IMG/VR virus record: IMGVR_UViG_3300032053_000004
Location: 128,001-192,000 of that record
DNA: 64,000 nt
Reading direction: 5' to 3' (one strand)
DNA from: a virus
Lineage: Duplodnaviria; Caudoviricetes
Part shown: positions 1 to 64,000 of the stretch, piece after piece
How positions within the stretch are numbered: the first letter of the stretch is position 1
Layout of the letters: the number at the start of each line of letters is the position of its first letter
Translations under genes and position numbers: made by a program
Notes under the pieces: generated by a model
What the model was told of the DNA's origin: nothing
The model's input: only the letters and a program-made list of their open reading frames with translations
Databases searched by the model: none

Positions 1-1
1 T

Positions 2-1138
2 CAAGGTAGTCCAGGATCTCCCGGCCCAACCGGAGCAGCAGGACCAACGGGGGTAACTGGAGCCACTGGACCTCAAGGTAGTCCAGGACCTACAGGTCCT
101 CAGGGATCGCCGGGAGGACCAGGACCAACCGGACCTCAGGGTAGTCCGGGCAGTCCGGGTCCAACCGGTGCAGCAGGGCCCACAGGCGTTACAGGGGCTA
201 CGGGCCCTCAGGGAAGTCCCGGTCCAGTTGGATCTCCTGGTTCACCTGGTTCACCTGGTCCAACTGGTCCTCAGGGTTCTCCTGGTAGTCCAGGTCCTAC
301 CGGACCTCAGGGTTTACCTGGATCTCCTGGTCCAACTGGCCCCCAGGGATCTCCTGGTTCTCCTGGCCCAACTGGCCCCCAGGGTTCTCAGGGTTCACCT
401 GGTCCTACCGGACCACAAGGATCACCTGGTCCAACTGGTCCAACTGGTCCACAAGGTTCTCCTGGATCCCCCGGCCCCACTGGACCTCAAGGATCTCCTG
501 GATCCCCCGGCCCCACTGGAATCGATGGTCCTACTGGCCCTCAAGGTTCTCCAGGTCCAACTGGACCACAAGGGTCCCCAGGGTCCCCAGGTAGTCCTGG
601 ATCGCCCGGTCCTACTGGACCTCTAGGTTTTCCTGGGAGTCCTGGGAGTCCTGGGAGTCCTGGTCCTACTGGACCGTTGGGGTCTCCAGGATCACCTGGC
701 CCCACTGGACCTTTAGGACCTTTAGGAACACAAGGTTCACCAGGTAGTCCAGGCCCTACCGGTCCTGAAGCAACTCCATCGTCTCAGATCATTGAGGCCA
801 CTGGAACTATCACAACCACATCGACTACTGACACGCTTGCTACGTCAATGACTGTAACACCAACCTCTGGTACATATCTCGTATGGTTTACAGGATCAGT
901 TGATAATAGTACTACTAACAGCTCGATTTTTACATCAATTTATTCGAATGGCGCACAGGTAGCTTCTTCCGAAAGAAACTTTCGACGTGGTGGTTCTCAA
1001 GGAAACGTAGCTTCTGCATTTGATTGTGCAGCAAGAGTCACAGTTAATGGTTCTCAAGCAATTGAAGGTCGTTGGAGAGTTGATGCTGGAACCGGTAGCA
1101 TGTATCAACGAAGTCTTATGATTCTCAAGGTAGCCTAA
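2..1138 (+). CDS. Collagen-like fibre protein (5'-truncated) with C-terminal beta-rich, probably trimerisation, domain
   Basis: Frame 2 is open from base 2 into track ORF 677..1138. Gly-X-Y triplets (GSP/GPT/GPQ) are followed by ~120 aa of beta-rich sequence, the architecture of BclA/C1q-type proteins. Confidence 0.9.
5..769 (+). repeat. Collagen triplet repeat, 85 Gly-X-Y units within the window
   Basis: Gly codons recur every 9 nt from position 5 to 761 with no register break seen. Confidence 0.9.
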
Positions 1139-1139
1139 T

Positions 1140-1976
1140 ATGCCTCTTAGTCAATATACATACACGATCGCGACTGATTTTCCAAACAATTTAGTCAACT
1201 CGGATCGACTCACTCTTGAAATTATAGCCACTGCGATAGTACCTGTCCTTGATCATATTGATACTGAGAATGGGTTTTGCGATATATTCTTCCAATCAGC
1301 TCTTTCTGTTGGAGAGCAAACTACGCTTGATGGTGTTGTCGCAGTACATTCTGGCGCTCAGTTTTCTGGTCAGGTTCTCTATGGACACACTGGTGCACCA
1401 ACATTTGCTGATGATTTCTCAGAAGAAAACACCACAGGGCAAATATGGGTTGATCAACCAGGCGGCAGAGCATTTGTTAATATTTCGCCAACGCCAATCG
1501 GATCAGCTATATGGTTGTCCATGGGGGGTGGTTCACCAGGCCCTACTGGTCCCATCGGTCCCCCCGGACCAACTGGACCTCAGGGACCAACAGGTACAAA
1601 TGGGCCTCAGGGCTCACCCGGGCCAACTGGACCTCAGGGACCAACTGGACCTCAGGGACCAACTGGACTAAATACGAGTGCTCATGAACAATTAAGACAA
1701 CTGATTCATTTTATTGATGATGGTCCCGGTTTTGGTTTTGCTTCCGGAGCTTATAGAGAAGTTTCTGGTGTTCCATTCCCAACAGCCATAACCTGGTATG
1801 AAAGTTCAAATAAGACTGCTAAAATAGTTGAAAAGTTAATTTCTCTTCCATTAATAGCCCCCACAGGCATAACATGGAATATGTATGGAGTTGGGGGAAC
1901 ACCGATAGTTCAAACAATTGGTGACAGAATTGTTTATACAGGGATTTTCGAAATTTCAAGGATTAGATCAATATGA
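1140..1976 (+). CDS. Virion fibre/decoration protein with short internal collagen segment
   Basis: About 15 central Gly-X-Y triplets (GPTGPQ...) between globular N- and C-terminal regions. Start is 1 nt after the upstream stop. Confidence 0.75.
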
Positions 1977-2000
1977 CTTTATTAAACTTTGGTGATTACA

Positions 2001-3803
2001 ATGAGTGATACACCCGCTGTAATCATTTATAATTCAACTGGTACAGACGCGGCTGCGGTGAAGGCAGCGAGCACGGCGGCTGTTGCTGCCGATACAGCTC
2101 TGGTCGTTGCTATTAGTCCAAACTCCAACGATGTTGCTGTAGCCTATTACGATAATGGTCAAGGAGAGTCTGCAACTTGGGATAATACTACGAACCTCAG
2201 TGTTGATGTTGAGGCTATTCCACCCACTGTTGCTGGTAATGCCTGCACTGTCAGTATCTCACTGACACGTACCGGGACAATTACAGCAGGCGAGATTTCG
2301 TTTCAGGGTTCGGACGCAACTGGTGGTGTTTGGTTCCCGGTAAAAGCAACTCGTACCGAATCATTCACGACCGAGAACTCCATTCTGCTATCTGGCGTAG
2401 CAGACATTATGTGGAAGGTGAGTTGTGCCGGGTTCTTTGGCCTCCGGGCACAACTCACCACACAGATAACGGGTGCGGGCAGTGTGTTTATTACGACCCT
2501 ATGGGATACCTCCCCTGTAGGTGACACAAGATCCACTGTTGGTCAGAGTGATGAGACTAAGCTGAACGCCACGACCACTCTGAGGAGCGGACTCAAGGGC
2601 TCATCAGCAGCAGCTCTGGTGACTAGCTCTGCATCTGGGGCGAATCACCAGCCCCTCGATGTTGCGATCTACGACGCCACAGGCAATCAGATCACGAGCT
2701 TTGGCGGTGGAACCCAGTACACGGAGGATGTTGCTGCTCCAGCCGATCCTACTGGAACTTCCAAGGTACTGGTTCGTGCTGATACACCGGCAACGATCAC
2801 GGGAACTGATGGTGACTGGGTTTCTCAGAGAGGAACCAACTACGGTGCTGGGTATGTCCAGGTCGTTAACTCAACTGGGTCATTCGTAGACACGTTCGGT
2901 GGTGGTACGCAGTACGCGGACGGTGCTGCTCGTGGGACTGCTACCGGCACCTTGATGATGGTGGATGACGGCACGCTGGTTCAGTCGGCAAGTGGAGACT
3001 CTACAGGCAAGCTCAACGTCAATGCGATTCAGAGCACGGCTGCTGGTGCGGCGGCACCGTGGGCGACACGACTCAGTGATGGTGCCGCGTTCTACGATGC
3101 AGCCAAGACCGGGCAGCTCCCCGCTGCACTCGTAGGCGGTCGCCTAGACGAGAATGTCGGGGCCTGGCTCGGTTCTACGGCTCCCACGGTGGGGTCCAAG
3201 ACTTCAGCGAATTCTCTCCCGGTAGTTATCGCTTCTGATCAAGGTGCGGTTCCGGTCTCTGGAACTGTCACTGCCGGTCAGGGCACGGCTGCGGCTCTGG
3301 CAGGATACTGGCCGGTTCGTGTGACCGATGGCACCAACACGATGCCCACCCTGGACACGGTGGGTCGTCGTGGGTTCGTCACAATCACGGACGGCACGAA
3401 TTCGATGCCGACCGGTGATGCAATCGCCAGGGCGCTCTTCGTTCGTCAGACCGATGGGACGAACAACGCCACGATCAAGGCGGCTAGCGTCACAGCAGTA
3501 GCGGCAGACACCGGGATCGTAGTTGCACCCCGTGCGTCAGCAACCGGTACGCAGACAAGCGTTGCATCAAGCGCAACAAGCGCGCAGCTACTTGCGGCGA
3601 ATACAGCTCGCATGGGTGCGATCATCTTCAACGATTCGACGCAAGTATGCTTCGTGAAGTTCGGCACGACCGCATCAAGTACGAGCTTTGCTTATCGCCT
3701 CACGTCGAACTCGACGCTGGAGGTGCCCTATGGGTACACGGGTCGTATCGACGCGATCTGGGCATCTGCGAATGGTAACGCTCGAATCACCGAGATGACG
3801 TGA
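2001..3803 (+). CDS. Ala/Thr/Gly-rich fibre or structural protein
   Basis: Long ORF with internal repeats (SFGGGTQY/TFGGGTQY; VTDGTNTMPT/ITDGTNSMPT; IKAAS..AVAADT twice). Lies in the fibre cluster. ATG at 2001 preferred over the track start at 1989. Confidence 0.65.
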   Translation: MSDTPAVIIYNSTGTDAAAVKAASTAAVAADTALVVAISPNSNDVAVAYYDNGQGESATWDNTTNLSVDVEAIPPTVAGNACTVSISLTRTGTITAGEISFQGSDATGGVWFPVKATRTESFTTENSILLSGVADIMWKVSCAGFFGLRAQLTTQITGAGSVFITTLWDTSPVGDTRSTVGQSDETKLNATTTLRSGLKGSSAAALVTSSASGANHQPLDVAIYDATGNQITSFGGGTQYTEDVAAPADPTGTSKVLVRADTPATITGTDGDWVSQRGTNYGAGYVQVVNSTGSFVDTFGGGTQYADGAARGTATGTLMMVDDGTLVQSASGDSTGKLNVNAIQSTAAGAAAPWATRLSDGAAFYDAAKTGQLPAALVGGRLDENVGAWLGSTAPTVGSKTSANSLPVVIASDQGAVPVSGTVTAGQGTAAALAGYWPVRVTDGTNTMPTLDTVGRRGFVTITDGTNSMPTGDAIARALFVRQTDGTNNATIKAASVTAVAADTGIVVAPRASATGTQTSVASSATSAQLLAANTARMGAIIFNDSTQVCFVKFGTTASSTSFAYRLTSNSTLEVPYGYTGRIDAIWASANGNARITEMT

Positions 3804-4483
3804 TGCCCGTCTCAACTCCATCTCAGGCTATCATCAGCGAGACGTTCCTGGTCTCAGGCACGACCTTCACGACAGGTCCGACCACAACCCGAATCAAGGT
3901 CGAACAGGTCGGCGGTGGCGGTGGAGGTGGAGGTGGTGTCACTGGTGTGACGGCAACATCGGCGGCTCCCGGTGGTGGCGCTGGTGGCTACGCCATCAAG
4001 ATCTTCGATGTAACCCCCAACACGAACTACACCTACGCGATCGGTGCTGCCGGAACAGCGGCGACCGCCGGGAACAACGCTGGCGGAAATGGTGGCAACA
4101 CTACGTTTGCAGTGGGAGCCGTGACCGTTACTGCCAACGGTGGGACCGGCGGTGCTGGCGGCGGCGTCGCTGCCACAACTGTCCTGATCTTGGCCGGTGG
4201 TGCTGGTGCTACCGTTGGAACCAACGGTGACGTCAACGCTCCTGGTCAGGGCGGTGGGGCCTCGACTCGACTCTCGGCAACGATTGCAGCCAGCGGTAAC
4301 GGAGGAAGCGGACGGTTTGGGGCCGGGGCTCTAGGAACTGTTGCTCAGGGCGCAGGCACGGCCGGAACCGGTAACGGCTCGGGAGGCTCGGGTGGCCTTT
4401 CACTCAACGGCGGTGCCTCGGTTGCAGGTGGTGCCGGAACGGTGGGGGCGATCCTCGTGACCGAATACGAGGCCACGGCATGA
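3803..4483 (+). CDS. Glycine-rich (GGGGGGG/GAGG motif) protein, candidate fibre-tip adhesin
   Basis: VGGGGGGGGG, GGGAGGY, YTYAIGAAG and GGTGG motifs typical of phage glycine-rich domains. TGATG overlap with the upstream gene. Confidence 0.7.
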   Translation: MPVSTPSQAIISETFLVSGTTFTTGPTTTRIKVEQVGGGGGGGGGVTGVTATSAAPGGGAGGYAIKIFDVTPNTNYTYAIGAAGTAATAGNNAGGNGGNTTFAVGAVTVTANGGTGGAGGGVAATTVLILAGGAGATVGTNGDVNAPGQGGGASTRLSATIAASGNGGSGRFGAGALGTVAQGAGTAGTGNGSGGSGGLSLNGGASVAGGAGTVGAILVTEYEATA

Positions 4484-5160
4484 TCCAGCAGGCCAAGCTC
4501 GTTCTACTCAGCGAGACCTACCTGACGACGGGCACGACCCACACGGTCAGCAGCAATACGCACAGGATCTTCATCGAGCTGGTCGGCGGCGGTGGTGGTG
4601 GCGGTGGTGCCTCTGGAACTGGCTCTCAAGCCGGGGCGGGAGCCGGTGGTGGAGCCGGTGGATACGGCTGCAAGGTCTTCGACGTGGTGCCCAGCACCGG
4701 CTACACCTACGCGATTGGAGCGGCTGGAACGGCTGGAGCGGCAGCGGCCGGTACTGGAGGCAACGGAGGCGACACGACCTTCGCGGTGGGGGCCACGACC
4801 GTCACGGCCAAGGGAGGCACCGGAGGTGTCGGTATGGCGAACGGCACGACCTCGTTGATCACCAAGGGCGGGGCCGGGGGTGTCGTCGGCTCCAACGGTG
4901 ACGTGAACGCTTCAGGGGACAACGGCGGTGATGGGGTTCGGTTGTCTGGCTCGATTCGTCGGGCCGGTGAAGGTGGCAGCGGTCCTTTTGGTGCCGGGGG
5001 GCAGAACACGAACGTCAGTGGAAACGGTGGCGCAGGTTCGGCCGGAACTGGCAACGGCTCAGGCGGTTCCGGTGGCAGCAGCGGCAACGTCACGAATCGA
5101 GCCGGTGGTGTCGGCACGGTCGGCGCCATCCTTGTGCAAGAATACGGTTACGTCACGTAG
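4480..5160 (+). CDS. Glycine-rich protein, tandem paralog of 3803..4483
   Basis: Colinear with the upstream ORF (YTYAIGAAGTA, TTFAVGA.TVTA.GGTGG, NGDVNA, GTGNGSGGSGG, GTVGAILV.EY). ATGA overlap. Confidence 0.75.
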   Translation: MIQQAKLVLLSETYLTTGTTHTVSSNTHRIFIELVGGGGGGGGASGTGSQAGAGAGGGAGGYGCKVFDVVPSTGYTYAIGAAGTAGAAAAGTGGNGGDTTFAVGATTVTAKGGTGGVGMANGTTSLITKGGAGGVVGSNGDVNASGDNGGDGVRLSGSIRRAGEGGSGPFGAGGQNTNVSGNGGAGSAGTGNGSGGSGGSSGNVTNRAGGVGTVGAILVQEYGYVT

Positions 5161-5168
5161 GAGAAGTC

Positions 5169-5546
5169 ATGCCTTTCATCATCACAGCCCCAGAGACCAA
5201 GACGATCACACAGAAGTACGTGATCACGAACCCAACCAACGACGACGTTGTAGAGGTGAGTGCCGTCCGGACCATCGACCGCGTGAACATCGAGCACATC
5301 ATCACCAGTATGCCGATCAACAACCCGACCGGCGTCTCCATGACAGTCAAGTGGAGTATCGGCTACATGGACGGAGTCGTATTCTTCCCGACCGAGCGGG
5401 GCAGTGCCGAGCTGGCCGGTGAAGCGTTGCTGACCAAGATGGTCGAGCCGGTGATTCCAGGGGCCACCCACTATGGTGATCACAAGGCTGCGCTATACGA
5501 GCTTCTCGTTGCATTGGGCCACATCCCGGCTGGATCAATCGTATGA
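5169..5546 (+). CDS. Small fibre-associated protein (chaperone/cap?), paralog of 39691..40071
   Basis: Shared MP..IT.PETK.ITQ, RTID.V.I, MP.NNPTG.S, WSIGYM...FFP and HY.D.K.ALY.LL. SD-like AGGAG upstream. Confidence 0.7.
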   Translation: MPFIITAPETKTITQKYVITNPTNDDVVEVSAVRTIDRVNIEHIITSMPINNPTGVSMTVKWSIGYMDGVVFFPTERGSAELAGEALLTKMVEPVIPGATHYGDHKAALYELLVALGHIPAGSIV

Positions 5547-6400
5547 GAGCGTTGGTTCTCAGCGGGGGCGGGAGCAAGGGCGCGTATCAGGTCGGCGCGC
5601 TGAAGCGGTGGGTGTTTGAGGAAGGAGCAGACTACGAGATTCTGACGGGTATTTCGGTAGGAGCCATCAACACCACCTACCTCAGCCAGTATCCTGTAGG
5701 ACAGGGCAAGCAAGGCTACCAAGCCCTCAAGGATCTGTGGGACACTGTGACTCCTCGCAAGGTTAAGAAGAACTGGTTCCCCTTCTGCCAACTCGAAGCT
5801 CTCTGGAAGCCCTCTGTGTACAACTCGGAGCCTCTCCAGAAGTGGGTTCGGGGTGGTCTTGACACCGAGAAGGTCTTGGCTTCCGGGAAACTCCTTCGGA
5901 TCGTAACGGTCTCGTGGGACACCGGGGAGGCCAGAGTTATCTCTCAGGATGACTCTCAGCTTGCCGATTGGGTCATCGCAAGTTCAGCTTTTCCTGTCAT
6001 GTTGAGCCCCATCCGTATAGACGGTCAGCTCTGGACGGACGGCGGCCTAAGAAGCGTCACTCCACTCGGGGAGGCCATCCGTGCTGGAGCAACCGAGATT
6101 GACGTGATCATGTGCTCGGACCCTTATGCCAAGAGTCCGTTTGCATCGAAAGGCAAGGGAGCTTTCCCCAGCCTCACCATGCGAGCCATCGACATAATGT
6201 CTGACGAGATCATGAGGGCGGACTTGAAAATCTGTGGTCTCAAGAACGACCTGGCCGAACTAGATTCCAAATACCGGAAAGTCCATATTCGTCGTCTTCT
6301 AAAACCCTCTGTTGATTTAGGGGACTCTTTGGATTTCGAACAAAAGAATATCATTAGAATGGAAAAAATCGGGTATGATGATGCATGTAATTTAATTTAA
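5543..6400 (+). CDS. Patatin-like phospholipase
   Basis: Oxyanion loop GGGSKG, nucleophile elbow GISVG (GxSxG), SSAFP and DGG catalytic Asp motifs. Confidence 0.92.
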   Translation: MRALVLSGGGSKGAYQVGALKRWVFEEGADYEILTGISVGAINTTYLSQYPVGQGKQGYQALKDLWDTVTPRKVKKNWFPFCQLEALWKPSVYNSEPLQKWVRGGLDTEKVLASGKLLRIVTVSWDTGEARVISQDDSQLADWVIASSAFPVMLSPIRIDGQLWTDGGLRSVTPLGEAIRAGATEIDVIMCSDPYAKSPFASKGKGAFPSLTMRAIDIMSDEIMRADLKICGLKNDLAELDSKYRKVHIRRLLKPSVDLGDSLDFEQKNIIRMEKIGYDDACNLI

Positions 6401-6424
6401 TTTTTTTTTCTGTATAGTTTATTC

Positions 6425-8920
6425 GTGAAAGCCCCCATATCGGCCTGTCTTATAGTTAAAAATGAAATTGGACAAATCGAAAATTGTCTTAAGTCTATAC
6501 GTCCATATGTAGAAGAAATAGTAGTAGTAGATACTGGTTCCACTGATGGAACTCCGGAAATAGTTAAAAAATATGCTGATATATTTGAAGTTTTTACAGG
6601 ATGCAATGACTCAGAAGGACGGATTGAATCTTTTTCTTTAGCAAGACAAAGAAGTTTTGATTTAGCTACTAAACCTTGGCTTTTTTGGATAGATGGTGAT
6701 GATGAGGTTCAAGGGGCCGAATATTTACTTGAATTAACTACAAAATATGATAAACTGAGAAATGGATCACCTGTAATGGTGATCATACCATATGATTATT
6801 CATTTGATGAAAAAGGAAATGTCACATGTCTTCATTATAGAGAAAGATTAATCACTCCAAAAACTGCATGCCATTGGGTTAGTCCTATACATGAAATTTG
6901 TACACCAAATGGTCCTGGGACCGTCATGGTCCAGGATGAAAAAGTTCGCGTTGTACATAAACGACATCTTGTAAATAAACCATTTGAGCAAAATCGGAAT
7001 CTTCGTATCCTAAAATCTCATTATGAAAAGCATGGCGAATCTGATATTCGTCATCTATACTACCTTGGTCTCGAGTATGGAAACGTTGGTGATCTAGGAA
7101 ATGCTATAAAATTTCATAAACGGTATGTTGAACTTTCAGGCTGGGATGATGAGAGGTTCCTCGCTTGTTTGAAGGTATCTGAACATTATCAATCAATGGG
7201 TGATTATGATAGTTCTGTTGATTGGGCTTCAAAAGCTCTCATAGTTAGAGAGGGTTGGTGTGAAGCTTATTTCTCTTTAGGGAGAAGTTTTTATTTCATG
7301 GCCCAAAAGGGCGGAAAAGATTCATATAGAAATTGGGAAAGAAGTGTTCATTTCTTTTCATTAGGGCTTTCTTTACCACCGACCAAAACTATTCTTTTTG
7401 TTAATCCGACAGAAAGAAATTATGATGTTCATAGATATTATAATTTAGCTTTACATAATGTAGGTCAAACTGAAAAAGCTTTGGAAAGTGTAAATCAAGC
7501 ACTTCAAATGAGACCTGATGATGATGGTCTTATTGGAAATAAAAAAATTTATGAAAATGATTTAGCTCGCAAGACGATAGATAAAAATTTATCTATTCTT
7601 CATAATATGGGAGTATTGTCTACCGACCAAAATCAATTGATCATAGATGTTCTTTCAGGAAAATTAACTAAATTAACTAAATCGAATGTTGAAAATAAAC
7701 AAGAAATTAAATCGGAAATCACCTTAGAAATTAAAAAAGAGTCCACACTTGGAACCGAAGAAGTTATACGACCTCTTAATGACCTTAAATCAGTAATAAA
7801 TACGAAATACGAAATCGTGTTTTATGTCGGTCCAGGTCCCGAATCTTGGACCCCAAATACTGCTAATAAGATTGGGATTGGTGGGTCTGAAACTGCTGTA
7901 ATAGAAATGGGTCGAAGATTAGCTAAACTTGGTCATACTATTCGAGTTTATGGAGATTGTCCGAATTCTGAAGGTGTATATGATGGTGTTTCATATTTTG
8001 ATCACACAAAATATCAAAATCAATCATGTGATATACTAATAACATCAAGAAGGCCAAACGCTGTAGACGATACTAATAATGTTAAATCTAGAGTTACGTT
8101 TTGTTGGGTCCATGATGTTAGTTGTGGTGGGGCTCTTACTCATGCAAGGACTATTCGAACAGATAAGTTTTTGACTTTGAGTCAGTGGCATAAAAACAAC
8201 TTTTTAAGTTCTCATGTTTCTGTTCATCCCGACCAAGTTATTGTTACTAGAAATGGTATTGATTTGAATAAATTCAAAAAATCTGTTCAAAGAAATCCTC
8301 ATAAAGCTGTTTATAGCTCAAGTCCAGATCGTGGGATGGAAGTTGCGGTTCGTATTTGGCCGCGAGTACGGGAAAAAATACCTGACGCGGAACTTCATGT
8401 GTTTTATGGTTTTCAAACTTGGGAAGTCTCAGCTGTCAATGACCCGGGTCAAACTAATTTAATTAAACATTTGAAAAATGTTCTTAAGGAACATGAGGAA
8501 CACGGGGTTATTTTTCATGGGAGAGTTAACCAAGAGGAACTTGCGAATCACTTTTTATCGAGTGGTGTTTGGCCATATAGTACTTGGTTTACCGAGACAA
8601 GTTGTATAACCGCTATGGAAGCCCAAGCCGCTGGCCTTAGAATTGTCACTTCTCCTATTGCTGCTCTAAATGAAACCGTCGGGCCTCGAGGAGTCATGAT
8701 CCCTGGTGATTGGCTATCTCCTGATTATCAAAATAAATTTGTTGATGCTGTTGTAGAAGCGATGAATAAAACTGACGATTCTGATCGTGAAATTTTAAAG
8801 AAATATGCAGAAGAAAATTTTGGTTGGGACTCGTTAGCAAACGACTGGGAAAAGATGTTTGAATCAGTCATTGAAGAAGTCTCAACAAATATGATTCCTC
8901 CTTATAAGGGGTACTTGTGA
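6425..8920 (+). CDS. Multidomain glycosyltransferase: GT2 + TPR + GT4
   Basis: N-terminal ISACLIVKNE, VVDTGSTDGT, FSLARQRS and WIDGDDE (GT2). Helical TPR-like middle (YYLGLEY, EAYFSLG, YNLALHN). C-terminal GGSETA, YSSSPDRG and ETSCITAMEAQAAG (GT4/GT-B). Confidence 0.92.
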   Translation: MKAPISACLIVKNEIGQIENCLKSIRPYVEEIVVVDTGSTDGTPEIVKKYADIFEVFTGCNDSEGRIESFSLARQRSFDLATKPWLFWIDGDDEVQGAEYLLELTTKYDKLRNGSPVMVIIPYDYSFDEKGNVTCLHYRERLITPKTACHWVSPIHEICTPNGPGTVMVQDEKVRVVHKRHLVNKPFEQNRNLRILKSHYEKHGESDIRHLYYLGLEYGNVGDLGNAIKFHKRYVELSGWDDERFLACLKVSEHYQSMGDYDSSVDWASKALIVREGWCEAYFSLGRSFYFMAQKGGKDSYRNWERSVHFFSLGLSLPPTKTILFVNPTERNYDVHRYYNLALHNVGQTEKALESVNQALQMRPDDDGLIGNKKIYENDLARKTIDKNLSILHNMGVLSTDQNQLIIDVLSGKLTKLTKSNVENKQEIKSEITLEIKKESTLGTEEVIRPLNDLKSVINTKYEIVFYVGPGPESWTPNTANKIGIGGSETAVIEMGRRLAKLGHTIRVYGDCPNSEGVYDGVSYFDHTKYQNQSCDILITSRRPNAVDDTNNVKSRVTFCWVHDVSCGGALTHARTIRTDKFLTLSQWHKNNFLSSHVSVHPDQVIVTRNGIDLNKFKKSVQRNPHKAVYSSSPDRGMEVAVRIWPRVREKIPDAELHVFYGFQTWEVSAVNDPGQTNLIKHLKNVLKEHEEHGVIFHGRVNQEELANHFLSSGVWPYSTWFTETSCITAMEAQAAGLRIVTSPIAALNETVGPRGVMIPGDWLSPDYQNKFVDAVVEAMNKTDDSDREILKKYAEENFGWDSLANDWEKMFESVIEEVSTNMIPPYKGYL

Positions 8921-9861
8921 GAGTCATTGTAACAGGTGGGGCTGGATTTATCGGTTCACATCTTTCTCTGAGTTTGTTAGAACTTGGACACGAAGTCATA
9001 TGCATTGATAACTTTTTTACATCTCGTAAAGAAACTATTTCTAATCTCACATCTTTCTCAAATTTTGAATTGATGAGACATGACGTTTGTGATCCATGGC
9101 ATATAGAAGCTGACCAAATATACCATTTAGCTTGTCCTGCGAGTCCAGTTCATTATCAAAAAAACCCGGTAAGAACTATTAAAACTGCTATGATCGGGAC
9201 TTTAAACGCTCTTGAATGCGCTCGCGATACTAATGCTCGCCTAGTTATCACATCGACTTCTGAAGTTTATGGGGATCCGATTATTCATCCTCAATCAGAA
9301 GACTATTTTGGAAATGTTAACCCAATTGGTGATAGAAGCTGTTATGATGAAGGGAAAAGAGTCGGAGAAAGTTTAGCTGTTTCTTGGTCAAAACAATACA
9401 AAACTGATGTTAGAATAGCTCGTCTTTTTAATACTTACGGGCCTCACATGGCGTTTAATGACGGTCGTTTAATCCCGAATTTTATCCTTCAAGCTATTGA
9501 AGGAAACCCTCTTACAGTTTATGGAGACGGATCTCAAACTAGAAGTTTTTGTTATGTATCGGACACAGTTCGTGGACTAATAAAATTAATGAACGTAGAC
9601 CAATCAGATAAAGTTCCTGTCATAAATATCGGGAACCCGGATGAAAGAACTATTCTTTCAGTTGCTAACGATATAATTAAATCAATAAACACTTCCCTGC
9701 GTACGGTTCATGAGCCTCTCCCGTCAGATGATCCTAAACAACGGTGTCCTGACATCACAAAAGCTAAACTTCTTCTTGATTGGGAACCTGTTGTTTCTTA
9801 TGAAGAAGGCATATCGAAAACTGTGAAGTGGTTTACTTCTGAATCTCGGAGTAGAAAATGA
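8917..9861 (+). CDS. uxs: UDP-glucuronate decarboxylase (UDP-xylose synthase), extended SDR
   Basis: GGAGFIG, IYHLACPASP, TSTSEVYG, RSCYDEGKR, ARLFNTYGP, RSFCYVSD and DDPKQRCPDI match the UXS subfamily signature. Confidence 0.88.
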   Translation: MRVIVTGGAGFIGSHLSLSLLELGHEVICIDNFFTSRKETISNLTSFSNFELMRHDVCDPWHIEADQIYHLACPASPVHYQKNPVRTIKTAMIGTLNALECARDTNARLVITSTSEVYGDPIIHPQSEDYFGNVNPIGDRSCYDEGKRVGESLAVSWSKQYKTDVRIARLFNTYGPHMAFNDGRLIPNFILQAIEGNPLTVYGDGSQTRSFCYVSDTVRGLIKLMNVDQSDKVPVINIGNPDERTILSVANDIIKSINTSLRTVHEPLPSDDPKQRCPDITKAKLLLDWEPVVSYEEGISKTVKWFTSESRSRK

Positions 9862-11135
9862 ATTGGGAATCTCGTAAAAATATCGGTCCTAATGGACCCT
9901 CAGAAACAGATTTTCCTGTTGCTGTAAATACCCCTCATTCTCAAGCTTGGGGCATACCTGAAGAATTTTTTATCGAAGAACTTCCTCTTCGAATGACTGA
10001 TAATCAATTACAATCCATGGTTCTTACCATTTGGAGAGAATTCATTCTTAATGATGAAGTTTTATCTGCAATTTCATTTCTTGAAAACGCACCATATAGA
10101 GTTCGCCATACTGAAGCAACCACTCGCGCCTTAAACATAACTAAAAAATCTATTGAGTGGATGTTTGATCATTCTAAAAGTCAAACTATAAATACTCCCC
10201 GTGATCCAAACGGGGTTCCATTCACAATAGAAGTTGGCAACATTCTTCCGGATCCTCTAACAGGACAACTTGAAGGAAGGTCTACTTGGATTACCAATAG
10301 ATTAACTCCTGGTTGCAGTCTTATAGATTTCGGTTGTATTGACGGATCTATGACAAACCGTTGGGGGATGTCAGGATTTAAAGTAACCGGTGTTGATCTG
10401 AGTATGAATTCAATATCTATAGCAAACAAGAAAGCTATTCAGTTTAATACTGGAGCTAAGCATATATGCTCTTATTTTAAGAACATTCCGAACCATATCA
10501 TACAAAATTCTTTTGATGTCGCTACCTGTAGTGATACATATGAACATCTTATCGACCCTATTGTTGATTTACTAGAACCGGCCAGAAAATGTCTTTCTGG
10601 CCATGGAAGAATGCTTTTAGTTACTCCTCATGGAGCCTGGTTTCGTGGTAAATTTCTTTCTTGGGCCCATCCTTGGTCTTGGTATAAGAGTGGTTCTTCC
10701 TGGTTAAAACCAGAACCAAGAGCTCATTTAGTAGCGCCAACTGTTTGGTCTGTTGCGGATCATTTTCGAAAATCTAAATGGTGGGTTAAATCCTCTGAGG
10801 TTGTTATACAGTCTTATGGGGACGTTCCTGGTCAAGGAAATGTGTGTGTGGAAGCTTTCGTTAACCCTCCACCTGTTTGGCCGGGTTTAGATATTGTAGT
10901 TTTGGGGTCTAATTTTGAATTGGCTGAATCTTTAGCTCTTCTCGGTAATAGAGTTCGCCATTTCGGACCTTGGGATGAAGAAAAGATATCGAATTTTGTT
11001 GATCATATATTTGACTCAAAACTATTTGATATCAAATGTGACGTTCTAATTTCTGATACGAACGTTGATTCTGTCGTTTCTAATAAAATTTATCCAAGCT
11101 CTGCTTCAGCTTCTGACGTTATCAATGGTGTCTAA
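9858..11135 (+). CDS. Class I SAM-dependent methyltransferase with degenerate GT4-like C-terminal stub
   Basis: LIDFGCIDG (motif I), VTGVDLS, FDVATCSDTYEH and GRMLLVTP. Confidence 0.8.
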   Translation: MNWESRKNIGPNGPSETDFPVAVNTPHSQAWGIPEEFFIEELPLRMTDNQLQSMVLTIWREFILNDEVLSAISFLENAPYRVRHTEATTRALNITKKSIEWMFDHSKSQTINTPRDPNGVPFTIEVGNILPDPLTGQLEGRSTWITNRLTPGCSLIDFGCIDGSMTNRWGMSGFKVTGVDLSMNSISIANKKAIQFNTGAKHICSYFKNIPNHIIQNSFDVATCSDTYEHLIDPIVDLLEPARKCLSGHGRMLLVTPHGAWFRGKFLSWAHPWSWYKSGSSWLKPEPRAHLVAPTVWSVADHFRKSKWWVKSSEVVIQSYGDVPGQGNVCVEAFVNPPPVWPGLDIVVLGSNFELAESLALLGNRVRHFGPWDEEKISNFVDHIFDSKLFDIKCDVLISDTNVDSVVSNKIYPSSASASDVINGV

Positions 11136-12283
11136 TGAGAATTGCTTTCTTAAATCATCCTATTGGGGTCAGAGACCCTGTTAATCCTGTTGATGTTTGG
11201 ACCTCTTCTAGAGGTTTAACAGGATCTGAGATTGCTTTTTTTAAATACGCAGAAGAACTAACCAAACTCGGTCATGACGTAAATTTATTTACCAAATTTA
11301 CTACTTCCGACCCGTTGGGTGGAAACGGACCTTATTGCATTCCTTATGATCAATGGGAAAGCATTTATTCTAAACAGAGTTGGGACGCAGCTTGTTGTTG
11401 GACGGTTGCGGACCCTCTTTCTTTAGTTGGTCCTGGAATATTTAGATTTTTGAATCATCAATGCAACGGATTTAGCGTCAGTCTTTCTGGTTGGGAAAAA
11501 TATGTTGATATAATAGCGCCTCTTTCTCATACTCACGCTAGAGCTTTATCTAAAGATACGTCATTTTCTAAGGATAAATGGAGAATTCTCTACAATGGCG
11601 TTGATTGTTCTAAATTTTATCCTGAAAATAAAGAGTCTGGAAAATTGATTTGGGCTTCCTCTTTAGATAGAGGACTTCATTGGTTATTAGAATCTTTTCC
11701 TTATATCAAAAGAAAAGCTCCTAACACGGAACTTCACGTCTTCTATGATTTCCATTCAATAGAACACGCGGCTGAGGTCTATTATCCTGGCGGGCAGCCG
11801 TATTTCACGAATGAACACTTTGAACTTGGGAACCGGGCTCGTTATATTTTGCGTGCTCTTCAAAAACTTGAAGGAAAAGGTGTTCATGTCCATAAATCAG
11901 TTAGTCGTTCCAGAATAGAACAAGAAATGAAAACTTCTTCTATCTTGGCCTATCCTTTAGATTCTATTTATTTTACTGAAACTTTCGGTGTCGTTGTTTT
12001 AGAAGCGTGTGCTTCAGGGACTATTCCCGTTCTATGTCTTGGCGATGCGTTCGGTGAGCTTTGGGGAGAAGTTGCTGAATCAGTTCCTCCCCCGTTTAAA
12101 GATCATAAAAATGAATATTTAGAAAAATTAATCAAATGTTTGACTGATGACGCATATAGGGACAATCTATCTAAAAAATGCGTTGATCATGCTAAGAAGT
12201 TTGAGTGGTCAGTTCTCGCTAAAGGATTGGAAAAGTGCCTCTTGACTAAGGGTCAAGAGGGCCTTCCTCTTGTTGATTGGTGA
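11135..12283 (+). CDS. Glycosyltransferase family 4 (GT-B)
   Basis: GLTGSEIA, NGVD, WASSLDRG and ETFGVVVLEACASG. Confidence 0.9.
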   Translation: MRIAFLNHPIGVRDPVNPVDVWTSSRGLTGSEIAFFKYAEELTKLGHDVNLFTKFTTSDPLGGNGPYCIPYDQWESIYSKQSWDAACCWTVADPLSLVGPGIFRFLNHQCNGFSVSLSGWEKYVDIIAPLSHTHARALSKDTSFSKDKWRILYNGVDCSKFYPENKESGKLIWASSLDRGLHWLLESFPYIKRKAPNTELHVFYDFHSIEHAAEVYYPGGQPYFTNEHFELGNRARYILRALQKLEGKGVHVHKSVSRSRIEQEMKTSSILAYPLDSIYFTETFGVVVLEACASGTIPVLCLGDAFGELWGEVAESVPPPFKDHKNEYLEKLIKCLTDDAYRDNLSKKCVDHAKKFEWSVLAKGLEKCLLTKGQEGLPLVDW

Positions 12284-12287
12284 CATA

Positions 12288-13415
12288 ATGAATTTAAAAA
12301 TTGCTTTTATTTATGGAAACTGGTGTTTGGGGAATCGTCCCATTAATGTCAATGAATTATTTACATCTAAACGGGGTCTTACTGGCTCGGAACTTTCTTG
12401 TTTTATGTTTGCAAAAGAAATGGCTAAGAAAGGTCATAACACTTCATTATTCATAGGCGGCGGGTCAGGAGAATGGGAAGGAGTTAAAATTCGCGATATA
12501 TCGGAGATATCATCTATTGATCCAACTTGGGATGTCGCCTATTCTTGGAATGAACCAGATCTTCTTCGTCAAGTAAACGCTAATTTGCGGATGATGAATC
12601 AGCAACTTAATGATTTTGCTTATTGTCAACCTGGGTATGACGAATCTGTTGATGTTTATACAAGTCCTTCACAAACTCATATGGAGTTTCTTAAACCTCA
12701 AACACCGTCGCCCAATAAATGGGCAGTTATTCCTAACGGTTGTGATCCGAGTCAATACTCAGCCGGGAAAAAAGTTCCTGGAAGAGTTATTTATGCCTCC
12801 TCTCCTGACAGAGGACTTCATCTTTTGATGCAGGCTTGGCCTCGTATTAAGAAAAATGCTCCCCATGCTCATTTGAAAATATTTTATAACATGGATTACT
12901 GGTTGTCTGTTTTTGTTGGTCAAGAACACTCTATATACCCTGATTCAATGGAATATGGGTATAGAGCTAGGTATATAGATTTAGCTTTTAAAAGATTTGC
13001 TGATTTAGGCGTAGAAAGAGTTGGGTCAGTTAGTCGAGAAGAAATAGCTCAAGAAATGTCAGAAGCTGAAGTTCTGGCATACCCATGTGATACTGCCCGT
13101 TTTACAGAAGGATTTTCTGTAACAACGATGGAGGCTTGCGCTGCTGGAGCTGTTCCAGTCATTTCTTCCGTTGATGCTTTAGGTCAAATATATGGATCAT
13201 TTATACCAACTGTTGAAGCCCCGGTGAAGAATAGATTAAATGAATTTGCTGATATAATATCTCGTTCTCTTAATGATGAAAAATTCCGGAATAGTGTCAT
13301 ATTTAAAGCAAAAAGTCTTGCCCATAAACATAAATGGGAAAAACTTTCTTCTGATCTTGAGAGTTTGATTATGAATAAGTTAGAGTTAAAAAGATGTTCC
13401 CAGCCTCTCATTTAA
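12288..13415 (+). CDS. Glycosyltransferase family 4, paralog of the upstream gene
   Basis: GLTGSELS, PNGCD, YASSPDRG and EGFSVTTMEACAAG. ATG at 12288 preferred. Confidence 0.9.
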   Translation: MNLKIAFIYGNWCLGNRPINVNELFTSKRGLTGSELSCFMFAKEMAKKGHNTSLFIGGGSGEWEGVKIRDISEISSIDPTWDVAYSWNEPDLLRQVNANLRMMNQQLNDFAYCQPGYDESVDVYTSPSQTHMEFLKPQTPSPNKWAVIPNGCDPSQYSAGKKVPGRVIYASSPDRGLHLLMQAWPRIKKNAPHAHLKIFYNMDYWLSVFVGQEHSIYPDSMEYGYRARYIDLAFKRFADLGVERVGSVSREEIAQEMSEAEVLAYPCDTARFTEGFSVTTMEACAAGAVPVISSVDALGQIYGSFIPTVEAPVKNRLNEFADIISRSLNDEKFRNSVIFKAKSLAHKHKWEKLSSDLESLIMNKLELKRCSQPLI

Positions 13416-14932
13416 CCCGTCACGCCCGCTCTCAAATAGAAAAGATTCCGGTACTTCTTATAGTGCCGCCGTCTATTTTTTTACTTGATGAACGTGTATT
13501 CATATCTTTAGGAATTTTGAAAGTAGCCGCGAGTCTTGAAGCGGCCGGGCATTCTGTTGAAGTTTTAGATTTATCAGGGATTGATAATTTTGAAGAAGTT
13601 TCTGCGATTCAGGCTAAAAATTCTTCTTCAAACATAGCTTGTTTAACTATCACAACTCCTCAACTCCCTGCGGCCGTAAAAATAGTTAAGTCTATTCGCA
13701 ACGCTCGTCCTGACATGAAAATTGTGGCAGGTGGTCCACATGTTACTCTAGTTCATTCTGCAGTTAAACTTGAGAGAAAAGCCGGTCGAATCGGTCGAGC
13801 TCACCGAGCCTTAACGAAACTTGAAGAAATTTTCAATGTTCTTGTGAGTGGTGATGGTGAAAATTCTATTTTTCAAGCTATTAGTGAAAATGCTTCTAAA
13901 GTAATTGATGCTGATGACCCTAAAAACGGTCTGTTTATGACGAATGAAGTTTATGGATCTACTCCTTGGCCCGCTCGTCATTTGATTGATATAAAATCAT
14001 ATAAATACACAATTGAAGGTTTTCCAGCAACTAGTTTAATAGCTCAACTTGGGTGTCCGTTTGGTTGCACATTTTGCGGAGGAAGAAACAGTAATATGCT
14101 CCGGAGGATTCGTACGAGATCCACCGAAAGCATTGTTGGAGAAATTGAGCATCTTCATAAAAATTACGGCTATACTGGGTTTATGCTTTATGACGACGAA
14201 CTTAATGTATCAAAAACAATTATTGAGCTTATGAACTCTATTGCGGATTTACAAGAGAAACTTGGAGTTGAGTTTAGATTACGAGGTTTCATTAAGAGTC
14301 AGTTGTTTACTGACGAGCAGGCTCAAGCTATGCGAAGAGCTGGATTTCGGTGGCTTCTTTGCGGATTTGAAGCTGCTAATGATCGGATACTTGAAAATAT
14401 AAACAAACGAGCCGATTTAGCAGATAATAATCGAGTGATGGAGATCGCAGCTCGTCACGATCTTAAAGTAAAAGCTTTGATGAGTGTTGGTCACGCTGGA
14501 GAGTCAGAAAAATCCATAATGGACGTGCGAGATTGGCTGCTTCAAGTTCATCCCGCAGATTTTGATGTAACGACTATCACAACTTATCCAGGCACTCCGT
14601 ATTATGATGAAGCTTTAGAACATCCGGAGTTGCCTGATGTTTGGACATATACGGCCAAAAACGGAGATAAACTTCATAGTTATGATGTAGATTATACTGC
14701 TGTTGCTGATTATTATAAAGGAGACCCGAGTGGCGGATACCATTCATATGTATTTACAGATTATTTATCTGGAGACGAAATAGTAAAACTTCGAGATCAA
14801 GTTGAAAACGAAGTTCGAGAAAAACTGAATATTCCATTTAATCCTGGGGCTCCAGGGGTTAAATATGAACATTCAATGGGTCAAGGACCTCTTCCATCAA
14901 ATATTCTTAGACAATCTAAAATTAATAAATAA
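13394..14932 (+). CDS. Cobalamin-binding radical SAM protein (class B methyltransferase-like)
   Basis: N-terminal B12-binding-type region (SLGILKVAA, VEVLDL, IVAGGPHVT, SGDGE) and the CPFGCTFC CxxxCxxC motif, followed by YDDELN, CGFEA and YPGTPYY. Confidence 0.9.
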   Translation: MFPASHLTRHARSQIEKIPVLLIVPPSIFLLDERVFISLGILKVAASLEAAGHSVEVLDLSGIDNFEEVSAIQAKNSSSNIACLTITTPQLPAAVKIVKSIRNARPDMKIVAGGPHVTLVHSAVKLERKAGRIGRAHRALTKLEEIFNVLVSGDGENSIFQAISENASKVIDADDPKNGLFMTNEVYGSTPWPARHLIDIKSYKYTIEGFPATSLIAQLGCPFGCTFCGGRNSNMLRRIRTRSTESIVGEIEHLHKNYGYTGFMLYDDELNVSKTIIELMNSIADLQEKLGVEFRLRGFIKSQLFTDEQAQAMRRAGFRWLLCGFEAANDRILENINKRADLADNNRVMEIAARHDLKVKALMSVGHAGESEKSIMDVRDWLLQVHPADFDVTTITTYPGTPYYDEALEHPELPDVWTYTAKNGDKLHSYDVDYTAVADYYKGDPSGGYHSYVFTDYLSGDEIVKLRDQVENEVREKLNIPFNPGAPGVKYEHSMGQGPLPSNILRQSKINK

Positions 14933-15572
14933 TGCCTGACTCCATATTCGGGAGTACTAGCTTAAGCCAGTCCGGGTGCTCTGTACTACGGGTCGCATGA
15001 TCCCGTCTTGGAGATCCGAGACGCTTCAGGACCACTCCATGAACAAATCCGGACCGAGTGCCGGTGACCGACCTATGTTCGACGGCTGATTTCTTGATGA
15101 TTTCGAATCGTTCCTTGTTCATCGGGAACTGATCGACGACCGAGATATCTTCCGTACCAGGTCCGATGACACGGGAAAGTATTTCCCTTCGTTTTTCGAT
15201 CGGGAGACGACCTAGACTAACTTCCCCGTCTCGAATGACGTCCCAAAGGGAAATGAGGCACTGGACGCCCTTATTGTGTCTCCAGCTCCCTCTCTTTGTC
15301 GGAGTCCAGATTTCCCCGTCCAGAACAGTTCCCTTCTTAAGGTTCAAAGCCTGAAGCTGGGAAACCAGATTATCCGGAATTTCAATCGGCTTCTTTTCTC
15401 GGGTCCAGAGTTTAACTGAACCATTAGCGATAATAATTACTCGGAAACCGTCTAATTTCGGCTCGAGGAGATATTTAGAATTGTCGATTTTGTCAAAGAT
15501 AGATTCATCGACTCGAACGGGTTTAAAGGGGTAAACCCAAAAACCTTCAGAATCAATTCCTGTCATTTGCAT
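14922..15572 (-). CDS. Minimal ATP-dependent ligase / nucleotidyltransferase (adenylation domain only)
   Basis: Motif I EPKLDG, III VLDGE, IIIa LWDV, IV HGVVLK and V WLK. Ends 11 aa after the motif V Lys. Start MQMTG at 15572 preferred over 15725. Confidence 0.8.
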   Translation of the reverse strand: MQMTGIDSEGFWVYPFKPVRVDESIFDKIDNSKYLLEPKLDGFRVIIIANGSVKLWTREKKPIEIPDNLVSQLQALNLKKGTVLDGEIWTPTKRGSWRHNKGVQCLISLWDVIRDGEVSLGRLPIEKRREILSRVIGPGTEDISVVDQFPMNKERFEIIKKSAVEHRSVTGTRSGFVHGVVLKRLGSPRRDHATRSTEHPDWLKLVLPNMESGIIY

Positions 15573-15700
15573 AAATATTGATATGAAGTCGGGTTTCAGA
15601 TTTACGTTCTTAATGTTCAAGAGATTTAGGTAAACAAATTTCCACCCCAAACCCTTCTCCAAGACCTGTCCTTTTAATCCGTCTGACCCACACGGGTCTG

Positions 15701-16915
15701 ATGGCGAATGGTCGCCCAAATACAAACAACGTTTTGATTAATGATCTTGATGTAGGTTACGAGAATCAGCTTCGAAAAGTCCATTGCTATGTTCCGGTCG
15801 GTGGGTATATTGATATTCCAGGTTCGAGTCGATCGCTTCTTTCTTTCGATCAAGGAACGATTCGTAAATTTCATGACGCGGGCGTCATTGTCGCTCAAAT
15901 GTTTTTTACTCCAGAGCAATTCACCACTCTGGTTCGACCAAGTGCAGCCCAATATCCGTCTGGAGGCATGATTTGGAACGAAACAGAGCACGCTCCGAAT
16001 TGGGCAGACGGGGTGACCTGGATTTCGTTCGCTTCAGGCGGACCCCCGGCTCCTCATGCTACTTCTCACCAGACAGGCGGAATAGATCCTTTAACTGTTG
16101 TCGGAACAACAGCAACGAACAATTCGGCTACGACCGGGCTTACTGTTAACTTAGGCAATGCCGTTCCCTCAGTCACAGATCCTGGGCACATTCACGCCCT
16201 GACAGATCCGGGACACACCCACACAGCCGTTGCCACGACTGCCACGAATAATGCGCTCACTCTCACTGGGTGGTACTCCCTGAACACCACCGAGGTTGAT
16301 GGCACAAGCCAAGGGACCCTTGCACAGAATGCCGCCTCCGCTGCTCCGACTGCACAACCCGGTGTGCCACGTTGCATGGATGTCTCCTTCCCCGCTGGGT
16401 GGACAGGCGGAACGGTCACGGTTAACGGGACTGGTCGTGGGGGTGCCGTTATTTCAGAGACTTTCACCAAACCCGGTGGCGGGGGTACGGCAGTAGGGGT
16501 TAAGCCATTCTTCTCACTCACCAACTTCGTAAACAGCTTAGTCGTAGGAGCTGGGTTCTCAGCTACAATCGGACTAGGCAATGGTTTTGGTATCCCCGTA
16601 GAGGGTGTTACAGCGTTCCTCAAGGTCAGCGTAGATGGGGTCAACGATAGTTTTGCTCTTGCGGACACCGTGAATGGGACTTTTGATGCCGTTAGTCCTC
16701 ATCATGGTAACCATGGAGTAGATGTCTGGTACACCTACTCCCTGACTGTTGGGCAGGCGTCGCATACCCACACCATCAACTCGGCCACGACCGGAGCTTC
16801 CGCTACAAGTCACACGACTGGTATCAGCGTGTCGGACACAGGGCATACCCATGTGGTCACGGATCCAGCGCATAGTCATAGCCAGAACAACCACGCCCAT
16901 AACTTGAGTGGTTAA
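15701..16915 (+). CDS. Fibre/needle protein with HxH metal-binding motifs
   Basis: DPGHIH, DPGHTH, SHTH, GHTH, AHSH and NHAH motifs like those of T4 gp37/gp12 needles. HATSHQTGG.DP motif also present. Confidence 0.75.
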   Translation: MANGRPNTNNVLINDLDVGYENQLRKVHCYVPVGGYIDIPGSSRSLLSFDQGTIRKFHDAGVIVAQMFFTPEQFTTLVRPSAAQYPSGGMIWNETEHAPNWADGVTWISFASGGPPAPHATSHQTGGIDPLTVVGTTATNNSATTGLTVNLGNAVPSVTDPGHIHALTDPGHTHTAVATTATNNALTLTGWYSLNTTEVDGTSQGTLAQNAASAAPTAQPGVPRCMDVSFPAGWTGGTVTVNGTGRGGAVISETFTKPGGGGTAVGVKPFFSLTNFVNSLVVGAGFSATIGLGNGFGIPVEGVTAFLKVSVDGVNDSFALADTVNGTFDAVSPHHGNHGVDVWYTYSLTVGQASHTHTINSATTGASATSHTTGISVSDTGHTHVVTDPAHSHSQNNHAHNLSG

Positions 16916-16941
16916 TATGTTTTTAATTATTTGAAATAATT

Positions 16942-17796
16942 ATGAATATTTTTTCTTTAGCATCCATAGCCATACGAATTGCCGGTTTTGAACATCAGGC
17001 ATATATAAAGAAAACTCCTGGGAAGGGATATTGTGTTAAATCTCCAAAAAATCCTGATTGGTCAGGAGGATGCTATCCTACTAAAGGTGAAGCTCAAAAA
17101 CGTCTTCAACAAGTTGAAATGTTTAAATCTCTGAAAGGTAAGAAGAAGAAAGCTTCTCAAAATAGAATAATTGAAAAACAACAAAATTTAATTTCTGATT
17201 CAGAAATGAATAATATAAATTCTGATCTTGGGAACGCTAAAAATCCAGGTGACACTTTAAAAATTCTTGATAAACATAATTTAGAAATTTCAAAAACTAG
17301 TATGAAACGTTGGTATAGGCCAAATATTAGTTATCAGTTGAAATATAAAGATATAAAACATCCTATACGAAACGCCGAATTTTATGTGGATTCTTCTGAA
17401 GGAAGTGGAGGAGGAATATTTTCTGAACTTAGAAAAACCAGTGTCATCCGTCCTTTAAAGGCAAACGAAGCTCGCGATTTAGATATACTTTTTCTTTCGT
17501 GGGATTTGATCGTTAAAAATCCAGGGTCTATAATACTTGATGTTTCAGATATTTCTAAAAATCCTGACGTAAGCCCGATTGATTTAGATATGTATCTAAA
17601 AACTAAAAGTAATAAATTCATAGATATCCCTAGTGCCATTTCTTTTATTGTTAACACTGGAAAACCTGGAGATTTAATCCGATTAAATGAAGGAAAACAA
17701 CAAAAGAAATATGATTTTAAATCTTTTCGAAATGAATCAGAAAGTTTAAAGCATGGAGACTGGTTTCCAGATCCACAAGCATCTTTTGAATTTTGA
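16942..17796 (+). CDS. Hypothetical, probable head-associated protein with N-terminal IAxRIA motif
   Basis: Starts LASIAIRIAG, followed by a small basic Cys-containing domain (GKGYCVKS..GGCYPTK.EA.KRL.QVEMFK). Confidence 0.55.
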   Translation: MNIFSLASIAIRIAGFEHQAYIKKTPGKGYCVKSPKNPDWSGGCYPTKGEAQKRLQQVEMFKSLKGKKKKASQNRIIEKQQNLISDSEMNNINSDLGNAKNPGDTLKILDKHNLEISKTSMKRWYRPNISYQLKYKDIKHPIRNAEFYVDSSEGSGGGIFSELRKTSVIRPLKANEARDLDILFLSWDLIVKNPGSIILDVSDISKNPDVSPIDLDMYLKTKSNKFIDIPSAISFIVNTGKPGDLIRLNEGKQQKKYDFKSFRNESESLKHGDWFPDPQASFEF

Positions 17797-17837
17797 TTAA
17801 CACCATGTGATGCAAGTTTATTAAGTAATATGTTTAA

Positions 17838-18737
17838 ATGGCATCAGTTTTATTTAGAAGATATCAAGAGCTAGGAAGAAATGGTCTTGATTTATTTCTA
17901 AAAACGCGCGATGGTTCGCCTAAGAACGCGGCCGAGATTTCTTATAGTATATATGATTTTACTACTTCAACTGAAGTGCTCCTTCAGCCTGCAAACAGGA
18001 CTCCAATAAATCCTTCGATTGGCGAATACTACGCGAGTTTCATTGTTCCTTCCGATGCTAATTTAGGACGTTATCGTATAAGGTGGTTTTTCCGCGAATT
18101 TATAAATTCTCCTCAAGTTCAAATTGTTCAAGAATTCAATATAGTTGATACTGCCACACAAATGTCAAATTTGCCAAGCGCAACTCCTATAGAAGTAGAT
18201 TTGATCCGTGGGTTAAGAATCATGCTCCGGGACAATAATCCTGGGCGAAATTATCATTTTTCTCCTCCGACTGGAGAAGAAAGCATAAATCAGTTCAATC
18301 GGGTTTTTGGATTTCTTTGGGAAGACGCTGAACTCCTCGAGTTTTTAACTATATCTAATGATTCTGTAAATATGTATCCACCTCAAACATTTTATCAAAC
18401 TCTAGATCAATTGATGACTCAACATCGGAATTGGAGAACGCTTCTTTTAACTGGAGCTATGGTACACGCTATTCAAGCTATTGCCTTAAATTGGGTCGCA
18501 GATGAATTTGATTATTCGATAGGCGGAGTGTCTCTTTCTATTGAAAGATCATCGAAATATCAATCAATGGCTAGTGACGCAAATGAACGATTTAAAGAAT
18601 TCGTCGTAGCCGCGAAAAGTACTGTTTTGATAATGCGTGGGTTAAAACAGTCAAAGTTTGGTATCGGCATACGGAGCAGCTTTGGACCTTCAGTTGGTAG
18701 GGGTGCCCTAACTCCGCGCAGATTTATTGGTTTTTAA
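17838..18737 (+). CDS. Probable head-tail adaptor (neck) protein with N-terminal Ig-like domain
   Basis: C-terminal half has LRIMLRD, W.DAEL..FL and YSIGGVSLS, the pattern of head-tail connector proteins. Lies in the structural region. Confidence 0.55.
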   Translation: MASVLFRRYQELGRNGLDLFLKTRDGSPKNAAEISYSIYDFTTSTEVLLQPANRTPINPSIGEYYASFIVPSDANLGRYRIRWFFREFINSPQVQIVQEFNIVDTATQMSNLPSATPIEVDLIRGLRIMLRDNNPGRNYHFSPPTGEESINQFNRVFGFLWEDAELLEFLTISNDSVNMYPPQTFYQTLDQLMTQHRNWRTLLLTGAMVHAIQAIALNWVADEFDYSIGGVSLSIERSSKYQSMASDANERFKEFVVAAKSTVLIMRGLKQSKFGIGIRSSFGPSVGRGALTPRRFIGF

Positions 18738-18785
18738 GCCTCTCGAGGCTTCAAATTAAAACAGTGAAGCCTCGAGAGGCTTTTT
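18736..18785 (+). terminator. Intrinsic terminator
   Basis: 18-bp perfect inverted repeat (18736-18753 / 18765-18782), 11-nt loop, then T-run, directly after the stop codon. Confidence 0.85.
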
Positions 18786-18873
18786 CGTTGAATTGTTTAG
18801 TTGAATTACTCCTGCTAAAACGAAGTTTGTCTATAAGCTGCGTGATTAAATTTTTTTTTGATTTTAATTTAAT

Positions 18874-19299
18874 ATGAAGCCTTCTCAAGTCGCCATAGCT
18901 CTACGTCGTATCGCTGCCGGAATTCAGGCTTCAAAAAATCCTGACAAGAATCTAGTTGCTCGAGATCTAAAGAAAATTATATCTAAAATAGCAGGCATGA
19001 ATAATATGGATGGGATTAAGTGTTTAAAAGTTAATATTAGAGAACATAAACCGTTAACACGAGACACCCCTTACCCAGTTATCGATGGAGTTTTTCAATT
19101 TAGTACTCCAAACGGGCATATTATAGATTTTGATGGAAGATTTGATCCTAATGACGTTCGATTTGTTCTTCTTAAAGATGGGGAAGATGTTTCAGATCAA
19201 ATTGAGCCAGATGCATATAATATGGGTCCTGTTGATGAAAATTTAGAGGGTTTCGATCTTGAAGAAATTCTTGAGCATTGTATGAATTCTCAAGTTTAG
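18874..19299 (+). CDS. MKPSQ-leader protein 1 (40-aa shared leader + acidic payload)
   Basis: Leader shared with four other ORFs; unique D/E-rich C-terminus. Confidence 0.85.
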   Translation: MKPSQVAIALRRIAAGIQASKNPDKNLVARDLKKIISKIAGMNNMDGIKCLKVNIREHKPLTRDTPYPVIDGVFQFSTPNGHIIDFDGRFDPNDVRFVLLKDGEDVSDQIEPDAYNMGPVDENLEGFDLEEILEHCMNSQV

Positions 19300-19338
19300 A
19301 TTTTTTTTTTGATTTTTTTTTTTGATTTTTAATTTAAT

Positions 19339-19803
19339 ATGAAGCCTTCTCAAGTCGCCATAGCTCTACGTCGTATCGCTGTCGGAATTCAGGCTTCAAA
19401 GAAGCCTGACCGAAGGCTTGTAGTTCGAGATCTAAAGAAGATCATAGCTAAAGTGGCTCTTCTTGGCCTTCTCAAACCTTATTTGTTATTTACATCCCAC
19501 GCTGGAAGTGCAATATGGGAAATTTATGGACCAATTAATATCAACGATTTTAAGAACGCTGTGAAAAATTATAATTCAGATGATTCATCTACAGAACGTG
19601 GTTCAGACGGAACAGCATATTTTTTTGAAAATTCTGAGGATTTAATGAATAGATGGTCTGAAACTGGATTTGATTCAGTCGAATCCATTGATGACGCGTT
19701 AAATTCAGTTGAAAATCACGGTGACATGAGTTCTGACGAATCTATGAGAATGTTAACTGGTGAAATTGATGGTCTTACTGGAGTCGATTCTGAAGGCAAC
19801 TAG
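19339..19803 (+). CDS. MKPSQ-leader protein 2
   Basis: Same leader, unrelated acidic payload. Confidence 0.85.
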   Translation: MKPSQVAIALRRIAVGIQASKKPDRRLVVRDLKKIIAKVALLGLLKPYLLFTSHAGSAIWEIYGPININDFKNAVKNYNSDDSSTERGSDGTAYFFENSEDLMNRWSETGFDSVESIDDALNSVENHGDMSSDESMRMLTGEIDGLTGVDSEGN

Positions 19804-19832
19804 TATATAGATAAAGTTTTTTTTAAATTGGC

Positions 19833-19952
19833 GTGAAGCCTTCTCAAGTTTCTATGACTTGGGAAGTTAATTGCTCCCCCCGAAGTTTTATGGAGGACCC
19901 CGTAAAGTTACATATGATGAGATTGAAAGAAAGTATAGTCTTTAATGGATAA
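19833..19952 (+). pseudogene. Decayed MKPSQ-leader copy (39-aa ORF)
   Basis: GTGAAGCCTTCTCAAGTT (MKPSQV) matches the first 18 nt of the leader genes apart from the GTG start, follows a T-tract, then diverges. Confidence 0.55.
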
Positions 19953-20454
19953 TCTAGATTCTGAAGCTTTAGCTGAACGTTATATAAATAGAATGTATAT
20001 AGACCACCCGGCTGTTCGCTGGTGGGCACATCCTCGAATTTTAGTTGGTGGATCGATTAACAATTCTGATGATTTTGAAAATATGCAAAATAAATTCGGG
20101 GTTACATCAGTAATCTCCGTAGAATCCGAGCATTCGGATTCAGGCAAAGTTCCTGAAGCAATTTTATGTCATCTTCCAACACCAGATGATGGATCCGCAC
20201 CGTCTGTCCAGCATTGGAAGACACTGATAGATTTCGCCCAAGTCGCACTGAAAGACCCTTCTTCTAAGGTCTATGTCCATTGCCAGATGGGCGGTAGCCG
20301 TTCTCCGGCTGCAGCTTATGCTATCTTGCGGACTGTATTTAATTTCAGCCCGGAAGATGCCCTATCCAGTATCCAGCGTTTTAAAACTGAATATGGTGGG
20401 CATTGGTACCACCAAAATTATATTGGATCTGTTGAGACAGCTCTCACTTCTTGA
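19945..20454 (+). CDS. Dual-specificity/PTP-family protein phosphatase
   Basis: VYVHCQMGGSRS (HCx5R P-loop), ILVGG and LPTPDDGS general-acid loop. Confidence 0.9.
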   Translation: MDNLDSEALAERYINRMYIDHPAVRWWAHPRILVGGSINNSDDFENMQNKFGVTSVISVESEHSDSGKVPEAILCHLPTPDDGSAPSVQHWKTLIDFAQVALKDPSSKVYVHCQMGGSRSPAAAYAILRTVFNFSPEDALSSIQRFKTEYGGHWYHQNYIGSVETALTS

Positions 20455-21040
20455 TAGTATATAACCCCTTTTTCGGACTACTGAACAATCTCTTATGATT
20501 GTAGAAAGCAGAAGAAAGCATCTTCTTCCAGTCCTTAGCGGAAGATTTAAACCCTGAAGCTTTAAGCTCCTTTATAATTTCTTCTGCATTCATAGGATTT
20601 ACAGATTTGCTTAAAATCTTATGGATAAGGGTTTGAATCGGGGTTGAATTGATAATTCGACCGTTCGATAATTTTTTAAATGAATGCGCCGCGGCCCATG
20701 CCTGCTCGTAGATGGGGTTATCTGAAGATTTCTCTTCTTGCGGCGCAGTTTTCTTAGCAATTTTCTTAGTAATTTTCTTAGTAATTTTCTTAGCAGTTTT
20801 CTTAGCAGTTTTCGGTTTTTTCGATTCTTCTTGCTTTGTTCCGGACAAAGCAAGAATTTCTTCGGTTATTTTATTGAGTTCGGACTCCATAGACTGTCGC
20901 TTGGAAGATAGACTATGGAGTTTTAAATGTTTAGAATTTATTATCTCCTGGAGTTGTTGGATTGACATACTATCGATCTTGGATTTCTTCATTTCGAGTT
21001 TCTCCTGTTTGGGTTTCTCTGCTTTTGGCAGATTTACCAT
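20444..21040 (-). CDS. Nucleoid-associated-type DNA-binding protein (coiled coil + histone H1-like Lys repeats + winged helix)
   Basis: N-terminal heptads, (A/T)KKI/T repeats, and a C-terminal IHKILSK..PMNAEEIIKEL...F...KGLYTIK wHTH-like pattern. Confidence 0.65.
   Translation of the reverse strand: MVNLPKAEKPKQEKLEMKKSKIDSMSIQQLQEIINSKHLKLHSLSSKRQSMESELNKITEEILALSGTKQEESKKPKTAKKTAKKITKKITKKIAKKTAPQEEKSSDNPIYEQAWAAAHSFKKLSNGRIINSTPIQTLIHKILSKSVNPMNAEEIIKELKASGFKSSAKDWKKMLSSAFYNHKRLFSSPKKGLYTIKK
20749..20808 (-). repeat. 12-bp tandem repeat x5 (TTTTCTTAGYAR on the + strand)
   Basis: Encodes TAKK-ITKK-ITKK-IAKK-type repeats. Confidence 0.9.
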
Positions 21041-21084
21041 TTTACAATTGAAATAATAGGATTTTTTTTTTCTTTTAAGTTAAT

Positions 21085-21486
21085 ATGAAGCCTTCACAAG
21101 TTGCCATAGCCCTTCGTCGTATTGCTTCCGGAATTCAGGCTTCAAAGAATCCTGATAAGAGGCTCGTCGCGAGGGATTTAAAGAAAATTATTGCTGAAAT
21201 AGCAGGAATGGATATGGATGAACTTCCATTCAAAGGTGACTCGGAATTTGAAGAAGTGATGATTGGAATCATGTTTGATCAAGAAATTGGACTTGATAAC
21301 GCTATTAATAAAGCAAAAGAACTAATTGAAAGAGATGGGTTTAAAACTGGGAAATTTATGATCGACCATCATCGCCCTGGGACAATTGTTGGAAATATGG
21401 AAATTTCTCCCGGGTTTTATGATAAATTCTCTGATGGTTGGGAGTCAGAGGATGAAGGTGTAATTGTTACCCTGGAAGCTCCTTGA
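21085..21486 (+). CDS. MKPSQ-leader protein 3
   Basis: Same leader, unrelated acidic payload. Confidence 0.85.
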   Translation: MKPSQVAIALRRIASGIQASKNPDKRLVARDLKKIIAEIAGMDMDELPFKGDSEFEEVMIGIMFDQEIGLDNAINKAKELIERDGFKTGKFMIDHHRPGTIVGNMEISPGFYDKFSDGWESEDEGVIVTLEAP

Positions 21487-21537
21487 TCATAATATTGTGT
21501 TTGGTTAAATCGTTCATTAAAAATAAACATTGAACCT

Positions 21538-21969
21538 ATGGATATGAATAATATTGCCATTCGGGTAGCTTCCATGAATCTGGAAGCGGCGAAGAAGAAA
21601 AAGAAAAAACCGAAGAAGACCGGTTTAAAATCTAAAAAACCAGCTCGGGTCTCCCAACCTAGAATTTTGGAGTCTATTACGGCTCCTGAGACTGAATATT
21701 CGTGCCGGGCTGAAATATCTTTCAGTGTTGATTTTGAAGGAAATGTATCTAAAGACAAACTTACTCGGGCGCTTAAACGGGAAATAATGGCGTCCCTCGG
21801 TTCAGCCGTAACTTCCGTCTCAAGAAGTTTTCAGATTTCAGCTTCAAATGTTCTAGTGAAGCCGATTGCTTTTGAAATTGCTACTAGTGACCAATTCATG
21901 GTCGAAGATATGGACGAGCTTGGTGAAGCCGGGTCAGAAATTGATGACCCTAATTACGAAGATACATAA
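21538..21969 (+). CDS. Hypothetical protein, N-terminal IAxRVA motif and poly-Lys tract
   Basis: NNIAIRVAS, then KKKKKKPKK; acidic C-terminus. Confidence 0.65.
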   Translation: MDMNNIAIRVASMNLEAAKKKKKKPKKTGLKSKKPARVSQPRILESITAPETEYSCRAEISFSVDFEGNVSKDKLTRALKREIMASLGSAVTSVSRSFQISASNVLVKPIAFEIATSDQFMVEDMDELGEAGSEIDDPNYEDT

Positions 21970-21993
21970 ATTTTTTTTTAGATCATAACTAAT

Positions 21994-22431
21994 ATGAAGC
22001 CTTCACAAGTTGCTATAGCTCTTCGTCGTATTGCATCAGCTATTCAGGCTTCAAAAAATCCTGATAAGAATCTAGTTGCGAGGGATTTAAAGAAAATTAT
22101 ATCTAAAATAGCAGAAGGGCCTATTGATTGGGCTGACATCGAAAATACACTATTTAACGCTCTTAATAATTCAGATTCCGTTGAATCTGAAGTCTTTGAT
22201 GAAATAAGTGGATTAGATAATCTTAATCAACAGTATGGTCTTGTATTTTCACAAGTAATAGATCTTGATCAAAATATTGGTATTCAGGTTTCTTACGAAG
22301 GAGATTTTGATTTGGTTTGGTTCGGACCGATTTCTTCTTTTGATAAAACGGCAAAAGCAAAAGCAGCATCAGACGCTATTTTATCTGCTCAGAATTTCAG
22401 CTCGTTCCTCGAAGAAGATTTACTTCAATAA
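21994..22431 (+). CDS. MKPSQ-leader protein 4
   Basis: Same leader, unrelated acidic payload. Confidence 0.85.
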   Translation: MKPSQVAIALRRIASAIQASKNPDKNLVARDLKKIISKIAEGPIDWADIENTLFNALNNSDSVESEVFDEISGLDNLNQQYGLVFSQVIDLDQNIGIQVSYEGDFDLVWFGPISSFDKTAKAKAASDAILSAQNFSSFLEEDLLQ

Positions 22432-22437
22432 ATTCGC

Positions 22438-22773
22438 TTGGTAATGTTTGGGATGGACCAAGCTCCCAACGTTGTCAAAATTCAGCTCAAGCCTGAGACT
22501 CTAGACCAAATCGCCCGTTTGGATAGCGCAATTGCGCAACATTCGGTTGAACACAGCCAGATAGTTCTTCGAGCCCAGACACTGCTCATGGAGCTCGATG
22601 GTTTTTATGAGGCTAAAAAATCTACGGTTTTAGCGGCAACCAAAGAATCTGGACTCAATCCAGACATGGTTGTCCAAATGAAAATAAATCAGGATGGGTC
22701 AGCCCTTGTTCAGGTAAAGGCTCCTCAACATTCGGTTGAAGAACCGACTCCTCCGGCCCCAACCATACAATAA
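22438..22773 (+). CDS. Hypothetical coiled-coil protein
   Basis: ORF fills the gap between neighbours; start codon uncertain. Confidence 0.55.
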   Translation: MVMFGMDQAPNVVKIQLKPETLDQIARLDSAIAQHSVEHSQIVLRAQTLLMELDGFYEAKKSTVLAATKESGLNPDMVVQMKINQDGSALVQVKAPQHSVEEPTPPAPTIQ

Positions 22774-22799
22774 GTTGTTGATTCCCATCCTGTTATAGG

Positions 22800-24125
22800 A
22801 TGCCCGCACCTCCTGATCGATACCCTGAAATTCTAGAACAAATTTATCCGGCTATCCCGTTAGCGCCGTTGAACGTTCTAGCCTCTACGGGTTTCGAAAA
22901 AGGAGTCGTAGATATCCGCTGGACGAATCCGGCAGAAATTGCGGCTAATACCACATTTAATATTTTAGGGGTCAATGTTTATCGGAGTTTTGACTCGGCC
23001 TTTGGTCCATATTTTCGTTTAACCCAAGTTCCTATCGGGTCTACATTTTATAGAGATAGATCTGACATACGGATGGCGGTTCAAGAAAACGTATCCGATT
23101 CTTTCATTTTAAGAGGACCAACTTCAGACCCTAGTTCTCGATATGTATTTAGGACTATTCAACGTCCTATCCATTTAGACCAATTTCCGGGATTGTCTGA
23201 CTGGACGAATTTAAATGTCCAGGTCACTATTAATGGAAAAAAGTCATTTGTTGAAAAAATTGATTCAACCTTAGGGGAGGTTTCTTTAGGTATCTATCCA
23301 TCTTTTGATGTTGGTAATAAAGAACAAATTCAACCAGTTTTACCTACGAATCCAAGCGATGTTGTTCTCGCTACCTACAAATACGTAAAATCATTTGTTC
23401 CAACAGATTTAGCCCAAAGGATATTCTATCGTTTAACCACTGTCGCATATGATCCTGAATGCAATCAACTCATAGAAACTCCTCTTGATCGAGCTTCGCA
23501 AACGAACAATCAAGAAGTTGAGAAGCTCGATTGGATTTGGAAAGAAGCAGTGCGTCGTAATCGTTGGATTCTCCAAATGGGAGGAGAACGAGTCAAATTA
23601 TTTATTAGAAGAGTCGTAGGACCGAATTGTGGTTGTAACTCTTCCATATACAAACAACCTTCTTCTGATTGTGTTGTTTGTTATGGAACGGGGATTATTG
23701 GTGGATATTCTGGTCCTTATGATATAGTAATAGCTCCGGACGACGCGGACAAATCCATAAAACAAGCAAATCGTGGAAGAAATTTAGATCACTCGTACGA
23801 GACTTGGACTAGTCCGAGTCCTCTTCTTTCTCAAAGGGATTTTGTAGTTAAACTGAATGGCGATCGTTATGGGATAGGTCCTGTTCGAATGCCGACAAAT
23901 CGGGGTATGCAACTCCAACAATTTTTCACTATTTCTCACTTAGATGAACAAGATATTAGATATAAAATTCCAGTTCTTGATACGACAGTTCTTGTTTTTC
24001 CACAAACTCGTTATACTATTCCTGGAAAAGGTAACGCAACTCCGATGGTCACGGAGTCTCAACGGATCCCGGATGAACATGAGATTCGAGGGGCCACCGT
24101 TACATTCCAAAATACTCAGTACTAG
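22800..24125 (+). CDS. Probable neck/head-closure protein with N-terminal FN3-like domain and Cys4 zinc site
   Basis: VDIRWTNP...GVNVYRS (FN3-like). C-terminal CGC...SDCVVCYGTG pattern recalled from myovirus neck proteins. Confidence 0.55.
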   Translation: MPAPPDRYPEILEQIYPAIPLAPLNVLASTGFEKGVVDIRWTNPAEIAANTTFNILGVNVYRSFDSAFGPYFRLTQVPIGSTFYRDRSDIRMAVQENVSDSFILRGPTSDPSSRYVFRTIQRPIHLDQFPGLSDWTNLNVQVTINGKKSFVEKIDSTLGEVSLGIYPSFDVGNKEQIQPVLPTNPSDVVLATYKYVKSFVPTDLAQRIFYRLTTVAYDPECNQLIETPLDRASQTNNQEVEKLDWIWKEAVRRNRWILQMGGERVKLFIRRVVGPNCGCNSSIYKQPSSDCVVCYGTGIIGGYSGPYDIVIAPDDADKSIKQANRGRNLDHSYETWTSPSPLLSQRDFVVKLNGDRYGIGPVRMPTNRGMQLQQFFTISHLDEQDIRYKIPVLDTTVLVFPQTRYTIPGKGNATPMVTESQRIPDEHEIRGATVTFQNTQY

Positions 24126-24178
24126 TTCCTTTATTTAAATCGGAAAATTATCCTATCTCATGAGCGTCGTTAAGGGCG

Positions 24179-24841
24179 ATGAGTATGCAAAAGAAAAAAA
24201 ACGTAAATTATGCGACTCAATTAAATACGGTAGTCGATAGAATACTAGATAATATAGTAGATAATATAGCTAAAGATGGACTTGTTCTTTTAAAGAAAGT
24301 ATTAGATTCATCCGGTTTTGCGGATTCTGAGTATCTTAAAGATTATGAAGTATATGCTCATGTAACCGGACACTCCATAACTTTTGAAATTCTTCTCGAC
24401 ACATCAGCTATAGACGAAATTGAACAAGAAAAATCAGAAGAAGCAAAAGAAAAAGCTGAAAAAATAAAAGAAAAAAAGATTGAAAGAGCCTCTAGGTCTT
24501 ACGGGATTGTAAAAACCGGGCCAGCCAGAGTTCTTGGAGTTCGAGACGCTCGTTCTCCAGCTATAGACGCGCGGACGGATAATAGAAAGAATTCGAAAGA
24601 CCGATTAGTTGAACATGAGATAGCTTTAGTAGCTCCTCGTGGTCTTTCCGTAAAAAGGAATGGTAAAGTTTCTCTTAAATTAAAAAGAACAGCGAGAGAA
24701 ACTGATACTGAATTCATTTATCCTAAACGAGACCCTGAAGGAATAATAAAAGAGTTTCTTGATAAGTTAAGTGATATAACTAAGAAGAATTTTCTTCCAG
24801 AACTTGAAAAAGCGATATCTAAATATGCTTCTCAAAATTAA
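24179..24841 (+). CDS. Hypothetical protein, possible neck/tail-completion component
   Basis: Intact ORF within the neck gene cluster; no diagnostic motif recognised. Confidence 0.45.
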   Translation: MSMQKKKNVNYATQLNTVVDRILDNIVDNIAKDGLVLLKKVLDSSGFADSEYLKDYEVYAHVTGHSITFEILLDTSAIDEIEQEKSEEAKEKAEKIKEKKIERASRSYGIVKTGPARVLGVRDARSPAIDARTDNRKNSKDRLVEHEIALVAPRGLSVKRNGKVSLKLKRTARETDTEFIYPKRDPEGIIKEFLDKLSDITKKNFLPELEKAISKYASQN

Positions 24842-25385
24842 ATTGATAAATCAGATATCTTCAGATATAATTATTGAGGATATAGGAGTTAAATTGAGTG
24901 GGAAAGGTGATTCCCGTATAGTAGATTTTGACATTGCCTCAAAGTCTAAAGATTTGGTTCGTATGGCTGGAATAGTTAGACAAGAGCAAATTCCTGTGCT
25001 TAAAATTTGGCCATTCACATCCACCCCGGATATTCCGGTTCCAAAATCTATAATTCCCCCTCAAAAGCCGAACCCCGTCAAAATCATAATTCACGATGAT
25101 CAATCAAAAGCCATTTCAGAACTTTCTTCAAAAATGGATATGATTCTTCAAATGCTTTCGGAAAAATCTAATACTCCGACAACTATCGTAAATCAAATAA
25201 TGCCTTCATCTGGACAGATTGCTCAGTCTCCGATGAAAAAATCGGATGATCCGGTATTCATACCTAGTAAGATAGTCCCGGATGGAGTTGAATCAAATAT
25301 GAATATTAAATCTAATGAAATTCAGAAAGAAGATATTGAAGATGTGAGTAGAAAACTTGGTTCTTTGTTAAGATCTAAGAAGTAA
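24825..25385 (+). CDS. Hypothetical protein
   Basis: ORF overlapping the upstream stop; Pro-rich linker. ATG at 24825 preferred. Confidence 0.55.
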   Translation: MLLKIKLINQISSDIIIEDIGVKLSGKGDSRIVDFDIASKSKDLVRMAGIVRQEQIPVLKIWPFTSTPDIPVPKSIIPPQKPNPVKIIIHDDQSKAISELSSKMDMILQMLSEKSNTPTTIVNQIMPSSGQIAQSPMKKSDDPVFIPSKIVPDGVESNMNIKSNEIQKEDIEDVSRKLGSLLRSKK

Positions 25386-25397
25386 TGTTATACTGGA

Positions 25398-26426
25398 ATG
25401 GCTAGGAAAGAAACACATATGGAAAAGTCTGAAATCGTTCCAGGTTGCTCTATAGACGTTGGCACCATGAACTTGGTGGCCGCTCGTCGATCTGGGAAAA
25501 AAGTATCCACTAATCGAATTCGAAATGCTTTTATAGATTTAGAACCTGATAAGAAGAGAATGCTTAAGTTGAGTAACACGAGTTTCGTAGAACTCGGGGA
25601 TCGTCTTTTAGTCTTGGGCGACGAAGCTTTAGAAACCGCTAATTTGTTTAATCGTGAAGCTCGCCGCCCAATGTCTGGAGGATTGATGGCTTCAGGAGAA
25701 CTTGATTCTCAACAAATTATCAGTTTGATGATGAAAAAAATATTAGGAGATCCTACAGTCCCTAATGAAAAATGTGCTTATTCAGTCCCTGCCCCGGCTG
25801 TTGATGTTAATGATTCTGATATCACATATCATAAAGCAGTTTTAAAGAAAATTTTGACTGAGCTTGGATACGATGCCATAGATGTTAATGAAGCTTTAGC
25901 CATCATATTTTCAGAGTGTGGTAATGAAAATTTTTCTGGCCTTGGGATAAGCTATGGTTCTGGTATGACTAATGTTTGTCTTGCCTATAACGCCATGAGT
26001 GCCATGGAGTTCTCTTTAGGGAGAGGCGGGGATTACATAGATCGTGGAGCCGCTAAAGCTGTTGGCACTACAGCTGCTCGAATTTGTTCTATTAAAGAAG
26101 GTAAGTCTAAATCTGTAGACATAACTAAACCTGAAACTCGGGAAGAAGAAGCTATAGCTTTGTTCGTTCAAACTCTCATAGATTATACTATAGATAATAT
26201 CATTACTCATTTTCATAATGTAAAAAGTGAGCTTTTCATACCGAAACCAGTTCCTATAATAGTTTCCGGCGGGACTTCATTGGCTAATGGATTTTTGGAG
26301 AAATTTAAGGAACGATTTAAACTTCATTCAGGAAAGTTCCCGTTTCAAGTTTCAGATATAAGGGCTGCTGCTGACCCTATGACAGCTGTGTCTACCGGAC
26401 TGTTATTATTGAGTCAGATGGATTGA
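25398..26426 (+). CDS. Actin-fold (MreB/FtsA/ParM-like) ATPase
   Basis: Phosphate-1 IDVGTMN, connect-1 NEALA, phosphate-2 SYGSGMTN, GGDYID, adenosine motif IVSGGTS, connect-2 DPMTAVSTG. Confidence 0.82.
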   Translation: MARKETHMEKSEIVPGCSIDVGTMNLVAARRSGKKVSTNRIRNAFIDLEPDKKRMLKLSNTSFVELGDRLLVLGDEALETANLFNREARRPMSGGLMASGELDSQQIISLMMKKILGDPTVPNEKCAYSVPAPAVDVNDSDITYHKAVLKKILTELGYDAIDVNEALAIIFSECGNENFSGLGISYGSGMTNVCLAYNAMSAMEFSLGRGGDYIDRGAAKAVGTTAARICSIKEGKSKSVDITKPETREEEAIALFVQTLIDYTIDNIITHFHNVKSELFIPKPVPIIVSGGTSLANGFLEKFKERFKLHSGKFPFQVSDIRAAADPMTAVSTGLLLLSQMD

Positions 26427-26456
26427 TTGATACCTGTTTAATGCGGAATACTTAAT

Positions 26457-26738
26457 ATGGATAATTATTTTCGTGGCGTTCCTGTTGGAAAGATAATCAC
26501 GACTGTTGAAGACGTTATATCTCATAACGCTTCTGTTGGTATACTTTCTCCCTCAGGTCAACCGACTAATCAAGTCGATCCTCCTTCGCTCCCTTTAGCC
26601 CCAGAGCCTCCCCAAAATACTGGGGGTTCTCAGGAAGAAATTCCTGCTGTGGAAGCTTCTGAACCTGTGGAAGCTTCTGAACCTGTGGAAGCTTCTGAAT
26701 CTGATGCATCAGATTCTCCAAAGCGTCGTCGTCGATAA
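26457..26738 (+). CDS. Small acidic low-complexity protein
   Basis: VEASEP x~3 (18-bp repeat, 26649-26699); C-terminal PKRRRR. Confidence 0.6.
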   Translation: MDNYFRGVPVGKIITTVEDVISHNASVGILSPSGQPTNQVDPPSLPLAPEPPQNTGGSQEEIPAVEASEPVEASEPVEASESDASDSPKRRRR

Positions 26739-26750
26739 CGAAGGCGTGAT

Positions 26751-27962
26751 GTGCAATATTCTTGGCTCAGTTCACCTATTAAGAAGAAGCTCATACATGA
26801 GCTTCGTTCAATATTAGAGAGTCACCCCAGATACCGGGGTGACGCTCAAAACGTTCAAAATAAATTCGCCTTTACCGAAAGGCCTCAACGTGGGATTATA
26901 CTAAATAATACTTCTGCAGATCGAGTTAGACTATCTGCAGATAACTATATCGGTTGTCTTTCTTCATTTTGTATGCTTGCTTATTACACGGATTTTCCTG
27001 GGACTACTATTGAGTGGGTTCGGGAAAATTCGGATTTGCTTTATAAGATTTCCCCAAAAAGGAACATTTTTCCTAGTCATCCTGGCGTATATAATATATC
27101 AATAACTGAAGTTCCGGATGAAGCTCATAATATTCCTGGGAAATTTGTTATAACTCCTCTTTTGACCATTACTAATGAACCACTGATTGTTTTTTCTAGT
27201 TCAGGTGATTTTGATGCCCAGCTTTCTCATGAAAATATCTATCCAGGGTCCGTTAGGCTTTGGTTAGATCAAAGAATAGCTCTTCTAGAAGGTGTAGACT
27301 TTATTGTTGAAAATACGACCGGATATGTAACGTTTTTAAAACCAACTCCTACTGGGTATTCAGTTTCTGCTGATTATCGATTCATAATCCCGGATCAAGG
27401 TCCACTTGATTTTAAATCAGAAGAATTTGATGCTACTTCAATTCCTGGAGTCGTTATAGCATTTGGTGATCGGGCTCAAAAAGGAGACCGGTTATCTATT
27501 GTTGTGACTGACGAAAGAGTTGATACTGCCTCAATTTATGGCGGGAAATTTGAAATCAATACTGAACTTATAGTTTTTACTCGGGACGCTGAAGACCGAG
27601 AAAAAATGAGCGATTATGTGATAATTAAAATGCTTGAGCGCCAAAATGATCTCGGATTTTTAGGCATAGAACTTCTCGATATTTCCCCAGGGGGTGAGAG
27701 CGAAGAAGTTTACAATGAAGCCACTGACGATTATTTTTATGATAGCACAATCTCGCTTTCTCTTCGGGTAGACTGGGAGTCATACATTCCTCTCCCGATC
27801 GAAGTCGAAGCTATCCGTATGACATCTAAATCAGCAGAACAAGAAACTGGTTATTTGGATGGAACATTCCCATACGATTTATTGAAAATCGGTTCTCCTG
27901 TGGAAGTTGCAGGGGTGAATACTATTATCGGTCGGAATATCGGATATGAGCGAACTCGTTAG
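26751..27962 (+). CDS. Probable tail terminator/completion protein with inserted beta-domains
   Basis: Located just before the sheath gene; alpha/beta N- and C-terminal parts flank Ig-like inserts. Assignment is positional. Confidence 0.45.
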   Translation: MQYSWLSSPIKKKLIHELRSILESHPRYRGDAQNVQNKFAFTERPQRGIILNNTSADRVRLSADNYIGCLSSFCMLAYYTDFPGTTIEWVRENSDLLYKISPKRNIFPSHPGVYNISITEVPDEAHNIPGKFVITPLLTITNEPLIVFSSSGDFDAQLSHENIYPGSVRLWLDQRIALLEGVDFIVENTTGYVTFLKPTPTGYSVSADYRFIIPDQGPLDFKSEEFDATSIPGVVIAFGDRAQKGDRLSIVVTDERVDTASIYGGKFEINTELIVFTRDAEDREKMSDYVIIKMLERQNDLGFLGIELLDISPGGESEEVYNEATDDYFYDSTISLSLRVDWESYIPLPIEVEAIRMTSKSAEQETGYLDGTFPYDLLKIGSPVEVAGVNTIIGRNIGYERTR

Positions 27963-28013
27963 AAATTTTGTGACATAGTTCGATTCCATTAGATCTCTTT
28001 AGTATAGTTTATC

Positions 28014-28427
28014 GTGCCTGTATTTGAATACACATGCAAAAATTGCGATGTTGGTTTCGAAGAAATTTTAGTTAATTCAGAAGATATTAAAAATTTTTTC
28101 GAAAAGCATAAATGTCCTGTTTGCAATAAATGGGCGAAAAGACAACCAGTTTCCGCAGTGAATTTTACTTTTAAGTCCTCTACACCTGGAAACTCAGGGT
28201 CTCATGATTTGGATTATCCGACCTTAGATAAGGCTGTCGGAAGATCTTCTGAGAAAAAATGGGGAAAAATTAATGATAGAAAAGCTGCCCGAGACAAAGT
28301 AAGAAAAGAATCTGGTACCAATTCTATAACTCAAATCGGTAATAAAATGATGCCGACTTCTCCTGAAAAATTGGCAGTACGTCAAAAAGCTTTCGAAACT
28401 TTAAGAGAAGTTTCGAAAAAGTCTTAG
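28014..28427 (+). CDS. FmdB-family zinc-ribbon protein
   Basis: MPVFEYTCKNC...CPVC signature. Confidence 0.8.
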   Translation: MPVFEYTCKNCDVGFEEILVNSEDIKNFFEKHKCPVCNKWAKRQPVSAVNFTFKSSTPGNSGSHDLDYPTLDKAVGRSSEKKWGKINDRKAARDKVRKESGTNSITQIGNKMMPTSPEKLAVRQKAFETLREVSKKS

Positions 28428-28463
28428 ATATTAATAAATCAGCCTAGTCTCATTGTTGAGGCT

Positions 28464-28516
28464 TCTATGATTTGAGTTTCTTGAGCCCTTCCGGTCTCAA
28501 GAAACTCATACATAGA
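28464..28516 (+). terminator. Long hairpin between zinc-ribbon gene and sheath (terminator or 5' stabiliser)
   Basis: 13-bp perfect stem TGAGTTTCTTGAG/CTCAAGAAACTCA extended by TCTATG/CATAGA, followed by TTTGTTTT. Confidence 0.6.
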
Positions 28517-28586
28517 TTTGTTTTGCGGATTTTTTAGTACATAGACCAAGACGTAGACCTTCTAGATTAGGAAGGGAATCAGGAAA

Positions 28587-31500
28587 ATGGGAATCGGACC
28601 TTTCACCACATACGCACCTCCTGGAGTTTACACGAGCACCTTAGTTGAACCGGCCGTCGGTCAACTTTTAGGTGGTCTTCGTATACCTGTACTAATTGGC
28701 ACAGGCCAAGAATCTATGTCTCAGGACAATTATGAAATTGTCCGTGGGTCTAGCAGCGTATCCGATACTCCGATCTTCGGAGAAGACGTCGCTGCCCGCT
28801 GGGTTGTTAGTGGTACTAACACCAACCCGGTCCTTGGTAACCAAACCGGGGATCTTTTCAAGTTCCGAGTTCGGAACTATCCGATCGTAGATGGGACTGG
28901 CATCGGGCGGACTGCCTTTGACGCTAACCGCGTTGCAGTTTCTGTCAATGGCCAACCTGTATCTGTTTCTGGTGTTGATGGCACTAACGGCATCGTCTCT
29001 CTTTTAATTGCTCCTGAGCCTACTGATATTGTTACAGTTAATTATTATTTCCACCGTAAAGATACCAGAATCACCGATGACGTCTCGATTCAGGTGACGC
29101 TCGGATCTGCCGTTCTGATTGTTCCGAGAGTAGAGACATATGTCATAGTTACTGGTGTTAACGACACATTAATCGTTAATGTCAATGATTCGGCCAGTTC
29201 TTCGACGATCGTTTTCCCGGCGGCTACATATACCGCTGCTTCAGCGGCTAATGCTATTAATATAGCGGCCATTCCGGGTCTCACAGCCTCGGTCCATGTT
29301 GATAATCAGGCCTTGAATCACGTTCAGCTCGTTGCTCAAGGAAACGTTCTGATTGGTTCAGGAAACGCCAACGGAACCTTCGGACTCAATCCGGGCGCAT
29401 ATACGAATAGAAATCGTAGTTTCCGAGTATTCAACGGTCCGATCGTTGACGGGTCTGATGGTGGCATTACGACCACTGATCCTTCGAAGGTCGTGGTTAT
29501 GGTTAATGGCACTCAGGTTCTCGCTTCGGCGGTGGACGGTGCCAATCGTTTAGTGACTCTTTCGTCTGCTCCTTTTAATGCAGCGATAGTTACTATTCAA
29601 TACTACTTCAACACATACCAAGATACTTTCGATTATCTCCCGAATTCAAATATCGTTTCGACCGGGAATGTCGGCATATCCCCTGGCCGTCGGGACTATC
29701 TGAACGGCCCCGATTTCATCGTCATAAACCAAGGCGATCAGTCCATAATTCAGTGGGGTACCGCCTTCCAGGTTCAGCCGGGAACGAGAACCGGAACCAC
29801 GTTTTTCGATGGAACCCAAGTTCTTGGGTTACTTGTCGATGATCGCATATTTGCGATAGAGTGTGCTCGATTTACTAATCCGACTACAAATTCGATCGAG
29901 ACGAATGTTTGGACGCTTCCGCTCCAGCCTACGACCGGAAATGGGCGTGATACGCCTCTTTCAACTTCTGTATTCAATGCCATAACGAATGGCAGAATTG
30001 ATCTTCCAACCGATCAGCCTGAACTGGTTACTGCTTATGTTGGAAAAACGGTCCGCGACGCTCTCGGGCGTCCTCCGGTCACCGTTCTTGCGGTTGATTC
30101 TGTGACCAATAATATAACTCTTAAAGATCCGGTTCCAGCGGATTATAGAGTTTACGCAACATTCTGGTACAATCGTATTCAGGATGACACTTATACCCTG
30201 ACGGTCATCAACGCTGGTTCTACTGGTGTTGGTACGTATAACGTCGCATCCCAAGCTCAGGGTCGTAATCTTCTGAGTATGAGATTCGGAACGAAGACGG
30301 CTCTTCCCCAATCGGTTAATTTCCCGAGTGGTTCAGAACTCAATCCCGACGCGATTCAATTCGGTGGGAACCCGGTTTCTGAAACTGCGACTATTACTTT
30401 CACGTTGCAACCGGCGACTCACGCTTCGTTCACCAATGCGAACGCGGAGCCGTACGATCTGTTTGCCCCAGGGTCGAACATTTTCGGGAGCGTCATTATT
30501 GACGGTGTTCCGATCAGCGTGAACATGTCTACGGCTTATCCGGCAACTCTCGCCGGTCAGCCGGTGTTTACTCCGGCAACTCTCGTTTTCGCGGCGACGG
30601 ATCGTCTCGTTCTTGAAGTTGATGGTGTTTCGCTCAGCCCAATCGATGTGAGCGCTCTCACTACGCTCTCGGCTGTTGCGAACTCGGTCAATGAACAGAC
30701 TGTTATCGATCTCGCAAATGAGCTGAAGGCGGATTATAACTCTCATATTGCATCTACGACATATCATCTTGCAGCGGACGTCGCTAACCCGGTTACATCT
30801 CCTGATGCAACCTCACTTGCATCTGCTATTACTCTCATAAACGAGATGCAGGGTGACTACAACGCCCACAGAGTCAGCGTAGTTTTCCATCCAAACGCTG
30901 ATATAATTAACGTATCGGCGGCGGCTGCAGCTGTCGATCTTCCGACTGCCGTCACACTCGCTAATGAACTGAAGACCGTATTTAACTCTCATCGCGTTCA
31001 GTTCAATACAACGAACGGAAACGTTCATGTTATTGATGATACAGTGAACGTTGTTTCCACTCCCAATTCTGGTGGAGTGGCAACAGTTATCACTTACGGA
31101 ACCGAACAGGTTCTGGGTCTTCAGAGCACGAAGACTCCAGCAGCAGCACCTTCTGGATTGAATGATCTTTCTAGAACCAAGGTTTTGATCCCGGTTCTTT
31201 CGGGCCAAACTGACGCGGCGTCTAAAATCGGCCTCCAGTCCAATTTGGAAGCCACTGGGTCTTACAACTCGATCAATCAGCCTGGATTCCAAGTTAGTGG
31301 AAACGCCGGACCATTCAATATTTCAGCATCGGTTACTGATCAGTTTAGGTTCAATATTGACGGAACTGATTTTACTTCAATTCTTCCGTCAGGATCAACG
31401 ACTTCAACTACAGCAGTCGCCAACGCCATCAACGGAACCATAGCTTCAGCGGCCGACATAGCAACCGCTACAGCTACGCTCGTTACTCTTGCAAACGATA

Positions 31501-33632
31501 TCAAGACTCAGTTTAACCTTCACATACCGTCTGTTGTTTTCCACACGATTGCTGACGTCGTTAATACCATAACGTCTCCTGCTGCAACAGATCTCACGAC
31601 GTCCATAACGCTTTTGAATGAAGCAAGACTGCGCCATAACGCTCATCGGGTTACTGGCGCTTTCCATCCAGCTCCGGATACGATAAACGCTGTTCTTGCG
31701 TCTAACGCAACGAATCTTGGAACAGCGATTACTCTCGCCAATGAGATTAAGGCTGAGTTTAATCGTCATCGGCTTCAGACTATCGGTGCTGTCAATGTTC
31801 ACGTGGCTGATGACGCCGTAAACGTTGTTGCGGCAGTGGATGTGCTTTTTGCAAATCCTGCGGCCTTCGCAGGAACGTTGACCGGTCAGTATGCAGGTAA
31901 GCTCCTCCTCCGTTCCTTCGTCAATACTGTTCAGTCGGTTGTGACTACTCAGGACGGAACGGCAAACTCAGTTCTTGGATTCTCGAGTTTTGTAGACGCT
32001 TTCCGTGACCAGCCTACGGCTTCGGATATCGCGTCGGCTTTGGATGCGAATACGACATTCTTCGGAGCAGTACCGGTTCTCCCTGCGGTTCTTCGGACTA
32101 GTTCCAAGAGCATTGCATGGGCGATATCCGTAGCTGGTCTTGGAATGTTCCTCCAGATTAACTCGGATACTGCCGGTTCGACGTCAACGATTTCGTTTGC
32201 TTCTGTTGCAAACACGGCGTTCATTCCGGATACTGGGATCGGAATTACTCCAGGAATCTCCGGAGATACTGGAGAAGCCACTCACTCGGGCTTCACGGTC
32301 ACTTCGTCGGACTTGATTAACGGTTCTAGTGGAACTGGTTTCCCAGGCCAGACTTACACGGACGCCCGTACCGGTCTTCGATTCACCATTCTTCCTGCTA
32401 CGAGCGGAGATTACGCGATCGGTGGGAGTTTCACTCTCCTCATAGGATCGACTTTCACCTGCGACGCGTCAATTCCGACTCGCCAAGTTCCGGGTATTGA
32501 GACTACGGTTCTGAATACGAACGGTATGGCCGCTGGTACTACGGCGTTCTTGTCCACATACCTCAGGACTGGCAATGAGCCTAGGAACGGGGATGTTTAC
32601 TACATCTCATATCAGTTCGCGAAGACTGATATTTCTACGGCTCTTTTCCGGGATCTCAAGAGGATTCAACAGAACTTCGGACCTCCGACGCCTGAATTCC
32701 CTCTGAGTTTGGCTGCTCGTTTGGCTCTTTTGAACGGTGCCGTTCTCGTTGGAATTCGTCAGGTTCTTCGGGCTCCGAATTCTTCCCAGGCTTCTCTGCA
32801 ATCATATGTCGAAGCGATTGATGATCAGCAGAAACCGATTGCTGGGAACATTAAACCGGATGTGATTACTCCTCTCACGTCTGACCCCCAGGTATTTGCT
32901 TACCTGAACCAACACTGTGCTTTCATGGGTTCACCTCGTCAAGAAGGTGAGCGTATCGGAGTTGTTGGTGTTGCGGTTGGAACCAACCCTCTCGGGGTTC
33001 AAGCTATCGCTAAGGGCTTGGCTTCTGAGCTCATGATTGTGGTTTATCCTGATTCATACGTGGTTACAATCACGGATACGGCGTCAGGTGGAAACCTCGA
33101 TCTTTTGATTGATGGGACTTATTGTGCTGCGGCCTTGGCCGGAACGGCATGCGCTCCTTCAATCGACGTGGCTACTCCTTGGACTCGTAGACAAATCCAA
33201 GGGCTCAAGCGCGTGGGTCGTATTCTTGATCCAACGGATGCCAACCAGACGGCTGTTGCTGGTGTTACCGTCATTGAGCAAGTTGAGTCGGGTCTTCGGG
33301 TTCGTCACGGTCTCACGACAAACCTGGCCTCAGTCATTACGCGTACTCCTTCTGTCATATTGACCATTCAATATGTTCAACAGACCATGCGTAAGGTCCT
33401 GGATCCGTTCATCGGCCAGAAGTTCAATGGTCAAATTCTCAAGTCAATTGAGAGTGCCATGGTCGGAGCTTTCTCGACTCTGATCGATAATCAGATCGTG
33501 GCCAAGGTTTCGGGCATATCGGCAACTGTCGATGATCAGGATCCGACGATTGCTCGAACGGAAGCCATTTACGTTCCTGTCTTCCCGCTAGAATATATAG
33601 TATCTATACTTTCTATTCGTATTAGATTATAA
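28587..33632 (+). CDS. Contractile tail sheath protein, 1681 aa, with many inserted domains
   Basis: N-terminal YAPPGVYT. C-terminal sheath core (VRHGLTT, TPSVILTIQYV..MRKVLDPFIG, YVPVFPLEYI). Confidence 0.93.
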   Translation: MGIGPFTTYAPPGVYTSTLVEPAVGQLLGGLRIPVLIGTGQESMSQDNYEIVRGSSSVSDTPIFGEDVAARWVVSGTNTNPVLGNQTGDLFKFRVRNYPIVDGTGIGRTAFDANRVAVSVNGQPVSVSGVDGTNGIVSLLIAPEPTDIVTVNYYFHRKDTRITDDVSIQVTLGSAVLIVPRVETYVIVTGVNDTLIVNVNDSASSSTIVFPAATYTAASAANAINIAAIPGLTASVHVDNQALNHVQLVAQGNVLIGSGNANGTFGLNPGAYTNRNRSFRVFNGPIVDGSDGGITTTDPSKVVVMVNGTQVLASAVDGANRLVTLSSAPFNAAIVTIQYYFNTYQDTFDYLPNSNIVSTGNVGISPGRRDYLNGPDFIVINQGDQSIIQWGTAFQVQPGTRTGTTFFDGTQVLGLLVDDRIFAIECARFTNPTTNSIETNVWTLPLQPTTGNGRDTPLSTSVFNAITNGRIDLPTDQPELVTAYVGKTVRDALGRPPVTVLAVDSVTNNITLKDPVPADYRVYATFWYNRIQDDTYTLTVINAGSTGVGTYNVASQAQGRNLLSMRFGTKTALPQSVNFPSGSELNPDAIQFGGNPVSETATITFTLQPATHASFTNANAEPYDLFAPGSNIFGSVIIDGVPISVNMSTAYPATLAGQPVFTPATLVFAATDRLVLEVDGVSLSPIDVSALTTLSAVANSVNEQTVIDLANELKADYNSHIASTTYHLAADVANPVTSPDATSLASAITLINEMQGDYNAHRVSVVFHPNADIINVSAAAAAVDLPTAVTLANELKTVFNSHRVQFNTTNGNVHVIDDTVNVVSTPNSGGVATVITYGTEQVLGLQSTKTPAAAPSGLNDLSRTKVLIPVLSGQTDAASKIGLQSNLEATGSYNSINQPGFQVSGNAGPFNISASVTDQFRFNIDGTDFTSILPSGSTTSTTAVANAINGTIASAADIATATATLVTLANDIKTQFNLHIPSVVFHTIADVVNTITSPAATDLTTSITLLNEARLRHNAHRVTGAFHPAPDTINAVLASNATNLGTAITLANEIKAEFNRHRLQTIGAVNVHVADDAVNVVAAVDVLFANPAAFAGTLTGQYAGKLLLRSFVNTVQSVVTTQDGTANSVLGFSSFVDAFRDQPTASDIASALDANTTFFGAVPVLPAVLRTSSKSIAWAISVAGLGMFLQINSDTAGSTSTISFASVANTAFIPDTGIGITPGISGDTGEATHSGFTVTSSDLINGSSGTGFPGQTYTDARTGLRFTILPATSGDYAIGGSFTLLIGSTFTCDASIPTRQVPGIETTVLNTNGMAAGTTAFLSTYLRTGNEPRNGDVYYISYQFAKTDISTALFRDLKRIQQNFGPPTPEFPLSLAARLALLNGAVLVGIRQVLRAPNSSQASLQSYVEAIDDQQKPIAGNIKPDVITPLTSDPQVFAYLNQHCAFMGSPRQEGERIGVVGVAVGTNPLGVQAIAKGLASELMIVVYPDSYVVTITDTASGGNLDLLIDGTYCAAALAGTACAPSIDVATPWTRRQIQGLKRVGRILDPTDANQTAVAGVTVIEQVESGLRVRHGLTTNLASVITRTPSVILTIQYVQQTMRKVLDPFIGQKFNGQILKSIESAMVGAFSTLIDNQIVAKVSGISATVDDQDPTIARTEAIYVPVFPLEYIVSILSIRIRL
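30711..31829 (+). repeat. Two modules (30711-31055, 31488-31829), each with three ~41-aa His-His-Asp repeats
   Basis: Consensus L-x-N-[ED]-x4-[YFH]-N-x-H-x(6-11)-H-x3-D-x2-N in all six copies. Confidence 0.9.
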
Positions 33633-33652
33633 ACGTTTGTTCAGTATTCAAT

Positions 33653-33691
33653 ATTGGAAGACATCCGAATTTAATCCGGATGTCTTCCAAT
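33653..33691 (+). terminator. Terminator after sheath gene
   Basis: 15-bp perfect inverted repeat ATTGGAAGACATCCG/CGGATGTCTTCCAAT with a 9-nt loop. Confidence 0.75.
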
Positions 33692-33764
33692 TGAATTCTT
33701 ATTAGTTCAATATTTCCCGCTTGGAGGACCATCTGTGTTTGGTTTTTAGTTAATTTATATTAAT

Positions 33765-34100
33765 ATGAAGCCTTCTCAGATCGCTCAAGCTTTAAATCAT
33801 ATTGCTTCTAAAATTCAGGCTTCAAAGAATCCTGATAAAAATCTAGTTGCGAGGGATTTAAAGAAAATTATTGCTCAAATTGACGAAGATGGCTCTATGA
33901 CTGAAGACGACTTCATTAAAATGATTGAGAAACATTTGCCAGAATTAAAAGAATGTATGGGAAAAGGGACTTCTGAAGAAAATCAAGAATTAGAAAAATA
34001 TATGAAAAAACATTTAGGTTTGGATAATTGGGATGAAATAATATCCAGAGCAGGAAAAGTTCTGAAAACCATGATTAACTGGGTTGAATCAAAGAAATAG
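33765..34100 (+). CDS. MKPSQ-leader protein 5
   Basis: MKPSQIAQALNHIASKIQASKNPDKNLVARDLKKIIAQI leader, with a helical payload. Confidence 0.85.
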   Translation: MKPSQIAQALNHIASKIQASKNPDKNLVARDLKKIIAQIDEDGSMTEDDFIKMIEKHLPELKECMGKGTSEENQELEKYMKKHLGLDNWDEIISRAGKVLKTMINWVESKK

Positions 34101-34101
34101 T

Positions 34102-34416
34102 TTAGTTTAAAAGTTCAGAGGAAATTTCTCTAAAAATTTTACTTACATTAGTTTGATTAAACTCAAGAGTTTTCTCAGAAAACATTGGAGATATCAGTGT
34201 TATGTTTGGTTCCTTTTCATCGAGCCAAACTCTAACCGAAATAGGGCTTTGAAAGTTTCCTATTTGAACTCCTCCTTTAGCTAAGTATATATTATCGCTT
34301 TGGATTTCTTTCAAATCTATAAAAGGAAAGCTTTCTGTCATTTCTTTAAGATCATCGGATAATTTCATCCGATAGAATTTTGAAATTATCTTGGACCATT
34401 TTAAATCATACTTCAT
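34102..34416 (-). CDS. Hypothetical protein
   Basis: Fills the intergenic space; transcribed divergently from the AAA gene. Confidence 0.6.
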   Translation of the reverse strand: MKYDLKWSKIISKFYRMKLSDDLKEMTESFPFIDLKEIQSDNIYLAKGGVQIGNFQSPISVRVWLDEKEPNITLISPMFSEKTLEFNQTNVSKIFREISSELLN

Positions 34417-34473
34417 ATACTCTTATACATGATAAGGTTTCAAATTTTCGGCTCTTAGTGGTATGATATTTAT

Positions 34474-36000
34474 ATGAGCGGTTCTACCCGTAAGGCTATC
34501 AATCAGGTGTCTAAAGATCCTGGTTTTTCTATAGTCAAGTCTACTCGTGAGGCTTCCTATTTACCTGCTCTCCAAGACCCTGATTATCAAATAAACCCAC
34601 AAATTGCTGGGATTATAAATTACACATTAGATAGTTTCTTTTCAAAGCAAGACGAACGGAATCGTTTTTATAATCAAAATCTCCCAAATATACCGGCTGA
34701 TCCTTCCGCAGCCTTGAAAGAGGCTTGGCTTGGATGTGAAATTCATAAATGTGTTCGTATTCATCAAGCTTATCCTCCCTTTTTAAGAAATTTACATGCT
34801 TGGGCTTTTTCCAAGATGTTTGAAGGTGGGAAATATGAAATCATCCCGGTTCTAGATACATATGAATGGAAAGATTTCATTAAAGGGAACGCTGAATTTA
34901 AAATAGAACTTTCTCAGTTAAATATTGATTTTGGGAACGCCATAACGCTTCCTGTCCACGGTCTTTTCTTTGTTTTAAACAAGACAAATAGTACTCATTT
35001 ATTAGTCAATTTTGATTTTTGTTTTTATGATCCGACTTGTTCTATCTCAGTTAATTCTTCGCCTGAGAATAAAGCTGATGCAGAACAATTTCTTCGAGAT
35101 TTTGAAACTTCTGTTCTTCAAAATGATATATACTACAAGAAGTGTTTATCATACAATCGGGGGACTCTTGATTTCATACAAATCACACCAACATCTTGGT
35201 CAGACATAATTTTAAAGCAAGAAATTATAGATTCAATCCATAATAATACGGTCGGAGTTTTAGAAAATATAGACGCGCTTCAAAGTGTAGGTATGTGCCC
35301 CAACCGAAATATTATTCTAATATCTCCGCCAGGAATGGCAAAAACTACCATTTTCCGTGCAACTGCTATGGAAGCAGTTGGTAAATTTACTTGTATTTGG
35401 TGCACCGGAAAATCAATAAGTTATCCGGAAGATGTTACTTCACTTTTTCAGGCAGCTAGGACTCTGGCTCCATGCATAATTTTTATTGAAGATATGGATT
35501 TATTTGGACGAACTCGAGGAGATTTACATGGTCAAGAGAGCCATGTTCTAAACGAATTCTTAGCCTGTCTTGATGGTGTTCAAGAAAATATGGGTGTTGT
35601 CGTCATGGCTTCTACCAATGATATTAATTCTATGGACGAAGCTCTCATAAATCGCCCTGGGCGATTTGATGTTAAAATAGAAATACCTTTGCCCGACGAA
35701 AACGACCGGGCTCGCATGCTTTCTGAATTTTTAAAGAAATTTCATGCAAAGCCAGATAAATCGATTACTAATGAAGCATGGACTAATGCTATTAGAATGA
35801 CTGATGGTTTGACCGGCGCATATATGAAAGATCTGGCAAAATCTGTAGTTATACGATCAGTGGCTGCTGGTCGGTGCCAGAATAATTCCATCCAATTTAG
35901 TTCAGATGATCTCATAGGGTCAGCTGAACAAATACTGAAGAACTTCTCAATAGGTAAAAAAGCCGTTTATGGGGATGGGTCAGACAACTCTAATCAATAG
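34474..36000 (+). CDS. AAA+ ATPase (classical clade-like, single AAA module, no protease domain)
   Basis: Walker A SPPGMAKT, Walker B IIFIEDMD, sensor ASTN, second region of homology DEALINRPGRFD. Confidence 0.92.
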   Translation: MSGSTRKAINQVSKDPGFSIVKSTREASYLPALQDPDYQINPQIAGIINYTLDSFFSKQDERNRFYNQNLPNIPADPSAALKEAWLGCEIHKCVRIHQAYPPFLRNLHAWAFSKMFEGGKYEIIPVLDTYEWKDFIKGNAEFKIELSQLNIDFGNAITLPVHGLFFVLNKTNSTHLLVNFDFCFYDPTCSISVNSSPENKADAEQFLRDFETSVLQNDIYYKKCLSYNRGTLDFIQITPTSWSDIILKQEIIDSIHNNTVGVLENIDALQSVGMCPNRNIILISPPGMAKTTIFRATAMEAVGKFTCIWCTGKSISYPEDVTSLFQAARTLAPCIIFIEDMDLFGRTRGDLHGQESHVLNEFLACLDGVQENMGVVVMASTNDINSMDEALINRPGRFDVKIEIPLPDENDRARMLSEFLKKFHAKPDKSITNEAWTNAIRMTDGLTGAYMKDLAKSVVIRSVAAGRCQNNSIQFSSDDLIGSAEQILKNFSIGKKAVYGDGSDNSNQ

Positions 36001-36039
36001 ACCCTTCATAAAACTTAACTAGAGAGGACTGAAGAACCA

Positions 36040-36552
36040 ATGAACCATAGCGAAGTTGTTAGCCGTCTGGTTGATCTTTCTGGCCGTCTTGCGGGCATGG
36101 ACCCTCAGGATGATGCGGTTCAAAGGACCATTCAGGGCCTTCAGGCCAACGCGGAGCTTCTCCGAAGCAAGGCTGCGGACGCCCAACCGGGGGGTTTTCC
36201 TAAAGATTCTATGAAGAACGATATTGACTTTATAAGTCAACAGATCTCCCGCCTCAAAGCAGCGGCTATGGTTCCCGCTTCCAATTGGCGTCGAGTTCTT
36301 TCAATCCTCGAAGGTCTAAATAACGCCGCTGTCGCAGCTTCTCGTCCCGCCAACGCTGCACTCCGTCCTAAGATTGCTAACATAGTTACGAAGGTTGCTG
36401 GCGTTTTTGCAGAAGTTGATACGGTTGAAGATCTCGACAAGCCTCTTGAGACTATTGAGAAGGCCGTCCACGGTCTCTATGGTGATCAATCAGCCAATAA
36501 GACATACTATTTTGATCGTCGCGGAAAAGGTCATCACTCAGAACCTACGTGA
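36040..36552 (+). CDS. Hypothetical helical protein (possible internal head/scaffold-type)
   Basis: SD GAGAGGA; helical sequence containing RLA, KIA and KVA motifs like those of the leader family. Confidence 0.6.
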   Translation: MNHSEVVSRLVDLSGRLAGMDPQDDAVQRTIQGLQANAELLRSKAADAQPGGFPKDSMKNDIDFISQQISRLKAAAMVPASNWRRVLSILEGLNNAAVAASRPANAALRPKIANIVTKVAGVFAEVDTVEDLDKPLETIEKAVHGLYGDQSANKTYYFDRRGKGHHSEPT

Positions 36553-36558
36553 TGGTAT

Positions 36559-37554
36559 ATGTTGTTTCTAAAACGGGCTTCTAAAAGATTTTCTTATCCA
36601 AAAGGTTGGAAAAAAGATATATCTAAACCAAAGACATATACTAAACCTGAAATACCTAAACAGATCATTAGATATTTTATTCGGTCAGATTTAAATTCTT
36701 CGAAGATCCAAGAAACTATGGATCTTTTAAATGGAAATTTAAAAGATGAATTAAATGAAGTGCTACGCCAAAAATTTGGCGATAGTTGTCAAGTTATGAA
36801 TTGGGGTAAAGATGGTTTTGGCATAGAATGTAAAAGTAAACGCAAAGAATGTAAAGATTTCATTCAATTTATAGCAGACAAATTTATTAAAAAAGGATCT
36901 TCAGATTTACAAAAACTTCTTACTAATACTGAAGAAATTTCCAAAAAACGGAAATATAATGGAACACCTAGATTTTCTCCTCTAGATGAAAATCCTATGG
37001 AAGAAAAAATTTCTTCCATAGCATCACGAATAGCTCAAAATCCAAAGCTTTCTCCAGGTGTTGCCTTTCATCTTGATGAAGATGGGACTTGGAAAGCTAA
37101 ACCAGTTCCTCCTGAAGTTCGAAGAGAAGCTGAATATAGCGGAACACTAACTATTTATGGTTATAAATCAGTGGTGTTTGAAACTCCCAATGGACAATCT
37201 TGGGCGCAGAGACTTGATTTGAGTTCTGAATCTGAAGAAAAAGAACCAGAGGAAGAACCCGAAGAACAAGAGTCTGAACCTGAGCCGGATGAGCCAGAAG
37301 AATCTGAGCCAGAAGAATCTGAGCCAGAAGAATCTGAGCCAGAAGAATCTGAGCCAGAAGAATCTGAGCCAGAACCCGAGTCCGAAGACGGGCTTGAGCC
37401 TGAAGAAGAATCTGAGTCGGAAGAAGCAACCCAGTTATCTTTCACTTTAAAGAAATTATCTTCCGAGGTTTTTGCTTCTAAAAATCCAAATCCAGAGTTA
37501 ATTTCTCGTGATTTGAGAAAAATCATTTCGATACTTTTAACCAAAAAAAGATAA
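36559..37554 (+). CDS. Protein with acidic EPEES linker and C-terminal copy of the MKPSQ module
   Basis: 37432-37539 QLSFTLKKLSSEVFASKNPNPELISRDLRKIISILL aligns ungapped to leader positions 5-40. Internal SIASRIAQ motif. Confidence 0.8.
   Translation: MLFLKRASKRFSYPKGWKKDISKPKTYTKPEIPKQIIRYFIRSDLNSSKIQETMDLLNGNLKDELNEVLRQKFGDSCQVMNWGKDGFGIECKSKRKECKDFIQFIADKFIKKGSSDLQKLLTNTEEISKKRKYNGTPRFSPLDENPMEEKISSIASRIAQNPKLSPGVAFHLDEDGTWKAKPVPPEVRREAEYSGTLTIYGYKSVVFETPNGQSWAQRLDLSSESEEKEPEEEPEEQESEPEPDEPEESEPEESEPEESEPEESEPEESEPEPESEDGLEPEEESESEEATQLSFTLKKLSSEVFASKNPNPELISRDLRKIISILLTKKR
37291..37374 (+). repeat. 15-bp perfect tandem repeat GAGCCAGAAGAATCT x5.6
   Basis: Read directly from the sequence; encodes EPEES. 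Confidence 0.95.
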
Positions 37555-37631
37555 AACTAACTGATGATATTCAGAGAATTCTATATATAATATATAGAAG
37601 TATTAAGCTTTCTTTTGTTTTATATATATGA

Positions 37632-38216
37632 ATGGCGACGATTCAGATCGATCAGGAAGCTATAGCTTCCAATTCTCAATACTCTTTAGTTCTGTCTGTG
37701 AGTGGACTTAACGTTTCAATATCTTCTTTTTCATATATTTTAAATGGAACGAATAGTACGTACGCTGGAATCGCATCTGTTGCTTTAACTGATAACGTAA
37801 CAAATTACATATCAATAGATTCTGGTGGGTTATTGCAGATTAGCACTGTAGAATATCCGACATATGATCAAAATATTTTCATAGCAAGAGTTACTACGGG
37901 CGGCGGTGTGGTAGGCAATATAATTGCTGATAGAGTAACATTTTCACCATATGTGAAGGAAATTGAAATCGACTTTGGAACCATCCCAAAACCAGATGCT
38001 TTATTTACAATAACAGACGATATTTCAACCACTTCAGCAAAAATCATCCCGACTTTGAGTGGGAAAACTGCTACTGGAAGAGCGGACGGTGATTCTCAAT
38101 GGGACCATATACAATTTACTGCTAATCCTGGAAATGGAAGTTTTATTTTATACGCTATTTGCACAACTGGATCTGTCGCTGGAAAACGTGTAGTTCAATA
38201 TACCATAAGTAGATAA
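37632..38216 (+). CDS. Beta-rich virion structural protein
   Basis: S/T/I/V-rich beta pattern; first gene of the second fibre cluster. Confidence 0.55.
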   Translation: MATIQIDQEAIASNSQYSLVLSVSGLNVSISSFSYILNGTNSTYAGIASVALTDNVTNYISIDSGGLLQISTVEYPTYDQNIFIARVTTGGGVVGNIIADRVTFSPYVKEIEIDFGTIPKPDALFTITDDISTTSAKIIPTLSGKTATGRADGDSQWDHIQFTANPGNGSFILYAICTTGSVAGKRVVQYTISR

Positions 38217-38226
38217 GGAAAAGAAC

Positions 38227-39687
38227 ATGGCTGTTATTGAAACTGGTAATGATCAAGTCGGGAAAGTTAACGTAAATAGTAATTTCCAGCTTGAAGTTCA
38301 TCAACCGAGTACGGAATCTCAAGCTGGATTTGGTCTAGTCACTACTAGTCTTGATACCGGAGCCATGACCGGTACTCGATATAATATTTCTCCTGAAGCT
38401 GACACTGATCATAGGCTTCGTGTTGGTCAAGATCAGCTTCTTGATGTTGAATTATTTAACTATGCAGCACAAAATACCGGTAAGCATTTCTTCGCATTCA
38501 CAACTCTTACTGCTACAGTCAGTGCTAACGGTTTACTTTTAAATTCCGGCGCTATTACGACCGCATCAACAGGATGCACGTTCGGTACACAAGCGCAGTT
38601 TTTATTCGTTGGAACAGCCCCATTATTCTGTGAAATGAGCGTTTCATTTAACGCACAGCCTGTATCAAACGTCACTTTCGATTTTGGACTATTTCAACGT
38701 GGTGCCGCAAACCCATTCGCTCCACTTGATGGTGTTTATTTTCGTTTAGACAGCGGAGGACTTCAAGGAATTGTCAACAATAACGGAATAGAAACTACGA
38801 CTTCCGTTTTTCCTCTTTCTGGAGGAACGGGAACATTTGTTTATGCCAATGATTCCGTTAATCGTTATTCAATACAAATTTCAAATATGATCACTACTTT
38901 TTGGATCAACGATGTTTTAGCTGGCTCTATTATAAATCCTGTTGCTCAATCGCAACCGTTCCGTTCCGCAGCCGTTCCGTTCTCAGTTCGATATGCTATT
39001 TCTGCTGGTGGAGCTGGAGCTGGTCTTCAAGCAAGACTTTGGGATTATCGGGTTGGTTTCCGTGGTCCGGCTGTTGCGGAAAATTTGGGCGCGGTGGGTA
39101 ACCGTGTTTTTGGTTCTTATCAAGGTTTATCTGGAAATACTGTAGGTACACTTGGTCAGTACACAAACAACACAAACCCAGCAGCTGCAGTCCCAACCAA
39201 TACTACGGCTGCTCTTGGAGCCGGTCTTGGCGGGAACTTCTTGGAGACGTTTTCTCTTGCACTAACTGTTGATGGGATCATCAGTTCATTTCAGGTTCCA
39301 GCTGGAAGCACAACCGTCCAAGGTCGAAGACTCCGTGTTCACGGGGTTCGTATCAAGTCATTCGTTTCAACAGTTTTAGCGGGTGGTCCATCAAATGCCA
39401 TATGGACTTTGAATTTTGGTCATACAGCAGTTTCTTTGGCTACAGCAGAAAGTGCAAGCTTTGCAACTGGTACTACAAAAGCGCCAAGGCGTATTGCAAT
39501 TGGTGTCCAGTCCATAGTCGCAAATCAAGCTGTAAATACTACAATGGAAACTATTGATGCGAATTTCATTGAGCCTATTTATGTGAATCCTGGTGAATTT
39601 ATTGCGACAGCCAAAAAATATGTTGGGACTGTTGGAACAAGCGGAGTCATCACGCACGTTATTCATTTCGATTTTGGATGGGAGTGA
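38227..39687 (+). CDS. Probable fibre/receptor-binding protein with lectin-like beta-sandwich
   Basis: G/T/A/V-rich; FDFGL...DGVYFRL..GIVNNNG.ETT..N.Y.I...FWIND.LAG pattern resembles ConA-like folds. Followed by the same small partner gene as the first fibre cluster. Confidence 0.55.
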   Translation: MAVIETGNDQVGKVNVNSNFQLEVHQPSTESQAGFGLVTTSLDTGAMTGTRYNISPEADTDHRLRVGQDQLLDVELFNYAAQNTGKHFFAFTTLTATVSANGLLLNSGAITTASTGCTFGTQAQFLFVGTAPLFCEMSVSFNAQPVSNVTFDFGLFQRGAANPFAPLDGVYFRLDSGGLQGIVNNNGIETTTSVFPLSGGTGTFVYANDSVNRYSIQISNMITTFWINDVLAGSIINPVAQSQPFRSAAVPFSVRYAISAGGAGAGLQARLWDYRVGFRGPAVAENLGAVGNRVFGSYQGLSGNTVGTLGQYTNNTNPAAAVPTNTTAALGAGLGGNFLETFSLALTVDGIISSFQVPAGSTTVQGRRLRVHGVRIKSFVSTVLAGGPSNAIWTLNFGHTAVSLATAESASFATGTTKAPRRIAIGVQSIVANQAVNTTMETIDANFIEPIYVNPGEFIATAKKYVGTVGTSGVITHVIHFDFGWE

Positions 39688-39690
39688 ATA

Positions 39691-40071
39691 ATGCCATATG
39701 TTATCACGACACCTGAGACTAAAAGTATTACTCAAACGCTTCGCATAAATAATGCTTGGGTTGATGTTACATCAACTCGAACTATTGATCATGTAACTAT
39801 TGATAATGTTATTTTAACTATGCCACTCAACAATCCGACTGGTATTTCAATAGAAGTTTCTTGGTCAATTGGATATATGGAGAGTTCTGTGTTTTTCCCT
39901 GTAGAACAAAAACAAACAAAAATTGATTCATCTACAGGCGGTTCCAATGCATTATTCAGTGCAATGATGTCAAAAGTAACTTCCGATATTTCACACTATG
40001 CCGATTTTAAGAATGCTCTTTATGGATTACTTGATACATTAGATATGATCCCAAATGGAACGGTTATATGA
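39691..40071 (+). CDS. Small fibre-associated protein, paralog of 5169..5546
   Basis: Colinear similarity over the full length (see 5169..5546). Confidence 0.75.
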   Translation: MPYVITTPETKSITQTLRINNAWVDVTSTRTIDHVTIDNVILTMPLNNPTGISIEVSWSIGYMESSVFFPVEQKQTKIDSSTGGSNALFSAMMSKVTSDISHYADFKNALYGLLDTLDMIPNGTVI

Positions 40072-40310
40072 ATAGGATAGCTTTTAGAATAGCATCCTTA
40101 GATGTTTCTGTTGAAATAAACGGCGATAATATATCATTAACTAGAAGTGACGGAAAAATCATAAAGGGAACTTACGTAGAGCAAGACGATGAGGCGACGT
40201 TACAGGAGAATACTACGGAATTGGCTCCGGATCAGGCTTTATGGATCCTGGAACAAGCTTCGAATTTTGGTCCCACTACTACCTGGGATGAATTAATATC
40301 TATTCTCTAA
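40068..40310 (+). CDS. Small protein with N-terminal IAxRIA motif
   Basis: MNRIAFRIAS start; acidic body; ATGA overlap with the upstream gene. Confidence 0.65.
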   Translation: MNRIAFRIASLDVSVEINGDNISLTRSDGKIIKGTYVEQDDEATLQENTTELAPDQALWILEQASNFGPTTTWDELISIL

Positions 40311-42056
40311 TACCCAACGTTTTTTCCCCAAATCCCAAATTCTAATAAATCCCTGAGCTTCTCTGAGCTGATACTCAGTTAAATTTGTTTCTTTTTCTAG
40401 TTTCTTTTTTCTTAAACCGGATTTATGAAACCTCTTATTTTCTTTTATCCAATAATAATCAGGAGGGATTTCCCCGTCATGTTTAAACCCTATTTTTGAA
40501 TAAACGTTACCTTCAAAAAGACGATTATCAGAAAAAGAAACTATAGACTTAGGAGAGTACTCTGAAATAAATTGTTTCAAAATTTTAGACCAGATCCCAT
40601 GAACTCTATATTCAGGATCTGCAACCATACGGACCAGTTCCCAATCATGGGAAGACTGTCTTGTCGGGTGTTTAAATGAAGAACATGAAATTAATTTGTT
40701 TTCAAAGAAAACTCCATAACTTATCCTAGGTTTGCAAGCTCCTATATAATGATTTGTGTTGTAGAACTCATCAGCTTCTTTAAAGTTTATTAATTTTATT
40801 TCACATTGTTTTGGTCTTAAATTAAAACTTGGTTTTTTAAAATTTATTTTATTCAATATTAAACTAATAACAAAATCCTTTTTATTTTTCCATTCATCTT
40901 CAAAAATTGCTAGATACTGAAAATTCGAAGAAATTGCTGATTTGTATTTTATTAAGTCTCGTTTTCTTGAATGAGTTAAACTATGATATTTAAAACCATA
41001 AAATTCAATTAATAAATTTGAGTCTGGTAAATAAATATCATATACACAACCGTTTATTTTATGATTTAAAGAAATATTCATCCCAAGTGATTTTAAAGAT
41101 TCAAGTACTTCTTGCTGTCCGACTTCTTGCTGTCCTAAATGGTTTTTTTTCAAAAATGTTCTTATTCTATGACAATTAACACAAACAAGTTCACATTTAG
41201 AAGTTTCTTCTAAAACTTTCTCCACACTTCCATTATGAAGAATATTTATATTCCCAATTTTCTCCCCTTTTATATGATCGAAATCAAGCGTCCAATACCT
41301 AAAAACGTGTTTACAATCTGCACATTTCTGGTTATCTTTAATTGATATTATGTTTTTTCGAGCAAGCCTCTTATCAGTTCTTTTTTGGTTGGCTTCGTGG
41401 TTTACTTTTCTCATACATTTTTTACAGTATGAATGGGTTTTTCTTGTTTTCAACAATGTGAAATTTTCAGTATTTTTTAAAATTTCACATTTCATACATT
41501 TTTTTGTTTCACATCCTTCTGTTATTCCTATGTCCATTATTTTTGGGAAAAAATTTCTATTTTTTAAGGTTGGAATCGTATGTTCGTTATCATGAGTTTC
41601 ATTTCTATGACAATTTGCACACAAAAGGATACATTTTTTTATTTCTGCATCAACTTTTTCTTGTTTTTTACCATAAAGTTTTGATATCGATGAGATTTTT
41701 TCTTCAATATGATGGAAATCAAGAACATGTGGAGGATAGGGTATCATACAAAATGAACAAGATTTATTTTCTTTGAAAGATTTTATATACTCAGCGGATC
41801 TTTTAAAATATTTTTTTCTTATATTTTTTTCTATTTCTGGATTTTCATTCCTCCAAGATTTTATTTTTTTACCATGGCAAATTTTACATATATTTTTAAA
41901 ATTGCGATTCGATATGAATCTAGATAGTGGTTTTTGATTTTTACATTTTTTACAAATGTTTATTATTGTTTGATTCTTTAAATAATACTCTTCATATTCT
42001 TTATCTAGAATTAAGTTCTTTTCTTTTCTTCTCTTTTTTTCTTCTTCATTCCTCAT
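40293..42056 (-). CDS. Hef-like free-standing endonuclease: two HNH-type Zn domains + Vsr/PD-(D/E)xK-like domain + GNAT(Mom)-like C-terminus
   Basis: LDFHH...LLCANCHR and LDFDH...LVCVNCHR; YDIYLP...LIEFYG..YHS; WELVRM...YRVHGIWSKILK. Confidence 0.78.
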   Translation of the reverse strand: MRNEEEKKRRKEKNLILDKEYEEYYLKNQTIINICKKCKNQKPLSRFISNRNFKNICKICHGKKIKSWRNENPEIEKNIRKKYFKRSAEYIKSFKENKSCSFCMIPYPPHVLDFHHIEEKISSISKLYGKKQEKVDAEIKKCILLCANCHRNETHDNEHTIPTLKNRNFFPKIMDIGITEGCETKKCMKCEILKNTENFTLLKTRKTHSYCKKCMRKVNHEANQKRTDKRLARKNIISIKDNQKCADCKHVFRYWTLDFDHIKGEKIGNINILHNGSVEKVLEETSKCELVCVNCHRIRTFLKKNHLGQQEVGQQEVLESLKSLGMNISLNHKINGCVYDIYLPDSNLLIEFYGFKYHSLTHSRKRDLIKYKSAISSNFQYLAIFEDEWKNKKDFVISLILNKINFKKPSFNLRPKQCEIKLINFKEADEFYNTNHYIGACKPRISYGVFFENKLISCSSFKHPTRQSSHDWELVRMVADPEYRVHGIWSKILKQFISEYSPKSIVSFSDNRLFEGNVYSKIGFKHDGEIPPDYYWIKENKRFHKSGLRKKKLEKETNLTEYQLREAQGFIRIWDLGKKRWVLENRY

Positions 42057-42090
42057 CCTAATATAATGATTATATCATATCCTAATACCT

Positions 42091-42165
42091 TAAACAATCA
42101 TGACAAAACAAAACAATTTTAATTTATAATTAGTTAAAATTGTTTTGTTTTGTCATGATTGTTTA
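42091..42165. repeat. 32-bp perfect inverted repeat, 11-nt spacer
   Basis: TAAACAATCATGACAAAACAAAACAATTTTAA (42091-42122) and its reverse complement (42134-42165). Confidence 0.95.
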
Positions 42166-42175
42166 TATGACAAGG

Positions 42176-42227
42176 ATTAATGAACTCACGAAATGGCTTC
42201 GGAGAGCCATTTCGTGAGTTCATTAAT
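42176..42227. repeat. 23-bp perfect inverted repeat, 6-nt loop, 29 nt before the tube gene
   Basis: ATTAATGAACTCACGAAATGGCT / AGCCATTTCGTGAGTTCATTAAT. Confidence 0.95.
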
Positions 42228-42256
42228 TGAATTTTTATTGTCTTATTTAAGTTAAG

Positions 42257-42961
42257 ATGGCAAGAGATACAGCGGAAAGCTACATCTATCGCAGAGGCTC
42301 TAGCCCAAATACGCGCGTTGCGATAAGTCAAAAAAACCGAGTATATTCTAGACCGTATACTAATGGTTCTCCGACTGATAAACAAATCGGAGTTCTTTCT
42401 ACATTTGATTACAGTGAATCTCGGGCAATAGATCCAGTCAGAGGTGTCGGGTTCGGAGACAAGATTCAAGAACTTGTCCCAGGCGTGACTGAGCCTATGT
42501 CTATTACTCTGAACCGGACTTTGCTCTATACTGCCAGTATCGTGCAAGAACTCGGCTATCGGGGAGGAGTTGACGGTTTAGTTCGTTCACTTCGCCAGCA
42601 CAAATGGCCTTTCGATCTTCGTTCCGAGCTTGTTTTCAGTGAGCTCGTGACCAACAAAGATATTGGTGCCATTTCTCCTGGTGTTCAGGGTAAAGGCGTT
42701 ACGGTTGTTGATAACGTCAATCTAGCCCTAATCACATTCTTCGAAGCTTGCTGGCTTGAGAGTTATAGCGTGAGTTTCCCGTCAGACTCGGCTATAGTTA
42801 TGGAAGACGCAGCCGGTAAGTGTACAGACGTCACTGATGGCGCTAGCACATATGCTCAGCCTGGATCTGCTGGAAGCCCTGACGAATACGGTGACCTCCT
42901 TGAGGCTGGTAACAACCCCATCACCAAGCCCGGGTCAGGCTCTAGGCTTTTTGGTGGATAG
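42257..42961 (+). CDS. Tail tube protein
   Basis: QIGVLSTF..SESR.I..VRGVG...IQELVPG...ITL.RT.LY and FEACWLESYSV pattern of myovirus tube proteins. Lies upstream of the chaperones and tape measure. Confidence 0.85.
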   Translation: MARDTAESYIYRRGSSPNTRVAISQKNRVYSRPYTNGSPTDKQIGVLSTFDYSESRAIDPVRGVGFGDKIQELVPGVTEPMSITLNRTLLYTASIVQELGYRGGVDGLVRSLRQHKWPFDLRSELVFSELVTNKDIGAISPGVQGKGVTVVDNVNLALITFFEACWLESYSVSFPSDSAIVMEDAAGKCTDVTDGASTYAQPGSAGSPDEYGDLLEAGNNPITKPGSGSRLFGG

Positions 42962-42987
42962 TCAGACAATCTAGAAAATTTTTGAGC

Positions 42988-43030
42988 TTTTCGGGAGCTA
43001 CCAAACGTTTGGTAGCTCCCGAAAATGTTT
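42988..43030 (+). terminator. 38-bp perfect palindrome after the tube gene (terminator)
   Basis: TTTTCGGGAGCTACCAAACGTTTGGTAGCTCCCGAAAA (42988-43025), followed by TGTTTTT. Confidence 0.8.
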
Positions 43031-43085
43031 TTGGAGTGTACTGTTCTACAAGAAGACTTAAGTTTTTATTCTTTTTGCGTTTTTG

Positions 43086-44873
43086 ATGACAATTATATCT
43101 TCAGATCATTGGAAAAATACCATATATGGGAGACTTCATATGAAGTCTCCCATATATGTTGAAGAATTTTCTCATAAAAAAGTTGTTTGGATCTGTAGTT
43201 GTGGAAATGAATCAAAAATTGGAGTTTATAGTGTTACAACTGGAAACACTAAAACATGTGGAAAATGTGATGTTTTAAGTGCTGATGAATTAAGAAAAAT
43301 TAAGTATGGAAAACTTTCCATTGAGTTTCCTTTAGATACTCAAAGAGGTTCTGGTTCTAAAGTATCTTGGATTTGTGATTGTGGAAAAAAGAAATTCATT
43401 AAATTCTATGATGTTATCAGAGGTCATGTTAAAACCTGTGGAAGTTGTAATAAATTAACAAATAAAGACTTTGAGGGAATTAAGTATGGAAAATTGATTA
43501 TGATTAAACCTGGTGATTTTCATCCTGGGTCAAATAAGATAGTCGAATGGGCGTGTGATTGTGGAAAAGTAGCTCTTAAATCAGTTAAAACAGTTACGTC
43601 AGGAAACACAAAATCCTGTGGCTCATGCAGTGTTCTTTTTTCTAACTATTGGGAGAAAGCCGAATTTGGTTATTTAAGAATGAAAACTCCAATTAATATT
43701 TCTCCTGGATCAAATAAAAAAGTTGAATGGGCGTGTAAATGTGGAGGAGTTACAACTTCTGATGTTTATTCAGTTACAAATGGAAAAATTGTTCGATGCA
43801 ATTTTTGTCGTTCTCGAGCAACAGACTGGTATGAAGAAAATAAAGAAAACCTTCGTTCTCTCAAAACCCCGATTCAAATATATACAGTCCCTTTAGGGTG
43901 GATAACCCCATTAGAATTAATATATGGATATGATAAGCCTTTTCAAGCTTTATGTGGAGCTTGTAATTCAGTATATTTTCCGATTTGGGGTAATATAGTT
44001 AAAGGGTCATCTTTAACTTGCGGATGTGTTTCTAATCATATAAGTTCAGCGCAAAGAAATATCGCTAAATTTTTGGAATCTCTTAATCTTTGTGTATCTT
44101 TAGAATTTAAAATTAGCGCCTTAAAGTATGATATTTTTGTCCCGTCTAAAAATTTTTTGATTGAGTATAATGGTCTTAAATGGCATAGTAACCCTGAATC
44201 TAAACGTCGTGATTTAGAAAAATATGAATTAGCAATATCTAAAAGATATGAGTTTGTTTCAATATTTGAAGATGAATGGTTACTCAATAAATCTAAAGTT
44301 GAAAATTTGCTCAAAAATAAATTAATTAAAACTAATTCAAAGAAACTTCGTCCTTCTCAGTGTGAAATTCGAAAGATTGGTTCAGAAGTTAATGGATTTT
44401 ATGAAAAATATCATTATATTGGTAAGTGTAAAGCAAAAATTCACTATGGGGTTTATTTTGAGAATGAATTAGTGTCAGCTATCTCTTTTGGGATACCAAC
44501 CCGCCAAACTTCAAAATACCCTTGGGAACTCATTAGAATGGCTTCAAATCCTGAGTATAGGATTCATGGCATATGGTCAAAACTGTTGAAACAATTTATT
44601 TCTGAGTATTCCCCGAAATCAATAGTAAGTTTTTCAGATAATAGATTATTTTCCGGGAAAGTTTATGAAAAAATAGGATTTAAATATGATGGAAATCTTT
44701 CTCAAGATTATTATTGGGTAAAAAATGGCAAAAGATTTCATAAATCAGGACTTAGGAAAAAAGGAAAAGAAAAAATTTCAGGATTCACTGAGTACCAACT
44801 TCGAGAAGCCCAAGGATATTCTAGAATTTGGGATCTCGGGAAGAAACGTTGGGTCCTTGATCTGGTAGTGTAA
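43086..44873 (+). CDS. Hef-like free-standing endonuclease: W-x-C-x-CG repeats + Vsr-like domain + GNAT(Mom)-like C-terminus
   Basis: Four W.C.CG...V..G..K.CG.C repeats; YDIFVP...LIEYNG.KWHS; C-terminal ~180 aa closely similar to 40293..42056. Confidence 0.78.
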   Translation: MTIISSDHWKNTIYGRLHMKSPIYVEEFSHKKVVWICSCGNESKIGVYSVTTGNTKTCGKCDVLSADELRKIKYGKLSIEFPLDTQRGSGSKVSWICDCGKKKFIKFYDVIRGHVKTCGSCNKLTNKDFEGIKYGKLIMIKPGDFHPGSNKIVEWACDCGKVALKSVKTVTSGNTKSCGSCSVLFSNYWEKAEFGYLRMKTPINISPGSNKKVEWACKCGGVTTSDVYSVTNGKIVRCNFCRSRATDWYEENKENLRSLKTPIQIYTVPLGWITPLELIYGYDKPFQALCGACNSVYFPIWGNIVKGSSLTCGCVSNHISSAQRNIAKFLESLNLCVSLEFKISALKYDIFVPSKNFLIEYNGLKWHSNPESKRRDLEKYELAISKRYEFVSIFEDEWLLNKSKVENLLKNKLIKTNSKKLRPSQCEIRKIGSEVNGFYEKYHYIGKCKAKIHYGVYFENELVSAISFGIPTRQTSKYPWELIRMASNPEYRIHGIWSKLLKQFISEYSPKSIVSFSDNRLFSGKVYEKIGFKYDGNLSQDYYWVKNGKRFHKSGLRKKGKEKISGFTEYQLREAQGYSRIWDLGKKRWVLDLVV

Positions 44874-44876
44874 TTC

Positions 44877-45815
44877 ATGGATTCAGATATATTACAAGAA
44901 CTCGACGCAAAACTTTCAAATATTGGTCATGACCAAATTTGGAAAAGATCCATAGGTGGAAGAATCATATGGTTTATTTCTCCTTCTCAAACTGAAAATA
45001 TGCGTATAAATGAGATCATGTCTGATGAAACTTTAGGTATACATGTTCTCTCGGAAGTTAAAAGAGTTACTTTAGCTTTCGCAATAGTTGGAATTGATGA
45101 TATTGATTTAAGAGAATACAAGGTTTTCGGTCCAATTTATGATTCGAAAACTGATAAATCAATTAAAGTAACTAAAGATAAATATTTATATATAAAAATG
45201 GGGGCTTGGGGTGCTCAATTCATGGATGACGCTTTCCGGGTGTTTTCTGACGTCATGTCATCATATGAAAAAGAAAATCTTAAAGAAGTTAAATTTGAAA
45301 ACTCTAAAGATCCTCGAGAAGAGCTGATTGAGCTTGAAAGTCGAACAACCGAAATTCGATTGCAACTAGGTATGGCACCTTTAGTTGAGGCTAAAGAACT
45401 AACTGTTTCTCCTGAAGAAATAGAGGAGGCGGAAGAGAAAGAACAAGAGGAAGCCTCAAGGGAGCAGGAGAAGGTTGAATCTGCCTCTCCCCCGTTCGAC
45501 CCGTTTAAGACCGTCCGAAGGCCCGTTTCGGCCCGAGAAGAGGTTGCTCCAGAACCTGTTTTCGTCCAGCCATCTAGAACCCAATCAGTTCCATCTAATA
45601 TAAATCCTAGTATACTCCAGAGAGCTTCAGAATTTGCAGAAATAGAAGGTCTCGGGAAAATCAATGTCCCAGCAGGGGTTATTCCTCACATAGCTAATCC
45701 CTCAAACATAAATGAAATATTGGACAAACCTTCTTCCATACCAAATACAGATCCAGTTATAATAGACCCTGTTAGATTCGCTAAAAATCCAAGATTCAAT
45801 CCACCGGGGATTTGA
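44877..45815 (+). CDS. Probable tail assembly chaperone
   Basis: Position between tube and tape measure genes; acidic, low-complexity C-terminus. Confidence 0.5.
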   Translation: MDSDILQELDAKLSNIGHDQIWKRSIGGRIIWFISPSQTENMRINEIMSDETLGIHVLSEVKRVTLAFAIVGIDDIDLREYKVFGPIYDSKTDKSIKVTKDKYLYIKMGAWGAQFMDDAFRVFSDVMSSYEKENLKEVKFENSKDPREELIELESRTTEIRLQLGMAPLVEAKELTVSPEEIEEAEEKEQEEASREQEKVESASPPFDPFKTVRRPVSAREEVAPEPVFVQPSRTQSVPSNINPSILQRASEFAEIEGLGKINVPAGVIPHIANPSNINEILDKPSSIPNTDPVIIDPVRFAKNPRFNPPGI

Positions 45816-45827
45816 AAGGAGGATTAG

Positions 45828-47006
45828 ATGGACGAAATGTCTGCTGAGGAAACCCCTCCGGCAGAAGAGTCGAATCATAAGATTCGGATAGAAGTACCAG
45901 AGGCCTTTAAGAAAGTAAATGAGGAAGTCTGGGAAGAGTTAGAAAACTATCTTTTTACTGGATTTTTATCTAGTTCAGCTTCAATTTTAAAAGAAACTTT
46001 CATATTTAAAACATTAAATCATACGGAAATTCGAAATATAGAATTCATGAAACCTTTCCGGAGTTCTGTTCCGGAGGCGAAAGACCGGTTTCGAACGGCT
46101 TTCATAGCTCACTCTGTTTTTATGATTGACGGGGAAAATTTTCTCCATGATCGTCCCCGTCATTTCAGAAAATTGATGAAACTTATTAGTAGAATACCTA
46201 CAAATCTTCAACAGAAAATAATTAATAATCTAGCTTCATTAAATTCTAAAGCTTCCAGACTTTATCCTTTAACTGAAGTTTATGTCCATGAAAATCGCTC
46301 TAGATTCAAATGGATGCAGTACTCGAATCTTGCAATAAATTCTCAATCAGTCACAGGCATACCTGGAACGGATGAAATAGGGATTAGTCATTGCCAATCC
46401 GCTTGGGTAGCGATGAATAAAATAATTGATCGTCGAGATCAAATTGAACGGGATTGGGGAAATGCTAAATTTATAGGTTCTTGCTTTGCTGGAAAAGGCG
46501 TCAGGAGCATAGACGAGCGGGATAAAACCCGTTTAGAGCGGGAAAGACAAGAACTCGACGATCTTAAAATAAAAGTCCTTTACAATTATTTAAATAAGAC
46601 AGAAGGACAAAAAGATGCCCCTCAAATCACAGTTCTTCCCGATGGACGTCGTGTTGTTGTTGAAAAACGTTTTCGGGCAGATTCTGTTGAAGATTTGGCA
46701 GATCAATTGTCCGCTGCTCTTTCCGGCGAAAAAGATCATCATGATTTAGTAGTTGAATCTCAACAAAGGAAAGTCCAAGAAAGATCCCAAGCTATCCATG
46801 ACTACCATAGGTCTTTGTATGCTCAAACCCCACAGTTTAGAGAACCTGGATCTAGAATTTTAGGTGGGAAATTGGAAGCTGATGCCTATTTGGCTAGGAT
46901 CCAAGCTCTTCGATTAGAAAGTATAGAAAAGGGTAGGAATATGATTCCAGCCATGGAGGGAAATAATGAAAGCTATGATGAGACCCAACAGGGTAAGGAA
47001 TCATAA
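45828..47006 (+). CDS. Probable second tail assembly chaperone
   Basis: Directly upstream of the tape measure gene; strong SD AAAGGAGG. Confidence 0.5.
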   Translation: MDEMSAEETPPAEESNHKIRIEVPEAFKKVNEEVWEELENYLFTGFLSSSASILKETFIFKTLNHTEIRNIEFMKPFRSSVPEAKDRFRTAFIAHSVFMIDGENFLHDRPRHFRKLMKLISRIPTNLQQKIINNLASLNSKASRLYPLTEVYVHENRSRFKWMQYSNLAINSQSVTGIPGTDEIGISHCQSAWVAMNKIIDRRDQIERDWGNAKFIGSCFAGKGVRSIDERDKTRLERERQELDDLKIKVLYNYLNKTEGQKDAPQITVLPDGRRVVVEKRFRADSVEDLADQLSAALSGEKDHHDLVVESQQRKVQERSQAIHDYHRSLYAQTPQFREPGSRILGGKLEADAYLARIQALRLESIEKGRNMIPAMEGNNESYDETQQGKES

Positions 47007-50000
47007 TGGCTAATAAAACCTCATTTGATACTACAATTGATATCGGGGCCAAAGGCGTAGACGAAGCAGTTAAAAAGCTAAAACACCTATATAAAGAAGC
47101 AAATAAAGTATCCCAGGGTTGGAAACAAGCTTCTAAATTTTCCCAGGTCCATATTGATGAAATAGATAATTTAAGCACTGTCATGGGGAAATTCACTGGA
47201 AAACTATCTAGTGAAGCTAAGAAGAGTGTTGAAGGATTGAAAAATCTTTCTGACCAATTAAAGGATGCTAAATCCGACGCCGAGGCTTTATCGCAAATCG
47301 CGGCTTCAGCTGGTAAAAAAGGAGATACAGGGATACAGGCGGAAGCTCAATCTAAATTAAATGAAGTCATAAAATCAATTGGTGGCTTAAACTCTCAAAT
47401 TAAAAAACAACTCGCAGACCAAAAAGCTTATGGGAAAGAAATATATAAAACAACAGAAGCTCAAAAGAATATGAGAGAAGGGTTTGAAAAATTCCATAAA
47501 GTCAAGCCCGGGGAAGCTGCTAAAGACTTTTTTGAGAATTTAAAATCGGGAAGAAAAGGAATTGGAGGGGCTGTTTCGGCTGCTGGTAGAGGTATAGCTG
47601 GCGGGATATCCCGTAAAGGTCTTGGACAGATGGAAGCGGGGAAAGGTTTAAGTTTTCTACCGAATATTCTTGGGAAAATTACTGTTGCTATGGGAGCGCT
47701 TACTGGAGCGTTTGCCGGAATAAGTGCCGTATTCAAATTAATATCTGCAGCTTCAGACCATATGACTGGTTTAAATAAAACACTAATGGACGGTCAAGGG
47801 TTTGCTCAGGATTTTACTTCTTCTGCTAAAGACTATATGGGGGCGGTTGATGATATTAGAGGTGCTTCCATCAATGCTGCCAAGTCTCTTTTACCTCTTG
47901 GAGTAAATTCAAAACAAACTTTAGAAATAATCAGTGAATATTCGAAAAATGCGACCGGTTCTTTAATGAAAACGAGAGACCAACTCGCAAATTTAGGAGG
48001 CGGAGATCTTGACGTTGGGGCTGCAACTTTTGCTAAAAATGCTACGATCTATGGAAAAGCCCTTGGTATGGAGGCTAAAGATGTAGCCGCAACTATGGGC
48101 AAATTTACAAGTGAAATGGGATATGGAGCTGGACAAACTCAAGAACTCATGAGCAACGTTGTTCAAGCTGCTAGAACAGCTAATATGCCCATGAGCAAAT
48201 TTATGGGCATATTTAGTGCTGTCATACCAGATGTTGAGCTCTATCAAAATAGATTAGAAGAATTAACAGGAACAATAAAAATGCTTTCTTCTACTATGGA
48301 TCCTAAACATGTCCAAAAATTCATGGAATCTTTCGGCAAAGGATTTGGTGACCAAGATTTTGATAGTCGAATTAGAACCATGTTAATTGTCGGAGAAGAA
48401 AAAATGGGCAGCATGCTGTCGGCTGATTTTGAGTCAAAAATTGACTCAATGGCTGATGGTCTTAAAGAGGTAGGTCTTGGGGACGATTTAAGGGATGCCT
48501 TTAAATCCAACGATCTTAAAAAATTTCAAGATGTTATGATACAAGCTAGAGCTAGCAATAAAGTTACTGCAGCTCAAATAGGTGATATGAGTCAGTTATT
48601 TTCAAGTTCTCAAGATTTGAAATCTGGGGATAAAACTCGAATGGCCTCAGCTATGAAATCTGGTGGTATGTCTGTACAACTTGATTCTTTTGTTGAAGAA
48701 ATAAAAAATTTAGATAAAACAGGTAAAGCTTTTTCTGAGACGGGTGAAATAACTGGAATAGGAGAAGCAATTGCAAGAAAAATGCCGGGGATGGATGACA
48801 GTAAATTAAAATTAATGAATGAATACTTAAGAAATATTAGCATGTATCAAACGAGTCTCAGTAAATATGGAACAACTGGTAGCAAAACTTCAGACGCTGC
48901 TCTTCGTAAATTAATAGCTAAGGATTTAAAGAACCCGGATGGAACGAGCAAAGACCCTTCTTTAGTAACTTTAAAAGAAATGGCTGGAGCAAGCCAGACA
49001 CAGATAAAAAAATCAATGGAAGATTCTAATAAGGATAAAGAATCCGCACAAACTATGGAAGATCACGCTGTTGCATCTACTAACGCCACATTATCTATCG
49101 GTGATAGAATTGAAAATTATATCGGTTATTTGCTTGAAAAAATATACGACGTTGTTTTTAAAATTTTCGGCTCTTTAGATGCGATATGGAATTGGACTAT
49201 TGGTGGTCAAGATCAAAAAGCTACAATAAAATCTATTAATAGTATGTCGTCTAAACTTCAAAGTGACTATGGTGGAAGTCCAGAATTGGTAGCGCAGTTT
49301 CAGTTATCTTCAGAAGCTATAACAAAAGCTGTTTCGGCAGGGAAAACAAAAGAAGACTTAGCAAAATCATTTTTAAGGTCTAATGCAGTCGATATAAATC
49401 CTGATTCTGCAAAAAACATGGGTGAAGCTTTTGCTAGTTTGGTGAAACAAAATGGAGGAGCATTCGGTCTTACTGATAGTGCTAAAGAAGCTAATTTAGC
49501 TACAGCACAGAAACAGTTTGAAGACGCTGCCTCTTCAGGTAATAAAGACAAAATGGCAAGTATGATTTATAATTTGGAAGGATCTATTCATCAATTTACG
49601 AATGATTTATCTCCCGAAGCTCTGAGCAAAAATTTAATGCAATTTTCTCAAAATCTCGCTACCAAGAAAGATGCCGCCGGTAATTTAACTGGCATATCTA
49701 AAGCTGCTAGTGAATCAAGAAAATATGAAAGAAGTGCAAAACTTAAAGATACACATTTTACTCCAGATCAAATGCCTTCTAAAGAAGGGGAAGACAGGGT
49801 TAGTAATCTAAACGAAAGACGAAAAGCTATGGAGTCTGGAGGGGAATCTATGGCTGAAAAATTTGAAGATGCTGCAAGTGGAGCTTCAGATAAAATCGTC
49901 GCGGTGGCGGCGCGGGCGGAGGGCGGGCGGGCGGCTGCTGCTAGTCCTGCCAGCGTCGCGGCGGCTGCTAGTCCTGCTAGTCCTGTCAGCGCGGCAGCTG

Positions 50001-50626
50001 CTGCCAGTCCTACTGTCAAAGCTATTTCAGATCAATCCGATGTGTTAGGTGATTCCTTAACTAGTGTGGGAAAACTGATCTTTGGTTCTTTAGCGGACAA
50101 GGAAGCAGTGTCAGAAGATGGAGCTAATTGGGTAAAAACTAAACTCGCAAAAACTGAAGAAAACGCGTTTGCAGATGCTTTAAATGGGAACGAATTTAAA
50201 AACACACTAAAGTCAGCAACTTTAGACTCTTTTAGAACGGCTTTACTTGAATTCGCTGTGATCCAAGCAAAAATGGAGACTAACTCCTCGTACAAACAAT
50301 CTCTCGCCACCAGCGGGTCTAGTATTCAAGCAAGCGGTGGAACTTTATCTGATTTTAGTAAACTTAGTTCTGCAGAATTAGAAAAATGGAAATCAGATAA
50401 TGTATTAGGAAGTTTTCAATCAGGAGGTGATATAGATCAAACTGGGTTATATAATCTTCATCAAGGAGAACGTGTTATCCCCCCAGGTGGAAGTGGAGGG
50501 ACTACCGGCGGCGGTGGTCCCATGAATGTCACCATAAATATTAATGGAACGAGTTTGGATGAAAGTCAATTGAAACGCGCCACACTTTTTGCTATGGATG
50601 AATATCATAGGAAACACACCCATTGA
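47006..50626 (+). CDS. Tape measure protein
   Basis: 1206 aa, helical, A/G/S/K-rich. C-terminal FQSGG....TGLY.LHQGERVIP motif typical of TMPs. Canonical position. Confidence 0.88.
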   Translation: MANKTSFDTTIDIGAKGVDEAVKKLKHLYKEANKVSQGWKQASKFSQVHIDEIDNLSTVMGKFTGKLSSEAKKSVEGLKNLSDQLKDAKSDAEALSQIAASAGKKGDTGIQAEAQSKLNEVIKSIGGLNSQIKKQLADQKAYGKEIYKTTEAQKNMREGFEKFHKVKPGEAAKDFFENLKSGRKGIGGAVSAAGRGIAGGISRKGLGQMEAGKGLSFLPNILGKITVAMGALTGAFAGISAVFKLISAASDHMTGLNKTLMDGQGFAQDFTSSAKDYMGAVDDIRGASINAAKSLLPLGVNSKQTLEIISEYSKNATGSLMKTRDQLANLGGGDLDVGAATFAKNATIYGKALGMEAKDVAATMGKFTSEMGYGAGQTQELMSNVVQAARTANMPMSKFMGIFSAVIPDVELYQNRLEELTGTIKMLSSTMDPKHVQKFMESFGKGFGDQDFDSRIRTMLIVGEEKMGSMLSADFESKIDSMADGLKEVGLGDDLRDAFKSNDLKKFQDVMIQARASNKVTAAQIGDMSQLFSSSQDLKSGDKTRMASAMKSGGMSVQLDSFVEEIKNLDKTGKAFSETGEITGIGEAIARKMPGMDDSKLKLMNEYLRNISMYQTSLSKYGTTGSKTSDAALRKLIAKDLKNPDGTSKDPSLVTLKEMAGASQTQIKKSMEDSNKDKESAQTMEDHAVASTNATLSIGDRIENYIGYLLEKIYDVVFKIFGSLDAIWNWTIGGQDQKATIKSINSMSSKLQSDYGGSPELVAQFQLSSEAITKAVSAGKTKEDLAKSFLRSNAVDINPDSAKNMGEAFASLVKQNGGAFGLTDSAKEANLATAQKQFEDAASSGNKDKMASMIYNLEGSIHQFTNDLSPEALSKNLMQFSQNLATKKDAAGNLTGISKAASESRKYERSAKLKDTHFTPDQMPSKEGEDRVSNLNERRKAMESGGESMAEKFEDAASGASDKIVAVAARAEGGRAAAASPASVAAAASPASPVSAAAAASPTVKAISDQSDVLGDSLTSVGKLIFGSLADKEAVSEDGANWVKTKLAKTEENAFADALNGNEFKNTLKSATLDSFRTALLEFAVIQAKMETNSSYKQSLATSGSSIQASGGTLSDFSKLSSAELEKWKSDNVLGSFQSGGDIDQTGLYNLHQGERVIPPGGSGGTTGGGGPMNVTININGTSLDESQLKRATLFAMDEYHRKHTH

Positions 50627-50633
50627 GTAAGTT

Positions 50634-51560
50634 ATGGCAAACGTAACGATCCCATATAATCCAAATCCTAAGAAGGACGAGTTTGGGCTTTGGTCTCAAA
50701 AACGTGGTCGTCCGTTTTTGTTTCAGATCAATAGTCCTAATGGACACCCATTATTTAATAATCTTCTAGCTTTGCATACGAATCCGGCTAGCATTACAGA
50801 AAGTATGACTAAAAGCAAAAATGTAGTCATGACTTACGGAGGATTTGTTGAATTTATGTGGCCTGATGAGTTGGATTCAGTTTCAGCCAATCATTCTACT
50901 GGTGCATTTTTAGGGCCTGATGGTCTTGTTAGAGGAAGTGACGGTCTTTCGTCCCCAGACCAATCGTCTCCAGACGCTAAGAAAACAATAGCTTGGGAAC
51001 GTTATCAGGATCTACTTGATTTATTCCATAACAATGGAAATGTTTATGATGGTTCCGGAAAACCTGTTTTACGCGGACAGGTTTTAATGACTTATGACAG
51101 GGGTGTATTTCAAGGATATTTTACTACTTTTACTGTTTCAGAAACTGATGAAATGCCGTTTACTATGAATTTAAGTTGGGAATTCAAAATAGAAAAAGTT
51201 ATTTATAAATTCCCATCTTCAAGCATTCTCAATAAGGCCTCCAGTACAAACGTTCCCATTGATAAAATTCCGAGGCCAATTGCTAAAGCTCAGAGCCAAA
51301 CTACACAGACAGAAAGAGATGTAAAACAAGCTACATCCGGTGGTGGGGGGAATGCACAAACTGGAGGAGGACAGATTGCTGCTGTAGAAACACCTGCATC
51401 AAAACCGGTTTCCCCTAACGGATCTTCCACGTCTGGAGGTGGTGGAGGAGCTCCTGGCGGAAGTCCTGCTCCATCTGCCAATCCACGAAGTTTGGCTTCT
51501 GGTGTTATAACTTTGCCAAATGGACAAGTTGTTGACTCCGAAACTGGACAACCAATCTAA
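50634..51560 (+). CDS. Baseplate tube-initiator-like protein
   Basis: LALHTNP.SITESMTK.K, and F.GYF.TFTV.E.DEMPF...LSWEFKIE tube-fold pattern. Follows the TMP gene. Confidence 0.65.
   Translation: MANVTIPYNPNPKKDEFGLWSQKRGRPFLFQINSPNGHPLFNNLLALHTNPASITESMTKSKNVVMTYGGFVEFMWPDELDSVSANHSTGAFLGPDGLVRGSDGLSSPDQSSPDAKKTIAWERYQDLLDLFHNNGNVYDGSGKPVLRGQVLMTYDRGVFQGYFTTFTVSETDEMPFTMNLSWEFKIEKVIYKFPSSSILNKASSTNVPIDKIPRPIAKAQSQTTQTERDVKQATSGGGGNAQTGGGQIAAVETPASKPVSPNGSSTSGGGGGAPGGSPAPSANPRSLASGVITLPNGQVVDSETGQPI
51483..51558 (+). repeat. 76-bp direct repeat, copy 1
   Basis: 74/76 identical to 53513-53588. Confidence 0.95.
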
Positions 51561-53599
51561 TGGCAACTTCCGGTATTTTTGCTAAACTTCAGAAAGCTAT
51601 GGAATCAATAATTCCACAACTTTCTCAAGTCGATAGTCAAACGAATTTGAATTACACCTCTGATAATTCAGAACTGTTCGGTTCAATATCAGGAGCAAAA
51701 ACACCGTCAAAACCATTTATAATTGGATTTCTTCCTCCTGATTTGAATTTATTGAATTTCATACCCACAGAAAAAGCTGAATCGATTGTAGTTCCCACTC
51801 CTCCACAAAATCCTCCTACCACTCCCGCGTCTCCGTCTTTAACTACCCCACCCCCGGTTCCGGTTTCCAATCCAACCAAAATTGGAACCAATAAACTAAC
51901 TTTAGGTCCTCCTGAAGAAATCACAAAAGCACATAAAACTGTTACTGCAGCTGATATGAGACAAGCTCTATATGAATCATATAAAAAAATGACAGATCCG
52001 CCACAAGAACCTAGTGAAGAAACTTTAGCTTTAATGTGGTCTCAAGTCGGGTGCGAAACAGGATTTACTCCTAAGAATAAAAGGGGCCCGGCTCGATTTT
52101 TAGTTCCTAATTACAATATAGGAGAACTTCTTGCTTCTACAAAACAAGGGAAATTAAATAACCCGTGTGGTTCAGGTCCTTTCGGGCAAACACAACCACC
52201 TTTAAATGGTAATATAGGAACTCCTCCTACTCCTCCTAAAGCTGGAAAGTATTTCATTACCGCTGGTGCTTACGTAAGCACCAGCGGTAAATGCAGAGGA
52301 GCTAATGGGGATGTTGAGTGTGGCGACGCCGGAAAACAACATAGTTGTTGGGAACCCATATATAATCAAGGTTTTTCTAATATTAATGAAGGCACCGATT
52401 TCTTTATTAAAAGAGTTTTAAACAAATGGCCTGGAGTAGCTACAGCTAAAACTCCAGAAGAATATAACGCGGCTATCATGCCCGGTTATCCCCCTGGGTC
52501 TTATCATGATCCTAAAATAAATGCAAAATATATAAGAAGATTGAAAGAGAAGTTAGGAGCATATCAAAATTTATTTGGAAATCTTCCTGTCGGAGACCCA
52601 AAAGCTCCTACAGGGAATCCGAATACAACAGCAGGCAAAGAGCCGGTTGTTGAAAATGTTATAGCAAGTTTTTCTGGCGGTTTGACTGTTGAAAATGATA
52701 CAGATCCGAACATTAATTTTGGAAGAAATTTAGTAGCTTCAGAAAAAAGAAAGCCTGTAGTAGACGCACAGGTTAGAGCTCTTAGAGAGCAACTTAAATT
52801 ATACCGCGACATGCCACCTTTAATTCTTCTCATAAACCCGAAAGAATTTAACAGAACTTATGAGAAATCAGTAGATGACGGGAATAAAGGTAGGCAGAGA
52901 AATATTGCTCATCTTTGGTTAGAAAGACCGTTATCGATTTCGAGTAGTGGAGTTACAGCAGCTCAATATGTCGTCAATCCTTCGAATGGAAATGGAGGTC
53001 TTAACCACCACAATAGAATATTCAGTTTAAGTTATCAAAATTTAATGTCGTTGGTTCTTACTTATAGAAATAATGGTTTATCTTTCACAGGAGCTGAGAG
53101 TTCCAGTTATAATCAAGGTATACCAACTGTTCCGATGAGTCTTTACATATATTATGATCAACATATGTATATAGGATCTTTCGATAATTTTGAAGTAACA
53201 GACAGCGGAGATAAACCTTTTAATCTAGAATATTCATTTAAATTTACTGTTCGTTATGATTTTCCAGTTTTATCTGATGATGGATCTGGAAGCATCCCTA
53301 GTGTTATTAGTTCTATCTCTCAACGTCCTCCCAAAGTATCTAACGTTGACTTAACTCCAGATTTTGTTCGAGTTCCTCCTGAAGATTCTCAAGAACTTCC
53401 TACTTCAACTGAACAAGTTCAAGCTGAAGTTCATTCTGATGTCCCAGGTAAAACAGTTTTACTCCCCCCATCAACTTCTGGTGGATCGCCAACAGTTGCG
53501 AAATCGGTAAACCCACGAAGTTTGGCTTCTGGTGTTATAACTTTGCCAAATGGACAAGTTGTTGATTCTGAAACTGGACAACCAATCTCAGGTTTATAA
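51560..53599 (+). CDS. Second tube-initiator-like baseplate protein with inserted GH73/lysozyme-like domain
   Basis: C-terminal LLINPKEF.RTYEK...YIGSFDNFEVTD..DKPF.LEYSFKF parallels the upstream gene. N-terminal SQVGCETGF..NYNIG...GY...DP...Y.RRL. Confidence 0.65.
   Translation: MATSGIFAKLQKAMESIIPQLSQVDSQTNLNYTSDNSELFGSISGAKTPSKPFIIGFLPPDLNLLNFIPTEKAESIVVPTPPQNPPTTPASPSLTTPPPVPVSNPTKIGTNKLTLGPPEEITKAHKTVTAADMRQALYESYKKMTDPPQEPSEETLALMWSQVGCETGFTPKNKRGPARFLVPNYNIGELLASTKQGKLNNPCGSGPFGQTQPPLNGNIGTPPTPPKAGKYFITAGAYVSTSGKCRGANGDVECGDAGKQHSCWEPIYNQGFSNINEGTDFFIKRVLNKWPGVATAKTPEEYNAAIMPGYPPGSYHDPKINAKYIRRLKEKLGAYQNLFGNLPVGDPKAPTGNPNTTAGKEPVVENVIASFSGGLTVENDTDPNINFGRNLVASEKRKPVVDAQVRALREQLKLYRDMPPLILLINPKEFNRTYEKSVDDGNKGRQRNIAHLWLERPLSISSSGVTAAQYVVNPSNGNGGLNHHNRIFSLSYQNLMSLVLTYRNNGLSFTGAESSSYNQGIPTVPMSLYIYYDQHMYIGSFDNFEVTDSGDKPFNLEYSFKFTVRYDFPVLSDDGSGSIPSVISSISQRPPKVSNVDLTPDFVRVPPEDSQELPTSTEQVQAEVHSDVPGKTVLLPPSTSGGSPTVAKSVNPRSLASGVITLPNGQVVDSETGQPISGL
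53513..53588 (+). repeat. 76-bp direct repeat, copy 2
   Basis: 74/76 identical to 51483-51558; both differences are synonymous (GAC TCC vs GAT TCT). Confidence 0.95.
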
Positions 53600-53601
53600 A
53601 A

Positions 53602-56600
53602 ATGCCTAGAGTTTCTGCATTTCGTGGTAATTTCATTCCCAATGCTCGTCCATTCGTGACGCTAGCTCCTGACGCATTTGTTTCTATTCAAGGAGAAACT
53701 ACAGTTATTGGGTGTGGTGAGTGTCGTCGTGAAATCAATATAAATCAATATTTAACAGGTGTTTCAACTGAAGCTTCGGTTGATTCTCCTCCTGGAAGTG
53801 CCAGTTTCAATCTTTCTATTCCTGATACTGACATAAATAATTTTTATGTAGACGATCAACTTCTCATCATTCCAATGATGGAAGTTGAGATTTATGCGAA
53901 AGGTTATTATACGATCGGCGGTTTCCCTCAGTATTACAGAATTTTTTGGGGTTTAGTTTCTACTGTTACAAAATCGTGGAGCAATGGAGTAACAACTGTA
54001 TCTATTTCTTGTAAAGACATACTTCGTTGGTGGGAATTAACACAGGTAAATATAAACGCAGCTTGGATGAACCCTTTTGGTAGTTCTACTGGCCAAATAT
54101 CATTTTGGGGGAATCAGTTTGCTGGAGCAAATCCAACAACTGTCATAATTGCCTTAGCTCGTGATGCGATGGGAGATTTTTCCCATCAAACCGGGTCTTT
54201 TCAACAGTTTTTACCAGAACAAGGACCTGAAGGAGCGGTTCTCGCTGGCTACGGAAAAGACATAATGGCCTACTGGCAATTAAAATTTGCCAATATATGG
54301 AATAATTTAGTTGTGTATGGAACTTCAGGGAAAGCCTACACCTTTACTTCTGATCCGTCTCAAGTTTCTCCGTATGATGTATCACAAAAAATATTTGAAC
54401 AAGAGTCTGATATCCTTCATTTCAATAAAGCTACTGAAATGTTTAAGACTCAACCAAGCGAAGTGGCAGTAGCTAAATTTGATTTAAGTAAAGCTCCGGA
54501 TTTCGTTTTGTTTGAAGCAGAACAAAGAAGTAAATTATCGATAGCAACTGATGCTCGAGATCAAGTCGGGTTTGAATTTTATTGTGATACAACAGGAGAT
54601 ATCATTTTTAAACCTCCATTTTATAATTTAAACGTTATCCCGAATAAACCTGTTTCTTGGATCAATGATTTTGAAATAATGGAGGATAGTATAACTGATT
54701 CTGAAGCTGAAGTTTATACTCACATAACGTCGAGTGGAAATGCTTTTGGTGGACTAATGGACGTTGGAGCTAGTGATGAAATCACTACTCAAAGAACTGG
54801 TGCCATTGACTACCATTTACTTCGTCGTTATGGTTGGAGAAGGCTTGATAAACAAGTTGAATGGGCCGCTAATGCTAAAAAATTATATTTTTTCTTACTC
54901 GATTTCTTAGACCGTACAAACGCAAAACGTCAAAATGGGACTGTAACTATCCCAATGCGACCGGAAATCCGTATGGGTTTTCCTGTTTGGATCCCGAAGT
55001 ATGACTCCTTTTTCTATGTTCAAGCGGTTTCCCATAACTTTTCAATAGGTGGGCAAGCCACGACCACTCTTACTCTTACAGCTAAAAGAAGTAAGTTCAT
55101 AGCTCCGAAGAACATAGGAAAAATCACAAGGTCAGCTGGAACCGGTGTTTTAGAACAAGAAGCGGTTGATGGAAAAGTTAGACAAACAACTGTTGATACT
55201 TATATTGTAGAATTTCCCGATAATGCAGGAAATTCTTCGGGCATCGTAAATGACCCTGACCCTCAAAAAGCTCAATTTAGTGAAGGAGCAATCATTCGTA
55301 ATCCTAAGACAGGAAAAATTTTAGGTTTTCCTAATGCGGTAATGGTTTTTCGTGCTGCGTTAGACGGCCAGCTGCTTACCAACGTTCAAACTCAAGCAGG
55401 TTATTCTTCGTCTCATCAAGGAGCAGAAAAAGCCACAAAAACAGCAATGAATCAAAAATATGATCATGATAATATGATCAAAGATAATTTAACTATAACT
55501 CAACTGGCAAGAAAACAAGAAGTTATAAATCGTCTTCGATCACACAGGTATGAAGCTGCCATAAGTAATGCTGGGGCTTATGATTATGCTTGGGATACAA
55601 AAGGAGATTTTAAAGAAATTACGATAATTCCGACAAATTCCATCAAATGGGGGCCGGGAACGATTCCTCCTAAAGGAACCGTTGATAGTGGTTCTGAACA
55701 AGATGTAAAAAATAAACAACAGGCAATAGATGAACAAATTTCAATCACTATTGCAAAACTAAAAACAGCACAAGACGCTTTCGTTGCAGCTAACGAAGTT
55801 CTTAAAGCTGCTCAAGAAAAACTATCTAAGGAGCCTAACTCAGAATCCAGCCAAGCTCTTGAAGCTGCTCAAAAAACCGTTACAATAGCAAGTCAAAATT
55901 TAGATGATACTAAAACAGAATTGTCCTCTATACAAAAAGGTTCTGGTAGTCCTCAGTCGCTTACAGATCTTAATGTAATGATAAGACCAGTATCCGATGA
56001 ATTTGGATTTGAAGTTATCGGTCATTCTCGGTACGGACGTGGAGCTTATATAGATCTTGGGAAAGTTCAAGTTAAAGATAAGAGTGGTCTCATAGCAAAT
56101 CAACTTGGTATTCAGTTCTCCCAAACTGGTGGTTTTCTTCAAGATTCGATGAATATGACTGCTGGTGTTCAAGGACCGGTGCTTCAGTTTCTTTCTGAAA
56201 CTTTTGATAGAATGAGACCTGATGATTTTCAAACCGGAGCTTCTTTTTCCGGTTCAAGGACCGGAGATAAAGCTACTATTGATGAAGTAAATATTACAAG
56301 TCAACAAACTTATACCGAAAATATGAAACAAAATAAAGGAAAACTTGTTTTTATTGAAGCCGATGCTACTCGTAAAGCCTTGACTTTGGCAGAATTAAGC
56401 CCGACATTAGATCTCGGGGCTCTTTCTGAAGCGACTGTCAATTGTAACTGCGTTCTTAATAAAACAAATTGGCTCTCTATATTCCCTCAATCCGTATTGT
56501 CTAAAATAATTCAAGGAAATAATCCTCAAGTTTTTAAAGATTCGGCTGGATTTTTTGAAACTTTAAATAATTATTTAACTAATAATATTATTTCTAAAAA

Positions 56601-57315
56601 TTACGAAATAAATGCAAAGAGAGAAATGCGTGATGTCAGTGGGACTACCCCAGTCATTGCTCCTTCCAGGTCTATAACACCACGACCATTACAAGCTCCT
56701 GCATTGCAACCGAATTTACGAGCTATTGAATTTTATGATGTTCCTCCTATATCAGGTAGTTCAAATAATATTTTCCCTGATTCTGCCAACCCAATTTTTG
56801 CCCGAGCTTCTCAGGGTGACCCGGAAGCTTTAAAGATTTTACAAAATGATGTTAACCTTAATTTTGGTTTAACTAAAAAGGGTCTTCAAGATTTCAATAA
56901 TAGTTTGTCTGAAGCAAAAATCAAGCTTAATTCATCATTGAGCGATATAACAGGAAGTGGAACAAAATCATCAATTAACGTAACTACTGATAGTCCTTCA
57001 AAACAAGCTTTGAAAGATGCTCAAACTCAGCTTAGTGGAGCTACGTCTCAACTTAATAGAGCAAATCAACTTTTAGCTTCAAATCCAGGCTCTGCTTTTG
57101 CACGCAACGCTGTTAATAAAGCAAAAAATAACGTTTCTTCTATTCAAACTCAGATGGTTATTTTACAAAATAACGTAAATACAGGAACAACCCCTCCACA
57201 GGTGCAACCGACTGGGAATCCTCCAATGGTCGGAGATCTTTTAAATTCAACCAAATTCAGTGCAGCAACTGGCGACGTTTTTGTTCCTAAAATTGGAGAA
57301 AATGGTCCATTTTAG
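53602..57315 (+). CDS. Baseplate hub protein (gp27/gpD-like), 1237 aa
   Basis: GFEFYCDTTGDIIFKPP, G.VTIPMRPEIRMGFPV and FYVQAVSHNFS.GG..TTTLTL hub-type motifs. Lies before the spike gene. Confidence 0.8.
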   Translation: MPRVSAFRGNFIPNARPFVTLAPDAFVSIQGETTVIGCGECRREININQYLTGVSTEASVDSPPGSASFNLSIPDTDINNFYVDDQLLIIPMMEVEIYAKGYYTIGGFPQYYRIFWGLVSTVTKSWSNGVTTVSISCKDILRWWELTQVNINAAWMNPFGSSTGQISFWGNQFAGANPTTVIIALARDAMGDFSHQTGSFQQFLPEQGPEGAVLAGYGKDIMAYWQLKFANIWNNLVVYGTSGKAYTFTSDPSQVSPYDVSQKIFEQESDILHFNKATEMFKTQPSEVAVAKFDLSKAPDFVLFEAEQRSKLSIATDARDQVGFEFYCDTTGDIIFKPPFYNLNVIPNKPVSWINDFEIMEDSITDSEAEVYTHITSSGNAFGGLMDVGASDEITTQRTGAIDYHLLRRYGWRRLDKQVEWAANAKKLYFFLLDFLDRTNAKRQNGTVTIPMRPEIRMGFPVWIPKYDSFFYVQAVSHNFSIGGQATTTLTLTAKRSKFIAPKNIGKITRSAGTGVLEQEAVDGKVRQTTVDTYIVEFPDNAGNSSGIVNDPDPQKAQFSEGAIIRNPKTGKILGFPNAVMVFRAALDGQLLTNVQTQAGYSSSHQGAEKATKTAMNQKYDHDNMIKDNLTITQLARKQEVINRLRSHRYEAAISNAGAYDYAWDTKGDFKEITIIPTNSIKWGPGTIPPKGTVDSGSEQDVKNKQQAIDEQISITIAKLKTAQDAFVAANEVLKAAQEKLSKEPNSESSQALEAAQKTVTIASQNLDDTKTELSSIQKGSGSPQSLTDLNVMIRPVSDEFGFEVIGHSRYGRGAYIDLGKVQVKDKSGLIANQLGIQFSQTGGFLQDSMNMTAGVQGPVLQFLSETFDRMRPDDFQTGASFSGSRTGDKATIDEVNITSQQTYTENMKQNKGKLVFIEADATRKALTLAELSPTLDLGALSEATVNCNCVLNKTNWLSIFPQSVLSKIIQGNNPQVFKDSAGFFETLNNYLTNNIISKNYEINAKREMRDVSGTTPVIAPSRSITPRPLQAPALQPNLRAIEFYDVPPISGSSNNIFPDSANPIFARASQGDPEALKILQNDVNLNFGLTKKGLQDFNNSLSEAKIKLNSSLSDITGSGTKSSINVTTDSPSKQALKDAQTQLSGATSQLNRANQLLASNPGSAFARNAVNKAKNNVSSIQTQMVILQNNVNTGTTPPQVQPTGNPPMVGDLLNSTKFSAATGDVFVPKIGENGPF

Positions 57316-57343
57316 ATTTTAGTCTTTTTCCTTGAAAACAAAA

Positions 57344-57721
57344 CTAAAGATTTGTAACAAGTTTGATGAATTTCGGGTCGCATTTTTTCGGATCTAAAAT
57401 ATAGAGCATAACGCTTTCGACCACCCTATTCGATGGAATGATTATTATCATAGTTTCCATATTTCCACTTTGAGTGTTTAACATATGCTTTATGTTTTTA
57501 ACTAAACAATTTAAAACTACTGTATATATCTTTTCTTCTTTATCAATATTGCAATCTGTTGATTTCAAATTTGAAATATAAGATATTAATTTTTCGTCGG
57601 ATATTGGAAATTCTAAGTATATTCCGTGTCCTTCCCGGATTAAAGATTGGTCTTTAATCTCCCATCTAGCTTTATCTATTATTGTTCCGCCTATAGTCGT
57701 CGTCTGAATTATAGAAGGCAC
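57344..57721 (-). CDS. Hypothetical protein
   Basis: Fills the gap between hub and spike genes; has its own -10-like element. Confidence 0.55.
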   Translation of the reverse strand: MPSIIQTTTIGGTIIDKARWEIKDQSLIREGHGIYLEFPISDEKLISYISNLKSTDCNIDKEEKIYTVVLNCLVKNIKHMLNTQSGNMETMIIIIPSNRVVESVMLYILDPKKCDPKFIKLVTNL

Positions 57722-57756
57722 GATTCACGTTACCAAAATCGTATGGTATTGATATG
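57719..57756. promoter_or_regulatory. Back-to-back -10-like elements serving divergent, apparently leaderless genes
   Basis: + strand TATGGT-6nt-ATG; - strand TGG-TAACGT-5nt-GTG. Only 32 nt separate the two start codons, with no SD. Confidence 0.55.
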
Positions 57757-59928
57757 GCTGGACCTAAATGGAATCCTCCAAGAATCCCTGACCCAAATTA
57801 TCTTGGTGGAGCTAGACAAGAATCTGAGGGTACTAGTGAATCCAAGTCATTCTTGGGGGCTGGTCGAATAATCCATGTTGATACCGCAAGCATGGTTTGT
57901 TCGGTTGTAGGAGAAACTGGAACTTGGTCTAGAAACGATGTTCTTCTCCCATCCCCGGCTGGTTCTGGTCCGAGATCATGGGCCGGATCGATCCCAGAAC
58001 CTGGAACTAGAGTTTTAGTTGGTTGGTCTAAAGTTGGATCTCGCGGGTTTAAACCTCAAATTGTTCAATTTCTAACTTCTGGGACTTATTTAAGTAGAGA
58101 TTACGCACCATTTCAATCAGTTTCTCCAGATCAAGCTAGAATAGCTTTAGATGCTGACCCATCATTAGCTGATGATCCTGCCATAAATCTTAAAGCAATA
58201 CGTCTTAAATCTCCTAAAGGTTATCCTGGTGATTACGTTGTTTCTTCGTCTAGCGGAGCGGATTCCGTTATGGATCGCGACGTTTGGTTTACCAATCGGG
58301 CTGGGAATGAGATTAGGCTTCGAGATTCAGATCAGTCATATATTCTTCAAACAATAAATGAATTCGTTTCAAATTCGGCCGGTTATTACCGAAGAGGTCT
58401 CATTAAAAGGAACGCTTTTAATTTTCTTCCGGATATACCTGTTGATGATAAAGGAAATGTAAAAAAAGATAGTCCAGCATTTACGACAATGCTGAAACTC
58501 GGTTTAATTAATAAAGATGGGACTAAGATATTAGCTGATGATCCAAATAACTTATTTTATCCATATGATGTTCTTTCTGATGGTCAAAGAGCAAGTTTCA
58601 TAGTTCGTGATGAAAGAAATTTTAGATTTTCTGAAACTAATGAATGTTATGTAGAAGATCGAGCTGATATACGCCATACGTCAGATGGTGTTATGTCTGT
58701 AACTGCTGAAGGAGACGGAGTACAAATAGAAAGTTTCGCCCCATATATTGAAGATGTGAAAGGAACTATTGTTGGAAATGATCCGAAATTTCCAGATGAA
58801 TATAAACAAGTGCTTACGATGCAGTTGTTTGATGATGCAGAACCTGGGTATACGACTGGAATAATCCCGAAATATTCGACTGCTGATACCTTAGAAAAAA
58901 ATACTGATGATACCGATAGTCGAGCTTTAGCTAGGCTTTTTACAATTCAATGCCCAGTAAATTCAAATAAATATACGTTCGGAGTTTCAAAAGAAGGTCG
59001 TGTTTTTCTTCATGTCCCAGCTAGCAGTGGAAAAATTTCTCCTGAAGACAAAGGGAAATCAATTGATTTAAACACTGCTGGGAAAGTTCGAGCTGTTTTA
59101 GGGGCAGATCCGGCGGATTCAGTTAGTCTATTTTTTAATATGGCTGGTGGTATTAAAGGAACCATCGGTCGAATGAATAATGACGGTCAGGGTCAGGCTG
59201 ATGGTAATTCTATCGACATGACTCTTAAGGGCGGGATATTTTTAAGATATGAAGGAAATGATAGCAACGGTCTTGCTCGTGGAGCTACTGTTGGCGGATC
59301 TTCTTTTGATTCAGTATCAGCTAACGCATTTCAAAATGTAGGTGGTAGTTCTTCTGAACTTGTTGGTGGAGCGAAAACGGTTGAAGCTACGTCAATAAAT
59401 GAAAATTGCGGGCCTGGTGGAAGGAGGATGAAATCCTCCGGAGATGTTTTCGAGATAGTAGCTGGAAAGACTTCTCGAGCTTACGCTCTTCCTAGAATAT
59501 CAACTTTTGCACTTAATGATACAAAAGTTGTTATTGCAGGTGCTGATAGCGAAACTGTTTTAGTTGGGTCCAAATTAAGAACGGTTACTGCCGGGGCTGG
59601 AATCGTAGATACTGTTGGAGCTGGAAATTATGTTGGATCTGTGGGCGCTGGAAGTTATTCAATATCTGTGGGCGCTGGGTCTCTTTCCATTGCTGTTGGG
59701 GCTGGTGCTATCAGTTTAGCAACAGCAGCTGGGGCTGCTACATTTGCATCGTCGTTGACCACGACAATAGCCGGTGGGGTCGCGACTGTCGTCACGGCTC
59801 CATTAGTTACGATAGGGGCAGTTCCAGTCGGAGGAGCCGTCTCGGGCATTCCAGGCCCTCCTGGACCCCATATTGATTATGTAACAGGCATCCCTATTCG
59901 TGGGTCTGCCTTAGTATTGATGGGCTAA
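57754..59928 (+). CDS. Baseplate central spike (gp5/gpV-like)
   Basis: N-terminal OB-like region (GRIIHVD...IPEPGTRVLVGW), C-terminal Gly-rich beta-repeat region, and PHIDYVTG.P apex motif. Confidence 0.8.
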   Translation: MAGPKWNPPRIPDPNYLGGARQESEGTSESKSFLGAGRIIHVDTASMVCSVVGETGTWSRNDVLLPSPAGSGPRSWAGSIPEPGTRVLVGWSKVGSRGFKPQIVQFLTSGTYLSRDYAPFQSVSPDQARIALDADPSLADDPAINLKAIRLKSPKGYPGDYVVSSSSGADSVMDRDVWFTNRAGNEIRLRDSDQSYILQTINEFVSNSAGYYRRGLIKRNAFNFLPDIPVDDKGNVKKDSPAFTTMLKLGLINKDGTKILADDPNNLFYPYDVLSDGQRASFIVRDERNFRFSETNECYVEDRADIRHTSDGVMSVTAEGDGVQIESFAPYIEDVKGTIVGNDPKFPDEYKQVLTMQLFDDAEPGYTTGIIPKYSTADTLEKNTDDTDSRALARLFTIQCPVNSNKYTFGVSKEGRVFLHVPASSGKISPEDKGKSIDLNTAGKVRAVLGADPADSVSLFFNMAGGIKGTIGRMNNDGQGQADGNSIDMTLKGGIFLRYEGNDSNGLARGATVGGSSFDSVSANAFQNVGGSSSELVGGAKTVEATSINENCGPGGRRMKSSGDVFEIVAGKTSRAYALPRISTFALNDTKVVIAGADSETVLVGSKLRTVTAGAGIVDTVGAGNYVGSVGAGSYSISVGAGSLSIAVGAGAISLATAAGAATFASSLTTTIAGGVATVVTAPLVTIGAVPVGGAVSGIPGPPGPHIDYVTGIPIRGSALVLMG

Positions 59929-59930
59929 TC

Positions 59931-60512
59931 ATGGCTATAAATCAAGGGACTGCTTTACCAATATTTTTATCTACGCTTACTGCAAATGCATTTTTAGGCA
60001 TATCTTCTCCACAACTTGCTAGTGGTTTAGCAAATGCCATATCTACTTACGCTTTAAGCGGCATAATTGCAACATCTGTTGATACCGGGGTTTTCGGGGT
60101 CGGGGCTGGGATTGGATTTGGTATTATTTTGCCTTCTTCTACTTTAGCTGCTGCTTTTATTGGAACTTTTCCTGCTAATTTAATAGCTGGCCCTATGTCC
60201 TTACCATTAATAAATGCAATATCTTTAGGACTTATGCAAGTTTTTGCTATAGCGAATATAATCACTGTTAGCCCAACCGTTGGGATTGGCGCAGGAATAG
60301 TTTCCTTAGTCCCGAACCCTGCCATATCCATACCTGCATTTATTGGTGGTTTTTCTGCTGCTGGGATTGTTGGGGTTGCTTCTCAAAATCTGGCTCGAGC
60401 TGTTGCAATCGGACTTGATTCTGTGCTCACATCGGCTGTCGGAGCTGTTGTTATAGCCGGATCACCATCCGTGATACCATCGGCTGGAGTGGGAGTTGGG
60501 AAAGTTTTTTAG
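59931..60512 (+). CDS. Very hydrophobic Gly/Ala-rich protein, candidate spike tip
   Basis: Four charged residues in 193 aa; immediately follows the spike gene. Confidence 0.5.
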   Translation: MAINQGTALPIFLSTLTANAFLGISSPQLASGLANAISTYALSGIIATSVDTGVFGVGAGIGFGIILPSSTLAAAFIGTFPANLIAGPMSLPLINAISLGLMQVFAIANIITVSPTVGIGAGIVSLVPNPAISIPAFIGGFSAAGIVGVASQNLARAVAIGLDSVLTSAVGAVVIAGSPSVIPSAGVGVGKVF

Positions 60513-60568
60513 AATCTTTGTGGATTAGAAATAAATTAGTATTATTATGGGTACCGTATTGATGAGAT

Positions 60569-63500
60569 ATGACGCTTAATACTACAGGGTTTTTCTTAGA
60601 AAATACCAGAGTTTCAACTGGTAACAGCGTTTATACGTTCCCCCCGACAGTCGGGGTGACTGATTCTACTTCTTTCAATTCATCTACAGGACGGGTTGAA
60701 TATTTAGTAACTTCTGATAGTTTAAGTTCTAGTACTTATGGTTTAGAAATTGCCGATCCAGATCTTCGTTTTCTATGGACAAAAAATGAAACTCCAAACA
60801 ATATAGCCATAAACAGGTTTGATTATGATAACTTTGGGAGAAGATGGTCACCTCTTCCCGGATCTTCCCCAACAAATTTAGGGCCTATAGCGAATGGTTT
60901 AATTGTTCAAGTTCCGGATTTAATATCAACTGATTCTCCATTTGATATTTATATCGGTTCTCCAATCAGAGTTGTTACTTTCATCCCTCAAATAGTTGAT
61001 TCTTTTGGATCCCCACCTATTGGGACTGTTGAAATTAAAAGTAACACCGGTGAATTGAATTTCAATTCAATCGATATAGGTCAATATTCAGGTCAGTCTA
61101 TCTTATACACAAGACAGAGTTTTTTTGATCGTCAAAAGAATAAAGGAATAATAGGGAGTTTTCCTTCTTCCGCTTTTTTAACTTTCTCCCTTTTTCTCAA
61201 TCCAAGACCTGGAAGTGGTCAAATACCGAAAATTAGAATTGGATATCAAAGTTATTTGAACGGGGTTCAAGTCCCGAGTAAAACTTCTTTCACTTCTCAA
61301 CTGTCTGGAAATTTTCAGTGGGCTTTAGATACTGGTGAATTAAATTTCTCTTTAACTGATATAACTAACAATCTTTCTGAAGTCATATATTATGATGGCG
61401 TTTATATTAGTTCTTTCCAATTATTAAGAACTCTTGCTGGAACAATATCCGGATCTACTTCTTCCTTTCCTTCTTCTACTTTCAATACTTCAAATTTTGT
61501 CAGTCTTGTTGATCCGGTTAAGTATGTGTTGGTAGCAGAAAAAACAAATAAACCGAGAATTTATTTTTCCATAATAATTGTTAAAACAACTGTTGGCTTA
61601 AGTCCTCCTCCTTCTGGGTCAGTTTATATTGATAGTATAACTGGCTCCGTTTATTTTAATTCTACCGATATTTCTACATATGATGGATATTCAATTTCAT
61701 ATATAAACACAATCGCTTTGGTTGAAAGAGGAGTTTCAGTACAGTTTTTTAGGAGTGGTGCTAACTCTACAAAAACTGCACAAGTAAGTGACTTTCAAAT
61801 TAGATATGAAATCCCTGATCCTCCGGCAACTCAAGGACAGCTAATACAAAACGGGATTTTACAAACTCCATTTGTAATGCTCCCGACAATTCCGATTGTA
61901 AATAGTAATCTTAAATATGAAGTTGTAGCAGGATCCGGAACATTCACTGGAATTTTAAAGGATGGGAAAGATCCGACGAAACTTGGTATCGGTTATTTTC
62001 TTGATTTAGACAACAAGCAATTAAATTTTACTCAACGAAAAAATATAGTATTTACTCTCCCAAAATCAACATCTATGGTGAAGATTCCGGATTCATCAGT
62101 TATAAGTGCCGGGTTGTCGATTGAGAAAAACGATGTATCGATAACTCCTGGAGTTGATTTTAGTTTTAATCAAGTTTCCGGTATTTTGGAGTTTACTCAA
62201 CCCATTGGAATAAATGATCCAAACAACATAAACAACATTGTAGGTTCTGTAACTCTTTCAAATATTTATATAGCAAGCCAGGACACTTTTTCTGGATCTA
62301 ATGTTGGAAAGTTTCTTCTTATTGAAAATGGCCCAAATGTTGGAATCTACACGATTACGAGTTTTGACTCTCCAACAACAATTCGGGTTTCTCCTGATTT
62401 CATTTCTTCCGGTGCTACGATAGCAAGTGTTGTTCAATCAGAAGAAACAATAGCAGACAGATTTTTCATAAATTTTCTTCCTCCTTTCAAAAAATTTAAA
62501 CTTGAGAGAGCAGAAAATTCTACTAGTTCGTTTGTTACACTAGAAAATACTGAATACTCAGTTCAACCTGATGCTGGAATTGTCAGTATTTTGACTCCAG
62601 CTTTACCTGGAAATGTTTATAGAATAAATTATATCCATTTAGCTCCAGATTCTCAAGGACTTTCAACAGTTCCAACAGATATTATTGAAATCGGATCGAG
62701 TAAGATTCGTCTTGAAAAAGCCACAACAACTGTTGGATCTAGAACCATAGCATTTAACCCTGATAATCGACCCATTGATACTACTAGACCAATAGTTGCT
62801 TATATTGACGGAGTAACTCAAGAAGAAAACGCCTTTGTTTTTACACCCCCGAATAGGATTGATTTAATCGTTCCTATTACTTCTAATACTGAAATTGTTA
62901 AAGTTGATTATTATGTGAATGAATGCTTAGGAGGTGAAACGTCATTTAATACTTTGTATACTCCGATTGATATAGATAAACCAACGTTTGTTTCAAATTC
63001 AAACACAACGACTTTTAACGGAAATCAAACGAATTATTTTTCTCCAGGTTCTCCTATACGAATAATAAGTACAAGTGAAATAGTTTTAGTACAATCTTCA
63101 TCTTATGATTCTGTAAACGACGTTACAAATGTTGTTCTCGAAAAACCGTTATCCAGCAATTTTTTTGGAGAAGGAATACTTCTTAGTGAATCTGTCACGC
63201 AATCGTATAGAATAATAGAAACTTCAATCGTTAGTGCTGTTGCCTTTAATACGAACTTCATTTCCATTAATGAAGATAAATCTGCAGTCTATCAAAACGG
63301 AACCATAATCACTCTTGATGATGACCCATATTTAGTAGTTTCTTCATCTTATGATTCGAACATAAATAGAACTAAAGTTAATTTTGGTTCTTCTGCAATC
63401 AGAAATTATATTCTTCCGGTAGTCACAAGAACCGTAAGGCCGGTTTTTCTTCCGAGTTCTAAATTTAATACACTGAACTTTGCCGATGTTACAAGTTTCC

Positions 63501-64000
63501 CATTTACACTCATAAAAATGGGTCAAACTCGAAAAATTCTAATTCGTGATGTTGACTATTCAGTTTCTGAAGGTGGAAATATAACTTTAACTACAAAAAT
63601 CATCTATGGAGACTCACTTCATGCTTTATATGTAGCTCGTGTCGATCAACCAGCTGGAACAAAGTTTAAGATAAATTATGCACATCAAATAGCTCCAAAT
63701 GAATCTAATGGAATATCTGGTCAAAAGCTATATGCGAATTATGATTTATATGCACCTGATGCTTTCTTCTATCGTATAGAAACATTTCAAACTTTCCTCC
63801 CAGAAGTTCAAGAAGATATTAAAAGAGGTACTCAATCAGCTGGAGTGTCTGGCCCCAATACTTCTGATTCTACGTCTTTGCAAAATAAAGATCAGGGTTC
63901 TCCTAGCCCAGGTTATGATGAGACTCATCTTTTTAATTTAGACGTTGTTATAATTCGTCTTCTTCAGTATTATAACGATCTTGTAAATCAATATGAGGAT
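60569..64000 (+). CDS. Large beta-rich baseplate/tail structural protein (3'-truncated, >1144 aa), absent from the ORF track
   Basis: ATG at 60569 opens a frame (MTLNTTGFFLENTRV...) that reads without a stop by my translation to the window end (...YYNDLVNQYED). S/T/I/V/N/F-rich. Confidence 0.85.
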   Translation, partial: MTLNTTGFFLENTRVSTGNSVYTFPPTVGVTDSTSFNSSTGRVEYLVTSDSLSSSTYGLEIADPDLRFLWTKNETPNNIAINRFDYDNFGRRWSPLPGSSPTNLGPIANGLIVQVPDLISTDSPFDIYIGSPIRVVTFIPQIVDSFGSPPIGTVEIKSNTGELNFNSIDIGQYSGQSILYTRQSFFDRQKNKGIIGSFPSSAFLTFSLFLNPRPGSGQIPKIRIGYQSYLNGVQVPSKTSFTSQLSGNFQWALDTGELNFSLTDITNNLSEVIYYDGVYISSFQLLRTLAGTISGSTSSFPSSTFNTSNFVSLVDPVKYVLVAEKTNKPRIYFSIIIVKTTVGLSPPPSGSVYIDSITGSVYFNSTDISTYDGYSISYINTIALVERGVSVQFFRSGANSTKTAQVSDFQIRYEIPDPPATQGQLIQNGILQTPFVMLPTIPIVNSNLKYEVVAGSGTFTGILKDGKDPTKLGIGYFLDLDNKQLNFTQRKNIVFTLPKSTSMVKIPDSSVISAGLSIEKNDVSITPGVDFSFNQVSGILEFTQPIGINDPNNINNIVGSVTLSNIYIASQDTFSGSNVGKFLLIENGPNVGIYTITSFDSPTTIRVSPDFISSGATIASVVQSEETIADRFFINFLPPFKKFKLERAENSTSSFVTLENTEYSVQPDAGIVSILTPALPGNVYRINYIHLAPDSQGLSTVPTDIIEIGSSKIRLEKATTTVGSRTIAFNPDNRPIDTTRPIVAYIDGVTQEENAFVFTPPNRIDLIVPITSNTEIVKVDYYVNECLGGETSFNTLYTPIDIDKPTFVSNSNTTTFNGNQTNYFSPGSPIRIISTSEIVLVQSSSYDSVNDVTNVVLEKPLSSNFFGEGILLSESVTQSYRIIETSIVSAVAFNTNFISINEDKSAVYQNGTIITLDDDPYLVVSSSYDSNINRTKVNFGSSAIRNYILPVVTRTVRPVFLPSSKFNTLNFADVTSFPFTLIKMGQTRKILIRDVDYSVSEGGNITLTTKIIYGDSLHALYVARVDQPAGTKFKINYAHQIAPNESNGISGQKLYANYDLYAPDAFFYRIETFQTFLPEVQEDIKRGTQSAGVSGPNTSDSTSLQNKDQGSPSPGYDETHLFNLDVVIIRLLQYYNDLVNQYED

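Follow-up and report, generated by a model that had tools for sequence, protein, structure and literature searches.

An uncultured sediment phage appears to encode a cytoplasmic pathway for protein O-glycosylation, and from its gene content we think it likely that the pathway acts on the phage's own collagen-like fibres. The cassette lies behind giant collagen genes and its lead enzyme is kin to a collagen-glycosylating enzyme, so the phage probably sugar-coats its own fibres. The initial annotation of this DNA had suggested a glycan coat on the fibres or the virion, and the homology to SgtA, the synteny with collagen genes and the lack of a clear membrane protein all favour that suggestion. 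We found no published description of a phage cassette paired with collagen in this way.

The locus and its candidate substrates

The genome is roughly 430 kb, of which the record covers 202 kb (CheckV completeness 47%). The record includes TerL, portal, protease and major head protein, as expected of a tailed huge phage. The window, the whole 64,000-nt stretch analysed, contains the following features.

1..1138, plus strand: C-terminal part of a 1993-aa collagen-like protein (Pfam Collagen, E 5e-42)
1140..1976, plus strand: second collagen-like protein, 278 aa (Pfam Collagen, E 3.4e-07)
1989..3803, plus strand: 604-aa Ala/Thr/Gly/Ser-rich protein, fibre-like by composition, of no known family
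3800..5160, plus strand: a pair of glycine-rich paralogues, 227 and 226 aa (Pfam Gly_rich_2, E 3e-08 and 1e-09)
5169..5546, plus strand: 125-aa ORF without a Pfam family match
5543..6400, plus strand: patatin-like serine lipase/acyl hydrolase (Pfam Patatin, E 3e-29)
6425..8920, plus strand: lead enzyme (GT2-TPR-GT4), 831 aa (Pfam Glycos_transf_2, E 2.4e-15; TPR; Glyco_trans_1_4 / Glycos_transf_1)
8917..9861, plus strand: UDP-glucuronate decarboxylase (UDP-xylose synthase, UXS), 314 aa (Pfam NAD epimerase/dehydratase, E 1.9e-51)
9858..11135, plus strand: SAM-dependent class I methyltransferase, 425 aa, core at 150-275 (Pfam Methyltransf_23, E 1.8e-11)
11135..12283, plus strand: GT4 glycosyltransferase, 382 aa (Pfam Glycos_transf_1, E 4e-10; EX7E at 282)
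12270..13415, plus strand: GT4 glycosyltransferase, 381 aa (Pfam, E 5e-10)
13394..14932, plus strand: B12-binding radical SAM enzyme, 512 aa (Pfam Radical_SAM, E 5e-22; B12-binding, E 6e-13)
14922..15725, minus strand: short ATP-dependent DNA-ligase-like gene (NCBIfam ligase matches, E 1.7e-13)

The six cassette genes are contiguous on the plus strand (6425-14932), overlap by 1 to 22 nt at all five junctions and have all their catalytic motifs intact. Pfam and the gene junctions thus confirm the earlier description of six contiguous, mostly overlapping genes with four glycosyltransferase domains (GT2 and GT4 in the lead enzyme, and two free GT4). The cassette had also been placed directly downstream of collagen, which was wrong, as five genes (1989-6400) intervene, including the 125-aa ORF and the patatin-like lipase. 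Its genes are tightly spaced, share a strand and fall among the virion genes, 28 kb past the major head gene. GC3 is 0.22-0.28 in both the collagen genes and the cassette (0.27 for the gene of the 1993-aa protein), close to the genome median of 0.30; the two Gly_rich_2 genes have values of 0.59-0.70. A search of the cassette proteins for hydrophobic segments of transmembrane grade gave a single borderline case, in the first free GT4 (11135-12283), and was otherwise negative.

Cassette content differs among relatives between conserved anchor genes, an arrangement that resembles a serotype locus. The patatin-like lipase, whose GGGSKG, GISVG and DGG motifs are intact, is a recurrent border gene, with homologues (32-55% identity) at the cassette edge in 11 related loci. 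The ligase-like gene is the conserved downstream anchor that closes the variable cassette and stands outside the pathway: a minus-strand copy also follows the cassette in loci L017, L043, L044 and L047, and a plus-strand homologue in L019.

The two collagen genes upstream of the cassette are the only ones in the 202-kb record. We propose the 1993-aa protein, whose ORF begins 4844 nt ahead of the window, as the main glycosylation substrate. It has 578 Gly-X-Y triplets in tracts of 133, 373 and 72, most commonly GSP (168), GPT (119) and GPQ (103), and only 8 charged residues. Thr fills 34% of Y positions, and the collagen is equally rich in Ser, which occupies 34% of X positions; the ORF has 208 Thr and 198 Ser in all. 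These approximately 400 acceptor sites are far more than in any neighbouring protein. A 128-aa beta domain lies mid-chain and an all-beta knob of about 120 aa at the C-terminus, whose similarity to the BclA-C/C1q-like fold is a weak lead only. Matches of the protein to PHROG 'tail fibre' families stem from the repeats themselves. The 278-aa protein, in which 16 GPT/GPQ-type triplets separate two globular domains, is a second candidate substrate, and its homologues lie directly upstream of the glycosyltransferase in L014, L015, L017 and L044.

The enzymes and a possible pathway

In the lead enzyme an SgtA/GmaR/SunS-like GT-A domain (residues 1-180, DxD at 90-93) comes first; TPR-like helices make up the next domain (190-410), and a disordered linker (414-459) leads from there to a GT4 domain of GT-B fold (460-822, EX7E at 724-732). 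Inteins typically occupy indispensable conserved sites, and those in homologues of the lead enzyme lie within the EX7E motif of the GT4 domain. The GT2-TPR part aligns with a 361-aa C. difficile ORF (29% identity, residues 5-376 against 7-355, E 7e-38) that lies immediately upstream of a bclA3-like 712-aa Gly-X-Thr collagen ORF, which is the sgtA/bclA3 arrangement. This near full-length match to the ORF in the sgtA position supports the comparison with SgtA and BclA3 that had been drawn earlier. SgtA has been shown experimentally to add beta-O-GlcNAc to Thr and Ser of collagen repeats (PMC7157674). A profile search of the PDB found GmaR first (E 5e-29), a flagellin O-GlcNAc transferase (PMC9638930), and SunS next (E 2e-17), while the best structural matches of an AF2 model (pLDDT 84.9) were SunS and ThuS, then SPY/OGT. 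The best solved relatives of the lead enzyme are thus all protein or peptide glycosyltransferases.

Judged by homology, the second gene encodes a clear UXS orthologue: human UXS1 is its best match (386 bits, E 1e-114, residues 2-309) against 125 bits for the next PDB family, and the GxxGxxG and YxxxK motifs are present. It had been correctly named UDP-xylose synthase. As UXS orthologues occur in just 7 of 80 related loci, xylose is a trait of this variant, not of the system. The 202-kb record has no UDP-glucose dehydrogenase, so the host or the missing half of the genome must supply the UDP-glucuronate; one complete relative has the dehydrogenase gene just beyond its cassette. The methyltransferase has homologues of 25-49% identity in related loci and in some relatives is fused to the lead enzyme (forms of 1100-1150 aa). 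This intact enzyme and the UXS orthologue are the basis on which a xylose-containing, methylated glycan, as originally suggested, can be predicted. The second free GT4 (12270..13415) is the lead enzyme's most conserved partner, with free-standing homologues in 45 of the 80 related loci. The radical SAM enzyme accompanies UXS orthologues in six of seven loci and has the motif CPFGCTFC at 221-228. Every NCBIfam match sought as a curated subfamily fell far under its cut-off, and its PDB matches, both weak, were an uncharacterised radical SAM protein (9CCB) and AprD4.

The domain identities, intact motifs, SgtA homology and conserved gene order are direct observations, and they are consistent with the following order of steps. 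Late in infection the GT-A/TPR half would bind unfolded or trimerising Gly-X-Thr and Gly-Ser-Pro repeats of a fibre that we take to be part of the virion. It would move the first sugar from a UDP-sugar, the donor we infer, onto Thr or Ser, in the manner of SgtA on BclA3. The lead enzyme's own GT4 domain and the two separate GT4 enzymes could then lengthen the glycan by up to three residues. Among these there is probably a xylose, for which the phage UXS would convert UDP-glucuronate of the host. The methyltransferase would methylate the chain and perhaps cap it, and the radical SAM enzyme may add a further modification, of sugar or polypeptide. Such a glycan probably stabilises and hydrates a triple helix that is free of hydroxyproline and nearly uncharged, and probably sets the surface specificity of the fibre. 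Since the cassette differs in content from one relative to the next, the glycans on display should differ between phages as well.

Collagen linkage and alternative roles

The initial annotation had pointed to co-occurrence with collagen genes as a check, and the outcome is positive. Among viral loci whose lead enzyme is at least 40% identical, 25 of 35 have a collagen gene in the 10 kb upstream, whereas on the downstream side the figure is 1 of 39 (Fisher p = 1e-10); with identical duplicates removed, the upstream count is 23/33. In each of the five near-complete relatives a giant collagen gene lies no more than 10 kb upstream of the cassette, with open frames of 1008-2430 aa (1898-2430 in four). 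Firmicute loci, which are bacterial, have an adjacent collagen gene in 46 of 80 cases, with Thr at 70-100% of Y positions. The GT2-TPR tree splits with strong support into a phage half and a Firmicute half. Collagen is nearby for 31 of 38 rows in the window enzyme's own clade, which is well supported, and for 42 of 75 Firmicute rows, while basal small-phage clades have none nearby. Collagen is absent within 10 kb at 10 of the 35 close loci and at almost all loci below 40% identity, where the homologues, in smaller phages, adjoin capsid or other fibre-like genes. This suggests that the enzyme family also serves other substrates.

The cassette might therefore glycosylate other virion proteins instead of, or besides, the collagen fibres, such as capsid or decoration proteins, the 604-aa protein or the Gly-rich proteins. 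The collagen-free basal clades fit this, as do the capsid and tail-tube glycans of Mycobacterium phages (cited in PMC12619734). So does MW202524, an unrelated podovirus of 42 kb without collagen, in which the major capsid gene, a small ORF and a homologue of the enzyme come directly one after another; its glycosyltransferase cluster includes a 598-aa protein rich in Ser, Thr and Gly, and also a 144-aa ORF to which the last 63 residues of the 604-aa protein, a shared C-terminal module, are 50% identical. We nevertheless consider such a role unlikely here, as collagen adjacency is the rule in the window clade, the nearest characterised enzyme targets collagen repeats and the collagen ORF far exceeds its neighbours in acceptor sites. 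It is considerably less probable that the cassette remodels a host-surface glycan or glycolipid during infection, for superinfection exclusion or receptor masking, with the patatin-like lipase handling the lipid part. Polysaccharide loci typically contain GT4 and SDR sugar-nucleotide enzymes, the lead enzyme's GT4 domain weakly matches NCBIfam glycolipid and polysaccharide glycosyltransferases, JGI labels homologues 'involved in cell wall biosynthesis' and the intact lipase recurs at the border in those 11 loci. However, the cassette lacks an initiating phosphoglycosyl transferase, flippase and polymerase, its sole membrane-like segment is borderline, and its lead enzyme comes from a GT2-TPR lineage that glycosylates proteins; the locus is also fixed behind fibre genes in the virion-gene region, and its linkage to collagen is directional.

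Hypermodification of phage DNA through a modified base, as in T4 and the 5-hydroxymethyl pyrimidine phages, seems very improbable. Phage glycosyltransferases are classically DNA-modifying (PMC12619734), and Mom-like domains in two proteins show that this phage invests in DNA modification. The absence of a base-hydroxymethylase noted earlier for the window extends to the whole 202-kb record, which weakens this alternative: there is no ThyA-like hydroxymethylase (one of five complete relatives has a 289-aa ThyA-type gene), and a search for a Tet/JBP domain, run without a positive control, found none. The GT2-TPR architecture is also foreign to DNA glycosyltransferases, and the cassette's neighbourhood is one of late fibre genes rather than of replication genes. 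We give equally little credence to maturation of a small secreted glycocin-like RiPP by SunS-like glycosylation and B12 radical-SAM C-methylation. SunS and ThuS are the top structural matches of the GT-A/helical half and the radical SAM enzyme weakly matches RiPP C-methyltransferase families such as ApyD and rSAM_ocin_1, but sequence similarity to SgtA and GmaR exceeds that to SunS, nothing in the cassette qualifies as a precursor peptide, an exporter or an immunity gene, and UXS with three GT4 modules implies an oligosaccharide, which glycocins do not carry. Glycosylation of the collagen-like fibres thus remains our preferred explanation.

Comparison with known systems

Mimivirus is likewise a very large virus with its own sugar-nucleotide, glycosyltransferase and collagen-like genes, but it infects eukaryotes and its enzymes are unrelated. 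In Mimivirus L230 glycosylates collagen at hydroxylysine, and the fibrils carry polysaccharides as their glycans. Glycosylated fibres cover its particle, as we propose for the phage. Glycosylated fibrils as well as collagen-like proteins are described for it (PMC4691112). Mycobacteriophages also encode glycosyltransferases beside structural genes and carry O-glycans on virion proteins, but on capsid and tail-tube C-termini rather than collagen fibres (PMC12619734, citing Freeman et al. 2023); the text available to us reports no SgtA-like lead enzyme, UXS or radical SAM enzyme for them.

GmaR and other flagellin GT2-TPR O-glycosyltransferases, and SunS/ThuS, share the GT-A (plus helical) fold and direct cytoplasmic glycosylation of a protein or peptide. 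Their substrates differ, being flagellin for Listeria GmaR and Cys of a small peptide for SunS/ThuS, and GmaR has an antirepressor domain in place of the phage enzyme's GT4 domain. The BclA hairy nap of B. anthracis resembles the phage fibre in its collagen-like filament, GPT triplets and terminal beta knob. According to Daubenspeck et al. in 2004, its GPT repeats reportedly carry a rhamnose oligosaccharide with a methylated-anthrose cap. BclA thus has a short O-glycan with a methylated sugar, where the phage glycan is predicted from genes, and the sugars differ, with a xylose pathway in the phage against rhamnose and anthrose in BclA. B. cereus-group genomes carry homologues of the GT2-TPR region, with no collagen gene within 8 kb of those loci.

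C. difficile SgtA/BclA3 shares with the phage a soluble enzyme in which TPR helices come after a DxD-containing GT-A domain, with homology over nearly all of SgtA, and an enzyme gene near a Gly-X-Thr collagen-like gene, albeit with five genes between them in the phage. Thr and Ser of collagen repeats are the proven acceptors of SgtA and the proposed ones here. For BclA3, no glycan-extending enzymes are known (PMC7157674). The phage enzyme is larger (831 aa with an extra GT4 domain, against 358 aa) and, unlike SgtA, has sugar-nucleotide, methyl and radical-SAM enzymes of its own encoded behind it, and its proposed substrate is a 578-triplet fibre which, unlike BclA3, is rich in GSP besides GPT.

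The phage, its collagen-like fibres and the cassette

Two collagen-like genes lie on the same strand as a cluster of overlapping genes that the initial annotation had read as a cassette for glycosylation of the fibres or virion.

Collagen and cassette region (window positions)
ending at 1138 (+): 1993-aa collagen-like protein, of which the window's first ORF is the tail end
1140-1976 (+): 278-aa collagen-like protein with 16 Gly-X-Y triplets
following in order (+): 604-aa Ala/Thr-rich protein, two Gly_rich_2 proteins, 125-aa ORF
5543-6400 (+): intact patatin-like lipase (GGGSKG, GISVG, DGG)
6425-8920 (+): lead enzyme, an 831-aa GT2-TPR-GT4 fusion
6425-14932 (+): whole cassette, comprising lead enzyme, UDP-xylose synthase (UXS), SAM methyltransferase, two free GT4 proteins and a B12 radical-SAM enzyme

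The 578 Gly-X-Y triplets of the 1993-aa protein form three tracts (133, 373 and 72), with Thr at 34% of Y positions and Ser at 34% of X positions. It contains 208 Thr and 198 Ser, and its collagen tracts have just 8 charged residues. As a collagen helix rises about 0.29 nm per residue, these tracts would extend for about 0.5 micrometre. No collagen gene other than these two occurs in the 202-kb record, and a prolyl-hydroxylase-type oxygenase was absent from the record and from three of four complete relatives. Language-model features of the C-terminal knob hint at Bc2l-C_N, BclA_C and C1q-type domains (0.85-0.90); an AF2 model built from the single sequence was of poor quality (pLDDT 61) and gave no significant Foldseek match. 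We considered whether the giant protein might be a read-through fusion with the preceding 422-aa gene, which is in frame with it and separated by one TAA. This was rejected because the 2406-aa and 2430-aa collagens of two complete relatives begin with the same short N-terminus and have no similarity to the 422-aa protein. The 604-aa ORF ends in 63 codons (window 3621-3803) for a module of about 65 residues that is 50% identical to positions 7906-8340 of locus L094, a 144-aa unannotated ORF in the glycosyltransferase cluster of the unrelated 42-kb podovirus MW202524.

Pfam recovered all six of the originally listed genes in the cassette, and all five junctions within it overlap. The AF2 model of the lead enzyme (mean pLDDT 84.9) shows GT-A, helical repeats, a disordered linker and GT-B, in that order. 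Its GT2 domain (Glycos_transf_2, residues 6-142, E 2.4e-15) has an intact DxD at 90-93, and D90, D92 and D93 are invariant among 16 homologues. The TPR region matches TPR_1 (E 1.3e-06), with helical repeats at 190-410 in the model, and the fused GT4 combines the GT-B fold with an invariant EX7E motif (E724-x7-E732). Both free GT4 proteins have Pfam matches and the EX7E motif; by these features the fused and free domains alike are retaining glycosyltransferases of the GT4 type. Hint/LAGLIDADG intein domains occur in the lead-enzyme homologues P0026, P0036, P0072, P0078, P0081, P0082, P0092 and P0096. In P0036, the one checked, an intein of about 350 aa lies within the EX7E motif, ahead of a conserved Cys, which argues that the GT4 site is conserved and needed.

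The original call of a UDP-xylose synthase was upheld. The cassette SDR, which has both the GxxGxxG and YxxxK motifs, scored 386 bits against human UXS1 (E 1e-114) and 125 bits against the next family; it had no matching equivalog in NCBIfam, where the best match, RmlB, fell below cut-off. By homology the SDR is a UDP-glucuronate decarboxylase (UXS, extended SDR). The methyltransferase has an intact motif I and is fused to the lead enzyme in some relatives; in PDB sequence searches it and one free GT4 gave generic matches only. The radical-SAM enzyme has Pfam B12-binding and radical SAM domains, with CPFGCTFC at 221-228, and belongs to class B (cobalamin-dependent), the reaction being methylation or another type. 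It matched no curated NCBIfam subfamily at its cut-off, and its only PDB relatives, both weak, were 9CCB (an uncharacterised radical SAM protein) and the sugar-modifying AprD4.

The record is a tailed phage, with TerL, portal and prohead protease at genome 92-104 kb and the major head protein at 105.8 kb (phrog_2522, E 6e-47). This IMG/VR record, of which the window covers bases 128001-192000, is linear and 202,143 bp long, with 181 of 230 ORFs on the + strand, a coding density of 93% and a CheckV completeness of 47%. The complete genome is probably about 430 kb, since contigs of relatives with terminal repeats span 393-436 kb. The stretch was present in 24 sediment metagenomes, with no RNA run listed as containing it, and neither near-identical DNA nor close homologues were found among GenBank phages. 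A promoter and terminator scan of window 1-19000 found nothing clearly exceeding shuffled expectation.

GC3 of the collagen genes and cassette is 0.22-0.28, near the genome median of 0.30. It is high in a five-gene block at 1989-6400 (0.54-0.75), in the major head gene (genome 105824-106708, 0.66) and in about a dozen other genes, and may reflect strong late expression instead of a foreign origin. A recent import of the fibre genes was considered and rejected: collagen GC3 is the genome's own, and only the 1989-6400 block is rich, for which expression-linked codon bias is as likely as import because the head gene matches it. Several other genes of the phage were noted.

Other genes of the phage (window positions unless stated)
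15701-16915 (+): 404-aa protein with repeated His/Thr motifs (HTHT, HSHS), elevated GC3 (0.49) and a weak tail-fibre PHROG match (E 1.9e-05)
25398-26426 (+): 342-aa protein with a full-length Pfam Volactin match (PF25216, E 9e-72)
28587-33632 (+): 1681-aa ORF without Pfam match, local GC raised (0.45-0.49)
40293-42056 (-): homing-endonuclease-like family (phrog_559 / phrog_3339)
43083-44873 (+): same family
genome 115352-116782: same family, 13 kb ahead of the window

Known first from haloarchaea, Volactin is a cytoskeletal family with the actin fold; a huge phage may therefore have an actin-like filament protein of its own. Two of the homing-endonuclease-like members also have a Mom-like DNA-modification domain (Pfam Mom E 4e-07; phrog_1384 E 1.9e-27).

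Collagen linkage and a variable island

In the window, 5.3 and 4.4 kb separate the ends of the two collagen genes from the lead enzyme downstream. In relatives they directly adjoin it, and the small collagen gene often abuts it. More than 1400 homologues of the lead enzyme were found; the top 120 share 47-77% identity with it along their full length, and many of these lie on contigs of 300-445 kb. Scanning IMG/VR with the lead enzyme gave 80 loci, in which we counted ORFs with at least 60 residues of Gly-X-Y no more than 10 kb away, and counted a side only where its flank reached 3 kb.

Collagen-like ORFs beside lead-enzyme homologues in IMG/VR
Enzyme identity at least 40%: upstream 25/35; downstream 1/39
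Enzyme identity 31-39%: upstream 1/12; downstream 0/16
Enzyme identity at most 30%: upstream 0/20; downstream 0/16

The initial annotation had suggested looking for co-occurrence with collagen across related genomes, and among the closer homologues it was found, upstream of the enzyme (Fisher p = 1e-10 for upstream versus downstream at 40% identity and over). Removing identical duplicates left 23 of 33 upstream. Collagen was nearby in 31 of 38 rows of the window's well-supported clade (FastTree, GT2-TPR region) and in 42 of 75 rows of the Firmicute half of the tree. The basal clades of smaller phages were without it, save one four-row clade (L045, L049, L054, L068) in which three rows had it. 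All five near-complete relatives (CheckV 100% in four, 92% in one) carry a giant collagen gene beside the cassette and more collagen genes elsewhere; the giant open frame measures 1898-2430 aa in four of them and 1008 aa in the remaining one. A cassette without fibre genes, named at the outset as evidence against a fibre target, was thus confined to distant family members, as most of the close loci and all five near-complete relatives have collagen. In one such distant member, podovirus MW202524 of 42 kb, the enzyme gene comes after that for the major capsid protein, and the cluster includes a Ser/Thr/Gly-rich 598-aa protein and the ORF with the C-terminal module of the 604-aa protein. The wider family looks like one that glycosylates virion proteins and acts on more than one type of substrate.

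Downstream of the cassette, several relatives share a ligase-like gene and two conserved ORFs. Between the anchor genes the content varies; nearly constant are the lead enzyme and one GT4. Of the 80 loci, 45 have free-standing GT4 homologues, 7 have UXS orthologues and 11 have B12 radical-SAM genes; others instead hold C-methyltransferase-type, cupin, GFO/IDH oxidoreductase or other SDR genes. UXS and the radical-SAM gene occur together in 6 of the 7 UXS loci (Fisher p = 1e-5, ignoring relatedness). One complete relative has a UDP-glucose dehydrogenase just past its cassette, which fits a route from UDP-glucose through UDP-glucuronate to UDP-xylose. The patatin-like lipase was always at the cassette edge in 11 related loci, on the upstream side in some phages and on the downstream side in the rest. 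Variation of the island points to diversifying selection on the fibre glycan, which would therefore matter in adsorption or in evading recognition.

Candidate pathway and alternative targets

From the domains, motifs, homology and synteny observed here we infer the following pathway. In the cytoplasm, the GT-A/TPR half would start an O-glycan on Thr or Ser residues of the collagen repeats. Three GT4 domains, the fused one and those of the two free proteins, would lengthen it, with xylose supplied by the phage UXS; the SAM methyltransferase would methylate the glycan, and the radical-SAM enzyme would make a further change to sugar or polypeptide. O-glycosylated Thr at the Y position stabilises collagen helices that lack hydroxyproline, as in Riftia cuticle collagen. 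Such a structural role of the glycan would explain the tight linkage of collagen and enzyme.

Glycosylation of DNA bases, as in T4, is unlikely. The initial annotation had weighed DNA hypermodification while seeing no hydroxymethylase in the window; that absence extends to ThyA-like enzymes across the 202-kb record, about half the genome, and only one of five complete relatives has a ThyA-like enzyme. Tet/JBP proteins were found neither in the record nor in any of four complete relatives, in a search without a positive control. The enzymes might instead remodel a host polysaccharide, but this too is unlikely, as Pfam found no initiating transferase, flippase/transporter or polymerase of a lipid-linked (Wzx/Wzy or ABC) pathway in the cassette, and its six proteins have no clear membrane segment (maximum 19-residue Kyte-Doolittle mean 1.2-1.9). 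A glycocin-like peptide pathway would be an unlikely reading of a cassette with neither precursor nor exporter. That other virion proteins are glycosylated, instead of or besides the collagens, is a real possibility.

Returning to glycosylated collagen, the joint picture is of a clade of sediment phages of about 400 kb with collagen 'hairs' about half a micron long, bearing an O-glycan made by phage enzymes alone, whose hypervariable island at a fixed locus would encode glycan 'serotypes'. Here the glycan would combine xylose, methylation and a cobalamin radical-SAM change, the last of which is not known from any protein-linked glycan. We put this forward tentatively, as a whole that is plausible but falls somewhat short of probable.

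Significance and kinship with SgtA

To our knowledge, virion glycosylation in tailed phages is experimentally known from mycobacteriophages only, and SgtA-type collagen glycosylation from bacterial spores only. We found no description in the literature of phage collagen fibres together with glycosyltransferases. A 2025 paper on 'moraphages' reports four core glycosyltransferase groups with the target unassigned (PMC12619734). The locus is distinctive for its huge-phage clade membership, three-module fusion enzyme, verified UXS, B12 radical-SAM partner, intein site and layout of variable content at a fixed locus. If the picture is true, a widespread clade of huge environmental phages combines virion and collagen glycosylation, and so parallels, among viruses of bacteria, the glycosylated fibrils that giant eukaryotic viruses bear. 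The locus would also help to trace genetically the enzymes that add to the first sugar of SgtA/BclA; in it the extending enzymes share one operon and one is fused to the initiating enzyme. The soluble enzymes would be usable for glyco-engineering of collagen-like materials.

A profile of 16 lead-enzyme homologues placed GmaR first in the PDB (E 5e-29) and the peptide S-glycosyltransferase SunS second. GmaR is a Listeria enzyme that attaches GlcNAc to flagellin (PMC9638930). The structural model best matched SunS and ThuS, then SPINDLY and O-GlcNAc transferases, every one of which acts on proteins or peptides.

The GT2-TPR region returned 80 loci from bacterial genomes; 77 of these, at 27-35% identity, belong to Firmicutes that form spores and to related Bacillota. 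A collagen-like ORF lies in the flanks of 46 of the 80, usually starting less than 100 nt past the enzyme stop and with Thr at 70-100% of Y positions. Among the exceptions, L129, a MAG contig labelled Sphingobacterium, falls among Firmicute rows of the tree, and L107 and L108 nest amid phage sequences. The latter two contigs, binned in Methylobacter and Gemmatimonadales MAGs (enzyme identity 68% and 45%), are probably mis-binned phage contigs, and their labels are at best a weak host hint.

The C. difficile chromosome match is a 361-aa ORF directly 5' of a 712-aa collagen ORF, the same arrangement and size as published for sgtA/bclA3 (PMC7157674); by position and length, rather than accession, it is sgtA. 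Residues 5-376 of the lead enzyme align with residues 7-355 of its 361 (29% identity, E 7e-38), including the DTGSTD and W-x-D-x-DD blocks. With UDP-GlcNAc and Mn2+, SgtA transfers beta-O-GlcNAc onto Thr of peptides from the BclA3 collagen repeats, and onto Ser as well (PMC7157674). The lead enzyme has the features of the SgtA type: a GT-A domain with DxD, an adjoining TPR/helical domain and linkage to a collagen gene. Transfer of beta-O-GlcNAc to collagen Thr/Ser is established for SgtA and is a candidate activity of the phage enzyme.

Follow-up and report, generated by a model that had tools for sequence, protein, structure and literature searches.

The stretch analysed here (the window, 64,000 nucleotides) belongs to a 202-kb record of an uncultivated huge phage from sediment. 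Five of its open reading frames share an N-terminal leader of 40 residues, all starting MKPSQ[VI]A..AL..IA..IQASK.PD..LV.RDLKKII; they had been singled out in an original prediction made from the letters alone, and proved to be real. These cassettes, each a leader with its payload, are set among the following features.

18845-18873, plus strand: T-run / TTAAT element upstream of cassette 1, of a kind accompanying the closest leader copies
18874-19299, plus strand: cassette 1, 141 aa; leader at 18874-18993, acidic payload of 101 aa, net charge -13
19339-19803, plus strand: cassette 2, 154 aa; leader, acidic payload of 114 aa, net charge -16
19810-19850, plus strand: decayed cassette remnant; a T-run, then GTG-AAG-CCT-TCT-CAA-GTT (VKPSQV; 19833-19850), beyond which the sequence diverges
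19945-20454, plus strand: dual-specificity phosphatase, an interleaved accessory gene (Pfam DSPc, E=9.1e-9, above the curated cut-off)
20444-21040, minus strand: Lys-rich protein, an interleaved accessory gene (weak Pfam HARE-HTH match, E=0.0011, below the cut-off)
21085-21486, plus strand: cassette 3, 133 aa; leader, acidic payload of 93 aa, net charge -14
21538-21969, plus strand: conserved backbone gene with the short N-terminal tag MDMNNIAIRVAS
21994-22431, plus strand: cassette 4, 145 aa; leader, acidic payload of 105 aa, net charge -17
33765-34100, plus strand: cassette 5, 111 aa; leader, payload of 71 aa, net charge -4
34474-36000, plus strand: AAA+ ATPase, Cdc48/VCP D2-like (Pfam AAA, E=2.7e-23), in the morphogenesis region; a candidate partner only
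36040-36552, plus strand: conserved 170-aa protein between the AAA ATPase and the protein with the C-terminal module
36559-37554, plus strand: 331-aa protein with an IASRIA stretch, a conserved domain, an acidic EPEES linker and a C-terminal module

The leaders of the other window ORFs share 76-93% identity with that of ORF 18874, and nucleotide identity falls from 0.72-0.88 within the leader to 0.22-0.33 immediately past it. As had been noted, the payloads behind the leaders are mutually unrelated (best pairwise BLASTP E=0.013, with composition-based statistics and SEG off), and four of them are strongly acidic. The 202-kb record holds 11 copies of the module in all, at E values from 8e-22 to 8e-7, so that its recurrence is far beyond chance. 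Four of the window copies (18874, 19339, 21085 and 21994) and the genome copy at 85010 have the upstream form AAATTTTTTTTTGATTTTAA.TTAATATG in common; in a crude gene set, a T-run of at least six plus TAAT ahead of the start codon was found with leader genes only.

The module at the C-terminus of ORF 36559 likewise stood up to scrutiny: it occupies residues 290-325 (nt 37426-37533) and is recovered with the leader of ORF 18874 as query (E=8e-7, 43% identity). It is preceded by an acidic linker of the EPEES type, 68 residues long (nt 37222-37425), and, further upstream, by a conserved domain, SPGVAFHL..GY.SVFET..WAQ (37051-37209). The same protein holds a weak IASRIA stretch resembling helix 1 of the leader, ISSIASRIAQNPKLSP (nt 37009-37056). 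Its counterpart in L055, a GC-rich relative, also ends in the module; that in the genome G002 has 554 aa, carries four helices of the TVASRVA type in place of the module and includes a 32%-identical counterpart of the cassette 1 payload. The 170-aa protein has homologs (56% identity) at the same position in both. The AAA+ ATPase itself is conserved in both, at 54-56% identity in G002 and at 50% in L055, with the same genes following it; among PDB entries it is closest to VCP-like ATPases and p97 (E about 1e-48).

Within a conserved backbone of structural genes the cassettes are accessory insertions, whose gain and loss proceed by crossover in the leader. Strain L043, for example, is without cassette 1 owing to such a crossover and carries a hybrid leader, and in the sequencing run X2 read depth is 0.84 across the cassette 1 payload vs about 70 in the flanks. 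Among metagenomic variants, P0007 is cassette 2 with an internal deletion, P0010 joins the leader of cassette 2 to the payload of cassette 1, and P0004 is a further mosaic. Between the backbone genes for a 299-aa and a 441-aa protein, G002 has homologs of ORFs 21538 and 22438 only; neither the phosphatase of 19945-20454 at the equivalent place nor the Lys-rich protein of 20444-21040 has a homolog there. The G002 homolog of the 21538 gene (h195066-195326, 44% identity) starts MANLLAIAERVAAR, and a ferritin-like protein of G002 bears a short N-terminal tag of the KIASRVA type. Cassette 5 is inserted between a 1681-aa protein and the AAA ATPase, a place at which G002 holds other genes, and relatives have leader genes at other insertion points; one of these (L054) lies in the head cluster, directly upstream of the protease. 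In another phage, an ortholog of cassette 4 (P0002, 50% identity) adjoins Acb1-like and RuvB-like genes, which are non-structural. The window copies stand in a morphogenesis setting, with weak matches to virion and tail-fibre PHROGs close by, and the same record contains a head gene cluster with a capsid protein (phrog_2522, E=6e-47) and a head maturation protease (phrog_18299, E=2.7e-10). Half of the record's module copies, however, sit among small accessory rather than structural genes.

Beyond the record, a profile search retrieved 705 protein clusters (50% identity) at E<=1e-3, all of them metagenomic, and 145 clusters at E<=1e-10; the matches lie nearly always at residues 1-40 of proteins of 90-200 aa. 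That the module can stand at either end of a protein, as predicted, is borne out by 144 N-terminal, 11 C-terminal and 17 internal copies in 156 proteins, among them members consisting of module, linker and module with no cargo (P0021, P0026, P0031 and P0051). Module-bearing phages span GC contents from 0.34 to 0.63, and a complete relative of 393 kb has three copies only. A search found the module neither in deposited phage genomes nor in 185,579 cellular genomes, and with zero matches in the latter the family is restricted to phages. It also lies outside any named family, without a match in Pfam, PDB or BFVD. At Pfam E<=10 all 11 modules returned no family except two chance hits, and no DNA- or RNA-binding family among them. 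The best sequence match in the PDB (E=0.19, not significant) was to designed coiled coils matching helix 1.

What the module is attached to varies widely, and its charge does not: the payloads form 98 BLAST-distinct clusters among 125, contain no Pfam family apart from LRV/HEAT in two members, and are nearly all acidic. The acidity seen in the window is thus a family-wide rule, with a median net charge of -9, 82% of payloads at -5 or below and none at +3 or above. Other small ORFs of the two phages have a median of 0 (Mann-Whitney P=3e-44). The module has a median net charge of +5 (+5 to +7 per 40 residues). Conservation acts on the peptide rather than on the DNA, as had been proposed, with a mean pS of 0.60 vs a pN of 0.22 over ten N-terminal copies; for the closest copies dN/dS is 0.03-0.36 at dS 0.26-1.8, with synonymous sites near saturation. 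Positions 1-37 are conserved except 8, 9, 16, 19 and 26, hydrophobic and polar residues alike, and the information content collapses past position 39. The suggested folded unit is matched by two structure models, which predict a self-contained helix-turn-helix hairpin at pLDDT about 80. The AF2 model of cassette 4 has leader helices at 3-19 and 25-40 and an alpha/beta payload unit (mean pLDDT 79.5), and a module-linker-module protein is modelled as four helices (pTM 0.60, pLDDT 80). Structural searches with the module returned generic hairpins only.

These observations support the view that variable acidic payloads are attached to a folded docking unit. We suggest that the 40-residue module folds on its own into a basic, antiparallel two-helix hairpin and serves as a shared domain for docking or addressing. 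The phage would fuse it, almost invariably at residue 1, to small acidic proteins from a large, rapidly changing repertoire. The cassettes would be swapped, duplicated and deleted by homologous recombination in the leader DNA, while selection would keep the peptide constant. Because nearly all leader residues are conserved, on all faces of the helices and in phages of GC 0.34-0.63, the hairpin is probably gripped by a single conserved partner, which may well be phage-encoded. As to its destination, the assembling head or virion is the best single guess, albeit a tentative one, in which case the payloads would enter the next cell together with the DNA, by the logic of T4 internal proteins. Several points count against this account: the cargo-free module-linker-module proteins, the C-terminal and internal copies, the accessory locations and the mere three copies in the complete 393-kb relative; strongly acidic cargo would, moreover, be expected to pack badly against DNA. 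The account as a whole, with docking hairpin, swappable acidic cassettes and virion destination, is accordingly offered as a serious possibility that falls somewhat short of even chances.

The internal proteins of T4 form a diverse group of anti-restriction proteins with nothing in common but a capsid-targeting sequence; they are packaged along with the DNA and counteract host defences (PMC3012670). Like the module, IPI, IPII, IPIII and Alt show one conserved N-terminal address on unrelated, fast-evolving small proteins, and their loci, like the cassettes, are plastic between strains. In T4 the capsid-targeting sequence is some 10 residues long, and gp21 cuts it off at a phi-x-E site. In contrast, the module is a predicted folded hairpin of 40 residues without a conserved cleavage site or sequence similarity to it, occurs in C-terminal and tandem copies too, and carries acidic payloads where those of T4 are basic. 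Several findings speak against a cleavable capsid-targeting sequence of the T4 type: positions 40-46 hold less than 1 bit each and no Glu-containing motif recurs, some proteins consist of two modules and a linker only, and many copies are located away from structural genes. The hairpin is more likely to stay attached than to be cleaved. Searches with PF03420 (Peptidase_S77) and PF07068 (Gp23-type) gave no match in G000, G001 and G002, nor in the control genomes.

In SPN3US, phiKZ and 201phi2-1, head and ejection proteins bear propeptides of 20-254 residues that are thought to target the prohead, and these giant phages have numerous internal head proteins, some of them paralogous (PMC10052503). 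Their propeptides differ in that a defined protease motif marks the cleavage site and no single module is shared across unrelated proteins. The present phage is unrelated to that group, since tblastn with cassette 4 (ORF 21994, leader and payload) and with the 486-aa protein at 38227-39687 found no match in 50,697 phage records. Photorhabdus virulence cassettes and other extracellular contractile injection systems (PVC/eCIS) offer another parallel: a leader of ~50 residues stands at the N-terminus of diverse payloads, and its recognition is aided by a classic AAA ATPase from the structural locus (PMC9054023). Here as well, an N-terminal leader is shared by otherwise unrelated payloads, and a PF00004 AAA ATPase in the morphogenesis region is syntenic with a module-bearing protein. 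The likeness is one of analogy, not homology; that between the ATPase and Pvc15 is seen in the shared AAA fold, and a PVC/eCIS is a tailocin-like particle, whereas the present system is an entire phage, head included. Short amphipathic helices also dock unrelated enzymes inside encapsulins, whose shell has the HK97 fold, and bacterial microcompartments. Those peptides are single helices, smaller than the 40-aa hairpin; the tagged ferritin-like protein of G002 recalls encapsulin cargo. RIIa and Dpy-30 domains are helix-loop-helix units of ~40 residues with a Pro-containing turn, whose four-helix bundles dock an amphipathic helix. Their resemblance to the module is a tentative lead: neither family's profile matched at Pfam E<=10, and neither was among the structural matches.

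It is unlikely, in our estimation, that the hairpin docks the payloads on a conserved hub inside the infected cell and that the proteins go unpackaged. Such a hub would be either the Cdc48-like AAA+ ATPase and the two conserved proteins encoded next to it, one of which ends in the module, or a volactin-type filament. The AAA domain belongs to the Cdc48/VCP D2-like, substrate-handling clade, the order of AAA ATPase, 170-aa protein and module-bearing protein is kept in the three divergent relatives G000, G002 and L055, and the cassette 1 payload recurs in the AAA-adjacent protein of G002. A volactin homolog is present at 25398-26426 (E=9e-72), many leader genes occupy accessory, early-looking neighbourhoods, and in PVCs the AAA ATPase Pvc15 recognises the N-terminal leaders of payloads (PMC9054023). 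However, gene order kept within a morphogenesis block may be mere core synteny, and this explanation partly overlaps with virion loading, since the Pvc15 route itself loads particles.

An improbable second alternative takes the hairpin for a general oligomerisation unit, two of which would form a four-helix bundle, pairing or mixing any small payloads joined to them, with no third partner. The hydrophobic spacing is of the a/d type (V6, L10, I13, I17; V28, L32, I35, I39) and four more small or hydrophobic positions (A7, A14, L27, L36) are conserved, a hairpin of 40 residues would hardly be stable alone, module-linker-module proteins exist, one modelled as four helices, and the sole PDB sequence matches to helix 1, at E 0.19 or worse, are designed coiled coils. 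A generic dimeriser should drift, yet the polar surface (K2, S4, Q5, R11, R12, S20, K21, N22, D24, R25, R30, D31, K33, K34) is conserved in phages that differ greatly in GC; besides, ten paralogs whose leaders are nearly identical would cross-pair indiscriminately when together in one cell, and the uniform acidity of the payloads would be left unexplained.

Binding of the basic hairpin to nucleic acid or another polyanion, with the acidic payload as DNA mimic or autoinhibitory tail, would suit a leader at +5 to +7 joined to payloads at a median of -9, and the module of ORF 36559 directly behind an extremely acidic linker; it is nevertheless very unlikely, given the lack of DNA- or RNA-binding families among Pfam matches at E<=10, helices of about 16-17 residues that are longer than those of a classical HTH, and many conserved non-basic positions beyond the needs of charge-driven binding. 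The idea that the shared sequence owes its conservation to the DNA level alone, as a cassette for recombination or translation initiation with a functionless peptide, can practically be dismissed: the leader DNA does act as a crossover site and the short element upstream is duplicated together with the closest copies, but such a role as sole explanation is refuted by the codon analysis (pS/pN, and dN/dS down to 0.03) and by conservation of the peptide across the whole GC range and in C-terminal and internal copies that have no start codon.

The docking hairpin with its swappable cassettes may also be one part of something larger, although we regard this extension as rather improbable. It would be a general addressing system of this lineage of huge phages, with two related labels, the 40-aa hairpin on swappable acidic effectors and a short M..L.[RK]IA[SA]R[VI]A helix on conserved enzymes and head-cluster proteins, both read by the Cdc48-like AAA+ ATPase and an adaptor, which would load dozens of different proteins into the virus particle for co-injection. 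If true, this addressing system would constitute a phage-borne, modular platform for effector delivery.

The source record (G000), an IMG/VR virus of 202,143 bp of which the window covers bases 128001-192000, was given a CheckV completeness of 47%, from which a phage genome of roughly 400 kb follows. Five leader genes of the window, namely ORFs 18874, 19339, 21085 and 21994 (cassettes 1–4) and ORF 33765 (cassette 5), were found where the original prediction had placed them, with their first 40 residues in common and with payloads that showed no BLASTP relationship to each other (best E = 0.013). A further copy of this module, proposed for the C-terminus of the 331-aa protein of ORF 36559-37554, was matched by the leader of ORF 18874 (E = 8e-7) at residues 290–325, behind a linker of 68 residues of the EPEES type. 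G000 as a whole holds 11 copies, ten of them N-terminal in proteins of 111–166 aa and one C-terminal. Between copies, nucleotide identity fell from 0.72–0.88 in the leader to 0.22–0.33 past codon 40. The claim that the peptide is conserved was borne out by Nei-Gojobori analysis of the ten N-terminal copies, where synonymous exceeded nonsynonymous change (mean pS 0.60 versus pN 0.22), with dN/dS of 0.03–0.36 among the closest copies; it is the leader peptide and not the DNA that is maintained, and most of the paralogs are old. The initial observation was confirmed in every respect.

Against 1.84 billion cluster representatives, a profile built from the 11 modules had hits in 705 proteins at an E cut-off of 1e-3 and in 145 at 1e-10, and almost all of these hits fell on residues 1–40 of proteins of 90–200 aa. 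In 156 family proteins, 144 copies were N-terminal, 11 C-terminal and 17 internal; two modules occurred in 16 of the proteins, four of which (P0021, P0026, P0031, P0051) consist solely of a module, a Pro/Ala linker and a second module. Several matches were present in a related 183-kb fragment (G001), and three copies in a related complete genome of 393 kb that has terminal repeats (G002). The GC content of module-bearing metagenome loci ranged from 0.34 to 0.63, and the phage was detected in no fewer than 24 metagenome runs from sediment; the runs listed included none of RNA. Pfam, even at E ≤ 10, contained nothing that matched the module, nor did 50,697 deposited phage genomes or 185,579 genomes of bacteria and archaea; Pfam searches of 132 full-length members returned nothing except LRV/HEAT in two, and PDB sequences gave only designed coiled coils, which were not significant. 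The module defines a large family without a name, restricted to huge phages of an uncultivated lineage. The GC content of the source record itself was strongly uneven, with 0.50–0.62 in window 1-6400 and in G000 0-36 kb and 120-134 kb versus 0.33–0.40 elsewhere; in the window, the GC-rich part codes for Ala/Thr/Gly-rich fibre-like proteins.

AlphaFold2 models point to an antiparallel helical hairpin, the helices of which are joined by an S-K-N-P-D turn: four helices were predicted for a double-module protein (pLDDT 80, pTM 0.60), and leader helices at 3–19 and 25–40 for ORF 21994 (leader at 21994-22113) with an alignment of 132 sequences (pLDDT 79.5). Generic helical hairpins only were returned by Foldseek for the former model against the PDB and by searches of VIA wide and BFVD for the latter; no fold was assigned. 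Across 125 diverse members all leader positions from 1 to 37 are conserved except 8, 9, 16, 19 and 26; A14, S20 and P23 are invariant, M1, P3, L10, I13, I17, L27, V28 and D31 reach at least 96%, and information content drops away past position 39. The fixed positions include the hydrophobic a/d-type ones and most polar surface ones, and as both kinds of surface are fixed in a unit of 40 residues, a specific partner gripping several faces is suggested. A Tat or Sec signal peptide was ruled out, for the leader has no hydrophobic core and its RR pair (positions 11–12) is not conserved.

The 125 payloads fell into 98 BLAST-distinct groups, 80 of which were singletons, and Pfam recognised none of them apart from LRV/HEAT repeats in two members. 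Acidity, originally noted in four copies only, proved to be a family-wide rule: the median net charge of the payloads was −9, with values of −5 or lower in 82% and of +3 or higher in none, against a median of 0 in other 70–180-aa ORFs of the two phages (P = 3e-44), a control set taken from a crude ORF caller and including some spurious frames. Fold matches of the modelled payload were sub-threshold only (T3SS chaperones and YkuJ, Z about 5), the ESM Atlas held no usable match for ORF 18874, and a homology search with the cassette 1 payload alone led to leader-bearing relatives only. That the module is folded and portable, that selection on its peptide is strong, and that the payloads attached to it are hypervariable and acidic are all well supported. 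Another shared peptide was seen at the C-termini of about 30 small proteins (G000 2321-51606 and 109370-110514), in which an acidic helix is followed by a terminal phi-phi-[DE]-[SAGC], as in EVLES, EVVDS, EVVEG or DVLDC; it was found in no leader-bearing protein.

Comparison with the complete relative G002 showed the leader array of the window to be an island inserted into a conserved backbone. In the interval of G002 bounded by homologs of a 299-aa gene (17838-18737) and a 441-aa gene (22800-24125), homologs of ORFs 21538 and 22438 are the only genes, whereas the window has in addition four cassettes, a dual-specificity phosphatase (DSPc, E = 9e-9) and a Lys-rich HTH gene. In relatives, leader genes are inserted at different points, one of them between terminase-region genes (L056) and one within the head cluster directly upstream of the protease (L054), and in another phage an ortholog of ORF 21994 (50% identical) adjoins Acb1-like phosphodiesterase and RuvB-like genes. 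In a strain (L043) with flanking genes 99–100% identical, cassette 1 is absent and the remaining leader gene is a hybrid, its upstream region and first codons being those of ORF 18874 and all that follows that of ORF 19339, which indicates a crossover within the leader. Contig depth in sequencing run X2 was 0.84 over the cassette 1 payload versus about 70 in the flanks, and the metagenome proteins P0010 and P0004 are leader/payload mosaics. A cassette remnant was found at 19833-19850 (a T-run, then GTG-AAG-CCT-TCT-CAA-GTT), and a T-rich upstream stretch of about 30 nt moves along with the most similar leader copies. As the copies are repeats, contigs break at them; most loose ends were paralogs within the same genome and were left out of the counts of allelic swaps. 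That leader genes behave as recombining accessory cassettes is well supported. Matches to sigma-70-type promoters were no more frequent than expected by chance (21 versus 19.2 ± 4.5), and terminator-like sites were mildly enriched (12 versus 5.0 ± 2.8) and did not flank each cassette.

Other features of the window
6425-14932 (+): operon with a GT2-TPR-GT4 fusion, a methyltransferase, more glycosyltransferase-like genes and a B12-binding radical SAM enzyme; adjoins virion genes and is kept in G002
25398-26426 (+): actin-fold protein (Pfam Volactin, E = 9e-72) in a morphogenesis block; 72% identical in the 393-kb relative
40293-42056 (-): large protein with a REase_MTES_1575 match under the curated cut-off; no homolog in G002
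43083-44873 (+): large protein with a like match, also under the cut-off, and with treble-clef zinc fingers (DUF4379) and a Mom-like domain (E = 4e-7); no homolog in G002

Head genes were located elsewhere in the source record. Profiles of T4-type protease and capsid gave no match here, but none was obtained in control genomes either.

Head cluster of the source record (G000 coordinates)
92419: large terminase, assigned from sequence and position only
94985-96799: portal, assigned likewise
102029-103552: head maturation protease (phrog_18299, E = 2.7e-10)
103673-104911: probable scaffold, acidic and Gln-rich
105824-106708: major head protein (phrog_2522, E = 6e-47), 91% identical in G002

Protease and adjoining probable scaffold (G000 102029-104911) both contain ASVRFAE immediately ahead of long acidic/Gln-rich low-complexity tracts, which could be a shared site of self-processing or co-assembly.

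In the window, ORF 36559 stands behind a Cdc48/VCP D2-like AAA+ ATPase (34474-36000) and a conserved 170-aa protein (36040-36552), and this order of three genes is retained in G002 and in a GC-rich relative (L055). The counterpart in L055 also has the C-terminal module; that of G002 (554 aa; L011:8139-9803 (-), G002 174138-175802) has four TVASRVA-type helices instead. The G002 protein appears as a string of domains with such a helix ahead of each; in one of these domains the cassette 1 payload has a homolog at 32% identity.

A second, short tag, M..[LF].[RK]IA[SA]R[VI]A, is a real motif: G000 has nine occurrences where 0.12 would be expected, and G002 has 14 where the expectation is 0.30. Its enrichment at N-termini is strong (P about 1e-5). 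It is carried by backbone/morphogenesis and head-cluster proteins, kinase-like proteins, a GNAT-like protein, window ORF 21538 and a ferritin-like protein of G002, and several copies are followed a few residues on by phi-x-E.

Sites of the short tag
Window: 21538-21576
G000: 33907, 34627, 35302, 71225, 86758
G002: 40304, 88765, 107450, 178485, 195066, 320157
L055: 8168, 8917

The ferritin-like protein (164 aa; L019:8765-9259 (-), G002 88765-89259; Pfam Ferritin, E = 3e-11) starts with the short tag MIPPKLVRIASRVAAV and recalls the ferritin-like cargo of encapsulins; for a 416-aa short-tag protein the ESM Atlas held only a poor model. The tag resembles leader helix 1 (RRIASxI) solely through the alignment, by BLAST and HMM, of PPQVAVA--NIASRV of the G002 counterpart to PSQVA..LRRIAS, a sequence likeness that may serve as a lead only. 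Identity of the two was unsupported, as hhalign gave a probability of 8% and paired the tag with helix 2.

Because all of its faces are conserved in phages that have diverged, because it is restricted to phages and because proteins bear it at either end, we regard the module as probably an address or docking domain that serves a single conserved partner. Of the folded docking unit usable at either end that had been predicted, the hairpin is upheld by modelling and the placement by the copies themselves, while the docking partner is what we infer. Virion loading may be the single most likely destination, tentative as it is, considering how the T4 internal proteins behave (PMC3012670), the arms-race-like turnover between strains and the several copies in morphogenesis blocks. 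A cleavable tag of the T4 kind, however, was not upheld: no cleavage motif follows the leader, module-only tandems have no cargo, copies are also C-terminal and internal, and many lie in non-structural neighbourhoods. If packaged, payload proteins would probably keep the hairpin attached. Docking on an intracellular hub, e.g., the AAA ATPase and its neighbours, has its analogy in the recognition of PVC leaders by Pvc15 (PMC9054023) and is rather unlikely. That the hairpin is a plain oligomerisation unit is likewise doubtful. Homodimer co-folding of leader residues 1–45 (score 0.03) speaks neither for nor against pairing. Binding of polyanions by the basic leader (median net charge +5) is very improbable, and a purely DNA-level cassette signal is refuted by the codon analysis (pS 0.60 versus pN 0.22).

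Designs in which variable cargo proteins share one leader are known, as in the T4 CTS, giant-phage propeptides (PMC10052503) and PVC leaders. The present leader is unrelated to these, longer, folded and usable at either end, and is accompanied by a strict acidic-payload rule. Whatever the destination, three points are new for megaphage genome organisation and solid: the basic hairpin with its acidic payload rule, a leader under strong purifying selection, and the turnover of cassettes via recombination within that leader. If the module is an address label, hundreds of unrelated small acidic proteins of huge phages would form one functional class, plausibly of host-takeover or anti-defence effectors, and the leader would offer a sequence handle for mining such proteins in metagenomes. 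It would also serve as a portable tag of 40 residues, its partner defined, by which foreign proteins could be sent to a phage structure. The principle of the T4 internal proteins would then extend to a module of another structure, one that is folded and can be reused.

Follow-up and report, generated by a model that had tools for sequence, protein, structure and literature searches.

What purpose is served by a set of regularly spaced histidines in an oversized, tail-sheath-like protein of a virus? The question is raised by P0001, an open reading frame of 1681 amino acids located on the plus strand at 28587..33632 (coding part 28587..33629) of the window, i.e. the entire 64,000-nucleotide stretch of DNA analyzed here. 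P0001 is defined by the list of open reading frames and by its translation, and is supported by its orthologues. The window is taken from a 202-kb IMG/VR virus record, which is part of a huge-phage genome and is 47% complete according to CheckV. The initial annotation of this stretch described six His-His-Asp repeats, arranged as two putative metal-binding modules inserted in a tail sheath. The explanation favored here combines four elements, namely a plug-in helical bundle, a histidine cluster within it, a metal clamp and a role in surface decoration, and as a whole it is assigned a probability of roughly 0.55. Its individual parts differ in strength and are therefore considered separately below.

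The repeats themselves were readily confirmed. All six of the reported strings are found in the translation, where they begin at residues 709, 750 and 791 and again at residues 968, 1009 and 1050 (nt 30711..31823), with a spacing of exactly 41 residues within a triplet and 177 residues from triplet to triplet. The set of residues said to be invariant (N, N, H, H, D, N) is borne out by the alignment of the six repeats, to which an invariant Leu can be added. On the plus strand, the first triplet comprises repeat 1 (aa 697-737, 30675..30797), with N711, N718, H720, H727, D731 and N734; repeat 2 (aa 738-778, 30798..30920), with N752, N759, H761, H768, D772 and N775; and repeat 3 (aa 779-824, 30921..31058), with N793, N800, H802, H814, D818 and N821, in which five additional residues are inserted between the His pair. 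The second triplet, on the same strand, comprises repeat 4 (aa 956-996, 31452..31574), with N970, N977, H979, H986, D990 and N993; repeat 5 (aa 997-1037, 31575..31697), with N1011, N1018, H1020, H1027, D1031 and N1034; and repeat 6 (aa 1038-1082, 31698..31832), with N1052, N1059, H1061, H1072, D1076 and N1079, where the insert within the His pair measures four residues. The two histidines of each repeat are referred to below as His1 and His2. Such an arrangement is far from what composition would produce, as the pattern N.H.{5,14}H.{2,4}D..N occurs six times in P0001 compared to an average of 0.0016 occurrences when its sequence is shuffled 20000 times, and 13 of its 20 histidines fall within aa 720-1072.

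The two triplets are evidently related to each other, exhibiting 46-51% identity when compared repeat by repeat (BLASTP E = 5e-34). At the DNA level only short matches of 60-75% are seen between them, and Tandem Repeats Finder reported nothing in the repeat DNA. The near loss of DNA similarity, together with the retention of protein similarity, indicates that the repeats are old and have been maintained at the protein level. The match between the triplets also continues into the 45-60 residues upstream of each, indicating that a unit consisting of a host domain plus its triplet was duplicated. The N-terminal half of the host domain split by the first module lies at aa 658-703 (30558..30695, plus strand) and aligns with its counterpart split by the second, at aa 898-958 (31278..31460, plus strand). 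The modules proper, both on the plus strand, extend slightly beyond the repeats: module 1 (aa 693-830, 30663..31076) is predicted by AlphaFold2 to contain three helix-plus-arm repeats and is recovered in its own record by the profile search with E = 9.1e-46, and module 2 (aa 952-1088, 31440..31850), the same domain by its identity to module 1, is recovered with E = 5.3e-44.

Each triplet thus constitutes a single copy of a domain that is undescribed, self-contained and about 130 residues long. When residues 690-830 of P0001 were used as the query of a word-based search, 54 proteins of 256-1957 aa were retrieved. The search for the repeat in other proteins, proposed along with the initial annotation, was carried out exhaustively using a profile built from 77 aligned modules and uncovered a large family, with 2101 cluster representatives (at 50% identity) at E <= 1e-3 and 1404 at the stricter limit of E <= 1e-10; the proteins range from 167 to 3370 aa in length. 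A single-repeat local profile counts 40 runs of three repeats, 11 of six and 5 of nine in the first set of proteins; in a larger set, where ones and twos are added by fragments and weak edges, the corresponding numbers are 165, 30 and 6. The prevalence of multiples of three would fit a closed, pseudo-threefold bundle. The carriers include the Pfam-recognized sheaths P0009, P0030 and P0032 as well as P0038, a siphovirus-type tail tube protein (Phage_tube_2), while most of the remaining carriers are devoid of known domains and some small proteins, such as the 169-aa P0158, consist of little more than a single module. The two related host domains of P0001 each carry one module, whereas in its orthologue P0023 the first host domain is module-free and both modules are placed in tandem in the second. 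This shift of position between orthologous sheaths marks the module as a self-contained plug-in, and we consider it highly probable that it represents a new plug-in domain built of three helices.

The view that the repeat corresponds to no named family has held up, since searches of Pfam, PHROGs, PDB and BFVD provided no significant family match. Pfam matched none of the 77 modules or 102 carriers; the PHROGs matches of the module were fragmentary and restricted to short families, one of which is a head fiber protein (27.7 bits); and the best hit of a profile search against the PDB had an E value of 0.28. Among cultured phages, a tblastn search of 50,697 GenBank phage records with three family members yielded one weak match, to an uncultured Caudoviricetes record. 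A narrower module alignment detected the domain at eight loci in genome bins; each of these belongs to a metagenome-assembled genome, and the phyla concerned are unrelated. Literature searches produced no description of the module, nor of a single-chain, portable His cluster of this type.

The fold of the module is predicted with high confidence. With the 77 aligned modules as input, AlphaFold2 modeled module 1 at a pLDDT of 95.8 and a pTM of 0.90, with helices at aa 694-722, 744-762 and 785-803, joined by arms of 21 residues which lack regular secondary structure. The model was also compared to known and predicted structures: Foldseek found nothing in the PDB or BFVD at E <= 0.001, and the ESM Atlas offered one unnamed viral cluster (TM 0.74) in a fold search and no usable match for the module in a feature search. 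VIA-align returned generic helical bundles only, with Z scores of 7.2 or less. The best structural neighbor is the single-chain five-helix bundle gp41-5 (PDB 3o3x; Z 7.2, 109 residues, rmsd 3.0 Å), a score of the size that helical bundles give even when unrelated, at a sequence identity of 4%.

The way in which the helices are packed can be approached through co-variation. The strongest couplings between variable columns connect arm positions 33-39 with helix positions 19-26, such that i+j = 56-65, which is the signature of an antiparallel arrangement of arm and helix. The top coupling pair, His1-His2, was discarded as an artefact of nearly invariant columns. From the length of the connectors joining equal repeats, together with the predominance of multiples of three, the gp41-5 match and the couplings, we infer that the helices run parallel and that the arms run back. 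Each copy of the domain would thereby be composed of three 41-residue units, each consisting of a helix followed by a non-helical return arm, and the three units would come together as a closed, parallel bundle of three helices, along which the arms fold back, generating a "trimer of hairpins" from one chain. The pseudo-threefold helical bundle envisaged in the initial annotation is therefore sustained with respect to its three helices and to repeats that come mostly in threes, while a parallel bundle is the probable form of its closure.

The histidines are the most conserved feature of this architecture. Across 1464 repeats from about 190 proteins, His1 is found in essentially all of the 1450 aligned repeats and His2 in essentially all of 1293, compared to 96% for the Asp, 82% for the last Asn, 78% for the first Asn and 77% for the best Leu (alignment column 13); these figures are somewhat inflated, since the profile used to find the repeats itself favors the residues in question. 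In about 1450 repeats, neither Gln, Asn nor Tyr ever takes the place of His1. In all six repeats of P0001, His1 occupies the d position of a hydrophobic a/d stripe and, in the module model, lies within the final turn of its helix, at most two residues ahead of the helix end. His2 follows at +7 (x6) in four of the P0001 repeats and, in the third repeat of either triplet, at +11 or +12, His1-x6-His2 being the commonest spacing in the family, and the Asp is found four residues after His2. Given its d position, its place at the helix end and a parallel bundle, the three His1 residues would converge on the axis at one pole. His2, usually six residues further on in the arm, would most likely join them. 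The resulting His cluster is suggested by helix register and analogy rather than by distances.

A metal ion is a plausible occupant of such a cluster, in view of the invariant histidines, the core register of His1 and the precedent of Gp45, the receptor-binding protein of Staphylococcus phage phi11. In Gp45, three chains each contribute His42 and His50 to an octahedral Fe3+ site, located where a trimeric coiled coil reaches its C-terminal end (PMC4901313). His42 is situated in the last coiled-coil turn and His50 in the interruption that follows (His42-x7-His50), whereas residues at His+4, such as Gln54, form a second shell which holds the imidazoles in place (PMC4901313). By analogy, five or six imidazoles of the module would hold one iron or other transition-metal ion as a structural clamp. 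The Asp at His2+4, comparable in position to Gln54, would probably act as a second-shell hydrogen-bond partner of His2, and a role for the Asp residues as metal ligands, as raised initially, is less likely; the Asn residues would probably tie the arm to the helix. On balance, the odds that the module holds a metal ion appear to be about even. That every module in the virion is loaded as a single-chain His5-6 metal center is a much stronger proposition, and an unlikely one.

The most serious rival retains the same domain and fold and dispenses with the metal. The His, Asp and Asn residues would then form a buried network of hydrogen bonds and salt bridges, which staples the arms and caps the bundle, and their conservation would be purely structural. 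Several features of the family are compatible with such a network. Modules with five histidines are common (58 of 251), and in these the third unit has no arm, its helix continuing directly into the module that follows; a strict His6 site is therefore not required. The relatives P0057 and P0005 carry the IH-x3-D-x2-N motif of the arm in arrays of about 17-aa units which contain no helix at all, and His2, Asp and Asn may consequently form a structural turn of their own. The coupling analysis also revealed that an Arg at His1+1 co-varies with the Asp, suggesting a salt bridge, and AlphaFold2 is confident of the fold in the absence of any ligand. The five-His modules, the arm-only arrays and the Arg/Asp co-variation make the metal-free network a serious competitor. 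Against it, three imidazoles seldom meet on one core layer with no ligand bound, His1 is invariant in repeats in which even the best Leu varies, and a very similar arrangement of two histidines binds iron in Gp45. We regard the metal-free network as the less likely of the two, and the metal-clamped bundle is retained as the preferred reading.

The nature of the carrier is a separate matter, for which the evidence is indirect. In Pfam, PHROGs and PDB sequence searches, P0001 as a whole and in seven pieces gave nothing useful. The pieces covering the host domain had no Pfam hit either, and an assignment to a Flagellin_IN or FliD-like domain is therefore not made. The Pfam sheath models PF17482 (Phage_sheath_1C) and PF04984 (Phage_sheath_1) do not match P0001 or its parts at E values up to 10, nor do they match anything in the 202-kb record; a PDB search with a profile of its C-terminal 402 aa had no match, and pairwise BLAST revealed no similarity between its termini and the Pfam-recognized sheath P0009. 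AlphaFold2, supplied with 12 orthologues, modeled the C-terminal 402 aa at a pLDDT of only 45. For the 170-aa open reading frame located downstream of the P0001 gene, no relative exists in the PDB, and the tube gene could not be named from it. The lack of a direct database match, the lack of any sheath family in a record that is 47% complete and the low confidence of the C-terminal model leave room for another reading, by which P0001 would be a different kind of large tail or fiber protein, in which only the C-terminal domain resembles a sheath.

Transitive homology argues otherwise. A search with the C-terminal 392 residues of P0001 leads to relatives of normal size, among them P0227 (656 aa), the C-terminus of which aligns end to end with aa 1508-1680 of P0001 (31% identity, E = 8e-22). 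Residues 566-654 of P0227 in turn match PF17482 with 28.5 bits, above the cut-off of 26.9, and P0223, a fragment of an orthologue with 65% identity to P0001, scores 29.0 bits against the same cut-off. These 173 residues (33108..33626, plus strand) can accordingly be viewed as a probable sheath C-terminal domain by their homology to P0227. Both P0001 and P0227 also begin with PGV(Y/F)TS at residue 12-13, although the E value of this match is only 0.021. In metagenomes, about 10 full-length orthologues of P0001, of about 1560-1950 aa, were found, which share 61-70% identity over aa 1-420 and 62-73% over aa 1280-1681, compared to lower values in between, where the modules are rearranged. Such a combination of preserved termini and variable inserts would agree with the build of phage sheaths, the core of which is formed by conserved N- and C-termini with inserts between them (PMC9230969). 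On these sequence relationships, P0001 is very probably a tail sheath, and a non-sheath carrier is unlikely. The claim that the modules reside in a tail sheath is supported through P0227 and P0223, while direct recognition of P0001 by Pfam is lacking.

Sheath insertions face outward, and extra domains, which are mostly Ig-like, are inserted in the tail sheath, tube and capsid proteins of phages (PMC9230969). The domain described here would be a plug-in of comparable use, placed in loops of exposed domains of virion tail proteins, and the two copies per sheath subunit would act as a rigid surface decoration. Both the outward display and the decorative role are deduced from these parallels. The best functional reading is a rigid, possibly metal-stapled surface knob, which decorates tail proteins as Ig-like domains do.

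More ambitious functions have been considered for the modules. As working metal sites, present in hundreds per tail, they could serve in scavenging or display (e.g., of iron for host siderophore receptors), in mineral adhesion, as a trigger of contraction or in catalysis. The numbers would be favorable, since there are two modules per sheath subunit and sheaths are built of many subunits, 138 in the case of T4; the idea of iron on phage tails also exists in the literature as the "Ferrojan horse". The data, however, contain nothing that points to exchange, to a substrate pocket or to coupling with contraction. The contraction trigger suggested in the initial annotation is unsupported, and a role in contraction is unlikely because the same module is carried by non-contractile tube proteins and by small stand-alone proteins, and it can thus be no general contraction device. 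Catalysis has fared no better, since a buried, fully His-coordinated ion, as in Gp45, would leave no free coordination site, and for metal scavenging and mineral adhesion no supporting evidence was obtained. Working metal sites are therefore improbable. Still more remote is a pH sensor, in which protonated imidazoles would loosen the bundle in acid and alter the tail surface, as its only point in favor is a clustering of histidines deduced from helix register, and the module is predicted to be compact and rigid, with no sign of conformational change.

The significance of the metal-clamped decoration domain lies in the combination of its components. Phage tails are already known to bear optional decoration domains, and phage fibers to have His-metal clamps on their threefold axes; what is undescribed is the domain itself, for whose fold no significant match exists. 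The family is large, comprising over 2000 clusters at 50% identity, yet it has no Pfam entry or solved structure and is almost absent from cultured phages. Its histidines are among the most strictly conserved in any virion decoration. If the module does bind metal, it would provide the first portable, single-chain form of a His-metal clamp known until now only on the threefold axes of trimeric phage fibers, and estimates of metal per phage particle would change. Were every module loaded, the tail surface of a huge phage would bear several hundred transition-metal ions, compared to a few dozen in T4-type fibers, and tail-bound metal would become a factor in the environmental biology of phages, e.g., by serving as a store of iron or as a lure for host receptors. 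Even without metal, the surface domains of phages, which are mostly Ig-like, would gain an all-helical type. The module also constitutes a compact, repeat-built and possibly very stable scaffold, which is simple to express and test.

The domain can be compared to four known systems. The extra domains of phage virion proteins (PMC9230969) resemble it in being optional, mobile, outward-facing, more numerous in large phages and shared among virion proteins. These domains, however, are beta-sandwiches, whereas the module is composed of helices and coil, with three internal repeats and invariant histidines; its model, all-helical plus coil, does not conform to the Ig-like beta-sandwich fold. P0001, at 1681 aa, is also far larger than the sheaths described there. 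The trimer-of-hairpins cores of class I viral fusion proteins, represented by gp41-5, share with the predicted module three parallel core helices and return segments in the grooves between them. Their return segments are helical and those of the module non-helical, such that the resemblance is one of architecture only.

With respect to the putative metal center, the closest parallels are found in the trimeric fibers and spikes of phages. The tip of T4 gp37 and the spikes P2 gpV and phi92 gp138 possess HxH iron sites (cited in PMC4901313), in which six histidines from three symmetry-related strands surround one octahedral ion in a part of the phage tail, much as predicted for the cluster of the module. 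These sites occur in intertwined beta-helices, in contrast to a helical, single-chain domain, and the modules of P0001 contain no His-x-His motif, the spacing being x6 or more. The site of phi11 Gp45 is more similar still, since each strand contributes two histidines, one located where a helix of a three-helix bundle makes its final turn, the other a few residues later in a non-helical stretch, and both are phage tail proteins. There is no detectable sequence similarity between the two, and the spacing of x7 in Gp45 compares to x6 in the module, which varies in the third repeat. The metal of Gp45 is proven and that of the module only predicted. Gp45 is a homotrimer, whereas all three strands of the module are derived from one chain; and its site forms part of a long fiber stem, while the module is a portable domain.

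In addition to its His-His-Asp repeats, the tail sheath protein (P0001, 1681 aa) carries another internal duplication, in which residues 71-175 are matched by residues 246-350 (window 28797-29111 and 29322-29636, + strand). Local alignment of this pair gives scores of 99-109, as against 89 for the 99th percentile of window pairs, and the duplicated unit looks like a strand-rich domain of about 100 residues. Among the relatives that contain the three-repeat His module, the motif of the return arm, the non-helical segment which follows each helix of a repeat, also occurs alone, arrayed without helices, in P0057 (aa 1038-1157) and P0005 (aa 717-756). These arrays are built of units of about 17 aa with the pattern IH-x3-D-x2-N, and in both proteins the ordinary three-repeat modules come first and the arm-only arrays follow. 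The latter may form a different, fibre-like structure.

Three genes upstream of the sheath gene, and here in a phage, lies a gene for a 342-aa actin-fold protein (25398-26426, + strand) matching the Pfam family Volactin (PF25216, E = 9e-72). Immediately 3' of the sheath gene is a small gene (33765-34100, + strand), and two genes past the sheath gene, within the phage tail gene block, is that of a 508-aa AAA ATPase (34474-36000, + strand; Pfam AAA, E = 2.7e-23). Further along the window, two paralogue-like genes in divergent orientation (40293-42056, - strand, and 43083-44873, + strand) both join an MTES_1575 restriction-endonuclease-like domain to one of GNAT or Mom-like type, and treble-clef zinc fingers are present as well in the second. 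The two may constitute a DNA-modification or anti-defence pair.

The phage also bears a sugar-modification cluster (6425-14932, + strand), in which an 831-aa fused GT2/TPR/GT1 protein is accompanied by two GT1 proteins, a methyltransferase, a B12-binding radical SAM protein and an NAD-dependent epimerase/dehydratase. Virion proteins might be the targets of glycosylation by this cluster. The first 6400 nt of the window (1-6400), occupied by several co-oriented ORFs of 125-604 aa, exhibit a G+C content of 0.51-0.62, compared to 0.35-0.43 across most of the window. A similar sugar block is kept in the relatives L003 and L004, comprising the fused GT2/TPR/GT1 protein, the epimerase/dehydratase and a GT1-B12/radical SAM fusion. 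Upstream of this same cluster, L003, a related phage of 342 kb, codes for a 431-aa protein consisting of six His repeats, in a position which corresponds to window 1-6400.
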